A stretch of DNA of 64,000 nt from assembly GCA_030390025.1 (NCBI GenBank), contig CM059427.1, forward strand, positions 188,914,001 through 188,978,000, in the 5' to 3' direction. Position 1 is the first letter of the stretch, and every line of letters starts with the position of its first letter. The DNA is from Squalus acanthias. Its lineage: Eukaryota. Shown here piece by piece: positions 1 to 64,000 of the stretch. Both the position numbers and the translations under genes were made by a program. The notes under the pieces were generated by a model. That model saw only the letters and a list, made by a program, of their open reading frames with translations, was not told the DNA's origin and made no database searches.

Positions 1-1149
1 TCGTGTGTAACCAATTTGATTGAATTTATCAAGGGGGTGACTAGGTGTGTGGATGAGCGTAGTGCAGTTGATGTAGTCTACATGGAGTTCACCAAGGCAT
101 TTGACAAAGTCCCACATGGGAGACTGGTCAAGAAGGTAAGAGCCCATGGGATCCAGGGCAATTTGCCACATTGGATCCAAAATTGGCTTAGTGGCAGGAG
201 GCAGAGGGTAATGGTCGAAGGTTGTTTTTGTGACTGGAAGCCTGTGTCCAGTGGTGTACCGCAGGCTTCAGTGCTGGGTCCTTTGCTGTTTGTAGTGTAC
301 ATTAATGATTTGGATATGAATGTAGGAGGTATGATCAGTAAGTTCGCAGATGACATGAAAATTAGTGGAGTGGTAAATAGCGAGGAGGGAAGCCTCAGGC
401 TACAGGACGATACAGACGGGTTGGTTGGATGGGCAGAACAGTGGCAAATGGAATTTAACCCTGAAAAGTTTGAGTTGATGCATTTTGGGAGCACTAACAA
501 GGCAAGGAATACACAATGAATGGTAGGACCTGAGGAAGGACAGAGGATCAGAGGGACCTTGGTGTGCATATACATAGATCCCTGAAGGCAGCAGGACAGG
601 TAAATAAGGTGGTTAAAAAGGCATATGGGATACTTGCCTTCATTAGCCTAGGCATAGAATATAAGAGCAGGGAGGTTACGATGGAGCTGCACAAAACGCT
701 AGTTAGGCCACAGCTGAAATACTGTGTGCAGTTCTGGTTGCCACACTATAGGAAGGATGTGATTGCATTGGAGAGGGTGCAGAGGAGATTCACCAGGATG
801 TTAGCTGGGATGGAGCGCTTCAGCTATGAAGAGAGACTGGACAGGCTGGAGTTAATTTCCTTAGAGCTGAGAAGGCTAAGGGGGGTCCTGATTGAGGTGT
901 ACAAAATTATGAGGGGCATAGAATGTTAGATAGAAAGGAACTTTTCCCCTTATTAGAGGGGTCAATAACCAGGGGGCATAGTTTGAAGGTAAGGGGCAGG
1001 AGGTTTAGAGGGGATTTGAGGAAAACCTTTTTCACCCAGAGGGTTGTTGGAATCTAGAACTCACTGCCTGAAAGGGTGGTAGAGGCAGGAACCCTCACAA
1101 CATTCAAGAAGCATTTCGATGAGCACTTGAATCGCCATAGCATACAAGG

Positions 1150-2792
1150 TGTAGAATTCGCAATTATCGCGATTTCATTTTAATAAGGAGAAAACACAAG
1201 TTTCGTTCAAAACAGCTTTTATTTCAGCGGAATGCTGTCAGGTTTAAATTGGACACAAGCAGCCTGTAAAATGGCCGCCGCACCGCGTGACAGAACATTC
1301 GAGACTTTTCGGCAGGCAGACAAGATGGCGTTCCAATAAACATTTTTGCAGGATCGATAACGATTCAGCACAGTGAAGACAATACACAGGACATTATGGG
1401 TTTACAGTATAAACATCGATACTGGAATCGGTCTCCCAGGTACAAAGGAAAGCCATCAAGGGCCCATCCAAAGGACATTAATATGTAAACTCCCAACGGC
1501 TCTACGATGAGAGAGCCGTTAGCAGGTAGTTATACAGGACACTTGGAAGCCCCAAACCCCTCCAGGGGGAACACCGACCGATTTGACAATGGGAGAAATA
1601 TTAACAGGTACTCAAACATTTAGGAGTAGCCCCGAAACCCATTAAGGACAGAGATCACCCATACAGGACATTTTTGGGCGCCAAACCTTAAACAAAAGAA
1701 TGGACATTGTAGTTGGGCGGGAAACGGAAGAACTGTGCACTATAATTGCAGGCCCAAACCGTCCATTCGCTCTCTTGCCTCGTGTTCGTGACTCTTGCTC
1801 TTTTGCTCTTGACTCTTGCCGCTTGCTGCTGTTATCATCGTGGCTGCTCCTGTGTTTTATCCGGTCGATTCGTAACCTCGTGGCTGCTCCTGGGTAAAAG
1901 ACTGTTGCAAAGACCTATGTTGGTAGCTGGCAGCGGAACCGAAGGCCCGGGATGAGATGAGATGAGATGAGATGAGATGAGAGGAGAAGAGAAGAAGACC
2001 TTATCCATCGCCACGGTCAGTAAATCCCGACCGCGCCTGTAGGTCGATCAGCCAAGTCTTCTCGACAGGAAGTTTTCTTCTTTAACAAGACATATTGCAT
2101 CGATGATAACTGGACTGTGCAAACACATCGTATCAGTGATATTGACAACGGTGCTCCACCATACCCTGTATCCAACCAACAGAGGTCTTCACTACAGCGG
2201 ACGGTCCAGCCGACTGACCGAGCAGCAGAAGCAGTAAACAAGTGGGACCAGGAGATCTCCTGACCAACACGTGGGTGCTGCGGTGAAAAACATCCGATCA
2301 GCTATTCGGGATTTCTCCGAGTTATTACGAGTGGTGAGCATGAGTCTCGGGATCCTACGAAGCCAGTTTTAGGATAGTTATTGATAGGGGAGGGTTTAAA
2401 GATTAAGGATATTTGTAATGTGTGCCCTATTTACGTTGTGCTGGTCGTTCCTCGTTTCCCTAAGAGTGATTATAACTGTTTGTAAGATTGTACTGTCATT
2501 AATCTGTGCATATGACATGTATTTCATAATTTTAAGTATCATGCAATAAAGATTTTCCATTTCGTACCGTTCAAACCAAGTCTACATGAGTTTTATCTCC
2601 ATTACTGCTCTCGCATCTAAGTCCAGTGTCTAGAACCGTAAGGGAGAGTGATTCGAACCACTCACAGGGGTGTCTAGTGTTCCCAGACTGGCTGGAGACC
2701 AGGCCTAGACCCGCACTGACATACAGGCTGCACAGAGCCGCGTGAACCTCACAGGTTACGAGACACGCAGGGTCAGGAGAGTATCCCTTACA
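1150..2792 (+). mobile_element. Solo LTR, 1643 bp (ERV1- or Gypsy-like)
   Basis: TGTA...TACA ends; 4-bp TSD AAGG (1146-1149 / 2793-2796); AATAAA at 2545; the empty site is visible at 63671-63685. Confidence 0.88.
1950..1998 (+). repeat. (GAGAT)n / GA-rich microsatellite inside the LTR
   Basis: Direct reading of the sequence. Confidence 0.9.
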
Positions 2793-2905
2793 AAGGCTAC
2801 GGACCAAGTGCTGGAGAATGGGTTAGAATAGACAGGGCTTGATGACCGGCGTGGACACGATGGGCCGAAGGTCCTCTTTCTGTGCTGGAGAACTCTATGA
2901 CTCTA

Positions 2906-3672
2906 TGACTAAGTGTGAGATAATGCATTTGGGGAGGGCTAACAAGGCAGGACACTGAGAAGTGCAAAGGGACAAAGGAACCTTGGAGTAACTGTCCACA
3001 GTTCCCTGAATGTAGCAGGCCAAGTAGATAAGGTGGTTAAGAAGGCATTCAGAATACTTGTCTTTATTAGCCGATGCATAGAAAACAAGAGCAGGGAGGT
3101 ATGCTTGAACTGTATAAAACACTAGTTAGGCCACAGCTAGAGTTCTGCTAGAATACTGCGTGCAGTTCTGCTCACCACATTACAGGAAAGATGTGATTGC
3201 ACTAGAGAGGGTACGGAGGAGATTTGCGAGGATGTTGCCTGGACTGGAGAATTTTAGCTATGAGGAAAGATTGGAACAGAGGAGGCTGAGGGGAAACCTT
3301 ATTGAGGTGTATAAAATTATGAGGGGCCTAGACAGAGTGGATAGGAAGGACCAATTTCCCTTAGCAGAGGGGTCAACAACCAGGGGGCATAGATTTAAAT
3401 TAATTGTTCAGAGGTTTAGAGGGGATTTGAGGGGAAATTTCTTCACCCAGAGGCTGGTGGGGGTCTGAAAATCACTGCCTGAAAGGGTGGTAGATGCAGA
3501 GGCTCACCACATTTAAAAGATGCTTGGATGTGCACTTGAAGTGCTGTAACCTACAGGGCTACAGACCAAGAGCTGGACAGTGGGATTAGGGTGGATAGCT
3601 CTTTTTTGGCCGGCGTGGACACAATGGGCTGAAATGGCCTCCTTCCGTGCTGTGAATTTCTATGATTCTATG
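2906..3672 (+). mobile_element. CR1 LINE 3' fragment
   Basis: QFCSPHYRKD...FFTQR and a (ttctatga) tail. Confidence 0.9.
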
Positions 3673-3679
3673 GTTACCT

Positions 3680-4155
3680 CGGCGGGTCCGAGGTGAGTGC
3701 TGTCGGTGGTGGGTCGCGGCCCTGCTGCTGGCTCCATCCTGTTCCATAAACGGAACTTACTTTGATAGGGCTTGTTAAGCCTGCCCAGCGCGTTCCCCAG
3801 CCCAATTAGAGGAAGCGGGTCCGCTGATGTCATTCATGACACGCCATCAGCCGGTTTCCTTAAAGGGACCATGGCCAACTTTGTTTTGACATTGGTGGTG
3901 TCAGTGTTCCACAGTCTCGAAGTGCTGCAAACACTGACAATCACTGCAAAGAGGTGCAGGGCTGCACACAGGTTCTCCCATGACTAGCTCCATATAAACA
4001 CACAGGGAGGTCCTCTTTCCTTCCCGTAAGCGGAAGAGACCTCCCCAGGAGACCAACACAGCCTGGTTGCACATTGCGGCGGAGGTTACAAGCAGGGATG
4101 TCGTCAGCAGGACCAGGGTGCAGTGGCGCAAACCTTTCAATGATCTCATTAGATC
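3680..4155 (+). mobile_element. PIF/Harbinger remnant with a Myb/SANT-like ORF fragment
   Basis: Frame-broken peptide AAHRFS..REVLFPSRKRKRPPQETNTAWLHIAAEVTS..SRTRVQWRKPFNDL matches the trihelix Myb/SANT pattern of the Harbinger DNA-binding protein. Confidence 0.6.
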
Positions 4156-4179
4156 ACAAAACATTCGGTCAAAGCCACA

Positions 4180-5100
4180 CTCACTTTGCACAAAAGAAGA
4201 TGCTTGTGGTGGTTGGAGGTCAATCATCACAGCCCCAGGACATCGCTGCGGGAGTTCCTCAGGGCAGTATCCTAGGCCCAACCATCTTCAGCTGCTTCAT
4301 CAATGACCTTCCCTCCATCATAAGGTCAGAAGTGGGGATGTTCGCTGATGATTGCACAGTGTTCAGTTCCATATTTTGGACTCCACAGGAAGCATCTGGT
4401 TGAGTTTAACATTTGATGCATTTTTTAATGTTTAATGCCTTTGTTACTACAGGGTTATAGCCTATGAAACCCAGGCAGAGAGGACCTGCGTGAAGGAGGG
4501 AGGAGGACAGTAGGAGTATTTTTGTGTGTGTGTGTGCTAGGCCGATGTAGCAGAGCCTGGTCTCCAATCGTCTTGGATCCCCTTGCCATTGGACCAAGAC
4601 CTTGCTCTGTCAAGCCCGTGTGGTAGCTGGTGTGCAATGGCCACCCCACGTTAAAAGAATTCATGCACAGGCATCTTCCACCCTTTAAAATGAAGTTCGG
4701 GACCTGGAACGTCAGGACCCTCTTGGGCAACCCCAACAGCAACAGAGACTGTAGGTCCCGCATTGGACTCATCAGTCACCTGAGAACTCATTTTTAGTGT
4801 GGAACAAGTCATCCTCGGTTCCGAGGGACTGCCTAAGAGAAGAAGTCCAGTTCCATTCGCAACTCCTCAGATAATGAAGCATTCTGTGCCCACATGCAGC
4901 AAGACCTGGATGACATTCAGGCTTGGGCTGATAAGTGACAGGTTAACATTCACGCCACACAAGTACCAGGCAATGACTATCTCCAACAAGTAAGCGTCTA
5001 ACCACCACCCCTTGACATTCAATGGCACTACTATCGCCGATGGGCAATAAAATGCTTGTCTTGCCAGCGACGCCCAGATCCCATGAACAAATAAAAAAAA
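4180..5100 (+). mobile_element. Non-LTR retrotransposon fragments (Crack/L2-related RT)
   Basis: [27 protein letters not shown]. The 3' tail (gggcaataaaatgct..gccagcgacgcccagatcccat) is shared with 46820-46880. Confidence 0.7.
4520..4845 (+). mobile_element. Short bipartite RTE-derived element
   Basis: 5'UTR plus an MKFGTWNVRTL-like start joined directly to an RTE-type 3' end (CRSRIGLISHLRTH) and a gaagaag tail. Confidence 0.6.
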
Positions 5101-5163
5101 ATTACTCAAGTCACATTTAATCATTCTTTTAAAATCAAATATGATTGCAGTAAGATTGCCTAC

Positions 5164-5320
5164 CTTGTGGGAAGAGACTAGTGAAGAAGTCCAGAGACTG
5201 AGCAGCAAAGCTCCCAGCACAGCGACACACAACACACTGAGGTTCTCAGTCGTTGTTCCGCACAAAGTAATTGACGCTGTCTCTTGTGAAACCACAGGGC
5301 AGGCGAGCTTCCTCTTCCCC
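5164..5320 (-). promoter_or_regulatory. Candidate promoter and non-coding first exon of the next (leftward) receptor paralog
   Basis: Unique island with donor AAG|gtaggc at 5163, RUNX motif AACCACA (5290-5296) and ETS/PU.1 motif AAGAGGAAG (5308-5316); its position fits the duplication geometry. Confidence 0.35.
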
Positions 5321-5349
5321 TTCAGCTCAGGGTTCAGGCATCATTGTTT

Positions 5350-6210
5350 GAGCTGAGAAAGAAAATTGGCTCACAATCGGAAACAGAGGGTAGCTCAAAT
5401 GAGAACTTAACAAGCTCAAAAACATTTTGGGATGGGTAGCAAAGGGGTCAGTCCTGGGATCTGTTATTGTAAATGTTACTGGAAGAATTCAAATGGCAGA
5501 GCTCATGATAAATCAGAGAATCTGCTGTTTTATAATGATTGGAGTGTTATAACATGAAGTGCCTAGGGTCGAAATTCTGGGGTTCCAGCTCCGCTACAGA
5601 ATACGGACAGACTTGGACTCCCTGCCACCTCCAGCATAAACCTTGACCCCGCCCCAATTCCCTGGGATGGGTTCATTAGCACGTTTGGGCGATTGCATCA
5701 CACCTGTAAAGTTAATCTGTGATTCCCACTCGATCCACTCCACGAGGTAAGGATCGGGAGACGACTGCTCCAGGTAGCAGAAGATGAGAGAGCGCAAATC
5801 AGGAACAATATAACCCAATTCAGAAGGACTTAAATCTTATAGGCACAAATCTATAAGACACTGGATCGAACCTACACAGCTTTGGTCACCCAATTACAGG
5901 AAATATATTATTGCCTTTGGAAGATTGCTGAGATGTGCAAGAATGATAATTTATCAAGAAAGATTAAGGAATTCACACTTTGAGGAAGTCCACTGGAAAT
6001 TTTCAAGATTCTTAGAGAGCAAACACAATTGATCAATACATGTTGCTCCATATGATGAGGGGCGCACATACCAGGTGGCACAAATTAAGTATTAGTATAG
6101 GAAGGGAGGGCAGGGAGAAATTTTTCAATGTAGGGATATTAGTCAGGGAATAAGATACCAGGGAAGACCATTGAATCAGATGGTAGACATGGGTTACATA
6201 AAAACATAAG
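5350..6210 (+). mobile_element. Old, degraded CR1 fragment
   Basis: Recognisable NWLxxRKQRV and FWSPNYRK-like remnants. Confidence 0.5.
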
Positions 6211-6259
6211 GCCAGTTATTTGTTCAATGCTGATATATGCACCGGGGACCCACATGCTG

Positions 6260-7143
6260 ACCTAAGAACCTATGAACTTAAGATATAGGAGCAGGAGGAG
6301 GCCATTTGGCTCTTCAGCCTGCTCCGCCATTCAATAAGATCATGGCTGATCTTCTACCTCATCTCCACTTTCCTGCACTATGCTGATATCACTTGATTCC
6401 CTTAACATCCAAAAATCTATTGATCTCTGTCTTGAATATACTCAATGACTGAACCTCCACAGACCTCTGGTGTAGAGAATTTCAAAGATTCACCACCCTC
6501 TCAGTGAAGAAATTTCTTCTCATCTCAGTCCTAAATGGCCGACCCCTTATTCTGAGACTGTGAACGCTGGTTCTAGACTCCCCAGCCATGGGGAAACATC
6601 CTCCCTGCATCTACCCTGTCAAGCCCTGTAAGAATTTTGTATGTTTCAATGAGATCACCTCTCATTCTTCGAAACTCTAGAGCATATAGGCCTAGTTTGC
6701 TCAACCTCTCCTCATAGGACAATCCCCCATCCCAGGAATCAGTCAGGTGAACCTTTGTTGCACTCTCTCTATGGCAAGTATATTGTCCTTAGGTAAGGAG
6801 ACCAAAACTGTACACAATACTCCAGGTGTGGTCTCACCAGGGCCCTATATAATTGCAGTAAGACGCCTTTACTCTTAAACTCAAATCCTCTTGTAATAAA
6901 GGCCAACATACCATTTGCTTTCCTAATTGTTTTCTGTACCTGCATGTTAACTTTAAGTGATTTGTGTACAAGGACACCCAGGATGCTCTTAACATCAACA
7001 TTTCCCAATCTCTCACCATTTAAAAAATACACTGCTTTTCTATTTTTCCTACCAAAGTGGATAACTTCACATTTCTCCACATTATATTCCATTTGCCATG
7101 TTCTTGTCCACTCACATAGCCTGTCTATATCCCCTTGAAGCCT
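6260..7143 (-). mobile_element. CR1 LINE 3' part
   Basis: WQMEYNVEKCEVIHFG...LVRPHLEYCVQFWSP and a CR1 tail. Confidence 0.92.
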
Positions 7144-8325
7144 ACATAAGAATATAAGAACATAAGGAATAGGAGCAGGACTAGGACACTTGGCCCCTTG
7201 AGCCTGCTCTGCCATTCAATAAGATCATGGCTGATTTTGGGCTCAAAGCCACTTCCCCGCACACTCCCCATAACCTTTCCCTCACTGATCTTGCAAAAAT
7301 CTGTCTATCTCCACCTTAAATGTATTTAATAACCCAGAGAATTTGACAGATTTACGACCCTCTGAGAGAGGAAATTCCTCCTCATCTCAGTTCTAAAAGG
7401 GCGACCCTTTATTCTAAAACTGTGACCCCGCGTTCTAGATTCCCCCACTAGGGGAAACATCCTCTCTGCATCTACCTTCTCAAGCCCCCTCAGTATCTTA
7501 CATGTTTCAATAAGATCATCTCTCATTCTTCTAAATTCCAATGAGCATAGGCCCAGCCTGCTCAACCTTTCCTCATAAGTCAACCCCCTCATCTCTGGAA
7601 TAAGCCTAGTGAATCGTCTCTGAACTGCCTCCAATGCAAGTATATCCTTCCATAAATAAGGAGACCAAAACTGTACGCAGTACTCAAGGTGTAGTTTCAT
7701 CAATACCCTGTACAGTTGTAGCAGGACTTCCCTGCTTTTATACTCCAACCCCTTTGAAATAAAGGCCAACATTCCATTTGCCTTTTTGATTACTTGCTGT
7801 ACCTGCATGCTAACTTTTTGTATTTCATGCACAAGGACCCCCAGGTCCCTCTGAACTGTAGCATTTTGTAATCTCTCTCCATTTAAATAATAATTTGTTA
7901 TTTATTTTTCCTGCCAAAGTGTATAACCTCGCACTTTCCCACATTATACTCCACCTGCCAAGTTTTTGCTCACCTGTCTATATCCCTTTGCAGGTTCTTT
8001 GAGTCCTCTGCACAACTTGCTTTCCCACCCATCTTTGTATCATCCGCAAACTTGGCTACATTACACTCGGTCCCTTCATACAAGGCATTAATGTAGATTG
8101 TAAATAGTTGAGGCCCCAGCAACGATCCCTGTGGCACCCCACTAGTTACCGTTTGCCAACGGGAAAATGACCCATTTATCATGACTCTCTGCTTTCTGTT
8201 AGTTAGCCAATTCTCTGTCCATGCTAATATATTACCCCCAATTCCGTGAGCTCTTATCTTATGCAGTAACCTTTTATGTGGCACCTTATCGAATGCCTTC
8301 TGGAAATCCAAATACAACACATCCA
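7144..8325 (-). mobile_element. CR1 LINE 3' part
   Basis: ORFs 7326-7832 and 7970-8344 carry RT motifs. Confidence 0.92.
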
Positions 8326-9826
8326 CTGGAAATAGTAGATGCATTGCTGGTCATCTTTCAAAATTCTATAGACTCTGGAACAGTTCCCATGGATTGGAGG
8401 GTAGCTAATGTAATCCCACTATTTAAAAAAGGTGGTAGAGAAAAATCGGGGAATTATAGACCGGTAAGTCTGACATCGGTAGTGGGCAAAATGCTAGAGT
8501 CCATTATAAAAGATGTAATAGCAGAGCACTTGGAAAACAGTGACAGGATTGGACAAAGTCAACATGGATTTACAAAAGGTAAATCATGCCTGACTAATCT
8601 ACTGGAATTTTTTGAGGATGTAACTGGTAGAATAGATAAGGGAGAACTAGTGGATGTGGTGTATTTGGACTTTCAGAAGGCTTTCGATAAGGTCCCGCAT
8701 AAGAGATTAGCGTGCAAAGTTAAAGCACATGGGATTGGGGGTAAGGTACTGATTTGGATAGAGAACTGATTGGCAGACAGGAAGCAGAGAGTTGGAATAA
8801 ACGGGTCTTTTTCCGAGTGGCAGGCAGTGACTAGTGGGGTACCGCAGGGATCGGTGCTAGGACCCCAGCTATTCACAATATATATTAATGATCTAGACGA
8901 GGGAACTAGATGTAATATCTCTAAGTTTGTAGACGACAAAAAGCTGGGTGGGCGTGTGTGCTGTGAGGAGGATGCAGAGAAACTCCAGTACGATTTGGAC
9001 AGGTTGGGTGATTGGGCAGATGCATGGCAGATGCAGTATAATGTGGATAAATGCGAGGTTATCCAATTTGGTGTCAAAATCAGGAAGACAGATTATTATC
9101 TGAACGGCAATAGATTGGGAAAAGGGGAAGTGCAACGAGATCTGGGAGTCCTTGTGCACCATTCGCTGAAGGTAAGCATGCAAGTGCAGCAGGCGGTTAA
9201 GAATGCAAATGGTATGTTGGCCTTCATAGCGAGAGGATTCGAGTACAGGAGCAAGGATGTCTTGCTGCAGTTATACAGGGCCTTGGTGAGACCACATCTT
9301 GAGTATTGTGTGCAGTTTTGGTCGCCTTATCTGAGGAAGGATGTTCTTGCCATGGAGGGAGTGCAGCAAAGATTTACCAGACTGATACCTGGGATGGCAG
9401 GAATGACGTATGAAGAGAGATTGGGTCATTTAGGCTTATATTCGCTAGAGTTTAGAAGAATGAGAGGGGATCTCATTGAAACTTATAAAATTCTAACAGG
9501 ACTAGACAGACTAGATGCAGGAAGGATGTTCCCGATGGCGGGGGAGTCCAGAATCAGAGGTAAGGGGTAAGCCATTTAGGACTGAGATGAGGAGGAATTT
9601 CTTCACCCAGAGAGTGGTGAACCTGTGAAATTCTCTACCACAGAAGGCAGTTGAGGCCAATTCATTAAATATATTCAAGAAGGAGATAGATATATTTCTT
9701 AATGCTAAAGGGATCAAGGGATATGGGTAGAAAGCAGGGACAGTGTATTGAATTTGGATGATCAGCCATGATCTCATTAAATGGTGGAGCAGGCTCGAGG
9801 GGCCGAATGGCCTACTCCAGCTCCTA
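8325..9826 (+). mobile_element. CR1 LINE, 5'-truncated RT
   Basis: ORFs 8221-8769 and 8770-9570, separated by one in-frame TGA. Confidence 0.93.
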
Positions 9827-12800
9827 CATAGATACATAGAACAGTACAGCACAGTACAGGCCCTTCGGCCCTCGATGTTGTGCCGAGCATTGTCCGAGAC
9901 CAAGATCAAGCTATCACACTCCCTATCACTCTGGTGTGCTCCATGTGCTTATCCAATAATCGCTTGAAAGTTCCTAAAGTGTCCGACTCCACTATCACAG
10001 CAGGCAGTCCATTCCACACCCCAACCACTCTCTGAGTAAAGAAGCTACCTCGGACATCCCTTCTATATCTCCCCCCATGCACCTTATAGTTATGCCCCCT
10101 TGTAACAGCTGCCTCTACCCGAGGAAATAGTCTCTGAACATCCACTCTATCTATCCCCCTCATCATCTTATAAACCTCTATTAAGTCGCCTCTCATCCTC
10201 CTCCGCTCTAAAGAGAAAAGCCCCAACTCCCTCAATCTTTCCTCATAAGACCTCCCCCCCAAACCAGGCAGCATCCTGGTAAATCTCCTTTGCACTCTTT
10301 CCAATGCTTCCACGTCCTTCCTATAGTGAGGTGACCAGAACTGCACACAATATTCCAAATGTGGTCTCACCAAGGTCCTGTACAGTTGCAGCATAACCTC
10401 ACGGTTCTTAAACTCAAACCCTCTGTTAATAAACGCCAACACACCATAGGCCTTCTTTACTGCTCTATCCACTTGAGTGGCAACCTTCAGAGATCTGTGG
10501 ATATGAACCCCCAGATCCCTCTGCTCCTCCACGTTCCTCAGAACCCTGCCGTTGACCCTGTAATCCTTATTCAAATTTGCCCTACCAAAATGAATCACCT
10601 CGCACTTATCAGGGTTAAATTCCATCTGCCATTTTTCGGCCCAGCTCTGCATCCTATCAATGTCTCTTTGCAGCCTACAACTGCCCTCCACCTCATCCAC
10701 TACTCCACCAATCTTGGTGTCATCAGCAAATTTACTGATCCACCCTTCAGTCCCCTCCTCCAAGTCAGTGATAAAAATCACAAACAGCAGAGGACCCAGC
10801 ACCGACCCCTGTGGCACACCGCTGGTAACTGGTCTCCAGTCTGAAAATTTTCCATCCACCACCACCCTCTGCCTTCTATGAGATAGCCAGTTACTTATCC
10901 AATCGCCCAAATTTCCCTCTATCCCACAACTCCTTACTTTCTTCATGAGACGACCATGGGGAACCTTATCAAACGCCTTACTAAAATCCATGTATACGAC
11001 ATCAACTGCTCTACCTTCATCTACACACTTAGTTACCTCCTCAAAGAATTCAATCAAATTTGTTAGGCAAGACTTACCCTTCACGAATCCGTGTTGACTA
11101 TCCCTGATTAAGTTGCCCCTTTCCAAATGGTCATAAATCCTATCCCTCAGGACCTTTTCCATTATCTTACCAACCACCGAAGTAAGACTAACCGGCCTAT
11201 AATTACCAGGGTCATTCCTATTTCCTTTCTTGAAGAGAGGAACAACATTCGCCACTCTCCAGTCCTCTGACATCATCCCCGTGGACAGTGAGGACCCAAA
11301 GATCAAAGCCAGAGGCTCTGCAATCTCCTACCTTGCCTCCCAAAGAATCCTAGGATATATCCCATCTGGCCCAGGGGACTTATCGACCCTCAGGTTCTTC
11401 AAAATTACTAAAACATCTTCCCTCAGAACATCTACCACCTCCAGCCTATCCACCTTTATCACACTCTCATCCTCAAGAACATGGCCCCTCTCCTCGGTGA
11501 ACACTGACGAAAAGTATTCATTCATCACCTCTCCTATCTCTTCTGACTCCATGCACAAGTTCCCACTACTGTCCTTGACCGGCCCTACCCTCACCCTGGT
11601 CATTCTTTTATTTCTCACATAAGAGTAAAAAGCCTTGGGGTTTTTCTTGATCCGACCCACCAAGGACTTCTCATGCCCCCTCCTAGCTCTCCTAAGCTCT
11701 TTTTTTAGCTCATTCCTTGCTACCTTGTACCCCTCAATCGACCCAACTGAACCTTGTTTTCTCATCCTTACATACGCTTCCTTTTTCCTCTTGACTAGAC
11801 ATTCAACCTCTTTTGTGAACCATGGTTCTCTCACTCGGCCATTTCCTCCCTGCCTGACAGGGACATACCTATCAAGGACACGCAGTAATTGCTCCATGAA
11901 AAAGCTCCACTTTTCGTTTGTGCCTTTCCCTGATAGTTTCTGTTCCCATCTTATACTCCCTAATTCTTGCCTAATCGCATCATAATTACCCCTCCCCCAA
12001 TTATAAACCCTGCCCTGCCGTATGGCCCTATCCCTCTCCATTGCAATAGTGAAAGTTACCGAATTGTGGTCACTATCTCCAAAGTGCTCTCCCACATACA
12101 AATCAAACACTTGGCCCGGTTCATTACCCAGTACCAAATCCAACGTGGCCCCACCTCTTGTCGGCCTATCCACATATTGTGTCAGGAAACCCTCCTGCAC
12201 ACACTGTGCAAAAACTATCCCATCCGAACTGTTTGACCTATAAAGTTTCCAATCAATATTTGGAAAGTTGAAGTCACCCATGACAACTACTCTGTGACCT
12301 CCACACCTATTCATAATCTGCTTTGCAATTTCTTCCTCCACATCTTTATTACTATTTGGGGGCCTGTAGAAAACTCCTAACAACGTGACCGCTCCTTTCC
12401 TATTTCTAACTTCAGCCCATATTACCTCAGACGGCAGATCCCCCTCGAACTGCCTTTCTGCCGCTGTTAAACTATCCTTGATTAACAATGCTACTCCTCC
12501 ACCTTTCTTACCAACTTCCCTACTCTTACTGAAACATCTATACCCCGGAACTTCCAACAACCATTCCTGTCCCTGTTCTAACCATGTCTCCGTAATGGCC
12601 ACCACATCGTAGTCCCAAGTACCAATCCACGCTCCAAGTTCTCCTACCTTATTCCGGATGCTCCTTGCATTGAAGTAGACACACTTCAAGCCATCTTCCT
12701 GTCTGCCGGTACATTCCTGCGACCTTGATACCCTCCTCAGTACCTCCCTACACTCACCACTGGCTCGTGGACTACAGCCCTTTTTCCCATCCCCCTGACA

Positions 12801-12851
12801 AATTAGTTCCTGTCCCTGTGTTCCGATGTACCGCTCAGCCAAGGCTGTCAC
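9826..12851 (-). mobile_element. Young CR1 LINE; ORF2 (APE endonuclease + RT) with a single premature stop
   Basis: ORFs 11328-12851 (NARS, ITETW, YRPP, GDFN, SDH) and 9906-11306 (RT) are in the same frame, separated by TAG at 11328-11330. Confidence 0.95.
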
Positions 12852-12954
12852 TTAACAGTCCTTGTTTGAAATATGTTAGCCCAGCTATCAGAGTTTTACT
12901 TGGTACGTATTAATTATAACTCAAAATACAAAAATGAATAGTCATTAACTCATG

Positions 12955-13430
12955 TTAGGAACACAGGAACAGTAATAGTCCTTTCAGCCCCTCCGAGCCT
13001 GTTCCACCATTTGAGCATTGCCGATCTGTACATCAATTCCATTTACCCAAGTTTGCTCCATATGCCGCGATACCTTTATCCAACAAAGATCTGTCATCCT
13101 CAGTGTTGATATTTTCAATTGACCTAGAATGAATAGCTTTTTGGGGAAGAGAGTTCCAGATTTCCAATATCTTTGGTGTGAAGAAATGTTTCCTGACATC
13201 ATCCCTAAATGGCCGAGCTCTAACATTAATGTTATGCTCTCTTGATCTGGACTACCCCACCTGAGGACATAGTTTCTCTTTATCTAACCTATCAGATCCT
13301 TTAATCATCTTAAACACCTCAATTAGATCACACCTTAATCCTCTATAATCAAATAAATACAAGTGTAGTCTATGCAACCTGTCCTCATAATTCAACATTT
13401 TTAGCCCCAGTATTATTCTAGTCAATTGGC
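12955..13430 (-). mobile_element. CR1 3' fragment, degraded
   Basis: YEDRLHRL..DLIEVFKM and a tail. Confidence 0.8.
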
Positions 13431-13790
13431 ATCTGAGATGGTGATGGGCCGTCCCCCCTCCCAATGACCTCCCTCTCCCACACAGTTTGATATTTAGTCA
13501 CTCATCTCCCACAGATTCTCCTCAGTCTGGAACAGACAATGGATGAGAAGGGACTCTCCGAACTTGGATTAGGAGGTGACGACTCAGCAACCAGATCACA
13601 CCTCACTTCAGTTGAGGGAATCTCTCTTGACCTTATTTTCATTCACTGTAATACCTCTCTAAATTTTGATAAACTATTTGTGACCCAGACTCTGGGGAAG
13701 TGAGTCCAGGTTTATTATGAAAGCGAGGAGCAGATCAAAGGCCTGAAAGTTTCACACAGAACAATCTCAGGCTTTTGCTGAGCCGTCTTG

Positions 13791-14302
13791 TCATGTACTG
13801 AACTGGAGCTGTACTGGATTCGAAGGGGTTTATCATGTCCAGGACTGGAGCTGTGCTGGATTCGAAGGGGTTTATCATGTCCAGAACTGGAGCTGTGCTG
13901 GATTCGAAGGGGTTTATCATGTACAGAACTGGAGCTGTGCTGGATTCGAAGGGGTTTATCATGTACAGAACTGGAGCTGTGCTGGATTCGAAGGGGTTTA
14001 TCATGTCCAGAACTGGAGCTGTGCTGGATTCGAAGGGGTTTATCATGTACAGAACTGGAGCTGTGCTGGATTCGAAGGGGTTTATCATGACCAGAACTGG
14101 AGCTGTGCTGGATTCGAAGGGGTTTACCATGTAAAGGACTGGAGCTGTGCTGGATTCGAAGGGGTTTATCATGTGCAGAACTGGAACTGTGCTGGATTCG
14201 AAGGGGTTTATCATGTGCAGAACTGGAGCTGTGCTGGATTCAAAGGGGTTTATCATGTACAGAACTGGAGCTGTGCTGGATTCGAAGGGGTTTATCATGT
14301 AC
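13791..14302. repeat. 42-bp minisatellite, about 12 copies
   Basis: Unit tcatgtacagaactggagctgtgctggattcgaaggggttta, head-to-tail with no spacers. Confidence 0.97.
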
Positions 14303-14476
14303 ACAGATCCATTACCTTGGATGCATTCCCATAAATGGTTAAAAGAATGGAGTCAAAATGAAAGGAAATATACTCTCACTATTATTACAACATGGCTAAA
14401 GAGGATTAAAAACAGAAAATGGTGGAAAGCACTCAGCAGGACAGGCAGCATGTCTGGAGAGAGAAAGAGAGTTAAT

Positions 14477-15239
14477 GGAGCAAAATTCGGGTCTCCACGG
14501 GTGAGTACGCGCTGTGTACTCACCCGTAGGGCCACCGGAAGTGTCGGTTTCGTGCATGCTCTGCGCATGCACGGGAAACCGGAACTTCCAGTCTCGTGAA
14601 AGAAGGGGTTCGAGGGTCAACCGTGTGCGCCGGAGAGGCAGCGCGCACGCAGCGAATTTCGGATTTTTTTTCAGGTTTCTCCGTGAGGGTAGGTATGAAG
14701 AAGCTGCGCAGGAAAAAAGGAGGCGCAAGGCCTGCTTTTAACAAGGTAAGTGGTTAATTAAATACAATTTAAACATTTTCCAACAGGTTTATCTTTTTTA
14801 CATACTTTAAAGAAAGGTAAGTTTATTTTTAGCACCGTTAAAAAGTATAATTAATTTTTTCAAAAATTAAAATTTTTGTTTAACATAGTTAATTTATGTA
14901 ATTTATAGTTATTTTAAAAATGTGATAGTTTTTTAAATTTATTTGAAGTTTTAGTTAGGTTTTGGGGGGTGATCTCTATTCATAGATTTGACAGGTCTTC
15001 CTGTCAAAATCTATGAATGGAGATTCCCTGCTCCGATTGGCTCTCCATGGCCCACGTGATCCGAGGGGACGCTTCGAACTAACTGCGCCCCTGGGATACA
15101 CAAGCACTGCGCGCCGGCAGCTGCAGGAGGCCCAGGAGCCGAAGTCCACGCGGGCCCGAAGCACAACGGCAGGCGCGGTAGGTAAGGACGCGCGCGATCC
15201 TTGCACCCTCGGGAAGCCGGAGAGCCGAATTTCTGGCCC
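14477..15239 (+). mobile_element. ~760-bp TIR element (Harbinger-like MITE family A), copy 1
   Basis: Ends ggagcaaaattcgg...ccgaatttctggccc; six copies in the window. Confidence 0.85.
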
Positions 15240-16539
15240 TATGTTTCAGCTCGATGACCTTTCAACAGAACTGGCAGATGTTAGAGATTTAACTGTTTTT
15301 AAGCAAGTAGAGAGCCAGAGAAAAGAGGGGGAGGAAAGAACAAAGGGGAAGGTCTGTGATAGGGTGGAGGGCAGGAGAGATTCAATGACAAAAGGAAACA
15401 CTTTCCCATTCCATTCCAAACCAATTTCTTCACCACAATCAATCAGTACAATCAGCAAACAACTGATTATCAGGGATTTTAAATGATTGTTAAGGATAAA
15501 TTAGTAAAACATTCCCAAAGCTGGAGTCATTCCCACTTTATTTTGCATATTTACTTTTCCACAAATTTTATTGATGCTGTTTCTTTTCTGTTAATCTTTT
15601 AGTCACGCTCGGCTGCAAACAATTCCCTGGGTGGGAGCATGGAGACAACCTTCTCCGGAGATTCCGGGATCTCGTTGTGTGAACAGGTGCTGGGAGTTGC
15701 AGGGGAGACGCCCATATTTACTGAGCCGAGTTTCATTCCTTCTCATTTGTAGCAGCTCAGCTCCATTCAGCTCCTCTGCAGAGAGAGTCCAGCTGGGATC
15801 ACTCACTGGGGACCCACAGTCACAAATCCACGTCCCAACACTTCAAGCTCCACACACGGCTGCAGCACTGGGTCACCGTCAGTCCCTACAGTTATAAAAC
15901 TGTGTCCCCAGCCTGGAGCCTCACCGGCCACGAGTGGAGATCAGGAATTCAGCCCAACGTTTGCATGATGTTCCACCAATTGCAATGTCATACCGTGACC
16001 TGGAAAGTTAGTACTTGTAAAGTAAAATAACAGATACTGAGACTGGGATCTGTAAGATCTAATGATCTCTCAGAGTTCTTGGACAAGACACCAATAGGCA
16101 GGAGCCAGTATGTTTGAGCAATAGATCAAGATTTATTAAGCTTACAGCGCAATCAATACTTAACAAAAGACGATAGTTTTAATGAGTAGATAGCAGCCCT
16201 TGGTCTCTGGAACCTCTCGGACACAGATGACGTCGTCTTAAGTATGTTCCTTTGTTCTCGCAGTAAGTTTGTGTAAAGTTGTTCTTTGAGTGTCAAGGAT
16301 TTAATCGTTTTCTTATCAAAAGTTAGTTTGGCCAGTGTCCATATATGGTCTTTAACAAATTCACCTTTTTTAATTGGTTCTAATGGTCAAAATACCATTG
16401 TCACTCAGACTAAGGTAGCATCCCGCCTTGCCAGTATTTTTCCGTCAACCCTATCCTTCTGTCTTGTTATCTTGTTTATAGTTTTTCACTCCATTGGAAT
16501 TTACCATATCTCGGAGTGCAGCTTGGAACAGAGTGTAAA

Positions 16540-19460
16540 CGTGCGAGTTTGGTGAGTAAGGAAGTTCGGTGAGGAGGGGACAGACCTGCTCCTTTCTTCT
16601 TTTTCTATCTTTGTCAGACTCCAGGAGAACAGGAGATAAAAATCTGCATGAGCGGGAACAGAGAAACAGCGGGAGTTCGGCTCTGTGAAACCCCCCAACC
16701 GCATTCAGAGAAAAATAAAAGGTGACATCACAGGGAAAAGGCAGAGGCAGCGGACCTGAGCGGGAGCGAGAGCGGAGGCAGAGCAAATAAACAGCGTGGC
16801 AGAGGAAGGCCCGAGAGCGGAGGCAGCGGACCTGACAACAAAAACAATGAATGACATCACAGGAAAGCAGGGAAGTGATTGGTTGGTCAGTATTTCTCTC
16901 TTTTCTTGTGCATTGGTTTAAATTAAGAGCTGGGATTAAAAACGAAATGTTCAAAACTTAAACACTTAATTAATTAAATCCATTAGAGATGGCAGGGCAG
17001 GATATGTGTTACTGCTGCAACATGTGGGAGCTGGGGGTCACCATTGAGGTCCACAGCGACCACATTTGCAGTAAGTGTTGGTTGCTCGAGGAACTTCGGC
17101 TCCATGTTGATGAGCTGGAGTCTGAGCTTCAAACACTGCGACACATCACGGAGGGGGAGAGTTACCTGGACGCTGTGTTCCAGGAGGTAGTCACACCCCT
17201 TAGATTAATTCATTGAAATTTGGTCCACGGTCAGGGACAGGTGGGTGTGACTACGAGCAAGGCAGGTATGGGGACCCAGGAGGTAGTAACATAGAAACAT
17301 AGAAACATAGAAGATAGGAGCAGGAGTAGGCCATTCAACCCCTCGAGCCTGCTCCGCCATTCCATGAGATCATGGCTGATCATCCAAACTCAGTACCCTG
17401 TAACTGCCTTCTCCCCATATCCCTTGATACCTTTAGCTTTAAGAAATATATCTAACTCATTCTTGAATATATTTAATGATTTGGCCTCAACTACCTTCTG
17501 TGGTAGAGAATTCCACAGGTTCACCACTCTCTGGGTGAAGAAATTCCTCCTCATTTCTGTCCTAAATGGCTTACACCTTATCACCTTATTCTTATGATGT
17601 GGAGATGCTTATTCTTAGATTATGACCTCTGGTTCTGGACTCTCCGACCATCGGGAACATTCTTCCTGCATCTAGTTTGTCCAGACCTGTCAGAATTTTA
17701 TATGTTTCAATGAGGTCCCCTCTCATTCTTCTATACTCCAGCGAGTATAAGCCCAATCGACCCAATCTCTCCTCATATGTCATTCCTGCCATCCCAGGTA
17801 TCAGCCTTGTGAATCTTCGCTGAACTCCTTCCATGGCAAGAACATCCTTCCTCAGATAAGGCGACCAAAACTGCACACAATACTCAAGGTGTGGTCTCAC
17901 CAAGGCCCTGTACAACTGCAGCAGGACATCCCTGTTCCTATACTCAAACCCTTTCGCTATGAAGGCCAACATACCATTTGCCTTCTTCACCGCCTGCTGC
18001 ACCTGCATGCTTACCGTCAGCGACCGGTGCACAAGGACACCCAGGTCTCGTTGCACTTCCCCTTCTCCCAATCTATTGCCATTAAGATAATAGTCTGCCT
18101 TTCTGTTTTTGTCACCAAAGTGGATAACCTCGCATTTATCCACATTATATTGCATCTGCCACGCTTCTGCCCACTCACCCAACCTGTCCAAATCATCCTG
18201 GAGTTTCTCGGTATCCTCCTCGCAGCACACACTCCCACCCAGCTTTGTGTCATCTGCAAACTTGGAGATATTACATTTAGTTCCCTTATCTAGATCATTA
18301 ATGTATATTGTGAATAGCTGGGGTCCAAGGACCAATCCCTGCGGTACCCCACTAGTCACTACTTGCCACTCGGAAAAAGACCCATTAATTCCTACTCTTT
18401 GCTTTCTGTCCACCAACCAGTTCTCTATCCAAGTCAATACCTTGCCCCCAATCCCATGTGCCTTTACTTTACACGCTAATCTCTTATGCGGGACCTTATC
18501 GAAAGCCTTTTGAAAGTCCAAATACACCACATCTACTGGTTCTCCCTTATCTACTTTCCCAGTTACATCCTCAAAAACTTCCAGTAGATTAGTCAAGCAC
18601 GATTTACCTTTTGTAAATCCATGTTGACTTTGTCCGATCCTGTCACTGTTTTTCAAGTGCTCAGCTATTACATCCTTTATAATGGACTCTAGCATTTTCC
18701 TCACAACCGATGTCAAGCTTACCGGTCTGTAATTCCCCACTTTCTCTCTACCACCCTTTTTGAATAGTGGGGTAACATTAGCTACCCTCCAGTCCATGGG
18801 TACAGTTCCAGATTCCATCGAATGTTGGAAGATGATCAGCAATGCATCTACTATTTCTAGGGCCACTTCCTTAAGTACCCTAGGATGTAGATTATCAGGC
18901 CCTGTGGATTTATCGGCTTTCAATCCCGTCAATTTCCCTAACACCATTTCCCTGCAAATACTGATTTCTTTCAGTTCCTCCCTTTCATCAGACCGTATGT
19001 TCTCCAACATCTCTGGGAGTTTATTTGTGGAGGAGCCTCAGCCCTTGCTCTTGTCCAACAGTTACGTGGTTCTTACTCTATGTGAGGGCGAGAGCAAGGA
19101 TTGCAGTGAGATTGAGCAAACTGACCACAGCACCGTGGTACTTGGAGTCATTCAAGTGGAGGGAGCAAAAAGAAACGTGGTAGTGGTAGCTGTAGGGGAC
19201 AGTATAGTTAGGGGGATAGATAATGTTCTCTGCATCCGAGAGCATGAGTCCCGAAGGCTGTGTTGCCTGCCAGGGTAAAGGACATCTTCTCTGGGCTGGA
19301 GAGGAACTTAGAGTGGGAGGAGAAAGATCCAGTTGTCGTGGTCCACGTAGGTACCAACAACATAGGTAGGACAAAGAAAGAGGTTCTGTTGAGAGAGTAT
19401 GAGCAGTTAGGGGCTAAATTAATAAGCAGAACCACAAAGGTAATAATCTCTGGACTACTA
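16540..19460 (+). mobile_element. CR1 5'UTR/ORF1 remnant, split by a younger CR1
   Basis: CYCCNMWE..HICSKC zinc-finger-like and GDSIVRG / VVVHVGTNN esterase-like ORF1 pieces lie on either side of 17289-19030. Confidence 0.85.
17289..19030 (-). mobile_element. CR1 LINE, 5'-truncated, with open RT (472 aa)
   Basis: ORF 17592-19010 and an (acatagaa)n tail. Confidence 0.95.
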
Positions 19461-20154
19461 CTTAGCATCATAATATATTATTTAACAATTTAACTTTCAC
19501 TCGCAGACTGTGGCTGTTTGTTATAAAACATAGTCTAAACTGCTTTTGACTGTCTTTGCAGCTGCATTTTGAACAAGTCTTAGCTTATTAGTTACCCAGG
19601 AGTAATAATAGGTAATATTATTTGGTAAATGACTACACTTGAATTTATACGTATATGATTCTCGTCTACTAAATATCTTTAAAATATCAGCCTTTCATAC
19701 AGAACTATTGAAATGTACACTTCGAAATATAAACTAATCCAGCTACATAAAAAATTACCACAAAATAAATCCAGAATAAAACCACAAATCTATTTCTAAA
19801 GTTTCCCCAAGTTGGATCGAACTAGTTTCCAGAGACAACAGTTCTCGATGGGCACAGACACGATGGGCTGAATGGCATCCTTCTGTGCTGTATCAGTCAT
19901 TCTATGATCTCAGATCAGTATCGGAGTTCAGGGTCTGTATTGCGATGGCTCCTTGTGAATCATCTGTTTCATTTCCTGTCGCATCGTGTGGATTCCCGCT
20001 GTTCGATATCTGATAAGGGGCATGAAATGTGCTTTAAAAAAAGAGCATATCCTTCAATAATAAACAACAACGACTACTTTTATTTATATAGAGTCTTTAA
20101 CATAATAAAACATCCCAAGGCGCTTCACAGGAGCGTTTTCAAAATAAATACAAT

Positions 20155-20917
20155 GGGCCAGAAATTCAGCTTTCCGGCTTCCTGCGGGTGCAAGCATCAC
20201 GCGCGTACTTGCCTACCGCGCCTGCAGTTGTGCTTTGGGCACACGAGGACTTTGGGTCCTGGGCCTCCTCCAGCTGCCGCTGCGCAGTGCTTGTGTATCC
20301 CAGGGGCGCAGTTAGTTCGAAGCGTCCCCTGGGATCACGTGGGCCATGGAGAGCCAATCCGAGCAGGGCATTTTCAATCATAGATTTGACAGGAAGGACT
20401 GTCAAATCTATGAATAGAGATCGGCCCCAAAACCACACTTAAACTTCAAATAAATTTTAAAAATACATCACATTTTTAAAATAACTATAAGTTAAATAAA
20501 TTAACTACTTTAAACAAAAATTAAAATTTTTGAAAAAATTAAATATACTTTTTAACGGTGCTAAAAATAAACTTACCTTTCTTTAAAGTATCTAAAAAAG
20601 ATAAAGCTGTTGAAATTTTTTTAAATTGTAATTAATTAACCACTTACCTTGTTAAAAACAGGCCTTGCGCCACCTTTTTAAAAGCACAGCTTCTCCATAC
20701 TTACCTTCCCGGAGAAACATGAAAAAAAACCTGAAGTTCGCTGCATGCGCGCAGCCTCTCCCGCGCACGCATTCGACTTCTGAACACCTCCCTTCAGGGG
20801 AACGGAAGTTCCGGTTTCCTGTGCATGTGCAGTGCATGCAAGAAACCGGCACTTCAGGTGGCCTTACGGGTGAGTACACAGTGCGTACTCACCCGACAAG
20901 AGCCGAATTTCTGGCCC
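20155..20917 (-). mobile_element. MITE family A, copy 2
   Basis: TIR gggccagaaattc; 3-bp TSD AAT/AAT. Confidence 0.88.
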
Positions 20918-21437
20918 AATATTTGACACCGAGCCACATAGGAGATGTTAGGCCAAATGACCAAAAGCTTGGCCGAAGAGGTAGGTTTTAAGGAGAGTCT
21001 TAAAGGAGGAAAGAGACGTAGAGAGGTGGAGAGACTTAGGGAGGCAATTCCAGAGCTTAGGGCCTAGGCAGCTGAAGGCACGACCGCCAATAGTGGAGCA
21101 TTTAAAATTGAGGATGTTCAGAAGTCCAGAAGAGGTAGAGCGCAGAGGACTCGGGGGATTATAGGGCTGGAGGAGATTACAGAAATAAGGAGGGGTGAGG
21201 CCATGGAGGGATTTGAAAACAGGATGAGAATTTTAAATTCTAGGCGTTGCTTAACTGGGAGCCAATGTAGGTCAGCATGCACAGGGGAGATGGGTGATCA
21301 GGTCTAGAGGCGAGTTAGCACACAGGTGGCAGAGGTTTGGAGGACCTCAGGTTTATGGAGGGTAGAACTAGGCATGCCGGCCAAAAGTCAAGTCTAGAGG
21401 TGATAAAGGCATGGATTAGGGTGTAAGAAGCAGATAA

Positions 21438-21860
21438 GGGCAACACGGTGGCATAGTGGTTAGCACTGGTGTCTCACAGCGCCAGGGACCCGGGTTCGAA
21501 TCTGACCTCGGGTGACTGTCTGTGTGGAGTTTGCACATTCTCCCCGTGTCTGCGTGGGTTTCCTCCGGGTGCTCCGGTTTCCTCCCACAGTCCAAAAATG
21601 TGTGGGTTAGGTTGATTTGGCTATGATAAATTGACCCTTAGTGTTAGGGGGGATTAAATATGTGGGGTGATGGGATATGTTAGGGGGAATTAAATACGTG
21701 GGGTTACGGGGGTAGGGTGGGATATGTGTACTGTGGGGATTACAGCAGGGACAGGGTACTGGATTTGGATGATCAGCCATGATCGTATTGAATGGTGGAG
21801 CAGGCTCGACGGGCTGAATGGCCTACTCCTGCTCCTAGATTCTATGTTTCTATGTTTCTA
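21438..21860 (+). mobile_element. tRNA-derived V-SINE (HE1-like) with CR1/HER1 3' tail
   Basis: A box tggcatagtgg, B box ggttcgaatc, V-domain tgtggagtttgcacattctccccgtgtctgcgtgggtttcctccggg, then a CR1 tail (ttctatgt)n. Confidence 0.9.
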
Positions 21861-22909
21861 AGAAGAGGTAAGGGCGGAGATATTACGAAGGTGGAAATGG
21901 GCAGCCTTAGCGATAGAGCGGATATGAGGTAGGAAGCTCAATTCGTGATCAAATATGACTCCAAGGTTGTGAACAGACTTGGTCAGCCTTAGACAGTTGC
22001 TGGGGAGAGAGATCGAATCAGTGGAAAGGGAATGGAGTTTGTGGCGTGAACAGAAGACAATGGCTTCGGTCTTCCCGATATTTAATTGGAGGAAATTTGT
22101 ACTCATCCAGTGCTGGATGTCGGACAAGCAGTCTGATAGTATAGACATGGGGGAGGGTTCAAGAGAGGTGGAGGAGAGGTAGAGCTGGGTATCATCAGCG
22201 TACGTATAAAAATTCACGTTGTGTTGCCGGATGATGTCACCGAGGGGCAGCATGTAGATGAGAAATAGGAGGGGGCCAAGGATAGATCCTTGGGGGACAC
22301 CAGAGTTGACAGTGCAGGATCGGGAAGAGAAGCCATTGCAGGTGATTTTATGGTTACAGCTGGAAAGTTAGGAATTAAACCAGGCAAGTGTAGTCCCATC
22401 TAGCTTGATGATGGTGGAGAGGCTTTGGAGCAGAATTGTGTGGTCAACCCTGACAAAGGCTGCGGACAGGTACAGAAGGACGAGAAGGGCTAGATTACCT
22501 TTGTCGCAGTCAATGAGGATGTCATTTTTGACCTTGGTAAGAGCAGTTTCAGTACTGTGGCAGGGGCAGAAGCCTGATTAGAGAGATTCAAACAAGGAGT
22601 TCTGGGAAATATGGGCACGGATTTGGGAAGCGACAACTCATTCAAGAACTTCGAAGAGGAAAGGGAGGGTGGAGATGGGGCGATAGTATACAAGGACTGT
22701 TTTTTTGGTGGACAGGGTTGATGACGGCAGATTTGAAGGAAAGGGGACAGTACCTGAGGAGAGAACCGTTAGCAATATCCGCTAACATGGGAGCCAGGAA
22801 GGAAAGTTGGCTTGTCAACAATTTAGTAGAAATAGGTTTGAGAGATCAGAAGCTCGGTCTCATTAACAAGATGAACTTTGAAAGGGCAAGGGGGAGATTT
22901 TGTTATATT

Positions 22910-23075
22910 GATTGAGGGAAAAATATTGGCCAGGACACCGGGGATAACTGCCCAGCTCTTCTAAATAGTGCCGTGGGATCTTTTATGTCCACCTGAGAGA
23001 GCAGATGGGGCCTCGGTTTAACGTCCCATCCGAAAGACGGCACCTCCGACAGTGCAGCACTCCCTCAGTACTGCC
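22910..23075 (-). mobile_element. Deu-domain SINE fragment
   Basis: The stretch gggatctttta..cacctgagagagcagatggggcctcggtttaacgtc.catccgaaagacggcacctccgacagtgcagcactccctcagtactgc resembles the DeuSINE core as I recall it. Confidence 0.65.
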
Positions 23076-23867
23076 GGGAAAATAGCAGAATTTGGGGGCA
23101 GGTGCTCAACCCGCCCTCAACCCGCCTCCATGCCATCTTCCCAGGAGGCGGGTAGCCGTCCCGCGCCGGGTCCGGTCTCCTTGGAGGTGGGAAGGGATTA
23201 AAGCCTATTAACTGCCTGTTAACAGGTACTTAACAGGCAGAAAATAGGATTATCCCCTTTTTGCCCTCACAAGTGCGAGTTTCCCGAATGCTCCAAAACA
23301 CGCCAGCTCATCGAGGCGAGTCGTGGGTCTGCGGGGGGGGGGTGGTGTAAAAGTGTGGTTTGAAGGTAAGTGATGTGTGCAAGAGTGCAGAGGTGAGTAT
23401 CTGAGGTAAGTGCAAAGTGTTAGTAAAAGTGTACTTACCTTTGTTTCTTCCTGCAGGCTTCAGTCGGTTTGTACGCCGAGAGTATCGGACCTCCGTGTTG
23501 CAGATGACAGATGGCCGTTGCATTCTCAGATGCAACAAACATCTCAATTCTGCAAAAGAAAGAAGGTTGATGAGGTCTTGTATGCAAGACCTCATCAAAC
23601 TGCAGAGAATGTCAGTGTTTGACAGCTTTACAGAGCTGTCAAACGATGACAATTCCTCTGTCAAAACTTTTTGACAGATGAAACGTCATACGCTGACGTA
23701 CTCTGCAACCGGCTTTCCCTTAATTGGCCTGCTAAGCCCGGCCAGCGGGCTTAACAAGGTCAATCAACGAAAATAGCGTGGGTTGGCCACAAGTCGCTGG
23801 AGGCGGGACATCAAACTGACAAGCAGCTGTCCCGCCTCCAACTCGCCCCCGTCACAAAATCGCCCCT
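23076..23867 (+). mobile_element. Probable Harbinger-derived non-autonomous element
   Basis: GC-rich subterminal repeats, an aaaatcgcccc end, and a peptide RREYRTSVLQMTDGRCILR weakly like a Harbinger transposase N-terminus. Confidence 0.45.
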
Positions 23868-23983
23868 AACGGTTCAAAGATTGGTTTCTGGCAACTTTCA
23901 AGTTACTCATTTCCAAGAGGAATATTTGTGATAGTAAATTAAAATAATAAAACGATTGGGCTCCTAGTTTGAGCATTGTCCAT

Positions 23984-24037
23984 TCATTGATAATCAGGTA
24001 TGGCCCTCCGAGATCGCCCTGATTCCTTCCTCAGAGC
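23984..24037 (-). CDS. Receptor cytoplasmic/terminal exon (ALRKESGRSRRAIPDYQ*)
   Basis: Strong acceptor ttccctgctcccactttccatcag| after a 265-nt intron; phase 0; open for 17 codons then TGA. Confidence 0.6.
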   Translation of the reverse strand, partial: ALRKESGRSRRAIPDYQ

Positions 24038-24302
24038 CTGATGGAAAGTGGGAGCAGGGAAGTTATTGCAGTTTGAATCAGGAAAAATATTCAAAGCTAT
24101 CAGAATTCACCAAATTTGGAACAATTGCTTCCTTTAACTGATGATTCCTTTAAATTCAGTACAATGTACAATATTTAAATGAAATTTCAAAATATAGTTT
24201 GTGACCACATAATATCTGTTCAACGAACATCAGTTTTCTCAGTGTCAAGTGACAGCTCGGCACTAATTCCTGATTTACTGGAAAGCTTAAAGAAATTCTT
24301 AC

Positions 24303-24406
24303 TCTGGTCATCCTCTTCAAGCAGCAAATTAGTCCAACAGCAACGCCCAGTTTAACCAACAAGTAGCCCGAAACTGTGAAGATCCAAATCTCCGGAAGTG
24401 GTCTCA
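24303..24406 (-). CDS. Receptor transmembrane exon (VRPLPEIWIFTVSGYLLVKLGVAVGLICCLKRMTR)
   Basis: Acceptor ttgtccttcacag|, phase 1 in and phase 0 out (AGA|gtaaga). Hydrophobic span with a central K, then CC and a basic stop-transfer KR. Confidence 0.82.
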
Positions 24407-24976
24407 CTGTGAAGGACAAAGTTGAGATTTTAGTTTCACTCTCCATCTCGTTTAATATTTAAATACTCCTGCCAGTCAATCTATAAAATATGTGGAAAGT
24501 GAAAACATTCTGCTTTAAACACTGGGAGCCAGAGAACCAAATATTTGTGTCAAGACCGAGTCCACGTTGTGTTCTTTTTGTCACATTTTATGTGTCTGGA
24601 TTTGACTATTTTCATCAGATTCTTGTGGGTGCAATAGTTTTGAATTAAAGTGAGCAGCTCTGAGTGAATGAAAAGGGATTGAATAAACTCAAAATTGGGT
24701 CATTCATTGTCTAAACTGTCAAACTGGATGTGAAAGTGTTGTCCTGACCAGAGTGGCAGAATACAGATTCACACCTGAGATTCCCCAGGTGGCGAGTTCC
24801 CAATCTCGGCTGTGCTATCTGGGGAGACATTAACCATCAAGGTGTGAGACAGCCACAGATCTGTAACTGGTATGTAGTAAAAAAAAAACTATTTTGACAA
24901 GGTGCAATTTTGTTGAAACTATTAAAGTTTAACAGTGTTACCATGCATGTTTTTGAAAGTTTTGTGTGTTGTTGTA

Positions 24977-25731
24977 GGGCTGGATTTTCATAGGGCTTTG
25001 GAGGCGGGTTTGGAGGCATGTGGGGGGTTAAAATTGTGAAAAGTGGTGGGCGGACCTGATCCCGACTCCATTCCGCCTCCACGCAATTTTGATAAAATCG
25101 TGTGCGGTGTTCCCAACTCCGTCCCGCCTCCAAGAGGCGGGAGAGGCCATTAAAGCCCTCAACAATCCCTAAATTGGCTCTGTAATGCCATTTTGAAACG
25201 TTTTAGCTAGTTTAACCCTTTTCCAACGTGAAGCACGCCTGATGTGAAACACACCAGTGAAACCTGCCGGGAGCACAAGTGGATGGCTGACTATCAGCTG
25301 CAGGTCCACTATTACAACGGAGATGTGATGAAGGTAGTAGTAGTATTAGGTCTGAAAGTCACCTCTGATGCTGCTGCATTGAATGTCTTCAGAGACTGCC
25401 TGGCCTTTGCTGTGAGAGGACCTGGATGCAAAAAAATTCTCATTTTCTCTCTCTCTCTCTCTCTGAGCTGCTGCTCATTTTGCATCCAGGTCCACTCACA
25501 GCAAAGGCCACGCAGTCTCTGAAGACCTTCAATGCAGCTGCAATGATGACATCATCAGAGGCGACTTTCAGACTGAAACCACTAATTGGTTCATGGGTTC
25601 CCACATGCTGGAACTCAATTGACCAATTAATTAAAAATTGCATCAATCTCCCACATCCAATTGCAGTCGGGTGGATAACACAAAATGCGGTTGACACGAC
25701 CCCAACCCGCCCCAGTATCAAAATCCAGCCC
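24977..25731. mobile_element. TIR MITE (family B) with an internal palindrome
   Basis: TIR gggctggatttt / aaaatccagccc; TSD GTA/GTA. Confidence 0.85.
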
Positions 25732-27111
25732 GTAATGTTTATCTATGGTACATTTAATTTAATATTTTATTTCAAAATCTTAATTAATATAATATTGTAA
25801 CGCTTGATGAGGTGGACAATTTCATCAGTAGACAGACTCCTAGTATAATGATTCTCTACTGGGTCATCTCCTATGGCATTGATCATGGTCAAGGTTATCA
25901 AACCTAATTTTAAACTATTAAACAGAACATTGAATGTGATTTACCACGTTATCCCCTAATCATTTGTCTTTAGTTTACTCTCCATATCAATTGATTTCTG
26001 TCCAAGGCCTGCCGGCGTGATGCTAATGAGGCCCGTCCGTCAACATGGACCGGGCCTGCCGTCAGCACCATCGGGCGGCCGTCCATCGCCCTCCCGCTCC
26101 GCCGGTCAGACACCCGATAGTTCACATCGACCCCAAGTTCCTCTGGCGGGGTTTCTAGTGTGGGAGCGAACGCAGGATCCACGCACTGTGCTGCTCGGTG
26201 TGAAACCTTGCCTTGTAATATTGCTGAGCCTATTATTAACACTCAGTGCGTGGACAGGTGCTGTTGAGGTGGTGAATTGCTGTCTGGTGCCTATCACGGA
26301 TACTCTGTCGGAATTCCCACTGCTCAGTGAATCACAAGACCTTTGTGAGAATCCGGCATAAATAATTACACATAAATAAAGAAAAGGGATGAGGGAAGAT
26401 AGTCGATCCCTCCAGTTAATCCTTCAATGTAATCTTACAGTCTCATCTTCACAGCATCCAACTGCCTCTTATACGAGTCAAGAGATTTTGCTCCAGACCA
26501 ATATTTTCTGTTCCATACATTATCTTATAAAGCTCTTTCAGGTCCCCTTTCATTCCTCTGCTTTTAAATCTGCAGGTTCCAAGTCCGAGAAATTTAACCT
26601 TCACCCAAAATGGGTGGTAAAATGGCGAAGTAATTGCTTTGAGCGCCGGTCCCTGCCGGTCTGGGGCCCTTATTGTATTAAGCAGACGATCTGCAGATGG
26701 CAATCGGGCGCCCGATGCAGGTCACCAGTGGGGGTCTGATGAATACCGGCCAGCTTCAATGCTGAACCAGCCCACAGGTAGGTCCTTTGGGGAGCCAAAC
26801 CCGTGGGCTTGTGTGCGGGTTGAACCCAGGCCGCAGTATTATTGTGGAGCTTAGAGAAGCACTCCATCTCCCCCTGGCTCCACAGAAATGCAACTGTTAA
26901 AAGGTTTTCCGGCCATTTCTTGAGTGGCCTCCAACGGTCCTGTTAAACACCAGTGGTTCATCCACTCAAAACCTGGTACAGTGAGCTGGAGCTGGCCCGG
27001 CATAAGCTCCGCCCATCTGTACACCAATTTCAATCGGGGTACTCCAGTTGGCATTAGGACCCAGAATTGCATGTGCAAGACGCCTAAAGCCTGTTTCAGG
27101 AGGCCACCCAG

Positions 27112-27515
27112 AGCCTCGAGTTTCCTGCTCTTGTGCTCACAATGCACGAGCCCTCAGTTAGAATGAGAGTGATGAGGCTCCGATGTGTCCAGGATCAGCT
27201 GAGACAGGCAGAGAAGAAGAGTTTCTCTGAGCCTGAAGAGTGCAGACTTTCAATTGCAATTTTTGCAGCTGTGAATTGTGTTTTGCTGTGATTTCTTTTT
27301 AACAATCTGCCTAAGATTCGGATTGATTTGGGGTCTGAAATCCAATGGAAACAGCTTCTGAACCATTTTTGCTGTAAAAATAAATGCTTGCCTTGTCTCA
27401 ATGCGAATCTGAGACATCCAGACCGGGAAGGTTCCAAACTCGATCCCAGGCTGTGCTGTGTTATCTGAGGGGAGATTTTCTGAGGCTTTCCCCCGTGATC
27501 GAGCCTCACACACAG
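27112..27515. repeat. Local duplicate of 29313-29730
   Basis: Colinear similarity, highest over the acceptor/exon segment; includes a SINE-like piece. Confidence 0.9.
27158..27198 (-). CDS. Candidate alternative secretory/poison exon, copy 2 (ADPGHIGASSLSF*)
   Basis: Near-identical duplicate of 29359-29399 with the acceptor retained. Confidence 0.35.
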
Positions 27516-27654
27516 CCAGTGATCAGAAAATCATGGACGGCGAGACAGGAAACATACTCTTTCCTCTCCTTACTCTCTGACCAGGCCACATGCCTTCAGC
27601 CTCCATATCTCAAACTGCACACTCCTTCCAACCTTCCCATACAATTTTGACTTG

Positions 27655-28958
27655 AAATAGAAACATAGAAACATAGAAGATAGGAGCAGGAGTAGGGCAT
27701 GCGGCCCCTCGAGCCCGTTCCGCCATTTAATGAGATCATGGCTGATCATCCAAATTCAGTACCCTGTCCCTGCATTCTCCCCATATCCCTTGATCCTTTT
27801 TAGCCTTAAGAAATATATCTAACTCCTTCTTGAATATATTTAATGAATTGGCCTCAACTGCCTTGTGTTGTGGAGAATTCCACAGGTTCACCACTCTCTG
27901 GGAGAAGAAATTCCTCCTCATCTCAGTCCTAAATGGCTTACCCCTTATCCTTAGACTGTGACCCCTGGTTCTGGACTCCCCCACCATCGGGAACATCCTT
28001 CCTGCATCTAGTCTGTCTAGTCCTGTTAGAATTTTATAAGTTTCAATGAGATCCCCTCTCATTCTTCTAAACTCTAGCGAATATAAGCCTAATCGACCCA
28101 ATCTCTCCTCATACATCATTCCTGCCATCCCAGGTATCGTCTGGTGAATCTTCGCTGCACTCCCTCCATGGCAAGAACATCCTTCCTCAGATAAGGTGAC
28201 CAAAACTGCACACAATACTCAAGGTGTGGTCTCACCAAGGCCCTGTACAACTGCAGCAAGACATCCTTGCTCCTGTACTCGAATCCTCTCGCTATGAAGG
28301 CCAACATACCATTTGCCTTCTTAACCGCCTGCTGCACTTGCATGCTTACCTTCAGCGACTGGTGCACAAGGACATCCAGGTCTCGTTGCACTTCCCCTTT
28401 TCCCAATCTATTGCCGTTCAGATAATAATCTGTCTTCCTGTTTTTGACAGCAAAGTTGATAACCTCGCATTTATGCACATTATACTGCATCTGCCATGCA
28501 GCTGCCCAATCACCCAACCTGTCCAAATCATATTGGAGTTTCTCTGCATCCTCCTCACAGCACACACACCCACCAAGCTTTGTGTCGTCTGCAAACTTGG
28601 AGATATTACATCTAGTTCCCTCATCTAGTTCCCTCATCTAGATCATTTATATATATTGTGAATAACTGGGGTCCTAGCACCGATCCCTGTGGTACCCCAC
28701 TAGTCACAGCCTGCCACTCAGAAAAAGACCCGTTTATTCCAGCTCTTTGCTTCCTGTCTGCCAACCAGTTCTCTATCCAAGACAGTACCTTACCCCCAAT
28801 CCCGTGTGCGTTAACTTTGCACGCTAATCTCTTATGCGGGACCTTATCGAAAGCCTTCTGAAAGTCCGAATACACCACATCCACTGGTTCTCCCTTATCT
28901 ATTCTACCAGTTACATCCTCAAAAAATGCCAGTAGATTAGTCCAGCATGATTTACCTG
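27655..28958 (-). mobile_element. CR1 LINE 3' part
   Basis: RT ORFs, frameshifted by a 13-bp tandem duplication (catctagttccct) at about 28610-28640. Confidence 0.93.
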
Positions 28959-29358
28959 CATACGGCGTGTTCACAGACTCAAATAACGTGGATGGTAGAC
29001 TTGGCTCTAGGGTGGCATTGTCTCTGCTTTTCACAATTCCAGGATATGTCTCTTCTATATCAGCTTACAGAAGGCTGCACATTAGCAGATTTGTACCTGA
29101 GGGGCCCTCCCAACCAGTGCTCACTGACTCTGAGAGCAAATTCAGCAATTCCACTCTCCCAGTGTAATTTGCTTTGACAGCAAAATGAAAAAGCTGTTTC
29201 CCTTGGTTTCCACCACAAAATCAATCAGTCCGAATCCCCGTGAACATTTTCCCCCTTCCCATGATCTGCCTGTGGGGTTCCAAAATGAGCTAATGAGGGC
29301 TAGTGAATCTGCAGCCTCGAGTTTCCTGATCTTGCGCTCACAATGCACGAGCCCTCAG

Positions 29359-29399
29359 TTAGAATGAGAGTGATGAGGCTCCGATGTTTCCAGGATCAG
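29359..29399 (-). CDS. Candidate alternative secretory/poison exon, copy 1 (ADPGNIGASSLSF*)
   Basis: Strong acceptor ctcttcttctcttcctgtctcag| about 430 nt after the D4 donor; phase-1 reading ends in TAA. Confidence 0.4.
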
Positions 29400-29827
29400 C
29401 TGAGACAGGAAGAGAAGAAGAGTTTCTCTGAGCCTGAATAGTGGAGACTTTCAACTGCAATTTTTGCAGCTGGGCATTACTTTTTGCTGAGATTTATTTG
29501 GGCATTCTGCAGCCGCATTCTGATTGATACTGGGTCAGAAAACCAATGGAAACTGCTTGTGTACCATTTTACTATCAAATATAAATGCTTGCCGTGTCTC
29601 AGTGAGTTTACCAAGAGCATAGTTGAGACATACAGAGCAGGAAAGTTCCAAGCTCGATCCCAGGCTGTGCTGAGTTATCTCAGGGTAGATTTTCTGAGGC
29701 TCTGCCCCACTGTAGAGCCTCACACACAGGATATAAAGGAGGGGCTACTTCTGGCAACAAGAACAATAAGTGACCAGAATTTTCTATCCAGATTATAAAT
29801 ATAAAGAGCAAACCCTGAGTCACTTAC

Positions 29828-30097
29828 CACTGGGCTCCAGATAGTACGGGACTAAAACCCGGGGCCTGTTTTGATAAAACAAAGCACATATCCAGTTCCC
29901 TCTGCCTCTGTCAGCTTTCTGAATAATCAGTCTCAATGATTTCTCTTCCCCATTCTGTCCATTCCATGTGTTTTCTTCAACAGTTTTGCCATCACTATTG
30001 ATCCAAACAAGTCTCATTGATTCAGTGACATCAGAGACAGAGCAGGTCAGGGTAACGGTGTCTCCCTCAGTCACTGCATCAGATGGTTCAGCTGTGA
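29828..30097 (-). CDS. Receptor D4 exon: C2-type Ig domain with WxC
   Basis: 78-nt intron from D3; acceptor cttgtttacacag|, donor AGTG|gtaagtg, 270 nt. Sequence EGDTVTLTC..LVW..GNWIC. Confidence 0.9.
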
Positions 30098-30175
30098 CTG
30101 TGTAAACAAGAAAATCATTTAGATTTCAAACAATAACTTGATCATCGGAAAGAATGACAACATTCTGTCTCCTAC

Positions 30176-30529
30176 CTTTAACTGTGATTAGTTTAATGGT
30201 CACCATGTTATATGATCCCAGAGAACATGTGTAATCTCCGGCATCTTCAAACAGTACAGGGACAATCCTCACACTGAAGTTCTTGCCATTAAACTTTGTC
30301 TCTGTGGGCACCAGTCGACTCCCAAAGTAGGTCCTGTTTACATTGATGAGCTGAGATATCGAAGCAGATGCTATTGATTTCTCCTGATTTTGAAGATGAT
30401 GTGACCTCCAGGTCCATGCAGTAGTGTTGTAAGAGTGAACATAATTCTTATAATAACCATAGCAAATCAGGTCGAGTTCACTGTGATCTGTGCCTGATCG
30501 ATAAAGTGTGTAACTCTTCCCATATAAAT
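30176..30529 (-). CDS. Receptor D3 exon: V-type Ig domain
   Basis: Acceptor tctctctattacag|, donor AAAG|gtagg, 354 nt, phase 1-1. Sequence LDLIC..AWTW..FGSRL..FSVRIVPVLFEDAGDYTC; the 5' part was translated by hand beyond the ORF track. Confidence 0.9.
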
Positions 30530-30923
30530 CTGTAATAGAGAGACAGAGAACAACGTGTTAGATTTTTACGGTTGTTGAGTTACAGAGAAAATAGAGAATA
30601 ATTATTGGCCACAATCATATAAACCTATTTTGCATTTTGATTATCATAATTTTATTTGATCAAGTTTTTGTCAAAGTTATAAACTGTTTAAAAAATGTAC
30701 AACTTGGGTTAATTTGATATTCATAAGGAAACAGAATTTTTTAAATGAAACATTTTTGATTTTTAGTATGATGAGATTTTTGTGCCCTGGGCGACACCAT
30801 GACATCACAGGCCCAATAGTCTGAGGCTGGGCCAGTAACCTGAAGTCCTGCTGGTGGCGGCTGCAGGCTACATAGAACTACATTTTGCACAGAGCAATTT
30901 TGCAATGTTTTAAATATGCCCAT

Positions 30924-31689
30924 GGGTCAGAAATTCGGCTGTTGTCGGGTGAGTACGCGCTGTGTACTCACCCGTAAGGCCACCTGAAGTGTCGGTTTCC
31001 TGCATGCACTGCGCATGCGCAGGAAACCGGAACTTCCGTTCCCCTGAAGGGAGGTGTTCAGAAGTCGAACGCGTGCGCGGGAGAGGCTGCACGCACGCAC
31101 CGAACTTCAGTTGTTTTTTCAGGTTTCTCCGGGAAGGTAAGTATGAAGAAGCTGCACTTTTAAGAAGGAGGCGCAAGGCCTTTTTTTAACAAGGTAAGTG
31201 ATTAATTAATTACAATTTAAACATTTTTTCAACAGTTTCATCTTTTTTAGATACTTTAAAAGAAAGGTAAGTTTATTTTTAGCACCGTTAAAAAGTATAA
31301 TTAACTTTTTTTCAAATTTAAATTTTTGTTTAAAGTAGTTAATTTATGTAACTTATAGTTATTTTAAAAATGTGATGTTTTATTTTAAATTTATTTGAAG
31401 TTTAAGTGTGGTTTTGGGGCCGATCTCTATTCATAGATTTGACAGGTCTTCCTGTCAAATCTATGAATGAAAATGCCCTGCTAGGATTGGCTCTCCACGG
31501 CCCACGTGATCCCAGGGGACGCTTCGAACTAACTGCGCCCCTGGGATACACAAGCACTGCACGCTGGCAGCTGGAGGAGGCCCAGGACCCGAAGTCCTCG
31601 TGGGCCCAAAGCACAACTGCAGGCGCGGTAGTCAAGTACGTGCGCGATGCTTGCACCCGCAGGAAGCCGGAAAGCCGAATTTCTGGCCC
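30924..31689 (+). mobile_element. MITE family A, copy 3
   Basis: TIR gggtcagaaattcggc / gccgaatttctggccc. Confidence 0.88.
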
Positions 31690-32233
31690 CTTTGCTTCAG
31701 GCAAGTGCAATCCTCATTTACCTGGAATAATTTTTCAAAGAAGATCCCATGCAGAATTTCATGAATTTTGGCAAAGTTCTTCCTCCAGTGCTCACCTCAC
31801 CCATGTGAGATGCGCACACGTCTGCTCCATGGGCCTGTCCCACTTTAACATAATCCTTAAAGCAAGGATGCGGTTATTTGAGTTGGTGTCAACTAGCAGG
31901 TTTTTTCAGTGAACATCTGTCTCCTTCTGTATTTAACATTTTGCACAGAGTTTACACCTGTTCATTATTATCTTATTATCATTCTTCCTTCCTTCAAATT
32001 TTCTCAGTAAGACTAACCCAGAGTTGTTTTAATTGTTGCTGCAATACAACTTGGCAGCTGAAAAAACTGGAATGTTGGGATTCCTTTACTTAGTGTCCAG
32101 AGAGCAATCATGATGCTTTCTTCCAGAAACATGCGGGTAATTTGGCTTTGCGCGATAGTGTAAAATGATCGATAGTGAATTGGCAGGACGTTTTACATCT
32201 CACAATGTTGTTGTACTATTGCACAAATTCAAA

Positions 32234-32815
32234 GGGGGTCATTTTAAACCCCTAAAATGGGTGGGTTTGGGTCGGGTGGGTTGTTAAAATGTTAAAAATC
32301 ACAAACCCTACCCCACCCCGCCCACCTCCGGTTTTAATGATGGTGGGACGGGGGACAGGACGACCAACCCACTCCCAGGAGGTGAGTTGGTCATTTAAAT
32401 ATTATAACAAGGCTGCTTCGTTCAGATTTAATCTCCATTTAAATTTAACACTGGCCGGCCAGGATTCCCAGGCCTCATGATACCCGACACCTAGAGGGAG
32501 GCGTGGACTGCTGGATCCTGCAGGTAAGTGCCTTTCCAATTACCTGCTGGAGCCAGCTTACCTGCTCCCCACCCCATCAACCCCTGATTGGTCACAGCCC
32601 CGAGCCATGATCTCCCACCGACCCAACTCTTCCGATCTCACCTCCACCACCCCGGTCTTTCTGATCCCTCACTCCCTTCTCCGAACTGCTTCGCTGCGGT
32701 CTCCGATCTCCCCACGATCCTTCCGATCTCCCCTCCGGCCTTCGATCTAAATCCCCCCACCCCCACGCCTCCATTCTCCCCTCTACCCAATCCTCTGGAA
32801 CTCCCTCCCTGGGAT
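32234..32815 (+). mobile_element. TIR element end (family C)
   Basis: ggggtcattttaaacccc...; homologous in reverse orientation to 47400-48144. Confidence 0.65.
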
Positions 32816-32944
32816 GCAATGTTACTGAAAGCATTCGCTGTTTTTGTTTTATACTCCGGTACCACTTATAAAAAAAATCCAACATTTCAGATTTTCTACC
32901 TTCTGATGTTGAACAGCTTCATTTACTTTGACATTTCTAGACAG

Positions 32945-33092
32945 GAAAAATTAGTACTTGAAATGCCATAGCATATAAGGCGACGGACCAAGTGCTGGAA
33001 AATGGGATTAGAATAGATAGGGCTTGATGGCCGGGACAGACACGATGGGCCGAAGGGCCTCTTTCTGTGCTGTATAACTCTATGACTCTATC
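32945..33092 (+). mobile_element. CR1 3' tail
   Basis: Matches the tail at 63655-63790. Confidence 0.85.
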
Positions 33093-34107
33093 TAAAAACA
33101 AATATTGGCTGTAGCCTTGTTCCTCTGCCCCACTTGCCTCTCGACAGCTGGTGAAGTTGTTCCCCATTCAGTTACCTGTACAGAACCAGGCCACATTAAA
33201 ACCATCCCCCCTCCCTCCACTCCCAATCTATTGATCTCAGATGCTAACAATCGCAGGGCACCATAACTGCTTGTACAATTCTTGCACTACCAATGATGTT
33301 CAATCAAAGTCAGTCAGTGTTGTACCCTAGGTGTGTATGTATTGGAAGAGCACTGAGTAGATATTCAGGGCTGGACTTTAATGCTGTGCCCTTGCAGTGA
33401 GTAAAGTGAACCATATTTAGAAAAGAATTGTCTCTGTGTTTTGGTAACTGATGAGCTGTGTGAGAATGTTGCTGTCCACCTTCAACCCTTTAGCTATTTA
33501 TTGTCAGATCCATCAAGACCTGGTTGTTGATATTTGCCCACTGTATTGCAATGTTATATTTACACCAATGTTTCAAAGAAAAAAATAAGGGCCCAGTCTG
33601 TAGTAAAAGCATATGCTGTCTCTGTGCTCCCTGTACTTCGTGTTTAACAGTGTTATTTCAGTAACTATTTAATATCTACTGTAAGGTAGTTCTGGCCTTA
33701 CCCTGATCCACATCAATAGTTTTGATTCTATTTTAATAACAGGGAGTTTTTTCTACACTTCACACAAATGCAAATTCTTATCTTCTACTCCAAAGTTCCA
33801 CTCTCAGCTTTTCCACTCTTCCTCCCCCAAAGCCCCACTCCCAGCCTCTGTCATTTCCCTCCGCCCACCATCTCTCCTCTACATTGCCATCATTTCCATC
33901 CTTCCCTCTCCCGTTCATGGCCATTGATTCCCTGCCCTTCCCTCTTCCCTCAGTCCTGCTCCCAGCTGAATGCTTATTTGAAGCCTTGAGTATGCAGCAG
34001 CTGGAATCACTTCAAATAGCAGCAGAACTCGGTTAAAAGTGGCATTGAGGGGAGAGAGCCCAGTTTTTTGTTCAATGCTGATATATGCACCGGGGACCCA
34101 CGTGCTG

Positions 34108-37100
34108 ACATAAGAACCTAAGAACATAAGAAATAGGAGCAGGAATAGGACATTTGGCCCTTCGAGCCTGCTCCACCATTCAATGAGATCTTCTACCTCA
34201 CCTCCACTTTCCTGAACTATCACATATCCCTTGATTACCTTAATAGCCAAAAATCTATCGATCTCTGTTTTGAATATACTCAACAACTGAGCCTCCACAG
34301 CCCTCTGGGGTAGAGAATTCCAAAGATTCACCACCCTCTGAGTGAAGAAATTTCTCCTCATCTCAGTCCTAAATGGCCGACCCCTTATTCTGAGACTGTG
34401 ACTCGTGGTTCTAGACTCCCCAGCCAGGGAAACAACCTCCCTGCATCTACCCTGTCAAGCCCTATAAGAATTTTGTATGTTTCATTGAGATCACCTCTCA
34501 TTCTTCGAAACTCTAGAGAATATAGGCCCAGTCTACTCAATCTGTCCTCATTAGGACAATCCCCCCCATCCCAGGAATCAGTCTGGTGAACCTTTGTTGC
34601 ACTCCCTCTATGGCAAGTATATCCTTCCTTAGGTAAGGAGACCAAAACTGTACACAATACTCCAAGTGTGGTCTCACCAGGGCCCTATATAATTGCAGTA
34701 AGACGTCATTACTCATATACTCATATCCTCTTGTAATAAAGGCCAACATACCATTTGATTTCCTCATTGCTTGCTGTACCTGCATGTTAAATTTCAGTGA
34801 TTCGTGTACAAGGTCCCTCTGAACACCAACATTTCCCAATCTCTCACCATTTAAAAAATACCCTGCTTTTCTATTTTTCCTACCAAAATGGATAACTTCA
34901 TTCCTCCATATTATATTCCATTTGAATGTTCTTGCCCACACAATTAGTCTGCCTATATCCCCTTGAAGCCTCTTTGCATCCTCCTCACAACTTACAGTCC
35001 CACCCAGCTTTGTATCATCAGCAAACTTGGATGTAATACATTTGGTCCCCTCATCCAAATCATTAATGTAGATTGTGAATAGCTGAGGCCGAAGCACTGA
35101 TCGTTGCGGTACTCCACTAGTTACAGCCTGCCAACCCAAAAATAACCCGTTTATTCCTACTCTCTGTTTTCTGTCCGTTAACCAATTCTCAATCCATGCT
35201 AGTATATTACCTTCAATTCCATGAGCCCTAATTTTGTTTAAGAACCTCTTGTGTGGCATCTTATCAAATGCCTTCTGAAAATCCAAATACACCGCATCCA
35301 CTGGTTCCCCATTATATATTCTGCTCGTTACCTCAACAAACTTTAACAGATTTGTCAAACAGGATTTCCCTTTCATAAATCCGCGTTGACTCTGCCCAAT
35401 CTTATTTGTATTTTCTAAGTGCCCTGTTACCACGTCCTTAATAATAGATTCTTGCAATTTCCCTGCTACTGATGTCAGGCTAACTGATCTGCAGTTTCCT
35501 GTTTTCTCTCTCCTTCTTTCTTAAATAGTGGGGTTACATTTGCTACCTTGCAATCCACGAGAACCATTCTAGAATCTATGGAATTAGGGAAAATGACAAC
35601 CAATGCATCCACTATCTCTACAGTCAACTCTTTCAAAACCCTAGTATGTAGGCCATCAGGTCCAGGGGATTTATTGGCTTTCAGTCCCATTAATTCCTCC
35701 AGTACTACTTTTTACTAATACTAATATCTTTCAGTTCCTCATTCTCGCCAGACCCTTGGTTGTCCACTATTTCCAGGTAGTTTTTTGCGTCTTCTTCTGT
35801 GAAGACAGACACGTATTTATATAATTTCCCTGCCATTTCCTTATTCCCCATTATAATTTCTCCTGTCTCAGCCTGTAAGGGACCCACATTTACTTTCGCT
35901 AATCTTTTCCTTTTTACATACAAATAGAAGCTTTTACAGTCTGTTTTTATGTCTCTTGCTAGTTTACTCATATTCTATTCTCCCTTTCATTAGCAATTTC
36001 TTGGTCCTCCTTTGCTGAATTCTAAACTCCTCCCAATCCTCAGGCTTACTATTCTTTTTGGCAGCGTTATAAACCTCTTCCTTTGATCTATCTTTAACTT
36101 CTCTTGTTATCCACGGATTGGACCACTTTTCCTGTGGGTTTTTTGTTCCTTAAACAAATGTATATTTGTTGTAAATTATGTATTAATTCTTTAAATGCTA
36201 GCCATTGCTCATCCACTGTCATACCTTTTAATGTAGTTTCCCAATCTACCTTAACCAAATCGCCCCTCATACCATCGTAATTTGCTTTGTTTAGATTTAA
36301 GACCCTAGTTTCAGATTTAACTAATTCACTTTCAAACTGAATATAAAATTCTATCATATTATGGTCACTCTTCCCTAAAGGCCCCTTTACTAGAAGGTTA
36401 TTAATTAACCCTTTCTCGTTGCACAATACTAGATCTAAAATAGCCTGTTCCCTTGTTGTTCTTCAACATACTGATCTAGAAAACTATCTTTCATACATTC
36501 CATTAATTCGTCCTCCACACTATTACTGTAAATATGGTTTGCTCAGTCTATATGTAGATTAAAGTCCCCCTTGATCTTGATTACTGTATACCCTTGTTCC
36601 TGTGAAGGAATAGCCAGGATTCAGAAAAATACACGATACTACGAACAGATTTCTGAAATTATTAATAAAAAGCATACTGGGTTTAAAAGACACAAGCCTT
36701 AGCAGACACAGGCTGTAAACAGAATACAGGCTTATGAGATAAGATGGTTTGTTAACACAAAGCTGTGAACACAAGCTTTGGGGAATGAGTTAAAAATGCG
36801 AAATCAAGCCCTATTGATAAAGCAAAGGTTTGCTTCCAGAGCGTCTGAACATTGGAATCAAAACAATGGAATGACCCAAGTAAAGTGTTATAATCTAACA
36901 CGTCGAACAGGTGCACAGAACATTAAAAAAAACAAGTGACTTTGAAAGAATGACATCAAGTAAGAAAACCCTGTCGTAAAATAGTTTTATGTTAAACTTA
37001 GAAGACAGGAAACACAATTAAATATGCAACCAATTGAGATAGCTAGAAAACAAGTAAACTTGAGAGAAGTGTTTTCAATTTACATATTGTAAATATAATA

Positions 37101-38500
37101 CCTACAGAAGGCTTTGAAGAAATGCCAGCAAGTAAAAGAAATGCCTGCTCAACAAATAGTTTTAATGTTAAGCTTGAAATATGGAGGCCCGAGGTCTGAT
37201 AAAAACCAATTGAAGAAAATTAGAAATGCATGAAGATACTAGAGAAGTGGTTTTAATTTACAAGTTGTAAAAAGTACACAAACAAGACGACTTTGAAAAT
37301 ATTACTTCAATGGATACACCAAGCAATCACATTGTTCTTGTTATGAACTTGGAATACCATGGAGTCACAACGTCTGAAAATAGCCAGTTAAAGTAGTATT
37401 AGAAATTCAATAGAAAGACTTCCTAAGAATTGCATCAAACAGAAACCATTGCTGTCATTGTGTTTATGATGGTTTTGGAAACACCTAAACAGGACACAAG
37501 TCTAAAAGCATTCAATAGAGATATCAATAAAGAATAGAACAAAGTCAGCAAAGAATGACTTGATACAATTAAGCTTACATCAGCACGAATACTTCAAAGG
37601 ATAAGCCACCCAAGAAAAGATATAAAAATAGACCTTTTCAGACAGAAAAGTCAGAAGTCGCTGGGAAGACAAGCGTTTCTCAACTTTACAGACATTCTCT
37701 GTAAGTTTTTAACTTTTGAGTCTTGGGGATCAAGGTACTCTTATTTGATTTTGGTGGATATTCTGGATTAAGAAATAAGTAGAAGTGTGGAAATGTAACG
37801 AAGTTAAGTTTTGAGAATAAGGATCTCTGATAAGATAATGTAAGCTATTTGTATTTTGAACGATTAAAGTTGCGATTGCCATAATAAATGTTAACTGTAT
37901 GTCGGTTCTGTAATAAATCTATATATTTTTAGAATAGTCTCAAAGAGTATTTCTGTATCATCTTGCGAACTCAAATTCTGTGCACTCAAAGGAGTTGCAG
38001 AATTCTGGGGGGTATTCCGGACCCTTATAATATCCGGAAGGTTACAGTCTAGTTAAACTTATTAAAAGTACTATCTGGTGGACGGTAACATCTTTAGACC
38101 GTTTCTTTCCTTTAGGGAGAGGTAGTCTGACCTTTAGACCCAATTAAGCGTCTTATGGGATCCGGCTACCGCTAACTTTAGTTGAGGGTAAATGTCTGGG
38201 GAATACGCCTGATCTGGGGTAGTCCGAAAGGGCTAGGACTTGTAATTATCCCTTCATTACATGCACCTCTAATTTCCTGATTTATACTCTGCCCTGCATT
38301 ACAACTATTGTTTGGGGGCCTATAAACAACTCCCACTAATGTTTTCTGCCCTTTTCTGTTTCTTAGCTCCACCCAAACTGATTTTACTTCTTGATTTTCA
38401 CGCTAAGATCCTTTCTCTCTACTGTCTTTACCCTATCTTATCCTTTATTACCAACGGAACAGCTCCCTCTTTCCCCAGTACTGGTGCTAGTGCCCCATGA
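34108..38500 (-). mobile_element. CR1 LINE ORF2 remnant (EN+RT, frameshifted), interrupted by an LTR
   Basis: ORFs 34385-36426 and 38178-38372. Confidence 0.92.
36601..38256 (+). mobile_element. Probable solo LTR (~1.65 kb) inserted in the CR1 EN domain
   Basis: (TG)TGAAGG...CCTTCA inverted ends; imperfect TSD ttcc/ttac; AATAAA near 37884 and 37912; CR1 resumes on both sides. Confidence 0.7.
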
Positions 38501-38519
38501 ACCGAAACCCCTGAGATGT

Positions 38520-41500
38520 CATACAGTCATAGAGTCATAGGGGGAAAAATTCAGTATCACCTCGTTTGGGCCGTAATTATTGGCCGGGCACAAAGATTAG
38601 CGCCTGGCGCTAATTATCGCCTCCGACTGCAAACTTGGCTTTTATCGCCCCTGGAGGTGATTGGAGAGCTAAATCAGGTGCTACACACCTGTCTTAAGGC
38701 GCAAAGGCTGAGGAGCGAGGCGCTACCTCAGAGCTACCTCAGAGCTGGCGAAGCTCATGTGATGTCAGTCAGCAATGGAACACAGACACAATGGCGCCGG
38801 CCAGTTCTTAAAGGGGAGGGTTGATCTTGCTCTCCATCCACATCCTGCTCATTGCAGCCTTGAATCTCAGCCTGGAGAGACCTGTACATCAAATCTGCTG
38901 GAAAGAACAATGGAGAGACCCAGGGAAAGAGCTTCTAGATCGATAAAAGGAAGGAGAAATCAAAATGAAGCTGCAAAGTGCTGTTCAGTGCCCAAAACTC
39001 CTTCACAAAGCGTTGAATCTCTCCAGAAGTCTCTCTCTCTCTCTCTCTCAAAATGCATGGTGCAAAAATGTCGCCAACAAAAAAAGGCAGGAAGCGGTCG
39101 CCTTTAAATAGCGCACCCTCAGTCACTTCCTGACTGCAAAATGCTCCCCTCAACCTGTCGTTGCTAGCAGCAGGCGGTAAGGCAGGGGACGCCACTCAAT
39201 ATCCGGTCCAGGGCACTACCGGGGCGTTGCACACTTGACTGACGTCACGATCTGCCGGCGCAGGAGATCGTGGTGGTAGTGTTTAGCGCCCCCACAAAAT
39301 GTCTTGTTAATTTCGTGAGCAGCGCAAACATCACCGCCAACGGGCGCTAGTTGCTTTGCGCTCCATTAGTGCCCTCTTACGGCGCTAACGGGAGGCACAA
39401 ACCAACTGAATTTTTCCCCCATAGAGTCATAATGGCACATATGGAGGCCATTCAGCCCATCAAGTCTAAGCCAGTTCGCTGTAGAGCAATGCAGTCAGTC
39501 CCATTCCCCCGCTCTATCCCCATAGCCCTGCAAGTTTATTTCCCTAAAATGCCTATCCAAACTCCTCTTGAAAACATTAAGCTTCCACCACTTCCGCCAG
39601 CAGCGAATTCCAGGTCATCACCACTCGCTGTTTAAAAAAGTTTTTCCTCACATCCCCCCTGTATCTCTTGCCCAAACCTTAAATCTGTGTCCCCTAGTCC
39701 TTGTACCATCAACTAGTGGGAAAAGCCTTTCTCCGTCTAGCCTACCCAAACCCGTCATAATCTTGTACACCTCTATCAAATCACCCCTCTACCTCCTTTG
39801 CTCCAATGAAAACAAATCCAGCTTCTCCAACCTGTACTTGTAGCTAAGATCCCCCATGCCCAGAACCATTCTGGTAAATCTCCCCTGCACCCTCTCAGGG
39901 ACCTTCACATCTTCCGAAAGTGTGGTGACCAGAACTGGAGGCAATACTCCAGTTGTGGCCTAACTAGTGCTTTATAAAGGTTCAGCATAACTTCTCTACT
40001 TTTGTACTCAATACCTCTATTTATGAAGCCCAAGATCCCATATGCTTTGTTAACCACTTTCTCAATATGTCCTGCCACCTTCAGGGACCTATGCACATTA
40101 ACTCCCAGGTCCCTCTATCCCTGCACACTCTTTAAAACTGTGCCATTAAGTGTATGTTGCCTTTCCCTGTTCCTCCTGCCCTGTCCCTCTAAACATATAT
40201 CACATTCTTTGTCTCTAATAGGCCCCATCCCACCTCTTACTACCCGCTTACTCTTTACATGCCGGTAGAAGATTTTTGGGTTCCCTTTTATGTTAACCGC
40301 CATTCTACTCTCATATTCTCTCTTTGCCAATCTTACTTTCATCTTCACATCCACTCTCAACTTATAGTATTTGGTCTAGTTCTCCCTTGAAGAATTCACC
40401 TGACATTCATCATACACCCTCTTTTTTTGGTTCATCATCTTCTCTATCTCCCTTGTCATCCAAGGAGCCCTTGCTTTGGTTCCCTTACCCTTCCCTCTTG
40501 TTGGAATGTACCTAGCCTGTACTTGGAACATCTCCTCCTTAAAGATCACCCATTGTTCCATTACAGCTTTTCCTGCCAGTCTTTGGTTCCATTTTACCCT
40601 GGTTAGATCCTTTCGCATCCCATTGAAGTTAGCCCTATTCCAGTTTAGAAGTTCCACTCTAGATTGTTCCGTTCTCCTCTCCATTGCTAATCTAAATCTT
40701 ATGATACGATGATCACTCGTACCCAATTGTTCTCCCACAGATACTTGGTCGACCTGGCCCACCTCATTCCCCAGCACAAGATCCAGCAATGCCTCCTTCC
40801 TAGTTGGGCCAAGAACATACTGGTCAAGGAAATTCTCCTGAACACATTTCAGAAATTCCTCTCCCTCCTTTCCCTTTACCCTAGCATTATCCCAATCAAT
40901 ATTTGGGTAATTAAAGTCCCCCAATATCACCACTCTATAGCTCTTGCCTATCTCTGTGATTTCCCTGCAGATTTGCTCCTCTATCTCCCTCTCACTATTT
41001 GGAGGCCTATAGAATACCCCCAATAGTGTGATCATACCCTTTTTGCTCCTCAACTCTAACCAAATAAATTCTGTCTTTGTCCCCTCAAGAACATCCTCCC
41101 TTTCCAACACTACAATGTCTTCCTTAATCAGCACTGCCACCCCAACTTCCTTTTTTCCTTCCCTATCTTTTCTGAACATCTTGTACCCTTGAATATTAAG
41201 TGCCCAGTCCTTACCGTTTTTAAGCCACGTTTCCGTTATTGCCACAACATCATATTGCTACACAGCTAATTTTGCTTGTAGCTCACCAACCTTATTCACC
41301 ACACTTTGTGCATTTACATACATGCATTCTAAACCCATTTTTGAATTTTTCGTAGTCTTTCTTAGTCTGCTCCTATCTAATATGGTACTATTACCGCCTC
41401 TAGTACTATCTTCTCTAGTACTATCCAATACACTCACTCCTTTATGCACCTTATTCCTCTTTTCTACTCCTATATGCTGATGCCCATCCCCCTGCCAAGT

Positions 41501-42720
41501 TAGATTAAATCCTCCCCAACTAACAAACCTCCTCACGAGAATATTGCTCCCGGCTCTGTTGAGGTGTAACCCGACCGGCTTGTACAGGTCCCAGAAACGG
41601 TCCCAATGCCTCAGGAATCTAAAGCCCTCCCTCCTGCACCATCTCTCCAGCCACACATTCATCTGTTCTATCCTCCTATTCCTGTACTCACTAGCACGTG
41701 TCACCGGGAGTAATCATGAGATTACTACCTTTGAGGTCCAGCTTTTTAATCTCTCTCCTAGCTCCCTAAACTCTGCCTGCAGGACCTCATCCCTCTTTCT
41801 GCCTATGTCGTTGGTACTGATATGGACAACGACCTCTGGCTGTTCACCCTCCCCCCTCAGAGTGTCCTGCATCCGCTCAGTGCTATCCTTGACCCTGGCG
41901 CCAGGGAGGCAACATACCATCCTGGAGTCACGTCTACGGCCGCAGAAACACCTGTCTGCTCCCCTAACTATCGAATTCCCTACCACTATTACTCTTCCCC
42001 TCCCCCCGCCGACCCCGCCTGTGCAGCTGAGCCACCTGTGGTGCCGTGGACTTGATTCTGGCTGCACTCTCCAGAGGAACCATCGCCGTCACCAGTACAC
42101 AGAACCGAATACTGGTTGGAGAGCGTGATACACTCCAGGGACTCCTGCACTACCTGCCTGGTCCTCCTCTTCTGTCTGGCGGTCACCCATTCCCTCCCTG
42201 CCTGCTCACTGTTAAGCTGCAGGGTGACCACCTCTAGAAATCTGCTATCCACGTAACTCTCAGTGACTCCAGCCGCCGCACAAGCTCCGAAACCCGGAGC
42301 TCGAGTTACTGTAGCTGCCGATACTTCCCGCACATGTGGTCGTCAAGGCTACGCGAAGAGTCCAGGAATTCTGACATGGCACAGGATGTGCACTCCACGG
42401 GACTGAGCTGCCCTGCCATGCCTCCATTTAATAGACTAAGAACAAACCCAGCAGAAATAAACTTAAAACTTAACAAAAAACACTCCCCAGCTACTCACCA
42501 ATCAGCTTTTTCCCTTTATTTAATAGGCTATTAACTAACTTAGCAGAATTAAACTTATAAACTTAAATAAAAACACTCACCAGCTACTCACCAATCAGCT
42601 CCTTCCCTTGTGCCGATGTCACGTTTTTTACTGTGACGTCACTTTTTCAAAAACTGCCTCTGTTGAGTTGCTGCCGCTCTCGCTGTGCTTCCTCCAGGTC
42701 CGCTCCTTCCGGTCTCAGGT
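38520..42720 (-). mobile_element. Near full-length CR1 (5'UTR, ORF1, EN) with an internal deletion of the RT core
   Basis: ORF1 esterase pieces 41258-42333; EN 40376-41245; jump from the tether region to the RT C-terminus at about 40180. Confidence 0.9.
38540..39420. mobile_element. TIR MITE (family D) inserted in a CR1 tail microsatellite
   Basis: TIR gggggaaaaattcag / ctgaatttttccccc; TSD ATA. Confidence 0.85.
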
Positions 42721-43716
42721 CTTTAACCCTGGCACCGGGCAGGTAACACAACCTTCAGAACTCTTGGTCACGGCCGCAGAGAACAGTATCTATCCCCCTG
42801 ACTATACAGTCCAATACCACAACTACATTCCCGTTCACTCCCCCCACTTGAATGGCCTCCTGCACCATGGTGCCATGGTTAGCCTGCTCATCCATCCTAC
42901 AGGCTTTTCCCTCATCCACACTGGCAGCAAGAACCTCATACCTGTTGGACAAGGGCAAAGGCTGAGGCTCCTCCAGCACTGCACCTGGGGTCCCCTTACC
43001 TGCCTGAGTTGCAGTCACACCCTCCTATCCCTGACCACTGATCAGACCTGTACCACTACCTAACCTAAGGGGTGTGACTGCCTCCTGGATCAAAGTGTCC
43101 AGGTAACTCTCCCCATCCCTGATGCCCCTCAATGTCTGCATCTCAGACTCCAGTTCAAAAACTCTGAGCTGAATTTCCTCAAGATGCAGGCACTTACTGC
43201 AAACGTGGGGCCAGAAATTCGGCTCCCTGGCTTCCCGCGGGTGCAAGAATCGCGCGCGCACCTACCTACCGCACCTACCGTTGACCCCTGGGGCAACGGG
43301 GCATTCAGGTCCTGGGCCTCCTCCAGCTGCCGGCGTGCAGTGCTTGTGTATCCCAGGGGCGTAGTTAGTGCGAAGCATCCCCTGGGATCACGTGGGCCAT
43401 GGAGAGCCAATGGCAGCAGACCATCTTTCATTCATAGATTTGACAGGAAGACCTTTCAAATCTATGAATACAGATCGGCCCCAAAACATCCCTAAAACTA
43501 CAAATATATATTTTTTTTAAATCACATTTTTAAAATAACTTAAATTACATTAATTAGCTATTTTAAACAAAAACTTAAATTTTTGAAAAAATTAATTACA
43601 CTTTTTAACGGGGTTTAAAACTAAACTTACCTTTCCTTAAAGTAATTAAAAAAGATAAATCTGTGAAAAAAATGTTTAAATTTTAATAAAATCAACACTT
43701 ACCTTGTTAAAAGAAG

Positions 43717-44749
43717 TCATGATGTGGAGATGCCGGCGTTGGACTGGGGTGGACAAAAATGAGAAGTCGCACAACACCAGGTTATAGTCCAACAGATTTA
43801 TTTAATTTTACAATTTTCGGAGCTGTTCGCTCCTTCCTCAGGTAGGTTAGCAGTGAGAGAATCTCCCAGAATTCACAATTTAAACACAGACAAAATCTAT
43901 TCAAATCTTTCCCTACATCAAAGACACACTAAGAGCACAGCCAAGACAATGAGATGTGTCCCAGGGGGTCCAACGTGTCAAACCACCTGCTGGCTGCATA
44001 TCCTGTCAATTTGTGTTGGTTCTTCTGTTAGTCTTTTTTAAAAAAAACAAACACCTGGGAAGACCGGCCATGATGTCAAGTCACGTTCTGTATCGTGACA
44101 TGAACCCGATATCGCGATTGAGGCCATCCTCATGAGTGCGGAACTTGGCTATCAGTTTCTGCTCTATGATTTTGCGCTGTCGTGTATCCCGAAGGCCACC
44201 TTGGAGAACGCTTACCCGCAGATCCGAGGCTGAATGCCCCTGGCTGGGAACACTTCAGCTGCCAGGGGCATTCAGCCTCGGATCTGCGGGTAAGCGTTCT
44301 CCAAGGCGGCCTTCGGGATACACGACAGCGCAAAATCATAGAGCAGAAACTGATAGCCAAGTTCCGCACTCATGAGGATGGCCTCAATCGCGATATCGGG
44401 TTCATGTCACGATACAGAACGTGACTTGACATCATGGCCGGTCTTCCCAGGTGTCTGTTTTTTTTTAAAAAGACTAACACAAGAACCAACACAAATTGAC
44501 AGGATATGCAGCCAGCAGGTGGTTTGACACGTTGGACCCCCTGGGACACATCTCATTGTCTTGGCTGTGCTCTTAGTGTGTCTTTGATGTAGGGAAAGAT
44601 TTGAATAGATTTTGTCTGTGTTTAAATTGTGAATTCTGGGAGATTCTCTCACTGCTAACCTACCTGAGGAAGGAGCGAACAGCTCCGAAAGCTTGTAAAA
44701 TTAAATAAATCTGTTGGACTATAACCTGGTGTTGTGCGACTTCTCATTT
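43717..44749. mobile_element. Penelope-like element 3' end in inverted (palindromic) arrangement
   Basis: About 490-bp inverted arms; GIY-YIG C-terminal-like peptide LRVSVLQGGL..RKIIEQKLIAKFRTHEDGLNRDIGF; 13-bp flanking duplication ttgttaaaagaag. Confidence 0.85.
44661..44697 (+). ncRNA. Minimal hammerhead ribozyme motif in the Penelope pLTR
   Basis: UAC-CUGAGGA-a-GGAGC(gaaca)GCUCC-GAAA-GC-UU-GUA; a variant copy lies on the minus strand at about 43809-43844. Confidence 0.65.
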
Positions 44750-45461
44750 TTGTTAAAAGAAGGCCTTGCGCCTCCTTTTTCAAAGTGTAACTTCTCCGTG
44801 CTTACCCTCATGGAGGAACCTGTAAAAAAACCCGAAGTGCGAGGCGAACGCGCTGGCCCTCCGGCGTGCGTGTTCGACCTCTGAACCCCTTCCTTCAGGG
44901 GAACGGAAGTGCCGGTTCCTCGCGCATGCGCAGCACATGCAAGAAACCGGCAGTTTTGTTCTGTCCACGGGAGAGTACACAGCGCGTACTCACCCGTGGC
45001 GAGCCTAATTTCTGCCCCATGGTTGTCCCGGATCACAGTGCTCTCCACATGCTGCAGTTGCGGAACACCGTCTGCACTGCCATGCCTATATGACCTTGAT
45101 TTATTTAATTACATTTTTTTAAATTTGTAATTAGATAACTTAGTTTACAGTGTAGTTTCCTGACTACTTACTTGATCTAGATTAAGTTAAGAGAACTGAA
45201 ATTAAATATCTACCTGCAACAAAAAGCATCTAAGTAGTGTAGTAAAAAGCATAAACTCCTTCCCTCCCTTCTCCGAATTCCCACTCTTTCCAAATTTCCA
45301 ACCAAAGCATTCTGTTCAAGTCCACTCTATTTAATCCCGCTCTGTGCAGACCGCATGACTCTAAGCATGACGTGCGGATGGTTGACATGTATGACCACTT
45401 TATATGTAGCAGTTTTATATTAATAACTCTTTAATATCTACTGTGAGGTAACTGCACTTAC

Positions 45462-45731
45462 ATTGGTCCACAGAAAAATCTGCTTTTCCTGTGAGAATAA
45501 TGGATCCAGCTTCCTGCACTTCACACGCGTACAACTCCTTATCCTCTACTGCAGCATGTTTGACTATCAGATAGACTGTGTTATTTAGTCGGATCTGATC
45601 AGTGTTGCTCCTGTTCTGCTGAGATGAGTCTCTCTGTTTCCATTGAAGACTGACTGTATCTGAGAGTTTGGAGATGGTACAGCTGAGTGTAACGTCACTG
45701 CCCACCACAGCACTCTGTGGACTTGACTCAA
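45462..45731 (-). CDS. Receptor D2 exon: C2-type Ig domain
   Basis: Acceptor tgtttttcacag|, donor CAAT|gtaagt, 270 nt, phase 1-1. Sequence GSDVTLSC..LQW..EDKELYAC. Confidence 0.9.
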
Positions 45732-46814
45732 CTGTGAAAAACAGATCAATAAGATTTAGTGTAAGTAGTGACATGTACAATCCAACAATTAGGTTCTAAC
45801 TGACCATAGGATGTGCCCATCATCAGCACTTGTATCTTGCTGTATTAAAGAGTCAGGCCAGATTACACACAAGTGCATTTTATCAGTAGAATAACACAGT
45901 GGGCCTGAAAATTCTAAGTCCTGCTCTGCCAGCGTAATTGAGGCAGAGCAGCACTGGTGACCTTTACCCCTGACCCTGCTGGAGTATCCGGGGTCAGGTT
46001 AAGGTTACATGGTTTGGATGACATTTGGGGAAGCCGACACCACAATGGACAGGTGATGGAATCTCACCAGAGGAGGGTGTGATGGAAATGTAGCGCCCAT
46101 ATTATCAGACATGGAGAAGGCTCCAGTCCCACTCTGTTCTCAATGTGCCTCGCACACTTCAGTAAGACCACCCAACACACGCACTGGGAGCCTGTGCACA
46201 AAATCCACGTCAAAGTCATTACGTTATTTAAATGAGTGGGCTCCCAAAATGCTCCTGAGCAGGGCTCCAATCATTGAGCGTCCATGAGGAACGGCACTTC
46301 AGGAGAGGCTTGTTCTAAAAATGCCCACCCTGACTTTCAGTCCCACCTACAACATGACAAGTAAGAATCAAATCTTCAACAGGGACTTTAATTCCAATAT
46401 CAGGCCAAAAAAATGGTGCCATCCATTAGCTGCTGGCGCCCAACACTCTTGTGCCCGACCCGTGTGACATTCCCCGTGTACCACGCACTATGTACCATGA
46501 GTACCACTAACAAATGTAAATGAGTTGACTTTCTATTATGGTCATCTCATTCTGGTGCAGTTTGGGCCAACACCTCAGGAGCAATGGTCCAGGCCCAGAT
46601 CATATTTTGTCCACTACGACATTTCAGGATTGGATTATAATTTGTATCAAGTACATTTGACAGTAACCTCAGCCTCATTTAGATATTACACACATCAACC
46701 AACCAGAAAGTGCAGCTGTTGAGCAGCATCCTTAGTTGGCAGAAACTAAAGATTTTGATTTATTTATACTAAAGTTTTTTAAATGTTTTTGAGTAGATGC
46801 AATGACCGGAATCT

Positions 46815-47375
46815 TAATTTTTTTTTAGTCGCTTATGGGATCTGGGCATGGCTGGCAAGGCCAGCATTTATTGCCCATCCCTAGTTGCCCTTGAGAAGGT
46901 GGTGGTGAGCTGCCTTCTTGAACCGCTGCAGTCCATGTGGTGAAAGTACTCCCACAGTGCTGTTAGGGAGGGAGTTCAAGGAATTTGTCCGAGTAACGAT
47001 GAAGGATCGGCGATATACTTCTAAATCAGGATTGTGTGTGACTTGGAGGGGATCTTGGAGGTGGTGGTGTTTCCATGTGCCTGCTGCCCTTGTCCTTCTA
47101 GGTGGAAGAGGTCACGGGTTTGGGAGGTGCTGCCGAAGAAGCCTTGGCGAGTTGCTGCAGTGTATCTTGTAGATGGTACACACTGCAGCCATGGTACGCT
47201 GGTGGTGCATCGAGTGAATGTTTAAGGTGGTGGATGGGGTGCCAATCAAGTGGGCTGCTTTGTCCTGGATGGTGTCGAGCTTCTTGAGTGTTGTTGGAGC
47301 TGCATTCATCCAGGCAAGTGGAGCGTATTCCATCACAGTCCTTACTTGTGCCTTGGAGATGTTGGAAAGGCTTTT
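46815..47375 (-). mobile_element. Crack/L2-related LINE 3' end
   Basis: KAQVRTVMEYAPLAW..LKKLDTIQDKAAHLI. Confidence 0.75.
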
Positions 47376-47399
47376 GAGGCAGATAGGGAGTGGTGAGAC

Positions 47400-48144
47400 C
47401 GAATTTAGCGACAGGGCCTGATCAACATTTAAAATCACTGTTTCCCGCCTGCAGCCAGCCTGAAGGAAAGGCTCGAATTTAAAGGCCAGGGACACCAGGC
47501 CACAGAGAGGAGGGAGTGAGGGACTGGTGGGGTTGTCGGAAGGCAGGCGTGGGGTATCGGAGGTCCGAGTTTGAGGTCGGAAGGCCGGAGGGGAGAGATC
47601 GGACAGCCAGAGTTCGGAAGTCGGAAGGCCAGAGGGAGTATTGGAGGAGGGCTGGAAAGCTGCAGGGGAGAATTCGGAAGGCCGAAGAGGGAATTGGAGA
47701 TCAGAGAGAGGTCGGAAGGCCGGAGGGGAGGTCAGAAGGCTGGAGGGGTGATCAGAGATCGGAGGTCTCGTGGGGGGTTGTCGGAGGCCCTAGGGTAAGT
47801 TGGGGGGAGATAGGAAGGGTCGGGGTGGGGTGCCTGATAGCGGGCGGGTGGCGAGGCAGAAACCCTGGATCCAGCAGTCCTCGTCACCCTTTAGCTGGCG
47901 GGTTCCCCGAGCCCACAGTTAAATTTAAAATGGTGGATCACTATGAGGCACCCAACCCCATTAGAATATTTAAAGTGCGAACTCACCTCCTGGGAGCAGA
48001 TTAGCTGCCCCCCCACCCTCGTCCCACCTCCGTTAAAACCAGAAGTGGGCGGGTTGGAGGCAAGTTGGGGCCAGGATTCAGATTTTTAACTCTAACATCT
48101 CACCCAACCTCAAGCGAACCATTTTTTGGGGTTAAAATTCCCCC
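47400..48144 (-). mobile_element. TIR element end (family C)
   Basis: Ends ggggttaaaattccccc; internal ggaggtcggaaggcc-type repeats. Confidence 0.65.
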
Positions 48145-48676
48145 AGTGTATCTCTTTTCTCTGCCACGTTCTTCTTGCTTTCCTGAAGGTGTTAACTCCT
48201 TATCATAGTCCGAGTTCCAGGGACACTTGACATCCTCTGGGACTTCAACCAAGTGACACATCTAACAGGTTCACTGGACAGCAAACAGGAGCAGTGTTTC
48301 TGGCCAATCTTATTCCTGTCCCATCTTATTCCTGTCCCATCGCGCTGAGGCCCATTACTACAAGGGATCTATTGGTTTGGTAACAGAATTCAGTACATCT
48401 GACAGAGAATGTGCCACTGTACAGATCATAATACTCTCTGTGGGGTAGATTCCTCGGTATGATATTTCTGGTGAAATTGTCGAAAAGTTTTTACTCATGT
48501 TGACCATTTCTGGAGAAACAATGAACAAAATCTTTCACCTGGTTGTTTTAATGAGAGATGCTCTCTGCACTGGGTGATATAAATCTCACATGATCCTGGC
48601 AATCTCTCATCATTACACATGAAATTATTTACGGAGAATCATTTTATTTTTCCTTTCTAGACTTTATCCCACTCAC

Positions 48677-49018
48677 CTTTGATCCCAAATATTTCATATC
48701 GTTTCAGGATTTTATTACTCGGCTGTGTTTGAGTCAAGATGAACAATCCCGCAAGTTTAAATGTGGGTTTTCCAATTCTCAGATTAATGGTACCACGATT
48801 CCATTTTATCTTCTCGGACAAGTCGCTATTTGTAAAGTCATTGTTCCATTGTGCACCCCAACGATTCAAACTCCTTTTGTGAAAAGTAACCAGCCGCTGG
48901 ATTTCTTGCCCTGAGTGTGGTTTCCATTCCCAGACAACAGGGCCATTCCCAGGATTGTCCGGTCCGTTTAATGGAATGTCATCTCCCTCATCCAAAAAAT
49001 AAATATGATTTGGGTTTC
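48677..49018 (-). CDS. Receptor D1 exon: V-like Ig domain without cysteines
   Basis: Acceptor ttcctcgttctaacag|, donor AAAG|gtgagt, 342 nt, phase 1-1. Sequence EGDDIPLNG..VVWEW..NLRIGKPTFKLAGLFIL keeps V-set spacing with both Cys replaced. Confidence 0.8.
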
Positions 49019-51142
49019 CTGTTAGAACGAGGAACAATGTAAGTATTTAAATATTTAAATTGCAACTCCTTAATCCCATAATTGTAATGATTAATATCGG
49101 AGTTCATCTATTTACTATCTATGGGAACCTGAGCATACATTCAGAAGAGAGAGAAGCAAAGCTGGAAACCGAAGGCAGAAAATTACTAAGCGAGTTTGGA
49201 AGGCAGTGGAAACAAAGGCTAGGAAAAAAGCAACAAAGGTTTTGGCAGTGCTTGCTGGTAAATCCTTCAATGCAAGGAGTCCAGTGAATAAGGCAGATGA
49301 GCTGAGGCCACAGGTAGACATAGATATCATAGATATTACTGAAACATGGCTTAAAGAAGGGCAGGAATGGTAACTCAACATTCTTGGTTATACAGTTTTC
49401 AGACAAATATTAACTGGGATAGAGTCAGTGTAAAAGGTATAGAGGGTGCAGAATTTTTAAAATGCATTCAGAAGATCTTTTTTAGCCAGCACGTCGCTAG
49501 CCCAACAAGAGAGTTCTGGACTAAGTTTTAGGGAATGAAGCTGGGCAGGTGGAAGGGGATCAGTGGGGGAGAATTTTGTTGGTAGTGATCATAATTCAGT
49601 TAGATTTAACGTAGTTATGAAAAGGGACAAAGATAGACCAGGAGTAAAACTTCTCAATTGGAGAAAGGCCAATTTACTAAGCTGAGATGTGATTTAGCAA
49701 AAATGGAAACAGCTACTTGAAGGTAAATCAGTGTCAGAGCAGCGGGATGCATTCAAAGAGGAGATAGTCAGGATTCAGTGCAAATATGTTCCCACAAAGA
49801 AAAAGGGCGGGACTCCCAAATCTAAAGCTCCCTGGATGTCAAGGAGCATACAAGGTAGGATAAGGAAAAAAAGGAAGCTTATGTCAGATACCAAGAGCTC
49901 AATACTGCAGAAAGCCCAGAGGAGTATAGAAAGTTCAGGGGTGAAATTAAAAAATAAATTAGGAAAGCAAAGAGAGGGCATGAAAAAGTATTGGCAAGTA
50001 AAATCAAGGAAAAACCCAAAGATGTTTTAGAGTAAGAGAATAACTAAGGAAAGAGTAGGGCCTAATAGAGACTAAAAATGGTAACCTATGTGTGGTGACG
50101 GAAGATGTGGGTATGGTTCTTAATAAACTTTGTGTCTGTCTTCACAAAAGGGAGGGACGATGCAGACATTGTAGTTAAGGAGGAGGAGTGTGAAATGTTA
50201 GATGGGATAAAATAGTGAGAGAGGAAATATTAAGGGGCTTAGCATCTTTGAAAATAGATAAATCGCCACGCCCGGATGAAATGTATTCCAGGCTGTTAAG
50301 AGAAGAATGGGAGGAAATAGCGGAAGTTCTGACCATCATTTCCCAAACCTCTCTGGCTACAGTCATGGTGCTGGAGGACTGCTAACATTGTACCATTGTT
50401 TAAAAAGGGAGACAGGGATAGTCTGAGCAATTACAGACCAATCAGCCTAACCTCGGTGGGGGGAAATTATTAGAAAAAATTTATTTAGAAAGGCACAGAT
50501 TAATCAAGGAGAGTCAGTGTCGATTTGTTGAGGGAAGGTCCTATCTGACTAATTTGATTAAATGTTTTGAGGAGGTAACAAGGCGGATCAATGAGGGTAG
50601 CGTGTCTGATGTAGTCTACATGGATTTAGCAAGACTTTTACAAGGTCGCACATGGCAGACTGGTCAGAAAAGTAAAATCCCATGGGATCCAAGGGAAAGT
50701 GGCAAGTTGGATCCAAATATGGCTCAGTGGCAGGAAACAAAGGGGAATGGGCGACAGTTGTTTTTCTGACTGGAAGGCTGTTTCCAGTGGGGTTCCACAG
50801 GGCTCAGTACCAGGTTTCTTGCTTTTTTGTGGTACATGTCAATATTTTGGACATCAGTGTAGGGGTCATGATTAAGAAATTTGCAGGTGATAAAAAATTG
50901 GCCGTGTAGTTGATAGTGAGGAAGAAAGCTGTAGACTGCAGGAAGATATCAATGGACTGGACAGATGGGCAAAAAAGTGGCAAACGGAATTAAAACCGGA
51001 GAAGTGTGAGGTAATGCATTTGGGGAGGGCTAACAAGGCATGGGAATACACAATAAATGGTAGGACACTGAGAAGTGTAAAGGGACAGAGGGACCTTGGA
51101 GTGCATGTCTACAGATCCCTAAAGGTACCAGGACTGGTAGAT

Positions 51143-54100
51143 AGAAACATAGAAACATAGAAAATAGGTACAGGAGTAGACCATTCGGTCCTTCGAGCCT
51201 GCACCGCCATTCAATGTGTTCATGGCTGAACATGCTACCTCAGTACCCCATTCCTGCTTTCTCGCCATACCCCTTGATCCCCCTAGTTGTGAGTGTTATA
51301 TCTAACTCCCTTTTGAATATATTTAGCGAACTGGCCTCAACAACCTTCTGTGGAAGAGAATTCCATAGATTCACCATCTCTGGGTGAAGAAGTTCCTCCT
51401 CAGCTCAGTCTTAAATGGCTTCCCCTTAATCCTTAGACTGTGACCCCTGGTTCTAGTTTTCCCTAACATTGGGAACATTCTGCCCACATCTAATTTGTCT
51501 AAACCAGTCAGGATTTTAAATGTCTCTATAAGATCCCCCCTCATTCTTCTGAACTCCAGAGGATACAAGTTCAGTTGACCCAATCTTTCTTGATATGTCA
51601 GTCCGGCCATCCCAGGAATCAATCTAGTGAACCTTCGCTGCACTCCCTCAATAGCAAGAATGTCCTTCCTTAAGTTAGGAGACCAAAACTGCGCACAATA
51701 CTCCAGGTGTGGCCTCACCAAGGCCCTGTACAACTGCAGCATCACCTCCCTACTCCTGTACTCAAATCCCCTTACTATGAAGGCCATCATTCCGTTTGCT
51801 TTCTTGACTGCCTGCTGCACTTGCCTTCCCACCTTCAGTGACTGATGTACCATGACGCCCAGGTCTCGTTGCACCTCCCCTTTCCCTAATCTGCCACCAT
51901 TCAGGTAATAGTCCACCTCTCTATTTTTACCACCAAAGTGGATAACCTCACATTTATCCACATTGTACTTCATCTGCCATACATTTGCCCATTCACCCAA
52001 CCTGTCCAAGTCACTCTGTAGCCTCCTAGCATTCTCCTCATTGTTCACACTGCCTCCGAATTTAGTGTCATCCGCAAATTTGGAGATATTACATTTAATC
52101 CCTTCGTCCAAATCATTAATATATAATGTAAACAGCTGGGGTCCCAGCACCGAACCCTGCGGTACCCCGCTGGTCACTGCCTGCCATTCTGAAAAGTACC
52201 CATTTACTCCTACTCTTTGTTTCCTGTGTGCCAACCAGTTCTCAATCCACATCAACACATTACCCCCAATCCCATGTGCTTTAACTTTGCTCACCAATCT
52301 CTTGTGTGGAACCTTGTTGAAGGCCTTCTGAAAGTCCAAATACACCACATCTACTGGTTCCCCCCTGTCCACCCTATTGGAAACATCCTCAAAAAATTCC
52401 AGAAGATTTGTCAAGCATGATTTCCCTTTCACAAATCCATGCTGACTTGGACCTATCATGTCGCCACTTTCCAAATGGTCTGTTATGACATCTTTAATAA
52501 TTGCTTCTATCATTTTACCCACGACCGATGTCAGGCTGACCGGTCTATAATTCCCTGCTTTCTCCCTCCCTCCTTTTTTAAAAAGAGGGGTTACATTGGC
52601 CACCCTCCACCCCATCGGAACTGATCCAGAGTCTAAGGAATGTTGGAAAATGATCGTCAATGCATCCACTATTTCCAAGGCCACCTCCTTAAGTACTCTG
52701 GGATGCAGACCATCAGGCCCCGGGGATTTTTCAGCCTTCAGTCCCATCAATTTCCCCAATACCTTTTCCCGACTAATAAGGATTTCCCTCAGCTCCTCCC
52801 TCTTACCAGATCCTCTGACCCCTTTTATTTCCGGCAGGTTGTGTGTGTCCTCCACAGTAAACACCGAACCAAAGTACTTGTTCAATTGAAATGCCATTTC
52901 CTTGTTCCCCATTACGACTTCCCCTGTTTCCGACTGCCGGGGACCTACGTTTGTTTTTACTAACCTCTTTCTTTTTACATATTTATAGAAGCTTTTGCAG
53001 TCCATTTTAATGTTATCTGCAAGCTTCCTTTCATATTTTATTTTCCCTGCCCTAATCAAACCCTTCGTCCTCCTCTGCTGAGTTTTGAAGTTCTCCCAGT
53101 CCCCGGGTTTGCTGCTACTTCTGGCCAATTTGTATGCAACTTCCTTGGTTTTAATACTATCCCTGATTTCCCTTGTTAGCCATGGTTGAGCCACCTTCCC
53201 TTTTTTATTTTTACGCCAGACCGGGAAGTACAATTGTTGTAGTTCATCCATGCGATCTCTAAATGTCTGCCATTGCCCTTCCACTGATAGCCCCTTAAAT
53301 ATCGCTTGCCAATTTAACCTCGCCAATTCACGCCTCATACCCTCAAAGTTGCCCTTATTTAAGTTCTGGACCATGGTCTCTGACTTAACTGTTTCCTTCT
53401 CCATCCTAATGTAGAACTCCACCATACTATGGTCACTCTTCCCCAGGGGGTCTCGTACCACAAGATTGCTGATTAGTCCTTCCTCATTACACAACACCCA
53501 GTCCAGGATGGCCTCCCCTCGAGTTGGTTCCTCAACATATTGGTTTAGGAAACCATCCCTTAAACACTCCAGGAAATCCTCCTCCACCGTATTGCTTCCA
53601 GTTTGAGTAGCCCAATCTTTATGCATATTAAAGTCACCCATGATAACTGCCGTGCCTTTTTTGCACGCACCTCTGATTTCCTGTTTCATACCCTCCCCCA
53701 CCTCACTACTGCTGTTTGGAGGTCTGTACACAACTCCCACTAACATTTTCTGCCCTTTGGTGTTCTGCAGCTCAACCCATATTGATTCCACATCCTCCAA
53801 GCTGATGTCCTTCCTAGCTATTGCATTAATCTCTTCTTTAACCAGCAATGCTACCCCACCCCCTTTTCCTTTTATTCTATCCTTTCTGAATGTTGAATAC
53901 CCCTGGATGTTCAGTTCCCAGCCTTGATTGTTCTGGAGCCACGTCTCTGTAATCCCAATCACATCGTATCTGTTAACATCTATTTGCACAGTCAATTCAT
54001 CCACCTTATTACGGATACTCCTTGCATTAAGACACAGAGCCTTTAGGCTTATTTTATTAACATCCTTTGTCCTTTTAGACTTATGATTTAGTATGGCCCT

Positions 54101-54222
54101 TTGTGTTTCTTGCCTTTGTTTACTCGGCCTTCCCCTATTGTTTCTCACCCTTCCAACATTTGTTTCTGAATGCATATTACTTCCCCCTGTTTTGCTACAT
54201 AGGTTCCCCTTCCCCTGCCATA
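51143..54222 (-). mobile_element. Young CR1 with near-intact ORF2
   Basis: (acatagaa)n tail; flanking duplication tagata. Confidence 0.95.
51371..54175 (-). CDS. CR1 ORF2, APE endonuclease + reverse transcriptase (934 aa)
   Basis: Uninterrupted ORF with [26 protein letters not shown] and FADD; frameshift only at the extreme C-terminus (FFTQRW*). Confidence 0.93.
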   Translation of the reverse strand: MHSETNVGRVRNNRGRPSKQRQETQRAILNHKSKRTKDVNKISLKALCLNARSIRNKVDELTVQIDVNRYDVIGITETWLQNNQGWELNIQGYSTFRKDRIKGKGGGVALLVKEEINAIARKDISLEDVESIWVELQNTKGQKMLVGVVYRPPNSSSEVGEGMKQEIRGACKKGTAVIMGDFNMHKDWATQTGSNTVEEDFLECLRDGFLNQYVEEPTRGEAILDWVLCNEEGLISNLVVRDPLGKSDHSMVEFYIRMEKETVKSETMVQNLNKGNFEGMRRELARLNWQAIFKGLSVEGQWQTFRDRMDELQQLYFPVWRKNKKGKVAQPWLTREIRDSIKTKEVAYKLARSSSKPGDWENFKTQQRRTKGLIRAGKIKYERKLADNIKMDCKSFYKYVKRKRLVKTNVGPRQSETGEVVMGNKEMAFQLNKYFGSVFTVEDTHNLPEIKGVRGSGKREELREILISREKVLGKLMGLKAEKSPGPDGLHPRVLKEVALEIVDALTIIFQHSLDSGSVPMGWRVANVTPLFKKGGREKAGNYRPVSLTSVVGKMIEAIIKDVITDHLESGDMIGPSQHGFVKGKSCLTNLLEFFEDVSNRVDRGEPVDVVYLDFQKAFNKVPHKRLVSKVKAHGIGGNVLMWIENWLAHRKQRVGVNGYFSEWQAVTSGVPQGSVLGPQLFTLYINDLDEGIKCNISKFADDTKFGGSVNNEENARRLQSDLDRLGEWANVWQMKYNVDKCEVIHFGGKNREVDYYLNGGRLGKGEVQRDLGVMVHQSLKVGRQVQQAVKKANGMMAFIVRGFEYRSREVMLQLYRALVRPHLEYCAQFWSPNLRKDILAIEGVQRRFTRLIPGMAGLTYQERLGQLNLYPLEFRRMRGDLIETFKILTGLDKLDVGRMFPMLGKTRTRGHSLRIKGKPFKTELRRNFFTQRW

Positions 54223-54754
54223 TTAGATAAGGTGGTTAAGAAGGCATACGGGTTACTTTACTTTATTAGCCAAGGCATAGAATATAAGAGCAGGGAGGTT
54301 ATGCTAGAACTGTATAAAACACTCGTTAGACCACAGCTAGAATACTGCATACATTTCTAGTCACCACTTTACAGGAAAGATGTGATTGCACTACAGAGGG
54401 TACAGAGGTGATTTATGAGGATGTTGCCAGAACTGGAGAATTTTAGCTATGAGGAAAGATTGGATAGGCTGGGGTTATTTTCTTTGGAACAGAGAAGGCT
54501 GAGGGGAGATTTTATTAATGTGTATCAAATTATGAGCAACTTAGATAGAATGGATAGGAAGGACCTATTTCCCTTAGAAGAAAGGTCAATAACCAGGGGA
54601 CAAAGATTTAAAGTAATTGGTAGAAGGATTAGAGGGGAGTTGAGGAGAACTCTTTTCACCCAGAGGGTGGTGGGGGTCTGGAACTCACTGCCTGAAAGTA
54701 TGGTAGATGCAGAAACCCTCATCGCATTAAAAAATACTTGGATATGCACTTTAA

Positions 54755-55462
54755 GGGGCAAAGCAACTAGCGCCCGGGCGCGGCGACGCCAACACCTCCC
54801 GTAAATTCAGCGGGAGGTTAGCGGCGGTGGTAACCATTAGCGCCCCGCGGCGCTGCACCACCGGCGATGATGTCATTGCCGTGCGCAGCGCCCCGCTCCC
54901 GACCCAGCCACGATCTTCGGTAGCGCCCCCTGACTTACCGCCGGACGCTATGTCTGACGGGGTCAAGGGGGCCTACCTGCGGCCGGGGCGGCGCTAATTA
55001 AAGGCGAGGTGACGGGCGGCCATTTTTGTTGCTGGCCGCCTGCCAGCACCTAGCTCCACTGCCGTCCCCGGGTTCCTGACCTGCCCCCTCCCCCACCCCC
55101 GTGGAGTGCCGGCTGCGCTCCATGTGCCCGGCAATTCTCTTGAGTGCCGGGCCCTTTTGCTGGCACTCCCGATCCTCGGTGGCCCAGCTGGGCTCCGGGT
55201 TGCGCTGCGCAAGGCCCCTCCCCTTTAAGAAGGGGAGGAAGACCTGCAATACCGCGGCGCGACGTGCCGCAGCTCATGGCGTTGCTGCTCATGGCGCCGC
55301 AATGTTCCCTCGCAGTGCCCCAAGAGGGAGGTGAGGCGCTTCCAGTAGCGCTCCGTTTCCCTCTTGGGGCACTACCACTCAATTTTGGCCATGGGGGCTC
55401 TAGTTTTTCTGGGCCCTGGCGAAGTTAGCGGCCCAAAGGGGGCGCGACTAAATTTCTCCCCC
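54755..55462. mobile_element. GC-rich Harbinger-like MITE (family E)
   Basis: gggg...aatttctccccc ends with TSD TAA/TAA, inside a CR1 tail. Confidence 0.8.
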
Positions 55463-56439
55463 TAAGTGCCATAAACTGCAAGGCTACGGACCAAGAGCTG
55501 GAAAGTGGGATTAGGTCGGATCGCTCTTTTTCAGCCGGCACAGGTACGATGGGTCGAATGGCCTCCTTCTTTGCCGTAAATTTCTATTATTCTCTGATTC
55601 TATGGTTTACAGTCATATTTTTACATTGAACTGATCATGTTGCCTTCACTGCAGGCACTATTACAGAGAAAAACAGAACAATTCCATTACATTCAGTTTA
55701 TTATAGAGTTATCAGAAGATTCATCATTACTACAAAAAATAATCAAAATTAAGAGAGAGGACATGGTTAATTCCAGGTTACAGTAAATAAAGGCTCCAAA
55801 TCTCCTCGTGACTCCTGGTCTACAGGGGGCATTATCAGGGTGGACAGGATCTCAGGGAGAGAAATTGGGGCAGGATAAGGCTATGTTGGGTTTTCACCCC
55901 ACTTGTCCTGTGACGGGGTTTCCCGAGGTGGGCGGAGATCAGATGGTTCCTGGTCTGCACCCCCCTTGTCTGGAAAGACACCGTGACAGAAATAAATTAG
56001 TTCTTGGAAACTGACTTGCAGCCTCTTTCCACCAGGTGTTTTGCCTTATCTGTGAAAGGTGACAACTGTGGCTGTGACGGTGATGAATGCACTTTATGCG
56101 AATGCATTCCGATACTTCCAGGTGGCCTCTGGTGACATTGGGCCCATCATTCAGTCAATAGTTCATTGCTACCATTCACTGAACTGCATTTTCACGTACT
56201 TTCATTCCAAGGATATCATTTAAGTAACAGTCATTGGATACTCAAGGATAACAGTAAAATCCTCATTGTAACCATTATTTTATTTACATTTTCATAAGGA
56301 AACTTAGCTAAAGCAGTAAATCTCATGTACCTGTGATTCTAGATTAAACAGCAATTCACATCACAATTACCAAAAACACAATGGCACCGTGTACACTGTA
56401 TTCGCAGTAAAGTTTAAACACAAAGTTTGGACTCTAAAC

Positions 56440-56825
56440 TAGAATTACACAGAATTTATAGCACAGAAACAGGCCATCGGCACAACTGGTCTATGCTGCC
56501 CACCTACTCAGACAACGAGGGGGCAGACACAGGAACCACCTGATATCCGCCCACCTCGGGAAACCCCGTCACAGGACAAATATTAGCGAGTTTCCCCTTG
56601 AATGCATCGATGCTAATCACCTCAACTACTCCCTGTGGTAGCAAGTACCACATTCCAACCACTCTTTGGTTAAAAATTTGCTCCTGAATTCCTTAATGGA
56701 TTTATTCATGACTATTTTATATTTATGACCCCTAGTTTTGAACTCCCCCACAAGTGGAAACATCTTCTCTACGTCTACCCTGTCAAACCCCTTCATAATC
56801 TTAAAGAACTCTATTAGGTCACCCT
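56440..56825 (-). mobile_element. CR1 3' fragment
   Basis: GDLIEFFKIMKGFDRVD..TRGHKYK. Confidence 0.8.
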
Positions 56826-57104
56826 TTGCTATATGCAAGACTGGATGGATAGATGGATGGATAGAGTTATAGATGGATCGGGAAAGGGAGTTGAAGAGCA
56901 ATGAGAAATATGCTAATATTTTTCATTTTATTAAGTTGCTCCATTGTTGCAATCTGAAAAGTGAACTTACACATCCTTTTTAAAGGAGCAGGGACATGAA
57001 AATAAAGACCTTACTTGCTTGCTGAATACTAGCTGGGTGCATTCATTAAACTCGATGATAAAGTAAAACAATATGAATGTGATTGGTAGAAATAAGGCAC
57101 TTAC

Positions 57105-57192
57105 TTTGTGTGAAAACAGACGGAAGTAGAAACACAAAGAAACTGATCATCAAACCAGCTGGCATTTTGCTGCAGAAAAATCGTAGCTTCAT
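57105..57192 (-). CDS. Receptor leader exon (MKLRFFCSKMPAGLMISFFVFLLPSVFTQ)
   Basis: Hydrophobic signal-like peptide; phase-1 donor CAAA|gtaagtg at 57104. An upstream acceptor (tttcttacag|, exon starts 57214) implies a non-coding first exon. A second in-frame ATG lies at 57165. Confidence 0.75.
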
Positions 57193-57234
57193 TTCACAGA
57201 TTCCGTCTCTTTCCCTGTAAGAAATATACATATA

Positions 57235-57999
57235 GGCCCAGAAATTAAACAGTGAGGGTTCCCGCGGGGGTAAGGAATCCCCGCGATATCGCACTCCGCG
57301 CCTACCTTTTTGCTCCGGGCCCACACAAACTTTAGTTTGAAAGGCTCTCTCTCTTGGAACCGTGCAGTGCTTGCGTGACCCAGAGACGCAATTAGTTCGT
57401 GCGAGCTCTGGGATCACGTGATTCAGTTAGAGCCAATGGCAACACACCATCTTTCATTCATAGTTTTGACAGGAAGTCCTGTCAAAGCTATGAATACTAC
57501 ACCCCCCCAAAAGAACAGCTAAACCTCAATTAAATTTAAAAAAAAGCCATCACATTAATAAAATAAGTATAGTTAAATAATTTAACCACTTTAAACGAAA
57601 AAATTAAATTTTTGAAAAAATTTAAAATCTTTTTAAAAGTTATAAAAATAAACTTACCTTTCTTTAAAGTCTCTAAAAAAGATAAACCTGTTGAAAAAAA
57701 TTTAAAATAACACTTAATTAACTACTTACCTTGTTAAAAGGGGGTCCTACGCCTGCTTTCTTTATGTGTAAAATCTTCACCACTTACCTGCGCGTTCAAA
57801 GCTGAAAAAATAACTAAGTGCACTGCGTGCGCACAGCCTGTAGCGCGCACGCGGTTCACTTAGGAACCGCCCCCTTTTGAATTCATGAAGTGCCGTTTTC
57901 CCGCACATGCGCAGTGCATGCAGGAAACCGGCAATTGGAGACCTAATACGCGAGAGTACACAGTGCGTACTCTCGCGTATTAGGTCTAATTTTCGGGTC
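57235..57999 (-). mobile_element. MITE family A, copy 5 (divergent subfamily), 20 nt from the leader-exon acceptor
   Basis: Colinear with the other copies. Confidence 0.8.
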
Positions 58000-58542
58000 A
58001 TAGATACAGATATATATATAGCACCAGAAAACCACCAGAAGTAAAACTGAGGCACATTTCTTGAATATGTTTAACACTTCAGACTGTGAAGAAAAGAAAT
58101 GAGGTAAAACAGCTTTCCAAATTATTTCCCCATTCTAACTTGGAATTGGAAAATGAACAATAAACATCTTCAGTAAAATTCTCCACCACCTGCTGTGCTA
58201 ATTGTAATAAAAGTTATTTTATAATATTTAAAAATTTGCAATTATTCTATTCAAAATAATCTATGATGGATCATGTATGATCTACCTCTCATCCACAATC
58301 CACAGAAAATTTCCAACTGAAAATCATAGCTGGGATTTTCCTCACCAGAAGAGAGAGAAGCAAAACTGAAATTAGAAAGCAGAAAAGTAGAAAGTGAATT
58401 TGGAAGACAGAGGAAGCAAGGGCTAGAAAATAGACAACAAGGGAGTTTGGCAATACTAAATCGTATACATTTCCACGCAAGGAGTATAGGGAATAAGGCA
58501 GATGAGCTGAGAGCACAGATAGACACTTGGGAGTATGATATT

Positions 58543-59306
58543 GGGCCAAAAATTCGGCCCTTCCCGGGTGAGTACACAGTGCGTACTCACCCGTAAGGCG
58601 TCCCGAAGTGCCGGTTTCCTGCATGCACTGCGCATGTGCGGGAAACCGGAACTTCCGGTCTGGTGAAGGGGGCGGTTCGTAGGTGAACTGCGTGCGCGGT
58701 AGAGGCTGCGCGCACGCAGCAAACTTAGGTTTTTTTTCAGTTTTCTCCGGGAGGGTAAGTAGTGAAGAACCTGCACATTTAAAAAGGAGGCGCAGGAGCC
58801 GTTTTCAACAAGGTAAGTGGTTAATTAAGCATAATTTTTAAAAAATGTCAACAGGTTTATCTTTTTTAGATACTTTAAAGAAAGGTAAGTTTATTTTTCG
58901 CACTGTTAAAAAGTATTTTAATTTTTTCAAAAATTTAAATTTTTGTTTAAAGTGGTTAATTTATTTAACTATAGTTATTTTATAAATGTGATGGTTTTTT
59001 AAAAATTTATTTTAAGTTTAGCTGTTCTTTTGGGGCCGATTTCAATTCATACATTTGACAGGTATTCCTGTCAAATCTATGAATGAAAGATGGTCTGCTG
59101 CCATTGGCTCTCCATGGCCCACGTGATCCCAGGGGACGCATCACACTGACTGCGCCCCTGGGACACGCAAACACTGCGCGCTGGCACTTGGAGCAGGCCC
59201 AGGAGCTGAATTTCCCGTGGGCCCAAAACACAACGGCAGGCGCGGTAGGTAAGTGCGCGCGCGATCCTTACCCCCGCGGCAAGCCGGAGAGGCGAATTTC
59301 AGGGCC
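58543..59306 (+). mobile_element. MITE family A, copy 6 (inside a CR1 EN remnant at about 58345-59720)
   Basis: TIR gggccaaaaattcggc; the host YDI|IAIT motif is split by the insertion. Confidence 0.85.
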
Positions 59307-59719
59307 AACATAGCTATTACTTAGAAATGGCTGAAAGAAGGGTAGGTATGGCAGCTCAACATTCCTGCTTACAGGGTTTTCAGATGGGATAGAGATGGGG
59401 TTAAAAAGGAGGATGGGTTGCAGTATTGATTAAATAAACAATTACAGCTGTGAGGAGGGATGATATGTTAGAAGGATCATCAAATGAGGCCATATAGGTT
59501 GAATTGAAGAACAAAAAAGGGGCGATCACACTGTTGGAAGTGTACTGTAGATCCCCAAACAGTCAGAGGGAGATAGAAGAGCAAATATGTAGGCAAATTT
59601 CTGAGAAGTGCAAAAACTATAGGGCAGTAATAGTCGGGGATTTCAACTACCCTAATATAAACTGGGATAAAATTAGTGTGGAAGGGAAAGAGGGAGTGGA
59701 ATTCATAAAATGCATTCAG

Positions 59720-59975
59720 GAGTAAACTAGGCCTGTATACTCTTGAATTCAGAAGAATGAGAGGGGATCTCATTGAAGCATACAAAATTATTACAGGGCT
59801 TGATAGGATGGATACTGGGAGAATGTTTCCCTTGGCTGTGGAGTCTAGAACCAGGGGCCACAGCCTCAAGATAAAGGGTAGGCCATTCAGGACTGAGATG
59901 AGAAGAACTTTCTTCACACAGAGGGTGGTGAATCTTTGGAATTCTCTACCCCAGAGGGCTGTGGAGGCTCAGTCA
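59720..59975 (+). mobile_element. CR1 RT 3' fragment
   Basis: RGDLIEAYKI..FFTQRVVNLWNSLP. Confidence 0.85.
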
Positions 59976-62900
59976 TCTGCGAAACTGAGATCTTCGTGGA
60001 TAGCACGTTTAACGAGGTGGTCACACCGCAGGGAAAGAGTGCACAGGCAGACAGGAAATGGGTGACCGCCAGAGAGAGTAAAAGAACTAGGAAGGTAATG
60101 CAGGAGTTCCCTGGGTCCATCACCCTCTCCAACAGATATTCTGTTTTGGATACTGCTGGAGGAGATGGTTTCTCAGGGGAATGCAGCAAGAACCAAGTCC
60201 ATGGCACTACGAGTGGCTCAGCTGCACAGGAGGGGAGGAAAAAGTGTGGGGGAGCAATAGTGACAGGGGATTCTATGGAAAGGGGAACAGATAGACATTT
60301 CTGTGGCCACAGACGTGACTCCAGGATAGTATGTTGCCTCCCTGGTGCCAGGAGCAAGGATGTCACTGAACGGCTGCAGGACATTCTGAAGGGGGAGGCC
60401 GAACAGTCAGAGGTCGTGGTTCACATTGGTACCAACGACATGGGAAGAAAGAGGAATGAGGTCCTGCAACAAGAATTTAGGGAGCTAGGAAGCAGATTAA
60501 AAAGCAGGACCTCAAAGGTTGTAATCTCTGGATTACTCCCGGTGCCACGTGTTAGTGAGTGTAGGAATAGGAGGATAGAGCAGATGAATGCGTGGCTAAA
60601 GAGTTGGTGCAGGAGGGAGGGCTTTAGTTTCCTGTATCACTGGGTCTGCTTCTGGGGAAGGTGGGACCTGTACATGTCAGACGGGTTGCACCTGAACCGG
60701 AACGGGACCAACATCCTTGCGGGGAGCTTTGTTCGTACTGTTGGGGGGGCGGGTGGTGGGGGGGGGAGTTTAAAATAACTTGGCAGGGGAATGGGATACA
60801 AAGTGGAGCTATAGTAGGGGGTGATGCACAGCCAAATATAGAGGAAAAAACAAGTCAGCCTGGAAGGCAGAGCAAATATGTAATGGCACAAGGGAGTATG
60901 GCAAGGCTGGATGGCATTTATTTTAATGTAAGGAGTCTTGCGAGTAAGGCAGATGAATTGAAGGTGTTGATGAACACATGAGAGTATGATATTGTTGCTA
61001 TCACAGAGACATGGTTGAGGGAGGGGCAGGACTGGCAGCTCAATATTCCGGGGTATAGAATCTTCAGGCGAGACAGAGGGGGGGGTGTAAAAGGGCAGGG
61101 GGTGTCGCAATATTAATCAAGGAGTCAATTACTGCTGTAAGGAGGGATGATATCTTAGCAGGTTCCTCTAATGAGGCCATATGGGTAGAACTTAAAAACA
61201 AAAAGGGGGCAAGCACTTTGCTGGAGTGTACTATAGGCCCCCAAACAGTCAGGGGGAGATATAGGAACAGAAATGTAGGCAAATCTCAGAGAAGTGTAGA
61301 AATAATAGGGTAATAATAGTAGGGGATTTCAACTTCCCCAATAATAACTGGGATAGTCAGAGTGTGAAAGGCTTAGAGGGTGCGGAATTCTCAAAGTGCA
61401 CCCAGGAGAGCTTTTTGAGCCAGCATGTAGAAAGTCCTACAAGAGAGGGGGTGGTACTGGACCTCATTCTAGGGATTATAACCGGGCAAGTGGTAGAAGT
61501 GTATGTAGGAGAGCATTTTGGTGACATTAACCATAATTAGGTAAAATTTAAGGTAGTCATGGAAAAGGACAAAGATGGACCGGAAATAAAGGTTCTAAAT
61601 TGGGGGAAGGCCGATTTTAATATGATAAGGCAGGATCTGGCCAAAGTGGACTGGGATCAGCTACTTGTAGGAAAATCCGCATCAGAGCAGTGGGAGTCTT
61701 TCAGAAAGGAAATGAGAGAGTACAATGCCAACATGTTCCCGTAAAGGTCAAGGGTAGGACCAACAAGCCCAGGGAACCCTGGATGTCAAGGGATATACAA
61801 GAATGGATTAGGAAAAAAAGGGAGGCTTTTGGCAGATACAAAGGACTAAAAACAGTGGAAGCCCTAGAGGAGTATAGAAAGTGCAGGGGGTTACTTAAAA
61901 AAGAAATTAGAAGAGCGAAGAGGGGGCATGAAAAAACACTGGTGGGCAAAATAAAGGAAAATCCCAAGGTGTTTTATAAGTATATTAAGGGTAAAAGGAT
62001 AACCAGGGAAAGATTAGCACCCATTAGGAACCAAAGTGGCAATCTGTGTGTAGAGCAGGAAGATTTGGGTGAGGATTTAAATGAGTATTTTGCATCTGTG
62101 TTCACTATGGAGAATGACGATGTCGGCATAGAAATCAGGCAGGGGGATTGTGATATACTTGAACAAATTAGTATTGAGAGGGAGGAGGTACTCGCGGTTT
62201 TAGCGTGCTTAAAAGTGGATAAACCCCCAGGCCCAGATGAGATGTATCCAAGGCTGCTGTGTGAGGCAAGGGAGGAGATTGCAGGGGCTCTGACATAAAT
62301 TTTCAGAACCTCTCTGGCCACAGGGGAGGTGCCAGAGGACTGAAGAACAGCTAACGTATTACTATTATTCAAGAAGGTTAGTAGGGATAAACCAGGGAAT
62401 TACAGGCCAGTGAGCCTAGCATCAGTGGTAGGGAAATTATTGGATAAAATTCTGAGGGACAGAATTAGTCTCCACTTTGAGAGGCAAGGATTAATCAAGG
62501 ATAGTCAGCATGGTTTTGTCAGGGGGAGATCGTGTGTAACCAATTTGATTCAATTTTTCAAGGGGGTGACTAGGTGTGTGGATGAGGGTAGTGCAGTTGA
62601 TGTAGTCTACATGGAGTTCACCAAGGCTTTTGACAAAGTCCCACATGGGAGACTGGTCAAGAAGGTAAGAGCCCATGGGACCAAGGGCAATTTGCCACAT
62701 TGGATACAAAATTGGCTTAGTGGCAGGAGGCAGAGGGTGATGGTCGAAGGTTGTTTTTGTGACTGGAAGCCTGTGTCCAGTGGTGTACCGCAGGGTTCAG
62801 TGCTGGGTCCTTTGCTGTTTGTAGTGTACATTAATGATTTGGATATGAATGTAGGAAGTATGATCAGTAAGTTCGCAGATGACATGAAAATTGGTGGAGT

Positions 62901-63790
62901 GGTAAATAGTGAGGAGGGAAGCCTCAGGCTACAGGACGATACAGACGGGTTGGTTGGATGGGCAGAACAGTGGCAAATGGAATTTAACCCTGAAAAGTTT
63001 GAGTTGATGCATTTTGGGAGCACTAACAAGGCAAGGAATACACAATGAATGGTAGGACCCTAGGAAGGACAGAGGATCAGAGGGACCTTGGTGTGCATGT
63101 ACATAGATCCCTGAAGGCAGCAGGACAGGTAAATAAGGTGGTTAAAAAGGCATATGGGATACTTGCATTCATTAGCCTAGGCATAGAATATAAGAGCAGG
63201 GAGTTTATGATGGAGCTGTACAAAACGCTAGTTAGGCCACAGCTGAAATACTGTGTGCAGTTCTGGTCGCCACACTATTTGAAGGATGTGATTGCATTGG
63301 AGAGGGTGCAGAGGAGATTCACCAGGATGTTAGCTGGGATGGAGTGCTTCAGCTATGAAGAGAGACTGGACAGGCTGGAGTTAATTTCCTTAGAGCTGAG
63401 AAGGCTAAGGGGGGTCCTGATTGAGGTGTACAAAATTATGAGGGGCATAGATAGGGTAGATAGAAAGGAACTTTTCCCCTTATTAGAGGGGTCAATAACC
63501 AGGGGGCATAGTTTCAAGGTAAGGGGCAGGAGGTTTAGAGGGGATTTGAAGAAAAACTTTTTCACCCAGAGGGTTGTTGGAATCTAGAACTCACTGCCTG
63601 AAAGGGTGGTAGAGGCAGGAACCCTCACAACATTCAAGAAGCATTTCGATGAGCACTTGAAATGCCATAGCATACAAGGCTACGGACCAAGTGCTGGAAA
63701 ATGGGATTAGAATAGACAGGGCTTGATGGCCGGCGCAGACACGATGGGCTGAAGGCCCTCTTTCTGTGCTGTATAACTCTATGACTCTAT
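59976..63790 (+). mobile_element. Near full-length CR1 (ORF1 SGNH-esterase-like; frameshifted ORF2)
   Basis: GDSM..CCLPGA..HIGTND..DGLHLN at 59936-60778; EN/RT pieces 60900-63587. Confidence 0.93.
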
Positions 63791-64000
63791 GATTAAGTGT
63801 GAGATAATGCATTTGGGGAGGGCTAACAAGGCAAGGGAATACACATTAAATGGTAGGACACTGAGAAGTGCAAAGGGACAAAGGGACCTTGGAATAACTG
63901 TCCACAGTTCCCTGAATGTAGCAGGCCAAGTAGATAAGGTGGTTAAGAAGGCATTCAGAATACTTGTCTTTATTAGCCGATGCATAGAAAACAAGAGCAG
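62530..64000 (+). repeat. Segmental duplicate of window positions 1-3094 (without the LTR)
   Basis: Same frameshift, same rare substitutions and same CR1-CR1 junction. Confidence 0.92.

What the first reader, a model, noticed from the sequence alone, without database searches (positions are those of the whole stretch)
1..64000. Window is one ~62.5 kb unit of a recent tandem segmental duplication
Seen: position 1 aligns to 62530 and 3094 to 64000. The copies share private lesions (the RNTQ* frameshift, MEFTKAF, FELMHFGST) and the junction of one CR1 tail to a second CR1 fragment, which independent insertions would not share. Inference: the receptor gene is tandemly arrayed, as in KIR-, LILR- or NITR-like clusters, with CR1 copies available for unequal crossing-over.
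Basis: partly seen in the sequence, partly recalled or inferred. Interest (0 to 1): 0.8.

Follow-up and report, generated by a model that had tools for sequence, protein, structure and literature searches.

The report
Duplicated repeat pair flanking receptor gene
The two ends of this cartilaginous-fish DNA window are copies of one stretch of jumping-gene debris, which shows a local duplication around an immune-receptor gene but does not prove that the whole 62.5 kb is repeated in tandem.

Summary
The match is real. Positions 1-1149 equal 62530-63679 at 97.3%, and 2789-3094 equal 63673-64000. All visible matching DNA is transposable element: a CR1-like LINE 3' half whose tail abuts a 5'-truncated second CR1.

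Contigs from public runs show both elements are very high-copy, with many copies 95-99% alike, so 97% identity alone is ordinary.

Common descent still holds:
- The exact tail-to-fragment junction occurs only in these two copies in the window.
- The right copy shares the left copy's minority letter at 10 of 17 sites where the left copy departs from the family majority.
- After duplication the left copy gained a 1643-bp solo-LTR-like insert with a 4-bp target duplication, and lost 22 bp.

Not shown: that the whole 62.5 kb is the repeated unit. The flanks are out of reach, and the one reads test past the CR1 pair was inconclusive. Only one CD4/LAG-3-like receptor gene lies in the window. Earlier scan notes, unverified, place related genes on both sides at roughly 60-80 kb spacing. 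The scan also noted similar 'tandem unit' readings on other pieces of this genome.

My odds: tandem unit about 0.4, shorter local duplication about 0.4.

The parts
1..1149 (+). Left copy: 3' half of a CR1-like LINE reverse-transcriptase region, cut by the window start
   Evidence: 97.3% to 62530-63679; Pfam RVT_1 E 1e-17 on 1-516
1150..2792 (+). Solo-LTR-like insert (1643 bp) present only in the left copy. It starts TG and ends CA, has AATAAA near 2545, and is flanked by the 4-bp target duplication AAGG (1146-1149 and 2793-2796)
   Evidence: Sequence read; absent from the right copy; contigs joining 1145 to 2793 with 4 ambiguous letters (table 5); high-copy depth (table 2)
2793..2908 (+). Left copy: CR1 3' untranslated end and its 8-nt repeat tail (CTCTATGA x2 at 2893-2908)
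2909..3673 (+). Left copy: second, 5'-truncated CR1 fragment starting directly after the first tail. It has a 22-bp deletion relative to the right copy at 2948/2949 and its own tail at about 3657-3673
59498..63792 (+). Right copy: near full-length but frame-broken CR1-like LINE (esterase-type ORF1 at 59897-60775, then endonuclease and RT pieces). The part matching the left copy is 62530-63792
   Evidence: ORF map; Pfam Lipase_GDSL_2 E 2.5e-13 on 59897-60775 and RVT_1 E 1.2e-31 on 62344-63045
63793..64000 (+). Right copy: start of the same second CR1 fragment, cut by the window end
24159..24458 (-). ORF holding the transmembrane exon of the receptor gene (GYLLVKLGVAVGLICC, lysine inside the helix)
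   Evidence: Translation; no Pfam hit
29823..30125 (-). ORF holding Ig exon D4 (C2-like, WxC motif NWICA)
   Evidence: Pfam ig E 1.5e-7; weak whole-domain match to LAG-3 D2, 7tzg_C, E 0.0027
30129..30557 (-). ORF holding Ig exon D3 (V-like)
   Evidence: Pfam V-set E 6.1e-5, below the curated cut-off
45418..45795 (-). ORF holding Ig exon D2 (C2-like, YAC where CD4/LAG-3 have WxC)
   Evidence: Pfam Ig_2/Ig_3 E about 6e-8; 61-68% identical fragments in cartilaginous fish
48660..49046 (-). ORF holding exon D1 (V-like, no cysteine at all)
   Evidence: no Pfam or PDB match; atlas neighbours are V-set clusters at 0.95, a lead only
57106..57192 (-). Candidate leader (signal-peptide-like MKLRFFCSKMPAGLMISFFVFLLPSVFTQ); not tested
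   Evidence: Translation; inference from the sequence only

Best explanation
The two window ends descend from one genomic segment that was copied as DNA, in direct orientation, about 61-62.5 kb apart, inside a cluster of CD4/LAG-3-like Ig receptor genes of a cartilaginous fish. Inferred order of events: (1) a CR1-like LINE came to lie with its tail directly against a 5'-truncated CR1 and picked up some private substitutions; (2) a block containing this pair was duplicated; (3) the copies diverged by about 2.6-3.6%, and the left one received an LTR retroelement that collapsed to a 1643-bp solo LTR with a 4-bp target duplication, and lost 22 bp. The size of the duplicated block is not visible, because both copies run off the window. 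Almost as likely (about 0.4) is a shorter block, listed as the first rival. Shown: the match, the shared junction, the shared minority letters and the LTR anatomy. Inferred: the order of events, the DNA-level mechanism and the block size. The confidence given is for DNA-level duplication by descent, not for the 62.5-kb unit.
For: Alignment. Identical junction with the same number of tail repeats, 2 of 2 copies and nowhere else in the window, 0 expected. The two other CR1 tails have unrelated downstream DNA. At 10 of 17 sites where the left copy departs from the family majority, the right copy shares the minority letter; this is 8 of 14 under the strict over-90% criterion. Two random family members would be expected to share almost none. 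The LTR insert has TG..CA ends, AAGG/AAGG flanks, and a 4-letter ambiguity at the contig joint 1145->2793. For the tandem version only: same orientation; both copies cut by the window ends, which favours a long block; low-depth contigs 4-7% different from the window just past the second CR1 tail, at 3656-3792 (table 8); unverified scan notes of CD4/LAG-3-like genes on both flanks. In passages of PMC12642534, nearby duplications are commoner and larger than distant ones.
Against: All visible homology is high-copy transposable element. 49,634 to 82,525 contigs per organism-A run were laid on 1-6000 at 93% or better, mostly 95-99% alike, so identity alone proves nothing. The shared minority letters could mark a rare CR1 subfamily rather than one ancestral insertion. 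Against the tandem version: at 5818-6000 the only contig shown is a 270-nt one with 0 differences (X2 and X3, one sample), no variant rows are listed there, and summed depth is close to that contig's; the tool warns that contigs show presence, not absence. The noted downstream gene starts about 37.9 kb past the window end, which gives an offset of about 78 kb rather than 61-62.5 kb unless large insertions intervene. The upstream note describes duplicated V domains rather than this gene's features. Most vertebrate segmental duplications are about 1 kb (PMC12642534, passage).
Confidence: 0.8

Rival explanations
1. Short local duplication. Only a block of a few kb (the CR1 pair plus some flank) was copied and now sits as two direct low-copy repeats about 62.5 kb apart around a single receptor gene. 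The gene is not duplicated at this period. The repeats would instead be substrates for later deletion or duplication of the gene.
For: Only 1.5-3.1 kb of homology is visible, all of it transposable element. There is one gene copy in the window. 5818-6000 looks single-copy in contigs. Most segmental duplications are about 1 kb (PMC12642534, passage). The spacing of noted neighbouring genes does not fit 62.5 kb exactly.
Against: Both copies are cut by the window ends, which is much more likely for a long block than for a block of a few kb at just this spacing (inference). Divergent low-copy contigs at 3656-3792 suggest the paralogue runs at least past the CR1 pair.
Confidence: 0.38
2. Composite retrocopy. 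A read-through transcript from the first CR1 into the adjoining CR1 fragment, which has its own 3' tail, was reverse-transcribed as one unit, giving several copies with the same junction without any DNA-level duplication.
For: The second fragment ends in its own CR1-type tail at 3657-3673, a plausible 3' end for such a transcript. Both families are very abundant and young.
Against: The shared letters are held by about 1% or less of family depth, so such a lineage would be small. Two members then landing 62.5 kb apart in the same orientation, with a window starting in one and ending in the other, is very unlikely (inference). The element is frame-broken. Divergent low-copy contigs cover the flank just past the tail, though none bridges it by 31 letters.
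Confidence: 0.07
3. Assembly artefact: two haplotypes or collapsed repeat copies of one locus were placed one after the other.
For: The region is 43% LINE-protein-like ORFs and lies in a multigene cluster, both hard to assemble. The contigs could not confirm either copy specifically.
Against: There is no N run in the window. The copies differ by 30 substitutions in 1150 bp, a 1643-bp LTR with its own target duplication and a 22-bp indel. That is far more than expected between alleles (inference; no heterozygosity figure from a call).
Confidence: 0.06

Closest known systems
   Same: Direct-orientation copies tens of kb apart in a repeat-rich region that holds Ig-superfamily receptor genes. This gene has an intramembrane lysine and a short tail, as activating members of those families do.
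   Different: Only transposable-element DNA is seen duplicated here. No second gene copy is visible. The receptor is V-C2-V-C2 (CD4/LAG-3-like), not KIR/LILR or NITR in layout. The period and the role of CR1 in the exchange are untested.
CD4/LAG-3 family (PMC10768021, passages seen)
   Same: Four Ig exons in V-C2-V-C2 order and WxC in D4 (NWICA). D4 aligns over its whole length, weakly, to LAG-3 D2.
   Different: D2 has YAC instead of WxC. D1 has no cysteine and matches no Pfam or PDB entry. The transmembrane helix has a lysine, and no CD4- or LAG-3-type tail motif was examined. According to unverified scan notes the gene sits in a large multigene cluster rather than the LAG-3/CD4 pair. The passages I saw mention no such expansion; the paper's supplements were not seen.
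LINE 3' transduction / read-through retrocopies (general knowledge)
   Same: A LINE followed directly by downstream sequence that ends in a usable 3' tail.
   Different: Rarity of the shared letters, co-location of the copies and hints of shared flank argue for DNA-level copying.

Membership tests
Segmental duplication (operational: at least 1 kb, at least 90% identity, not explained by high-copy repeats) | Length at least 1 kb and identity at least 90% | tested here: met
   1150 columns at 97.3%, plus 305 aligned letters at 96.4%
Segmental duplication (operational: at least 1 kb, at least 90% identity, not explained by high-copy repeats) | Homology includes DNA that is not a high-copy repeat | tested here: not met
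   All of 1-3094 is CR1, LTR and CR1 again, at 10^5-10^6 summed contig depth, against tens in 5801-6000. After repeat masking nothing visible would remain.
Segmental duplication (operational: at least 1 kb, at least 90% identity, not explained by high-copy repeats) | Copies identical by descent at the DNA level (shared junctions, shared private changes) | tested here: met
   Junction in 2 of 2 copies and 0 elsewhere in the window; 10 of 17 minority letters shared. Caveat: a read-through retrocopy is not fully excluded.
Tandem duplication unit of about 62.5 kb | Same orientation of the copies | tested here: met
   Plus/plus alignment
Tandem duplication unit of about 62.5 kb | Homology continuous over the whole unit, head to tail | tested here: inconclusive
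   Flanks not available. Contigs on 3095-6000 give divergent low-copy contigs at 3656-3792 (for) and a single-copy look at 5818-6000.
Tandem duplication unit of about 62.5 kb | A second receptor gene copy one period away | not testable with these tools
   Only unverified notes: genes noted 31 kb upstream and 37.9 kb downstream
KIR/LILR/NITR-like multigene receptor cluster | Many paralogous genes side by side, with activating and inhibitory forms | not tested
   One gene in the window, with a transmembrane lysine. Cluster and ITIM forms are known only from unverified notes. The D2 search found 3 relatives at 61-68% identity in cartilaginous fish within its length limits.
CD4/LAG-3 family | V-C2-V-C2 ectodomain | tested here: inconclusive
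   D2 and D4 pass Pfam Ig cut-offs. D3 V-set scores 23.6 bits, below the cut-off of 26. D1 has no Pfam hit, only atlas V-set neighbours.
CD4/LAG-3 family | WxC motif in strand F of both D2 and D4 (PMC10768021) | tested here: not met
   D4 has NWICA; D2 has LYACEV
CD4/LAG-3 family | Tail motif (LCK-binding CxC/CxH or LAG-3 ITIM-like) and synteny with LAG-3/CD4 | not tested
   Tail exons not modelled; flanks not available
CR1-like LINE | Endonuclease plus reverse transcriptase ORF2, ORF1, short repeat tail | tested here: met
   RVT_1 on both ends; esterase-type ORF1 in the right copy; 8-nt repeat tail. That such a tail and an esterase ORF1 mark the CR1 clade is recalled, not from a call. The endonuclease pieces of the right copy were not scanned.
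Solo LTR of an endogenous retroelement | TG..CA ends, short target-site duplication, polyadenylation signal, many genomic copies | tested here: met
   ends, AAGG/AAGG, AATAAA; high depth; joint with 4 ambiguous letters. No matching internal provirus was examined.

The most novel reading that the evidence does not exclude
The window is one unit of a still-diverging head-to-tail array in which a CD4/LAG-3-shaped, adaptor-coupled (transmembrane-lysine) receptor gene is amplified one gene per unit of about 60-80 kb. That would be a cartilaginous-fish counterpart of KIR/LILR/NITR clusters built on the CD4/LAG-3 scaffold. The CR1 pair and its later LTR insertion would serve as datable markers of the last duplication.
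Probability: 0.35. Interest if true: 0.6.

Novelty: new member of a known kind. Interest (0 to 1): 0.3.

Why it matters
If the unit is truly tandem, it gives a dated, recent birth event in a large receptor family of a cartilaginous fish. It also predicts a near-identical neighbouring gene whose differences would show what selection acts on. If only a short block is duplicated, the pair forms direct low-copy repeats around a single receptor gene, which predicts copy-number variation of that gene. Either way the case is a caution: in this genome two LINE copies at 97% are ordinary, and only junctions and minority letters separate a duplication from two insertions.

Tried and rejected
- **Flank look-ups:** The by-sequence look-up with D1 was blank.
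- **Copy number from contig depth:** rejected. The tool gives one figure per contig and says so. The depth carrying the window's letter at 'private' sites came out in the thousands, so it cannot count copies.
- **Reading the 3095-6000 test as decisive:** rejected. 1-5200 is high-copy repeat, 5200-5800 looks like a low-copy repeat with several copies, and 39 variant rows and most contig pieces are hidden.
- **PDB sequence searches of the four Ig exons:** only generic Ig matches. D4 gave a weak LAG-3 hit and D1 gave nothing. Atlas look-ups gave generic V-set and C2-set neighbours.
- **D2 homology search:** 3 hits among 12 candidates, at 61-68% identity. It cannot see full-length proteins or tell 97% paralogues from alleles. 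For the same reason I did not spend the other two protein searches, the representative search or the cluster listing.
- **dN/dS among copies:** impossible, because only one gene copy is visible.
- **Dating:** no substitution rate came from any call, so none was attempted.
- **Supplements:** the supplements of PMC10768021, which may list further shark CD4/LAG-3-like genes, were not seen.
Full report
**Observation.** The window has no N and 45% G+C. A self-comparison finds 1-1149 = 62530-63679 (1119/1150 identical, 97.3%) and 2789-3094 = 63673-64000. A global realignment gives 30 mismatches and 1 gap in the first part. The second part has 11 mismatches in 305 aligned letters, plus a 22-bp indel and two 1-bp gaps. 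Among the 34 internal repeat pairs of 500 bp or more, this pair is the most similar; the next is 93.2%. The change of offset (62,529, then 60,906) comes from a block present only in the left copy.

**What the matching DNA is.** Both ends carry reverse transcriptase (Pfam RVT_1, E 1e-17 and 1.2e-31). The right copy is the 3' part of a near full-length but frame-broken LINE at about 59.5-63.8 kb, with an esterase-type ORF1 (Lipase_GDSL_2, E 2.5e-13). The element ends in an 8-nt repeat tail (CTCTATGA twice). In both copies the tail is followed at once by a second, 5'-truncated CR1 that starts at the same nucleotide. In the left copy that second fragment ends with its own tail at about 3657-3673. 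Calling this clade 'CR1-like' rests partly on my recollection of CR1 tails and ORF1 types.

**Are the copies related by descent or just members of one family?** I searched public runs with window:1-6000. Twenty runs were listed, 5 of them holding half or more of the sampled words, and all are kept as contigs. I laid X1, X2 and X3 (organism A, two samples, two studies) and X6 (organism B) on 1-6000 at 93% likeness or better.
- **The repeats are very abundant.** 49,634, 64,360 and 82,525 contigs were laid for the organism-A runs. For X1 the likeness classes were 9534 / 22147 / 17953 (99+, 95-99, 90-95). Summed depth was 10^5-10^6 across 1-5200, against tens to hundreds in 5400-6000. So both CR1 elements and the inserted block are very high-copy and young, and 97% identity between two copies is ordinary in this genome.
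- **The named lesions are not private.** None of the 40 variant rows shown (39 more hidden) lies under MEFTKAF or FELMHFGST. The RNTQ* frameshift is a G-run one base shorter at 506-507. The intact form holds 91%, 43%, 39% and 44% of depth in X1, X2, X3 and X6, so the frameshifted form is common.
- **Other shared derived letters exist.** Table 3 lists 17 sites in 1-1149 where the left copy departs from most family contigs. The right copy shares the minority letter at 10 and has the majority letter at 7. Taking only the 14 sites where the other letter holds over 90% of depth in all three organism-A runs, 8 are shared. Two unrelated family members should share almost none.
- **The junction is exclusive to the pair in this window.** The 34-nt junction pattern has 2 matches and 0 expected. 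The two other tails in the window (33070-33093 +, 38519-38542 -) run into unrelated DNA.

I conclude that the two ends descend from one ancestral arrangement.

**Events after the duplication.** The left-only block is 1150-2792 (1643 bp). It begins TG, ends CA, has AATAAA near 2545, and is flanked by AAGG on both sides, where the right copy has a single AAGG. Contigs that join 1145 to 2793 have 4 ambiguous letters at the joint, which fits a 4-bp target duplication, and the block itself is high-copy. This is the anatomy of a solo LTR, so it inserted and collapsed after the duplication. The left copy also lacks 22 bp of the second CR1. The duplication is therefore not very recent in absolute terms. 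I have no substitution rate from any call, so I give no date.

**Does the homology go beyond the CR1 pair?** This is the crux, and I could not settle it. The flanks are not available to any tool here. In the test part of the laid stretch:
- **3095 to about 5200** is again high-copy repeat.
- **3656-3792**, just past the second tail, carries only low-depth contigs that differ from the window by 4 of 91, 8 of 122 and 8 of 136 letters (X1, X2, X3). No contig has the window's letters at 3744 or 3746. This is what a diverged low-copy paralogue of the flank would look like. However, none of these contigs bridges the tail by 31 letters, and the window's own version is missing.
- **5818-6000** shows a 270-nt contig with 0 differences (X2 and X3, same sample), no variant rows, and summed depth close to that contig's. 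This is what single-copy DNA looks like.

The tool warns that contigs show presence and not absence, so both are hints only.

**Context from earlier scan notes (AI notes, not checked by me).** My own stretch 23984-57214 was read as a CD4/LAG-3-like four-Ig activating-type receptor (s1-889014). A 'CD4/LAG-3-like Ig receptor with a transmembrane lysine' is noted 37,878 letters past the window end, spanning 23,104 letters (s1-888020). A retroelement gag/PBS is noted 25,960 past the end (s1-888121). Duplicated V domains are noted 31,223 before the start, spanning 19,919 letters (s1-888720). Further clusters are noted at about -122 kb, -187 kb, -0.72 Mb and -2.1 to -2.4 Mb, one of them with the same GYLLVKL..CC motif. 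These notes make an arrayed family plausible. The downstream gene would lie about 78 kb from mine, though, not 61-62.5 kb, unless large insertions intervene. How the upstream distance is measured is ambiguous. Similar 'tandem unit' readings were noted on other pieces of this genome.

**The gene between the copies.** On the minus strand I find ORFs holding:
- D1 (48660-49046), V-like with no cysteine;
- D2 (45418-45795);
- D3 (30129-30557);
- D4 (29823-30125), with NWICA;
- a transmembrane exon (24159-24458), GYLLVKLGVAVGLICC;
- a signal-peptide-like stretch at 57106-57192.

There is one copy of each. Pfam supports Ig domains for D2 and D4. D3 is below the V-set cut-off and D1 has no match. D4 aligns weakly over its whole length to LAG-3 D2 (7tzg_C, E 0.0027), and D1 has no PDB match. 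Passages of PMC10768021 give V-C2-V-C2 and WxC in both D2 and D4 as the CD4/LAG-3 signature. Here D4 has it and D2 has YAC instead, so I do not file the gene as a member. The D2 exon finds 3 proteins among 12 candidates: a fragment from an unnamed assembly (68% identity), a partial Chiloscyllium punctatum protein (61%), and a Leucoraja erinacea 'CD276 antigen homolog' (67% over 44% of the query). This supports a cartilaginous-fish origin. Exons were not joined.

**Weighing.**
- **DNA-level duplication by descent:** about 0.8.
- **Within that, whole-unit tandem duplication:** about 0.4. It is favoured because both copies are cut by the window ends, by the direct orientation, by the cluster context, and by the passage in PMC12642534 that nearby duplications are commoner and larger.
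- **Within that, a shorter block:** about 0.4. It is favoured because only transposable-element DNA is seen, by the single-copy look of 5818-6000, by the misfit of the noted gene spacing, and by the passage that most duplications are about 1 kb.
- **Read-through composite retrocopy:** about 0.07. The lineage carrying the shared letters is rare, so two such copies this close together are unlikely.
- **Misassembly:** about 0.06. There is no gap in the window, and the differences are far above allelic level.

The claim that CR1 copies drove unequal crossing-over is untested. LINE-protein-like ORFs cover 27,480 of 64,000 bases, so substrates abound, but no breakpoint is visible.

**Novelty.** A local duplication in a repeat-rich immune-receptor cluster is a known kind of event, and this instance is not described in anything I saw. 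Searches: (listings). Papers read: passages of PMC10768021 and PMC12642534. The interest lies mostly in the receptor family, which other findings of the scan cover.

Noticed in passing
window 13791-14303: Tandem array of a 42-bp unit, 12.2 copies, 94% matches. It gives long repetitive ORFs in several frames.
   Followed up: no
window 9909-12851 (-) and 51374-54235 (-): LINE copies with long open frames: 473 and 507 aa side by side, and a 954-aa ORF with endonuclease and RT domains (Pfam). These are possibly young insertions that would differ between duplicated units.
   Followed up: partly
window 27112-27515 and 29313-29729: Direct repeat at 83.8% identity on either side of a LINE fragment (about 27.7-29.06 kb), just downstream of exon D4 on the gene strand. 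This overlaps the scan note on a duplicated stop-containing exon (s1-889099).
   Followed up: no
window 44133-44372: ORFs on the two strands (44133-44369 - and 44136-44372 +) translate to nearly the same 79-aa sequence. So this stretch of about 240 bp is a near-perfect palindrome.
   Followed up: no
window 14483-15249, 20155-20918, 30923-31689, 43197-43716, 58538-59307: Five copies, in both orientations, of a repeat of about 770 bp at 84-93% identity, with no LINE-protein similarity; element type unknown.
   Followed up: no
window 4363-4856: Many contigs in all four runs skip about 484-489 bp here. So the window carries an insert of about 486 bp inside another high-copy repeat relative to most genomic copies (table 5).
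   Followed up: no
window 47115-47789 (-): 225-aa proline/serine-rich low-complexity ORF in the D1-D2 intron. My first script wrongly took it as a LINE reference because of its length; I corrected this.
   Followed up: partly

Follow-up and report, generated by a model that had tools for sequence, protein, structure and literature searches.

Gene structure

The window, a stretch of 64,000 nucleotides from Squalus acanthias, contains one receptor gene and, apart from it, only LINE copies and what may be a neighbouring gene's leader exon. Read from the sequence, the receptor gene is a real gene on the minus strand that encodes a type I receptor with four Ig domains, its exons following in the order leader, D1, D2, D3, D4 and TM. 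The features are listed below.

Exon 1, 57105..57192, minus strand: 88 nt, ATG at 57192, signal peptide, ends in phase 1; donor GT at 57104-57103
Exon 2 (D1), 48677..49018, minus strand: 342 nt, V-like, phase 1 to 1; AG at 49020-49019, GT at 48676-48675
Exon 3 (D2), 45462..45731, minus strand: 270 nt, Ig domain, canonical Cys pair, two NxS/T sites
Exon 4 (D3), 30176..30529, minus strand: 354 nt, V-set-like, Cys pair, three NxS/T sites
Exon 5 (D4), 29828..30097, minus strand: 270 nt, C2-like Ig domain, WxC (NWIC) on strand F
Exon 6 (TM), 24303..24406, minus strand: 104 nt, stalk and helix with central Lys (SGYLLVKL), CC pair, KRMTR; ends in phase 0
Exon 7 as corrected (likely), 19902..20009, minus strand: 35 codons at 20009-19905, stop TAG at 19904-19902, acceptor AG at 20011-20010, phase 0
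Exon 7 as proposed earlier, 23984..24037, minus strand: open frame behind an AG, unsupported as an exon

From exon 1 through exon 6, read on the minus strand, the introns without exception have GT at their 5' and AG at their 3' end, and the exon-end phases are 1, 1, 1, 1, 1 and 0. The D3-D4 intron measures 78 nt. Receptor introns contain LINE copies that carry RVT_1 and endonuclease domains, in line with the earlier note, which had described exons scattered through transposable-element debris. The leader offers alternative in-frame ATGs at 57231-57229 and 57165-57163; the choice of start codon is ambiguous and leaves the mature protein unaffected. Family proteins cover the exon 1 region in tblastn (57061-57234), with at most 86% identity to family leaders.

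The membrane-distal domain D1 is without a single cysteine, and its exon alone matched nothing in Pfam or the PDB. It is 72-74% identical to D1 of the homologues P0088, P0062 and P0005, hhalign pairs the D1 and D3 profiles of the family with each other (91.7%, E 7.9e-7), and the nearest neighbours of a homologue's D1 are V-set clusters. D2 exceeds the Pfam cut-offs for Ig_2, Ig_3 and I-set (33.1, 32.1 and 28.6 bits) and reaches 88% identity to family D2 domains; its F strand reads YAC, not WxC, the family consensus being LYxCEV. The D3 exon scores 24.4 bits for V-set, slightly below the cut-off of 26, while full-length homologues reach 44-45 bits. D4 scores 32.6 bits for the Pfam family ig against a cut-off of 21.8, and the tryptophan of its WxC is near-invariant across the family. 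The exons of D2 and D4 have the same length, and D1 and D3 end in IK and VK, each followed directly by a split V codon with no linker (IK|V, VK|V); these lengths and ends, and the WxC of D4, had been recorded correctly before. With family profiles, the best internal domain pairs are D1-D3 and D2-D4.

The last coding exon and the cytoplasmic tail

The first reading of the locus was a gene of seven exons and 493 amino acids. Its first six exons hold. The total is also arithmetically right, since with the proposed seventh exon (24037-23987 plus the stop at 23986-23984) it comes to 1479 nt or 493 codons. The seventh exon itself is not supported: no splice joint leads to it, its depth is that of an intron, and it has no homologue. 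When its peptide was compared with 145 family proteins no match was found (best E 1.9), and family proteins searched against the window by tblastn gave nothing at this position.

Homology points to a different exon, and the last coding exon likely lies at 20009-19905. Nine family proteins match this region in tblastn, and its peptide has 85, 81, 79 and 69% identity with the C-terminal ends of P0089, P0091, P0088 and P0005. The match is contiguous with that of the TM exon: residues 439-472 of P0005 correspond to TM and residues 473-507 to the corrected exon. With this exon the gene would have 511 codons, not 493, and because the cytoplasmic exon was wrong, the 493-residue protein ending in 'IPDYQ' is probably not made. 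For annotation, this means a corrected 3' end, with a tail exon 4.3 kb past the TM exon.

The corrected tail is acidic, contains no C, F or Y, and ends in a conserved motif of the LQTLNSDxDL type. That this motif is conserved suggests a function of the tail itself. The earlier description is supported, and applies equally with the corrected tail: a type I receptor of four Ig domains, with a lysine in mid-membrane and no Cx(C/H), (F/Y)xxL or ITAM motif in its cytoplasmic part.

Transcription

Reads from four public runs were examined over 23901-29900, which covers the D4-to-TM joint and the proposed 24303->24037 joint. The former (24406->29828) is present in contigs of X1, X2 and X6, thus in three of the four runs, from two organisms and two studies, although the runs are only presumed to be RNA and the reads were placed at 90% likeness, so that reads of a related species or of a close paralogue may account for the joint. 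Its ends read CT..AC, or GT..AG for the minus strand, and the joint confirms the TM acceptor. The latter joint appears in none of the four runs. Exon bins have 10-100 times the depth of intron bins; those containing the earlier-proposed exon 7 lie at an intron-like 2-24, and the TM exon bin at 42-156. Some contigs of low depth cross the TM donor unspliced.

The gene could instead be a non-signalling relic, a decoy or an adhesion molecule whose lysine has no adaptor partner, or else a transcribed pseudogene. LINE insertions crowd the locus, no adaptor is known, and the low-depth contigs that run unspliced through the TM donor would fit as well. However, all seven exons are open and have canonical splice sites, and the spliced joint occurs at exon-level depth. 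The window exons keep all 21 invariant and 47 of the 49 near-invariant columns of the family, and the lysine-bearing membrane segment and the tail motif are kept from sharks to skates. In view of this, a relic or decoy is very unlikely.

A receptor family of cartilaginous fishes

Homologues labelled 'uncharacterized protein' occur among sharks, skates and rays and in a chimaera; gene predictions place them in 18 or more species of Chondrichthyes. The proposal of a distinct, undescribed lineage stands insofar as the literature search found no paper that names this receptor family, but the gene is neither hidden nor unique. The D3 exon matched 61 database proteins at E<=0.001. All 78 matches of P0005 are chondrichthyan, and 115 of the 118 matches of profile A1 are chondrichthyan family members. 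In other species many family genes share chromosome-scale records, often with neighbouring LOC numbers. The four-Ig cassette is also found doubled, in family forms of about 900-1000 aa. Remote kin of the family occur in sturgeon, bichir, eels and coelacanth.

The tails of the family are of two mutually exclusive types. Either a mid-membrane lysine is followed by a short tyrosine-free tail, as in the window gene, or the tail carries ITIMs. Among 195 proteins, 29 have a membrane segment with lysine of the YLxVKL type, 63 have ITIM-like tails and none has both. The ectodomain of the window gene is about equally close to the activating and the inhibitory class (D1 72 and 73% identity, D2 86 and 88%, D3 78 and 83%, D4 90 and 91%), whereas its TM and tail match the lysine class only; the TM exon, 85% identical to the TM of P0089, matches 27 proteins, all of that class. 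In a tree built from 84 D3 rows, the ectodomains of both classes interleave. The tree requires the class label to change 18 times, at least 10 of these changes being imposed by starred branches, and the mean for shuffled labels is about 22.

Paired families of Ig-like receptors include KIR, LILR, SIRP and CD300 and, in teleosts, NITR, LITR and DICP. Like these, the present family combines near-identical ectodomains with either a charged membrane segment and short tail or an ITIM tail. It differs from KIR, LILR, NITR and the others in its V-C2-V-C2 cassette, the cysteine-less D1, the WxC of D4 and an activating tail with a conserved acidic motif, and its sequences showed no relationship to those of KIR, LILR or NITR. 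Taken together, the window gene is probably intact and transcribed and represents the activating type within a multigene family of paired Ig-superfamily receptors in chondrichthyans.

For germline-encoded activating and inhibitory receptors of cartilaginous fishes, the literature searched mentions only the modular domain immune-type receptors (MDIR) of skate. Those of the clearnose skate reportedly form a multigene family with four types of Ig domain in varying number; one form has a charged residue in the membrane segment and others carry ITIMs. This description fits, and the window family could be the MDIR family, already described. Going by description, both are multigene families of cartilaginous fishes whose IgSF receptors include activating and inhibitory forms and have modular domains. 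The best PDB matches of the D3 exon are pIgR and MXRA8, and MDIRs are stated to resemble CD300, TREM, FCAR and pIgR (Ribeiro 2011). The similarity to pIgR is weak, however (20.7 bits), and the description of MDIR domains as CD300-, TREM- and pIgR-like in the same source sets them apart from the window family. MDIR proteins were deposited as ABC86796.1, ABC86797.1 and ABC86799.1 (Ribeiro 2011). None of the 78 matches of P0005 or the 118 matches of A1 comes from Raja eglanteria or bears the name MDIR. Nor is an MDIR among the 35 members listed for ten clusters, nine of them from skates; one of the clusters unites orthologues of Amblyraja, Leucoraja and Rhinoraja at 90% identity. We consider identity with MDIR unlikely.

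Relation to CD4, LAG-3 and G6f-like

The layout V-C2-V-C2 is present in the window gene: D2 and D4 score above the Pfam Ig cut-offs, D3 is V-set-like and D1 aligns with D3. CD4 and LAG-3 share this arrangement of four domains, the strand-F WxC of D4 and the linker-free V-to-C2 junctions. When profile A1 was compared with the PDB (785 sequences), LAG-3 took ranks 2-4 and 8 and CD4 rank 7, with CEA at rank 1 and pIgR at rank 5. The family profile, from the F strand of the V domain through the whole C2 domain, aligns to D1-D2 (22.9-24.8 bits) as well as D3-D4 (20.1-21.7 bits) of LAG-3. These are the best single stretches of the PDB search, with a maximum of 24.8 bits, although the E-values per stretch are only 6.5e-5 to 5.5e-4 and CEA, pIgR and MXRA8 lie overall in the same range. 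With D1 and D3 as single exons, neither CD4 nor LAG-3 was found in the PDB.

These similarities, weak if specific-looking, could mean that the gene is an orthologue or recent duplicate of CD4 or LAG-3, an MHC class II co-receptor whose tail has diverged. However, in the CD4/LAG-3 family the F strands of D2 and D4 alike carry WxC (Takizawa 2023); in the window gene it occurs in D4 only, and D2 has YxC. Shark CD4, with a CxH tail and an extra tail exon, and shark LAG-3, with (F/Y)xxL(D/E), have both been identified as other genes (Takizawa 2023). The corrected tail contains neither Cx(C/H) nor (F/Y)xxL(D/E), and the CC pair beside the membrane forms neither CxC nor CxH. The CD4-specific Pfam families (C2-set PF05790 and CD4-extracel) were matched neither by the exons nor by the homologues. 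In addition, the window gene belongs to a multigene family in which dozens of paralogues carry ITIM or lysine-bearing tails. The earlier view that the gene is no CD4/LAG-3 orthologue is upheld by the missing motifs and by the identity of the shark genes, and orthology is highly improbable. One of its arguments falls, namely the missing D1 intron, since that intron is absent from shark CD4 and LAG-3 too (Takizawa 2023).

Another candidate is G6f-like, the four-Ig collagen receptor of teleost thrombocytes. It is said to be related to CD4 and LAG-3. The window family could be its chondrichthyan counterpart, and the window gene would then have a role in the activation of thrombocytes or the erythroid lineage and not as a paired receptor of leukocytes. 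Like teleost G6fL, the window gene encodes a type I protein with four Ig-like domains, and by language-model features the two nearest named ESM-Atlas clusters of P0005 are 'g6f-like isoform X9' and 'putative g6f-like' (0.97; 211/256 and 204/256 shared features), a comparison that comes without alignment or E-value and in which CD4 clusters are nearly equal (0.96). YxN is a conserved motif of G6f and G6f-like, and G6fL signals via its own ITAM (Hughes 2012). YxN was seen only in the remote kin in sturgeon and bichir, which end in such motifs; the tail of the window gene has no tyrosine, YxN or ITAM. Moreover, no protein named G6f-like was among the sequence-search matches, and descriptions present G6f-like as one receptor rather than a tandem family with ITIM partners. 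We consider such a counterpart unlikely. The ectodomain is probably a remote relation of CD4, LAG-3 and G6f-like and orthologous to none of them, and its similarity to all three is weak.

Proposed mechanism and significance

In our reading, the window gene encodes a putative activating receptor that belongs to a paired family and would act through an adaptor. The predicted protein would consist of a signal peptide, a cysteine-less V-like D1, an Ig domain D2, a V-like D3, a C2-like D4, a membrane segment with lysine and an acidic tail of 35 residues. A central lysine in the membrane segment is typical of receptors with DAP12-type partners. Judged from this residue, the receptor would pair with the acidic residue of an ITAM-bearing adaptor. 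Binding of a ligand by the fast-evolving membrane-distal domains could then lead to activation of the Syk/ZAP-70 type, and the paralogues with near-identical ectodomains and ITIM tails would deliver the opposing signal.

Little is on record about germline-encoded activating and inhibitory receptors in cartilaginous fishes. Since the family is large, conserved from chimaera to rays, has both lysine-bearing and ITIM forms and shares the layout of CD4, LAG-3 and G6f-like, it could be a main innate recognition system of these animals, NK-like or myeloid. It also provides a concrete outgroup for the question of how CD4, as MHC class II co-receptor, and LAG-3, as checkpoint, came about. A more daring and rather improbable idea is that CD4 (activating, through LCK) and LAG-3 (inhibitory, with an ITIM-like motif) are the two survivors of an ancient V-C2-V-C2 paired family. 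Its ancestral state, with many activating and inhibitory members, would be preserved in the chondrichthyan family, with its kin in sturgeon, bichir, eels and coelacanth, and such receptors might even bind MHC-like ligands.

Gene structure

The four-Ig receptor gene on the minus strand is best read as the activating type within a so far unnamed family of chondrichthyan paired receptors whose ectodomain plan is like that of CD4, LAG-3 and G6f-like; it is of solid interest to comparative immunology. Its candidate exons and their borders were inspected one by one in the sequence, which gave the following model.

Coding exons of the receptor gene (last exon a predicted correction)
57192-57105, minus, exon 1, 88 nt; ATG at 57192, signal peptide
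49018-48677, minus, exon 2 (D1), 342 nt
45731-45462, minus, exon 3 (D2), 270 nt
30529-30176, minus, exon 4 (D3), 354 nt
30097-29828, minus, exon 5 (D4), 270 nt
24406-24303, minus, exon 6 (stalk and transmembrane helix), 104 nt
20009-19905 plus stop 19904-19902, minus, exon 7, 35 codons; acceptor AG 20011-20010, phase 0 as needed

The first six exons (leader, D1-D4 and transmembrane) had been proposed in the earlier note and are upheld, with GT-AG borders and compatible phases; the introns of the gene are all GT...AG, in phases 1,1,1,1,1,0. The equal length of the D2 and D4 exons, the IK and VK ends of D1 and D3, each followed by a split V codon, and the WxC motif of D4 (NWIC) were also described correctly. 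D1 is devoid of cysteine, and the transmembrane exon reads SGYLLVKL with a CC pair on its cytoplasmic end. The start codon is ambiguous, with two more in-frame ATGs at 57231 and 57165; the mature protein is unaffected. The copy is intact: measured against A1, a family profile of 30 sequences, its exons keep all 21 invariant columns and all but two of the 49 near-invariant ones (47). The gene is real and the original observation largely right.

Transcription and the last coding exon

Part of 29828-30529 is contained in 24 sequencing runs, for none of which RNA is on record, their kind being guessed. Four runs, X1 and X2 from one organism and X5 and X6 from another, were matched to 23901-29900 at 90% likeness, a region that covers only the D4-to-transmembrane junction; depth and joints were taken from contigs, not reads. 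A joint 24406-29828 occurs in X1, X2 and X6 and is absent from X5; it skips 5421 nt, whose CT..AC ends read GT..AG on the minus strand. This junction is found exactly as predicted in three of four runs, although contigs matched at 90% might also derive from a close paralogue or a related species. Depth was 42-156 in the bin of the transmembrane exon and 37-395 in that of D4, against 0-24 in non-repeat intron bins. The joint, together with exon bins far deeper than intron bins, indicates that the runs contain spliced RNA.

The seventh exon of the earlier note (24037-23984) is not supported and probably wrong, although its total for its own seven exons was counted correctly (1479 nt, 493 codons, stop 23986-23984). 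A joint 24303 to 24037 was found in none of the four runs; depth over this exon is as low as in the intron, and the low-depth contigs that cover it are colinear with the genome through the donor of the transmembrane exon. Against 145 family proteins its 17-residue peptide went unmatched (best E 1.9), and a tblastn search of the whole window with the family proteins did not recover it. The sequence that follows the transmembrane helix in homologues is different and has its counterpart in the window at 20009-19905, which that tblastn search recovered with 9 proteins. This predicted replacement is 85% identical to the C-terminus of P0089, 81% to P0091, 79% to P0088 and 69% to P0005, all database members of the family. 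P0005 (Pristiophorus japonicus, 509 aa, same architecture) aligns to the transmembrane exon at residues 439-472 and to the new exon at 473-507, with no gap between. The corrected predicted model is 1533 nt, 511 codons; full-length comparisons used database homologues such as P0005 rather than the joined window protein.

At 24303-24159 (minus), low-depth contigs in all four runs cross the donor region of the transmembrane exon unspliced. The read-through residues RVRIS are also the end of P0143, a skate model in the databases, so there may be an isoform that retains this intron and has another tail.

A family in cartilaginous fishes

Rather than standing alone, the gene belongs to a large chondrichthyan family. 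With the D3 exon, 61 proteins were found among 1.84 billion representatives at E<=0.001, nine of these at E<=1e-30; the matches of P0005 were chondrichthyan throughout (78 of 78), and 115 of the 118 matches of profile A1 were chondrichthyan family members, the remaining three being weak matches to two loach proteins and an Fc-receptor-like protein from a shark. The family occurs in sharks (Pristiophorus, Heptranchias, Heterodontus, Scyliorhinus, Chiloscyllium, Carcharodon, Cetorhinus, Rhincodon, Stegostoma, Hemiscyllium, Ginglymostoma), in rays and skates (Pristis, Mobula, Hypanus, Hemitrygon, Narcine, Leucoraja, Amblyraja, Rhinoraja) and in the chimaera Callorhinchus; remote kin at 26-37% identity are present in sturgeons, paddlefish, bichirs, eels, Albula and coelacanth. 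Members of roughly 900-1000 aa are frequent. Many members share a chromosome-scale record with others, and their LOC numbers are often adjacent, a sign that they may form tandem arrays. In one skate cluster, products of 468 aa are encoded on Logan contigs some 2 kb long, a length hard to square with unspliced genomic DNA; they look like transcripts.

Nearly all members are named 'uncharacterized protein' in the databases, with stray names such as VCAM1-like, CD276 homolog, CEACAM5-like and obscurin-like; the nurse-shark GenBank entry AGQ17915.1 ('obscurin-like protein') is one of them. No main-text mention of this entry was found, and the supplements of Venkatesh 2014 (Note XI) and Takizawa 2023 may bear on it. 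A paper describing the family was not found in the literature on shark CD4/LAG-3, G6F-like, MDIR and cartilaginous-fish ITIM or paired receptors, nor under shark DAP12 or the obscurin-like name; a fish-immunity review (Smith 2019) held nothing relevant to it, and a shark single-cell paper yielded no passage on it. The nearest candidate for an already described identity is the skate MDIR family, compared by description, in part that of Ribeiro 2011; but no MDIR-named protein appeared among the P0005 and A1 matches or in ten opened clusters, and we consider this identity improbable.

Predicted activating and inhibitory forms

Two signalling modules are present among 195 proteins, a few of them non-family. 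Of these, 29 combine a lysine helix of the YLxVKL type with a short tail, and 63 carry ITIM-like motifs (IHYxSI, VIYAQI) in long tails; none of the 195 has both. The lysine helix and the LQTLNSDxDL-type tail end are common to sharks and skates, so the activating module is old, and its tail does have a motif. The ectodomain exons of the window gene are about equally similar to both classes, whereas its transmembrane and tail exons match the lysine class only.

Identity of window exons to the best member of the lysine-helix (Lys-TM) and ITIM classes
D1: Lys-TM 72%, ITIM 73%
D2: Lys-TM 86%, ITIM 88%
D3: Lys-TM 78%, ITIM 83%
D4: Lys-TM 90%, ITIM 91%

A quick maximum-likelihood tree was made of 84 D3 rows: that of the window, 26 from lysine-class proteins and 57 from ITIM-class proteins, in each protein the copy nearest the membrane. 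Further D3 copies in multi-cassette proteins were left out, as were proteins without a class label. On this tree 18 changes of class label are required, and well-supported branches force at least 10 of them; shuffled labels need about 22 on average, and 13-20 of 500 shuffles were as low as 18. Activating and inhibitory forms stand side by side within species, and on the evidence of this domain tree such interleaving is a paired-receptor pattern.

Alternative splicing to an inhibitory form within the window was rejected, since tblastn with about 170 family proteins found neither ITIM-type transmembrane or tail exons nor extra Ig exons there. That search matched only the seven exons, 5147-5245 and three weak or TE-related stretches. 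The match at 5147-5245 (minus) aligns 33 residues with positions 40-72 of the family protein P0168 (70% identity, E 4e-8), in a hydrophobic, signal-peptide-like stretch, and may be the leader exon of a next family gene with its body before the window start.

What the sequences themselves show is the architecture, the helix with its lysine, a tail free of tyrosine motifs and, in the family, ITIM partners. In KIR-S, TREM, SIRP-beta and NKp44 a lysine in the middle of the membrane helix binds the aspartate of an ITAM adaptor of the DAP12 type, a pairing needed for surface expression and signalling, and ITIM partners recruit SHP phosphatases. By analogy, the central membrane lysine of the window receptor would pair with a DAP12-type ITAM adaptor, and the ITIM partners in its family would recruit SHP phosphatases.

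Domain identity and relation to CD4, LAG-3 and G6f-like

In Pfam the D2 exon is above the cut-offs of Ig_2, Ig_3, I-set, C1-set, V-set and ig, and D4 above that of ig (32.6 bits); D3 reaches 24.4 bits with V-set, slightly below the cut-off of 26, and the D1 and transmembrane exons match no Ig family. D1 alone gave only HTH_24 (E 0.1) in Pfam and one chance match (E 1.1) in PDB, and the D1 of a homologue is generically V-set-like. D1 is the least conserved ectodomain exon, as would fit a ligand-binding tip. The internal V-C2 duplication suggested earlier agrees with the best pairs of family domain profiles, D1-D3 (91.7%, E 7.9e-7) and D2-D4 (92.2%, E 5.8e-7), but D2-D3 also reaches 87.9%; by BLASTP, D2 against D4 gives E 2e-5 and D1 against D3 E 0.099. 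The sequence evidence for this duplication in the family is only moderate.

Profile A1 had 785 matches at E<=0.01 among all PDB sequences. CEA ranks 1, as the sum of many weak stretches (best 18.2 bits), LAG-3 2, 3, 4 and 8, pIgR 5, MXRA8 6 and CD4 7. The best single stretches are of LAG-3 (22.9-24.8 bits); they run from the F strand of family D3 through all of D4 including WxC, and align to both D1-D2 and D3-D4 of LAG-3. The D3 exon alone matched pIgR, MXRA8 and shark VNAR weakly (best E 0.0032), with no CD4 or LAG-3 among 56 PDB rows. Among named ESM-Atlas clusters, those closest to P0005 are two g6f-like, a CD4 and a CD4-1, all at very high similarity, a lead that comes without alignment. 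Sequences of CD4, LAG-3 and G6f-like are absent from the protein matches to P0005, A1 and the sturgeon relative P0032.

Unlike CD4 and LAG-3, the window gene has YAC rather than WxC in D2, carries neither Cx(C/H) nor (F/Y)xxL(D/E) in its tail, and belongs to a multigene family; no CD4-specific Pfam family was matched by its exons or its homologues. Takizawa 2023 describes separate genes for genuine shark CD4 and LAG-3, whose D1 is also without an intron, and this removes the argument that had been drawn from the unsplit D1. G6f-like signals through its own ITAM and YxN, according to Hughes 2012, whereas the tail of the window gene has no tyrosine. P0032 and the bichir protein P0050 end in a conserved NIYEN-type YxN motif, not in the lysine helix or ITIMs, and this end may link the family to G6f/G6f-like.

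Repeats and other features

The introns are full of LINE copies. Intron 1 contains an uninterrupted 934-aa LINE ORF with endonuclease and RVT_1 domains (51374-54175, minus), and in a second LINE at 9909-12851 the endonuclease and RT parts are split by one stop. A duplicated segment at 27112-29730 flanks a LINE and was considered as a possible stop-containing exon; outside the LINE its depth is at intron level (bins 0-11). At 13791-14303 lies a 42-nt minisatellite (12.2 copies, 94% matches) that reads as a 14-residue repeat in minus-strand open frames. Intron 3 holds a near-perfect palindrome (43815-44690) of two 430-nt arms, 99% complementary and 16 nt apart, which gives identical ORFs on both strands and may reflect either a genuine inverted duplication or an artefact of assembly by fold-back.

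What the first reader, a model, noticed from the sequence alone, without database searches (positions are those of the whole stretch)
24303..24406. Transmembrane lysine, di-cysteine and a short motif-less tail
Seen: TM IWIFTVSGYLLVKLGVAVGLICCL has a central K; the predicted tail KRMTRALRKESGRSRRAIPDYQ has no ITAM, ITIM or CxC. Established: a central TM Lys is how KIR2DS, TREM and NKp44-type receptors pair with the acidic TM residues of DAP12. Inference: signalling through a DAP12/DAP10/FcR-gamma-type adaptor, with CC possibly palmitoylated. Inhibitory paralogs may exist in neighbouring units, forming a paired-receptor system.
Basis: partly seen in the sequence, partly recalled or inferred. Interest (0 to 1): 0.85.

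Follow-up and report, generated by a model that had tools for sequence, protein, structure and literature searches.

The report
Shark activating receptor with membrane lysine
This exon encodes the membrane anchor of a shark immune-type receptor whose buried lysine marks it as the "activating" partner in a large, so far unnamed shark-and-ray family of paired activating and inhibitory receptors shaped like CD4 and LAG-3.

Summary
The transmembrane (TM) exon is real. It lies on the minus strand at 24406-24303, has AG/GT borders, and encodes RPLPEIWIFTVSGYLLVKLGVAVGLICCLKRMTR. Contigs of two runs join it directly to the D4 exon.

The lysine is invariant. All 24 distinct homologous TM segments from sharks and rays carry it, scored with that column left out. 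The di-cysteine is not conserved (CC in 6 of 23).

Homology puts the cytoplasmic exon at 20009-19905 (ISNSGNPHDATGNETDDSQGAIAIQTLNSDTDLRS*), up to 85% identical to orthologue tails. That tail also lacks ITAM, ITIM and CxC, but it carries a conserved QTLNSDxDL motif.

The gene has seven intact exons: leader, V-C2-V-C2, TM and tail. It belongs to a cartilaginous-fish family annotated "uncharacterized". The family has Lys-TM members and uncharged-TM members with two ITIMs, and their ectodomains can be 95-97% identical.

The closest solved structures are LAG-3 and CD4. The closest bony-fish relatives look G6F-like.

Coupling to a DAP12-type adaptor is the best reading but was not tested here.

The parts
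57105..57192 (-). Leader exon (coding part): MKLRFFCSKMPAGLMISFFVFLLPSVFTQ, phase-1 donor A|gtaagt
   Evidence: tblastn to N-termini of P0005/P0004
48677..49018 (-). D1 exon: V-like domain without any cysteine
   Evidence: 71% identical to D1 of P0005. Pfam finds nothing for it alone. In the AF2 model of orthologue P0062 the domain is a beta sandwich
45462..45731 (-). D2 exon: C2-like Ig domain (C...YAC)
   Evidence: (Ig_2/Ig_3/I-set E 6e-8)
30176..30529 (-). D3 exon: V-set domain with the canonical cysteines
   Evidence: 61 homologues found with this exon
29828..30097 (-). D4 exon: C2-like domain with the W-x-C motif (NWICALF). Reading through its donor gives ...EPSGK*
   Evidence: donor used in the joint 29828->24406
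24303..24406 (-). Stalk and transmembrane exon with central Lys, CC, and the basic stop-transfer KRMTR (the finding)
19902..20009 (-). Cytoplasmic exon: ISNSGNPHDATGNETDDSQGAIAIQTLNSDTDLRS plus the TAG stop; acceptor ttatcag|ATA, phase 0
   Evidence: tblastn to tails of P0079 (85%, E 1.2e-15), P0081, P0062, P0084 and P0134; sequence. Assigned by homology only; the splice itself lies outside the stretch laid
23984..24037 (-).
   Evidence: No joint in 4 runs, only low-depth unbroken contigs across it; no match to any family tail

Best explanation
The exon is the stalk and transmembrane segment of an intact seven-exon gene: leader, four Ig domains V-C2-V-C2, TM, and one tail exon. It encodes a type I surface receptor.

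The gene is the activating-type member of a multigene family of sharks and rays. The family also holds inhibitory members with near-identical ectodomains, an uncharged TM and two ITIMs, and apparently secreted forms.

The invariant mid-membrane Lys sits in a conserved G-Y-L-x-x-K-L...G-L helix face. It most likely docks the acidic TM residue of a small dimeric signalling adaptor of the DAP12, DAP10, FcR-gamma or CD3-zeta class. Ligand binding by the ectodomain would then be turned into ITAM or YxxM signalling, while the ITIM paralogues oppose it.

Shown here: the exon, its splice to D4, conservation of the Lys, a short tail free of tyrosine motifs, and the existence of ITIM counterparts.

Inferred: adaptor pairing, which adaptor, the cell type and the ligand.
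For: - Splice D4->TM in contigs of 2 runs.
- Lys in 24 of 24 distinct homologous TM segments, with the K column excluded from the score. These score 68 or more; the next best scores 37 and is the inhibitory TM type, which has Leu there.
- Neighbouring TM positions vary, but G13, Y14, L15, L19 and G24 are also fixed in the Lys-type segments.
- Tails of 23 distinct Lys-type forms are 9-45 aa. None of the 23 has an ITIM, ITAM or Cx[CH]; 3 of 23 contain any Tyr.
- 33 of 39 uncharged-TM members carry ITIM-like motifs, typically IHYGSI plus VIYAQI.
- P0062 and P0005 (Lys-TM) against P0073 (ITIM) are 95% and 97% identical over 435 aa, then unrelated from the D4 end onwards.
- All exons are open, with consistent phases: 1533 coding nt.
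- From recalled knowledge, not tested here: a single central TM Lys with a short tail is the signature of DAP12-coupled receptors such as KIR2DS, TREM and NKp44.
Against: - No adaptor was identified or tested. I could not search for chondrichthyan DAP12, DAP10 or FcR-gamma without typing sequence from memory. My paper searches found nothing on them in sharks.
- The tail has a motif conserved between sharks and skates (QTLNSDxDL). It could signal or sort on its own.
- The TM->tail splice rests on homology only.
- The runs laid are labelled 'RNA?' (a guess). They are contigs that differ from the window by a few percent, so they come from another individual, species or paralogue.
- Some RefSeq models (Pristis P0064/P0006) read through the TM-exon donor instead of splicing.
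Confidence: 0.65

Rival explanations
1. Adaptor-independent receptor. The Lys serves another purpose, such as ER retention or quality control, pairing with another membrane partner, or association with its inhibitory sibling. Signalling or trafficking would then run through the conserved cytoplasmic TGNETDD...QTLNSDxDL stretch.
For: The tail motif is conserved from sharks to skates: 8 of 23 distinct tails match my pattern, and the two Scyliorhinus tails carry the variant LKTLNSD. This is unusual for DAP12-type receptors, whose tails are usually unconstrained (recalled). The TM shows more fixed positions than the Lys alone.
Against: Myliobatiform rays keep the Lys-TM but have a completely different tail (NRQITPQG..RRGRARG..). 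Several models have tails of only 9-12 aa. The Lys, not the tail, is therefore the constant feature. The pairing with ITIM forms fits the classic activating/inhibitory logic.
Confidence: 0.2
2. The TM exon is spliced to 24037, giving the 22-residue tail KRMTRALRKESGRSRRAIPDYQ, at least as an alternative isoform.
For: There is an in-frame AG acceptor with a pyrimidine tract (TCCCTGCTCCCACTTTCCATCAG|GCT) 266 nt downstream of a phase-0 donor.
Against: No joint 24303->24037 in 4 runs. Unbroken low-depth contigs cross both sites, and depth over 23960-24159 equals that of those contigs only. The peptide matches no tail among 159 related proteins. 5 of 6 orthologue C-termini match the exon at 20009 instead.
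Confidence: 0.05
3. The gene is a bona fide CD4 or LAG-3 orthologue: an MHC class II co-receptor rather than a member of a separate paired-receptor family.
For: LAG-3 is the top PDB hit of the family profile (E 2e-11) with W-x-C aligned. LAG-3 and CD4 take Foldseek ranks 1, 2, 4, 5, 10 and 15. CD4 ranks 1-4 by VIA-align, Z 15.4-17.4. The tail is a single exon, as in LAG-3 (PMC10768021, passage seen).
Against: [quoted passage not shown] The paper's sections that I read describe one intact CD4 and one LAG-3 in catshark, against many tandem copies here. D2 has YxC, not WxC. D1 has no cysteines. None of the 86 relatives is named CD4 or LAG-3 by its source.
Confidence: 0.05

Closest known systems
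DAP12-coupled activating Ig receptors and their ITIM partners (KIR2DS/KIR2DL, TREM, NKp44, SIRP-beta/alpha, PILR; in fish NITR, DICP, LITR)
   Same: Type I Ig receptor with a single Lys in the middle of the TM and a short tail without tyrosine motifs. Sibling genes have near-identical ectodomains, an uncharged TM and ITIMs. Secreted forms also occur. The teleost NITR/DICP description of inhibitory, activating and secreted forms was seen in 10.1101/2021.06.11.448072 (passages).
   Different: No sequence relationship to those families was found. The ectodomain is a four-domain V-C2-V-C2 rod. The TM has a fixed GYLxxKL...GL pattern, and the tail has a conserved motif. Adaptor binding is untested.
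CD4 / LAG-3 family
   Same: V-C2-V-C2 architecture. W-x-C in D4, aligned to the LAG-3 D2 W-x-C. Predicted continuous strands bridge V and C2 (model residues 132-147 and 336-350), the feature that PMC10768021 section 3.6 describes as rare. These are the best PDB matches by profile and by structure. No intron within D1, as in shark CD4 and LAG-3 (PMC10768021 section 3.2).
   Different: No Cx(C/H) or FxxL(D/E) tail motif. Lys-TM and classical ITIM tails instead. D2 has YxC. D1 lacks both cysteines. Large tandem multigene family. Pfam CD4-specific models do not hit.
G6F (human MHC-encoded) and fish G6F-like, an ITAM-bearing collagen receptor of thrombocytes
   Same: Four Ig-like domains plus a TM. 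The family profile aligns over 438 columns with sturgeon P0032 (hhalign probability 100, E 1.5e-50). The tails of P0032 and bichir P0050 carry NIYEN, the YxN site that PMC3528668 describes for G6fL (passages). The nearest named ESM-Atlas clusters of P0062 and P0032 are 'g6f-like' at 0.97.
   Different: That P0032 is G6F-like is my inference; its sources call it uncharacterized. This gene has no YxN and no ITAM of its own. The family is expanded and paired, unlike the single G6fL gene described.
CEACAM family
   Same: N-terminal V-like domain without a disulfide. ITIM pair in the inhibitory members. Activating/inhibitory pairing. One distant Heptranchias relative is auto-named CEACAM5-like. CEA scores E 2.3e-11 against the family profile.
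   Different: The CEA score is a sum of six weak pieces, the best with i-Evalue 0.036. D3 here is a V-set domain with cysteines, not a C2 A/B domain. Structure searches rank CD4 and LAG-3 first; the CEA model 1e07 is rank 32.

Membership tests
Adaptor-coupled (DAP12-type) activating immunoreceptors | Type I membrane protein with an Ig ectodomain | tested here: met
   Leader plus four Ig exons plus TM; model of orthologue P0062
Adaptor-coupled (DAP12-type) activating immunoreceptors | One basic residue (Lys) in the centre of the TM helix, conserved | tested here: met
   K is residue 13 of 24; K in 24 of 24 distinct homologous segments
Adaptor-coupled (DAP12-type) activating immunoreceptors | Short cytoplasmic tail without ITAM or ITIM | tested here: met
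   40 aa (KRMTR plus 35) with no Tyr and no Cys; 0 of 23 family tails carry ITIM, ITAM or Cx[CH]
Adaptor-coupled (DAP12-type) activating immunoreceptors | Physical and functional association with an acidic-TM adaptor | not testable with these tools
   No adaptor sequence could be queried; paper searches found nothing for sharks
Adaptor-coupled (DAP12-type) activating immunoreceptors | Inhibitory counterpart with a closely similar ectodomain | tested here: met
   P0073 against P0062/P0005, 95-97% over 435 aa. Met in the family, not in this window
CD4/LAG-3 | Four Ig-like domains V-C2-V-C2 with rod-like V-C2 units | tested here: met
   bridging strands; CD4 Z 17.4 over 317 residues; LAG-3 D3-D4 Z 13.4, rmsd 3.3 over 160
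CD4/LAG-3 | W-x-C motif in both D2 and D4 | tested here: inconclusive
   D4 has WIC, aligned to the LAG-3 W-x-C. D2 has YAC (family consensus LYxCEV)
CD4/LAG-3 | Tail motif Cx(C/H) (CD4) or (F/Y)xxL(D/E) (LAG-3) | tested here: not met
   Absent from the window tail and from 23 of 23 Lys-type tails for Cx[CH]. Inhibitory forms carry classical ITIMs instead
CD4/LAG-3 | Location in the conserved CD4/LAG-3 genomic region | not tested
   The window holds only this gene and retroelements; no flanking marker genes were seen
G6F / G6F-like | Homology to G6F-like ectodomains | tested here: inconclusive
   Strong homology to sturgeon P0032. The G6F-like identity of P0032 rests on its NIYEN tail and on Atlas cluster names, not on a named sequence
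G6F / G6F-like | Cytoplasmic YxN (Grb2 site), plus an ITAM in fish G6fL | tested here: not met
   No Tyr in the window tail
CEACAM | N-terminal V-like domain followed only by C2-set A/B domains | tested here: not met
   D3 is V-set with cysteines. CEA matches only by summed weak pieces

The most novel reading that the evidence does not exclude
This family would be a surviving sister, or an ancestral type, of CD4 and LAG-3, and homologous to G6F-like. It is an ancient V-C2-V-C2 rod receptor in which activation or inhibition is set by swapping the TM and tail module: Lys-TM plus adaptor, or ITIM tail. On this reading the CD4 (activating) versus LAG-3 (ITIM-like) split is the remnant of a paired-receptor system older than the split of sharks and rays, perhaps recognising MHC class II-like ligands.
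Probability: 0.15. Interest if true: 0.85.

Novelty: new variant of a known kind. Interest (0 to 1): 0.6.

Why it matters
Paired activating and inhibitory receptors that signal through charged-TM adaptors are central to NK and myeloid cell control in mammals. My searches found no description of them in cartilaginous fish, the oldest living lineage with human-type adaptive immunity.

An invariant Lys-TM module shared by sharks and rays places adaptor-type signalling, if confirmed, before the two lineages split. It also gives a concrete receptor for experiments.

The CD4/LAG-3-like ectodomain links the family to the origin of two clinically important co-receptors. The proteins are in RefSeq only as 'uncharacterized'. 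My searches found no paper describing them.

Tried and rejected
- Single-exon PDB sequence searches were not decisive. D1 hit nothing. D4 hit CD276 and, weakly, LAG-3.
- Pfam gave only generic Ig families, both for the exons and for full-length relatives. The local copy did not return CD4-specific models or Ig_LY6G6F.
- I considered SLAM/CD2 (V domain without a disulfide plus C2). No search supported it beyond one NTB-A row for D1 (Z 13.2) and a weak Receptor_2B4 hit (E 0.063).
- I considered CEACAM and rejected membership (see the membership test).
- The search for homologous proteins with sturgeon P0032 found only 9 unnamed relatives, so it did not settle the G6F-like name.
Recounting showed it changes the first exon base, not the AG (note 4). 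That argument is withdrawn.
- I also read the end of an X1 contig exactly 30 nt into the TM exon as a sign that the donor at 24303 is used. An X2 contig crosses the same site unbroken, so I give this no weight.
- The TM->20009 junction could not be checked with reads.
- Searches of the scan's own notes for adaptor or ITIM notes gave only unrelated leads.
Supplementary Files 3-8 of PMC10768021 (BLAST top matches and tail alignments of shark CD4 and LAG-3) might show whether those authors met this family.
- Ohashi et al. 2010 (G6F-like) was not read. It is known here only through citations and passages in PMC3528668.

Full report
**1. What is at the coordinates**

The finding lies on the minus strand. 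Reading 24480->24150 shows ...tccttcacag|TGAGACCA...ATGACCAGA|gtaagaat. Translated in the one open frame (checked), the exon 24406-24303 gives (V)RPLPEIWIFTVSGYLLVKLGVAVGLICCLKRMTR.

The hydrophobic span IWIFTVSGYLLVKLGVAVGLICCL has 24 residues. Lys is the 13th. Glu precedes the span and KRMTR follows it, as expected for a type I membrane protein.

**2. The gene around it**

Stop-to-stop ORFs, sequence reads and tblastn with relatives define seven exons, all on the minus strand:

| Exon | Coordinates |
|---|---|
| Leader | 57192-57105 |
| D1 | 49018-48677 |
| D2 | 45731-45462 |
| D3 | 30529-30176 |
| D4 | 30097-29828 |
| TM | 24406-24303 |
| Tail | 20009-19902 (with stop) |

- All introns are phase 1, except the phase-0 intron after the TM exon.
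- The coding length is 1533 nt and every exon is open.
- Introns are filled with LINE-type reverse-transcriptase ORFs.
- Pfam sees generic Ig domains in D2 and D4, a weak V-set in D3 and nothing in D1.
Each was searched by itself, and whole-protein work used database relatives.

**3. Is the exon used?**

One reads search with the D3-D4 stretch found 24 runs, all labelled 'RNA?' or '?' and with coded names. Contigs of X1, X2, X5 and X9 were laid on 23960-29955 at 90% likeness.

- A joint 24406<->29828 skips 5421 nt. Its ends are CT..AC, which is GT..AG on the gene's strand.
- It stands in one contig each of X1 (depth 240, 30 letters on the shorter side) and X2 (depth 35, 36 letters).
- It was not listed in X5 or X9.

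Caveats: these are contigs, the RNA label is a guess, and intronic contigs differ from the window by 3-7%. They come from another individual, species or paralogue.

**4. The tail**

That join is in frame behind an AG.

Against it:
- No joint 24303->24037 is listed in any of the 4 runs.
- Low-depth contigs cross both sites unbroken: X1 record 1 on 23960-24332, X2 record 8 on 24054-24400, X5 record 16 on 23960-24241.
- Depth over 23960-24159 equals the depth of those contigs alone.
- The peptide matches no tail among 159 fetched proteins; the best E is 0.25, at an unrelated place.

For the alternative:
- The C-termini of Lys-type relatives match a different exon, 20009-19905.
- The matches are P0079 85% (E 1.2e-15), P0081 79%, P0062 64%, P0084 53% and the skate P0134 62%.
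- That is 5 of 6 queries. The sixth, a stingray form with another tail type, matches only the TM exon (first seen).

With the acceptor ttatcag|ATA and phase 0, the tail reads KRMTR + ISNSGNPHDATGNETDDSQGAIAIQTLNSDTDLRS*. It has no Tyr and no Cys, so no ITAM, ITIM, ITSM or CxC.

This splice is inferred from homology. The exon lay outside the stretch I had laid, and the reads tool has one call.

**5. The family**

The D3 exon, searched with HMMER against 1.84 billion representatives, gave 61 hits (31 at E<=1e-10).

A word-indexed search with the Pristiophorus protein P0062 (509 aa) gave 86 hits among 6254 candidates.
- All 86 are from sharks, rays or, in one case, Callorhinchus.
- 82 are called uncharacterized, hypothetical or Ig-like domain-containing.
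- 2 are called 'CD276 antigen homolog' and 2 'VCAM1-like' (names also).

I classified 95 family proteins crudely:
- 24 have the TM pattern [GA]Y[LF]xxK[LI].
- 39 have an uncharged TM, and 33 of these carry ITIM-like motifs, typically IHYGSI and VIYAQI.
- 32 have no TM by my rule. These are partial models and apparently secreted forms, plus three that one search showed to be Lys-type.

**6. Conservation of the Lys, tested without circularity**

I slid the window's 34-residue exon peptide, ungapped, along all 140 proteins then held. Scoring used BLOSUM62 with the Lys column left out.

- 26 proteins (24 distinct segments) score 68-144.
- The next best score is 37, and it belongs to the inhibitory TM type.
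- All 24 distinct segments have K at the omitted column. The five inhibitory-type rows have L.
- The species include Pristiophorus, Heptranchias, Heterodontus, Scyliorhinus, Chiloscyllium, Hemiscyllium, Pristis, Leucoraja, Amblyraja, Rhinoraja, Mobula, Hypanus and Hemitrygon (names).
- In the Lys-type rows G13, Y14, L15, L19 and G24 are also fixed, while positions 16, 17 and 20-23 vary.

The di-cysteine is not conserved. Of 23 distinct 24-residue spans, 6 have CC, 6 have one Cys and 11 have none.

The tails of these 23 are 9-45 aa. None has an ITIM, ITAM or Cx[CH], and 3 contain a Tyr.

A stretch TGNETDD...(E)A(V/I)A(L)QTLNSDxDL recurs in sharks and skates. 8 of 23 match my pattern, and the two Scyliorhinus tails carry LKTLNSD. 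Myliobatiform rays have a different, Arg-rich tail.

**7. Paired receptors**

In Pristiophorus japonicus, the Lys-TM proteins P0062 and P0005 are 414/435 (95%) and 422/435 (97%) identical to P0073. The identity runs up to ...YYLEPS, the end of D4, and the sequences are unrelated afterwards. P0073 has an uncharged TM and the motifs IHYGSI and VIYAQI.

Between species, Lys-type proteins are only 53-75% identical to P0062. The ectodomains therefore look homogenised within a species, while the TM and tail modules are old.

Consecutive gene numbers on one contig mix the types. In Chiloscyllium punctatum, 0019109 has no TM, 0019110 is an ITIM form and 0019111 is a Lys-TM form. Hypanus LOC132405176-81 and Mobula LOC134348858-60 are similar.

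No inhibitory TM or tail exon lies in this window. 0 of 7 inhibitory C-termini hit it beyond the D4 end; the best other hit has E 0.037.

**8. What the ectodomain resembles**

*Sequence profile.* A profile of 45 family members (A1) searched against PDB sequences puts LAG-3 first.
- 7tzg_C scores E 2e-11, and three further LAG-3 sequences score E 5e-11 to 1e-9.
- One stretch covers the end of a V domain and a whole C2 domain.
- It aligns the family's RGkWtC..vpYnLeV to LAG-3's W-x-C region.
- A second stretch aligns ITVkVTaePS...CSVSdVtes.rLVW to LAG-3 D3/D4.
- CEA has the same total E, but from six weak pieces.
- CD4 appears at E 1e-5.

*Structure model.* An AlphaFold2 model of P0062 built from A1 has pLDDT 82.4 and pTM 0.74.
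- It shows four beta domains.
- Long strands at 132-147 and 336-350 bridge D1-D2 and D3-D4.
- A TM helix runs from 441 to 476.

*Structure searches.*
- Foldseek ranks LAG-3 first and second (E 3.6e-18 and 5.4e-18). CD4 takes ranks 4, 5, 10 and 15, among generic multi-Ig entries.
- VIA-align on those candidates ranks four CD4 ectodomain entries first, with Z 17.4, 17.2, 16.3 and 15.4 over 317-332 aligned residues.
- The next row is nectin-1 at Z 13.8.
- LAG-3 D3-D4 aligns to model D3-D4 with Z 13.4, rmsd 3.3 over 160 residues and 23% identity.

*What the literature says.* PMC10768021 (sections 3.1, 3.2 and 3.6 read) names W-x-C in D2 and D4 and the domain-bridging strand as CD4/LAG-3 hallmarks. 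It names Cx(C/H) or (F/Y)xxL(D/E) tails as the defining motifs.

Here D4 has WIC but D2 has YAC, and neither tail motif is present. I therefore say 'CD4/LAG-3-like', not 'member'.

**9. Bony-fish relatives**

The D3 search also reached unnamed proteins of sturgeon (P0032), bichir (P0050), coelacanth (P0034) and eels (P0026, P0037).

- hhalign of A1 against P0032 gives probability 100, E 1.5e-50, 438 columns and 27% identity, from the leader to the TM.
- The tails of P0032 and P0050 carry NIYEN.
- PMC3528668 (passages) describes zebrafish G6f-like as having four Ig-like domains, a Grb2-binding YxN and an ITAM. Its Y499F primers encode ...ENI(Y/F)EN...
- ESM-Atlas features put 'g6f-like' clusters nearest to both P0062 and P0032 (0.97), then CD4 and LAG-3 (0.96). 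These scores are leads, not tests.

The shark family is thus probably homologous to G6F-like. The name of P0032 is my inference, because one search found only unnamed relatives.

**10. Mechanism**

The best reading (0.65) is an activating receptor whose Lys docks an acidic-TM adaptor, opposed by ITIM paralogues.

The link from a central Lys to DAP12 comes from recalled mammalian and teleost work. The teleost statement was seen in 10.1101/2021.06.11.448072.

Which adaptor it would be cannot be told from sequence. I found no paper on DAP12 or DAP10 in sharks.

The main rival (0.2) is adaptor-independent function through the conserved tail motif.

**11. Novelty and score**

The kind of system is well known: Lys-TM activating and ITIM inhibitory Ig receptors.

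New are its carrier, a CD4/LAG-3-like and G6F-like four-domain family across sharks and rays, its fixed TM pattern and its tail motif.

I found no description in print. The library lacks most subscription journals, and supplements were closed.

Interest 0.6.

Noticed in passing
window 29820-29830 (minus), D4 donor: Reading through the D4 donor gives ...YYLEPSGK*. RefSeq models from other species end the same way: Chiloscyllium plagiosum P0065/P0067/P0068 ...EVSGK, P0125 ...EPSGK, P0129 ...EPCGK, P0093 ...EFRGK. This looks like a conserved intron-retention route to a secreted four-domain form.
   Followed up: partly
window 30098-30176 (minus), D3-D4 intron: Reading through the D3 donor gives ...ITVKGRRQNVVILSDDQVIV*. 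Similar endings close database proteins of Cetorhinus (P0091, P0109: ...VKGRRQNV.AVFNDQV.V) and Rhinoraja (P0018). The 78-nt intron seems to encode a conserved alternative C-terminus for a three-domain soluble form.
   Followed up: no
window 26372-29855: Between D4 and the TM exon, only low-depth contigs (depth 3-10) and a LINE reverse-transcriptase copy (27739-29064, very deep repeat signal) were laid. The high-depth joint skips the whole interval. No joint links D4 to the 'duplicated stop-containing exon' noted by another finding.
   Followed up: partly
proteins P0026 (Anguilla) and P0037 (Synaphobranchus): Eel relatives of the family also come in two forms. One has a Lys in the TM and an 18-residue tail. 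The other has an uncharged TM and three ITIM-like motifs (VIYLNV, VLYSTI, VVYSSV).
   Followed up: no
window 24159-24302 (minus): Reading through the TM-exon donor gives VRISLSFPVNQE... This aligns with the annotated tails of Pristis P0064/P0006 (GRIFMKCQVNQK...) and Leucoraja P0137 (..NRVRIS). Some RefSeq models therefore use the unspliced form, either as a minor isoform or as an annotation artefact.
   Followed up: partly
window 13718-14352: A minisatellite is open in several frames on both strands. The repeated peptide units are ...HDKPLRIQHSSSS... and ...MINPFESSTAPVLY....
   Followed up: no
window 51374-54235, 9909-12851, 17595-19037, 34540-35520: Long LINE-type ORFs (endonuclease plus reverse transcriptase, up to 954 aa) fill the introns and flanks of the gene.
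   Followed up: no
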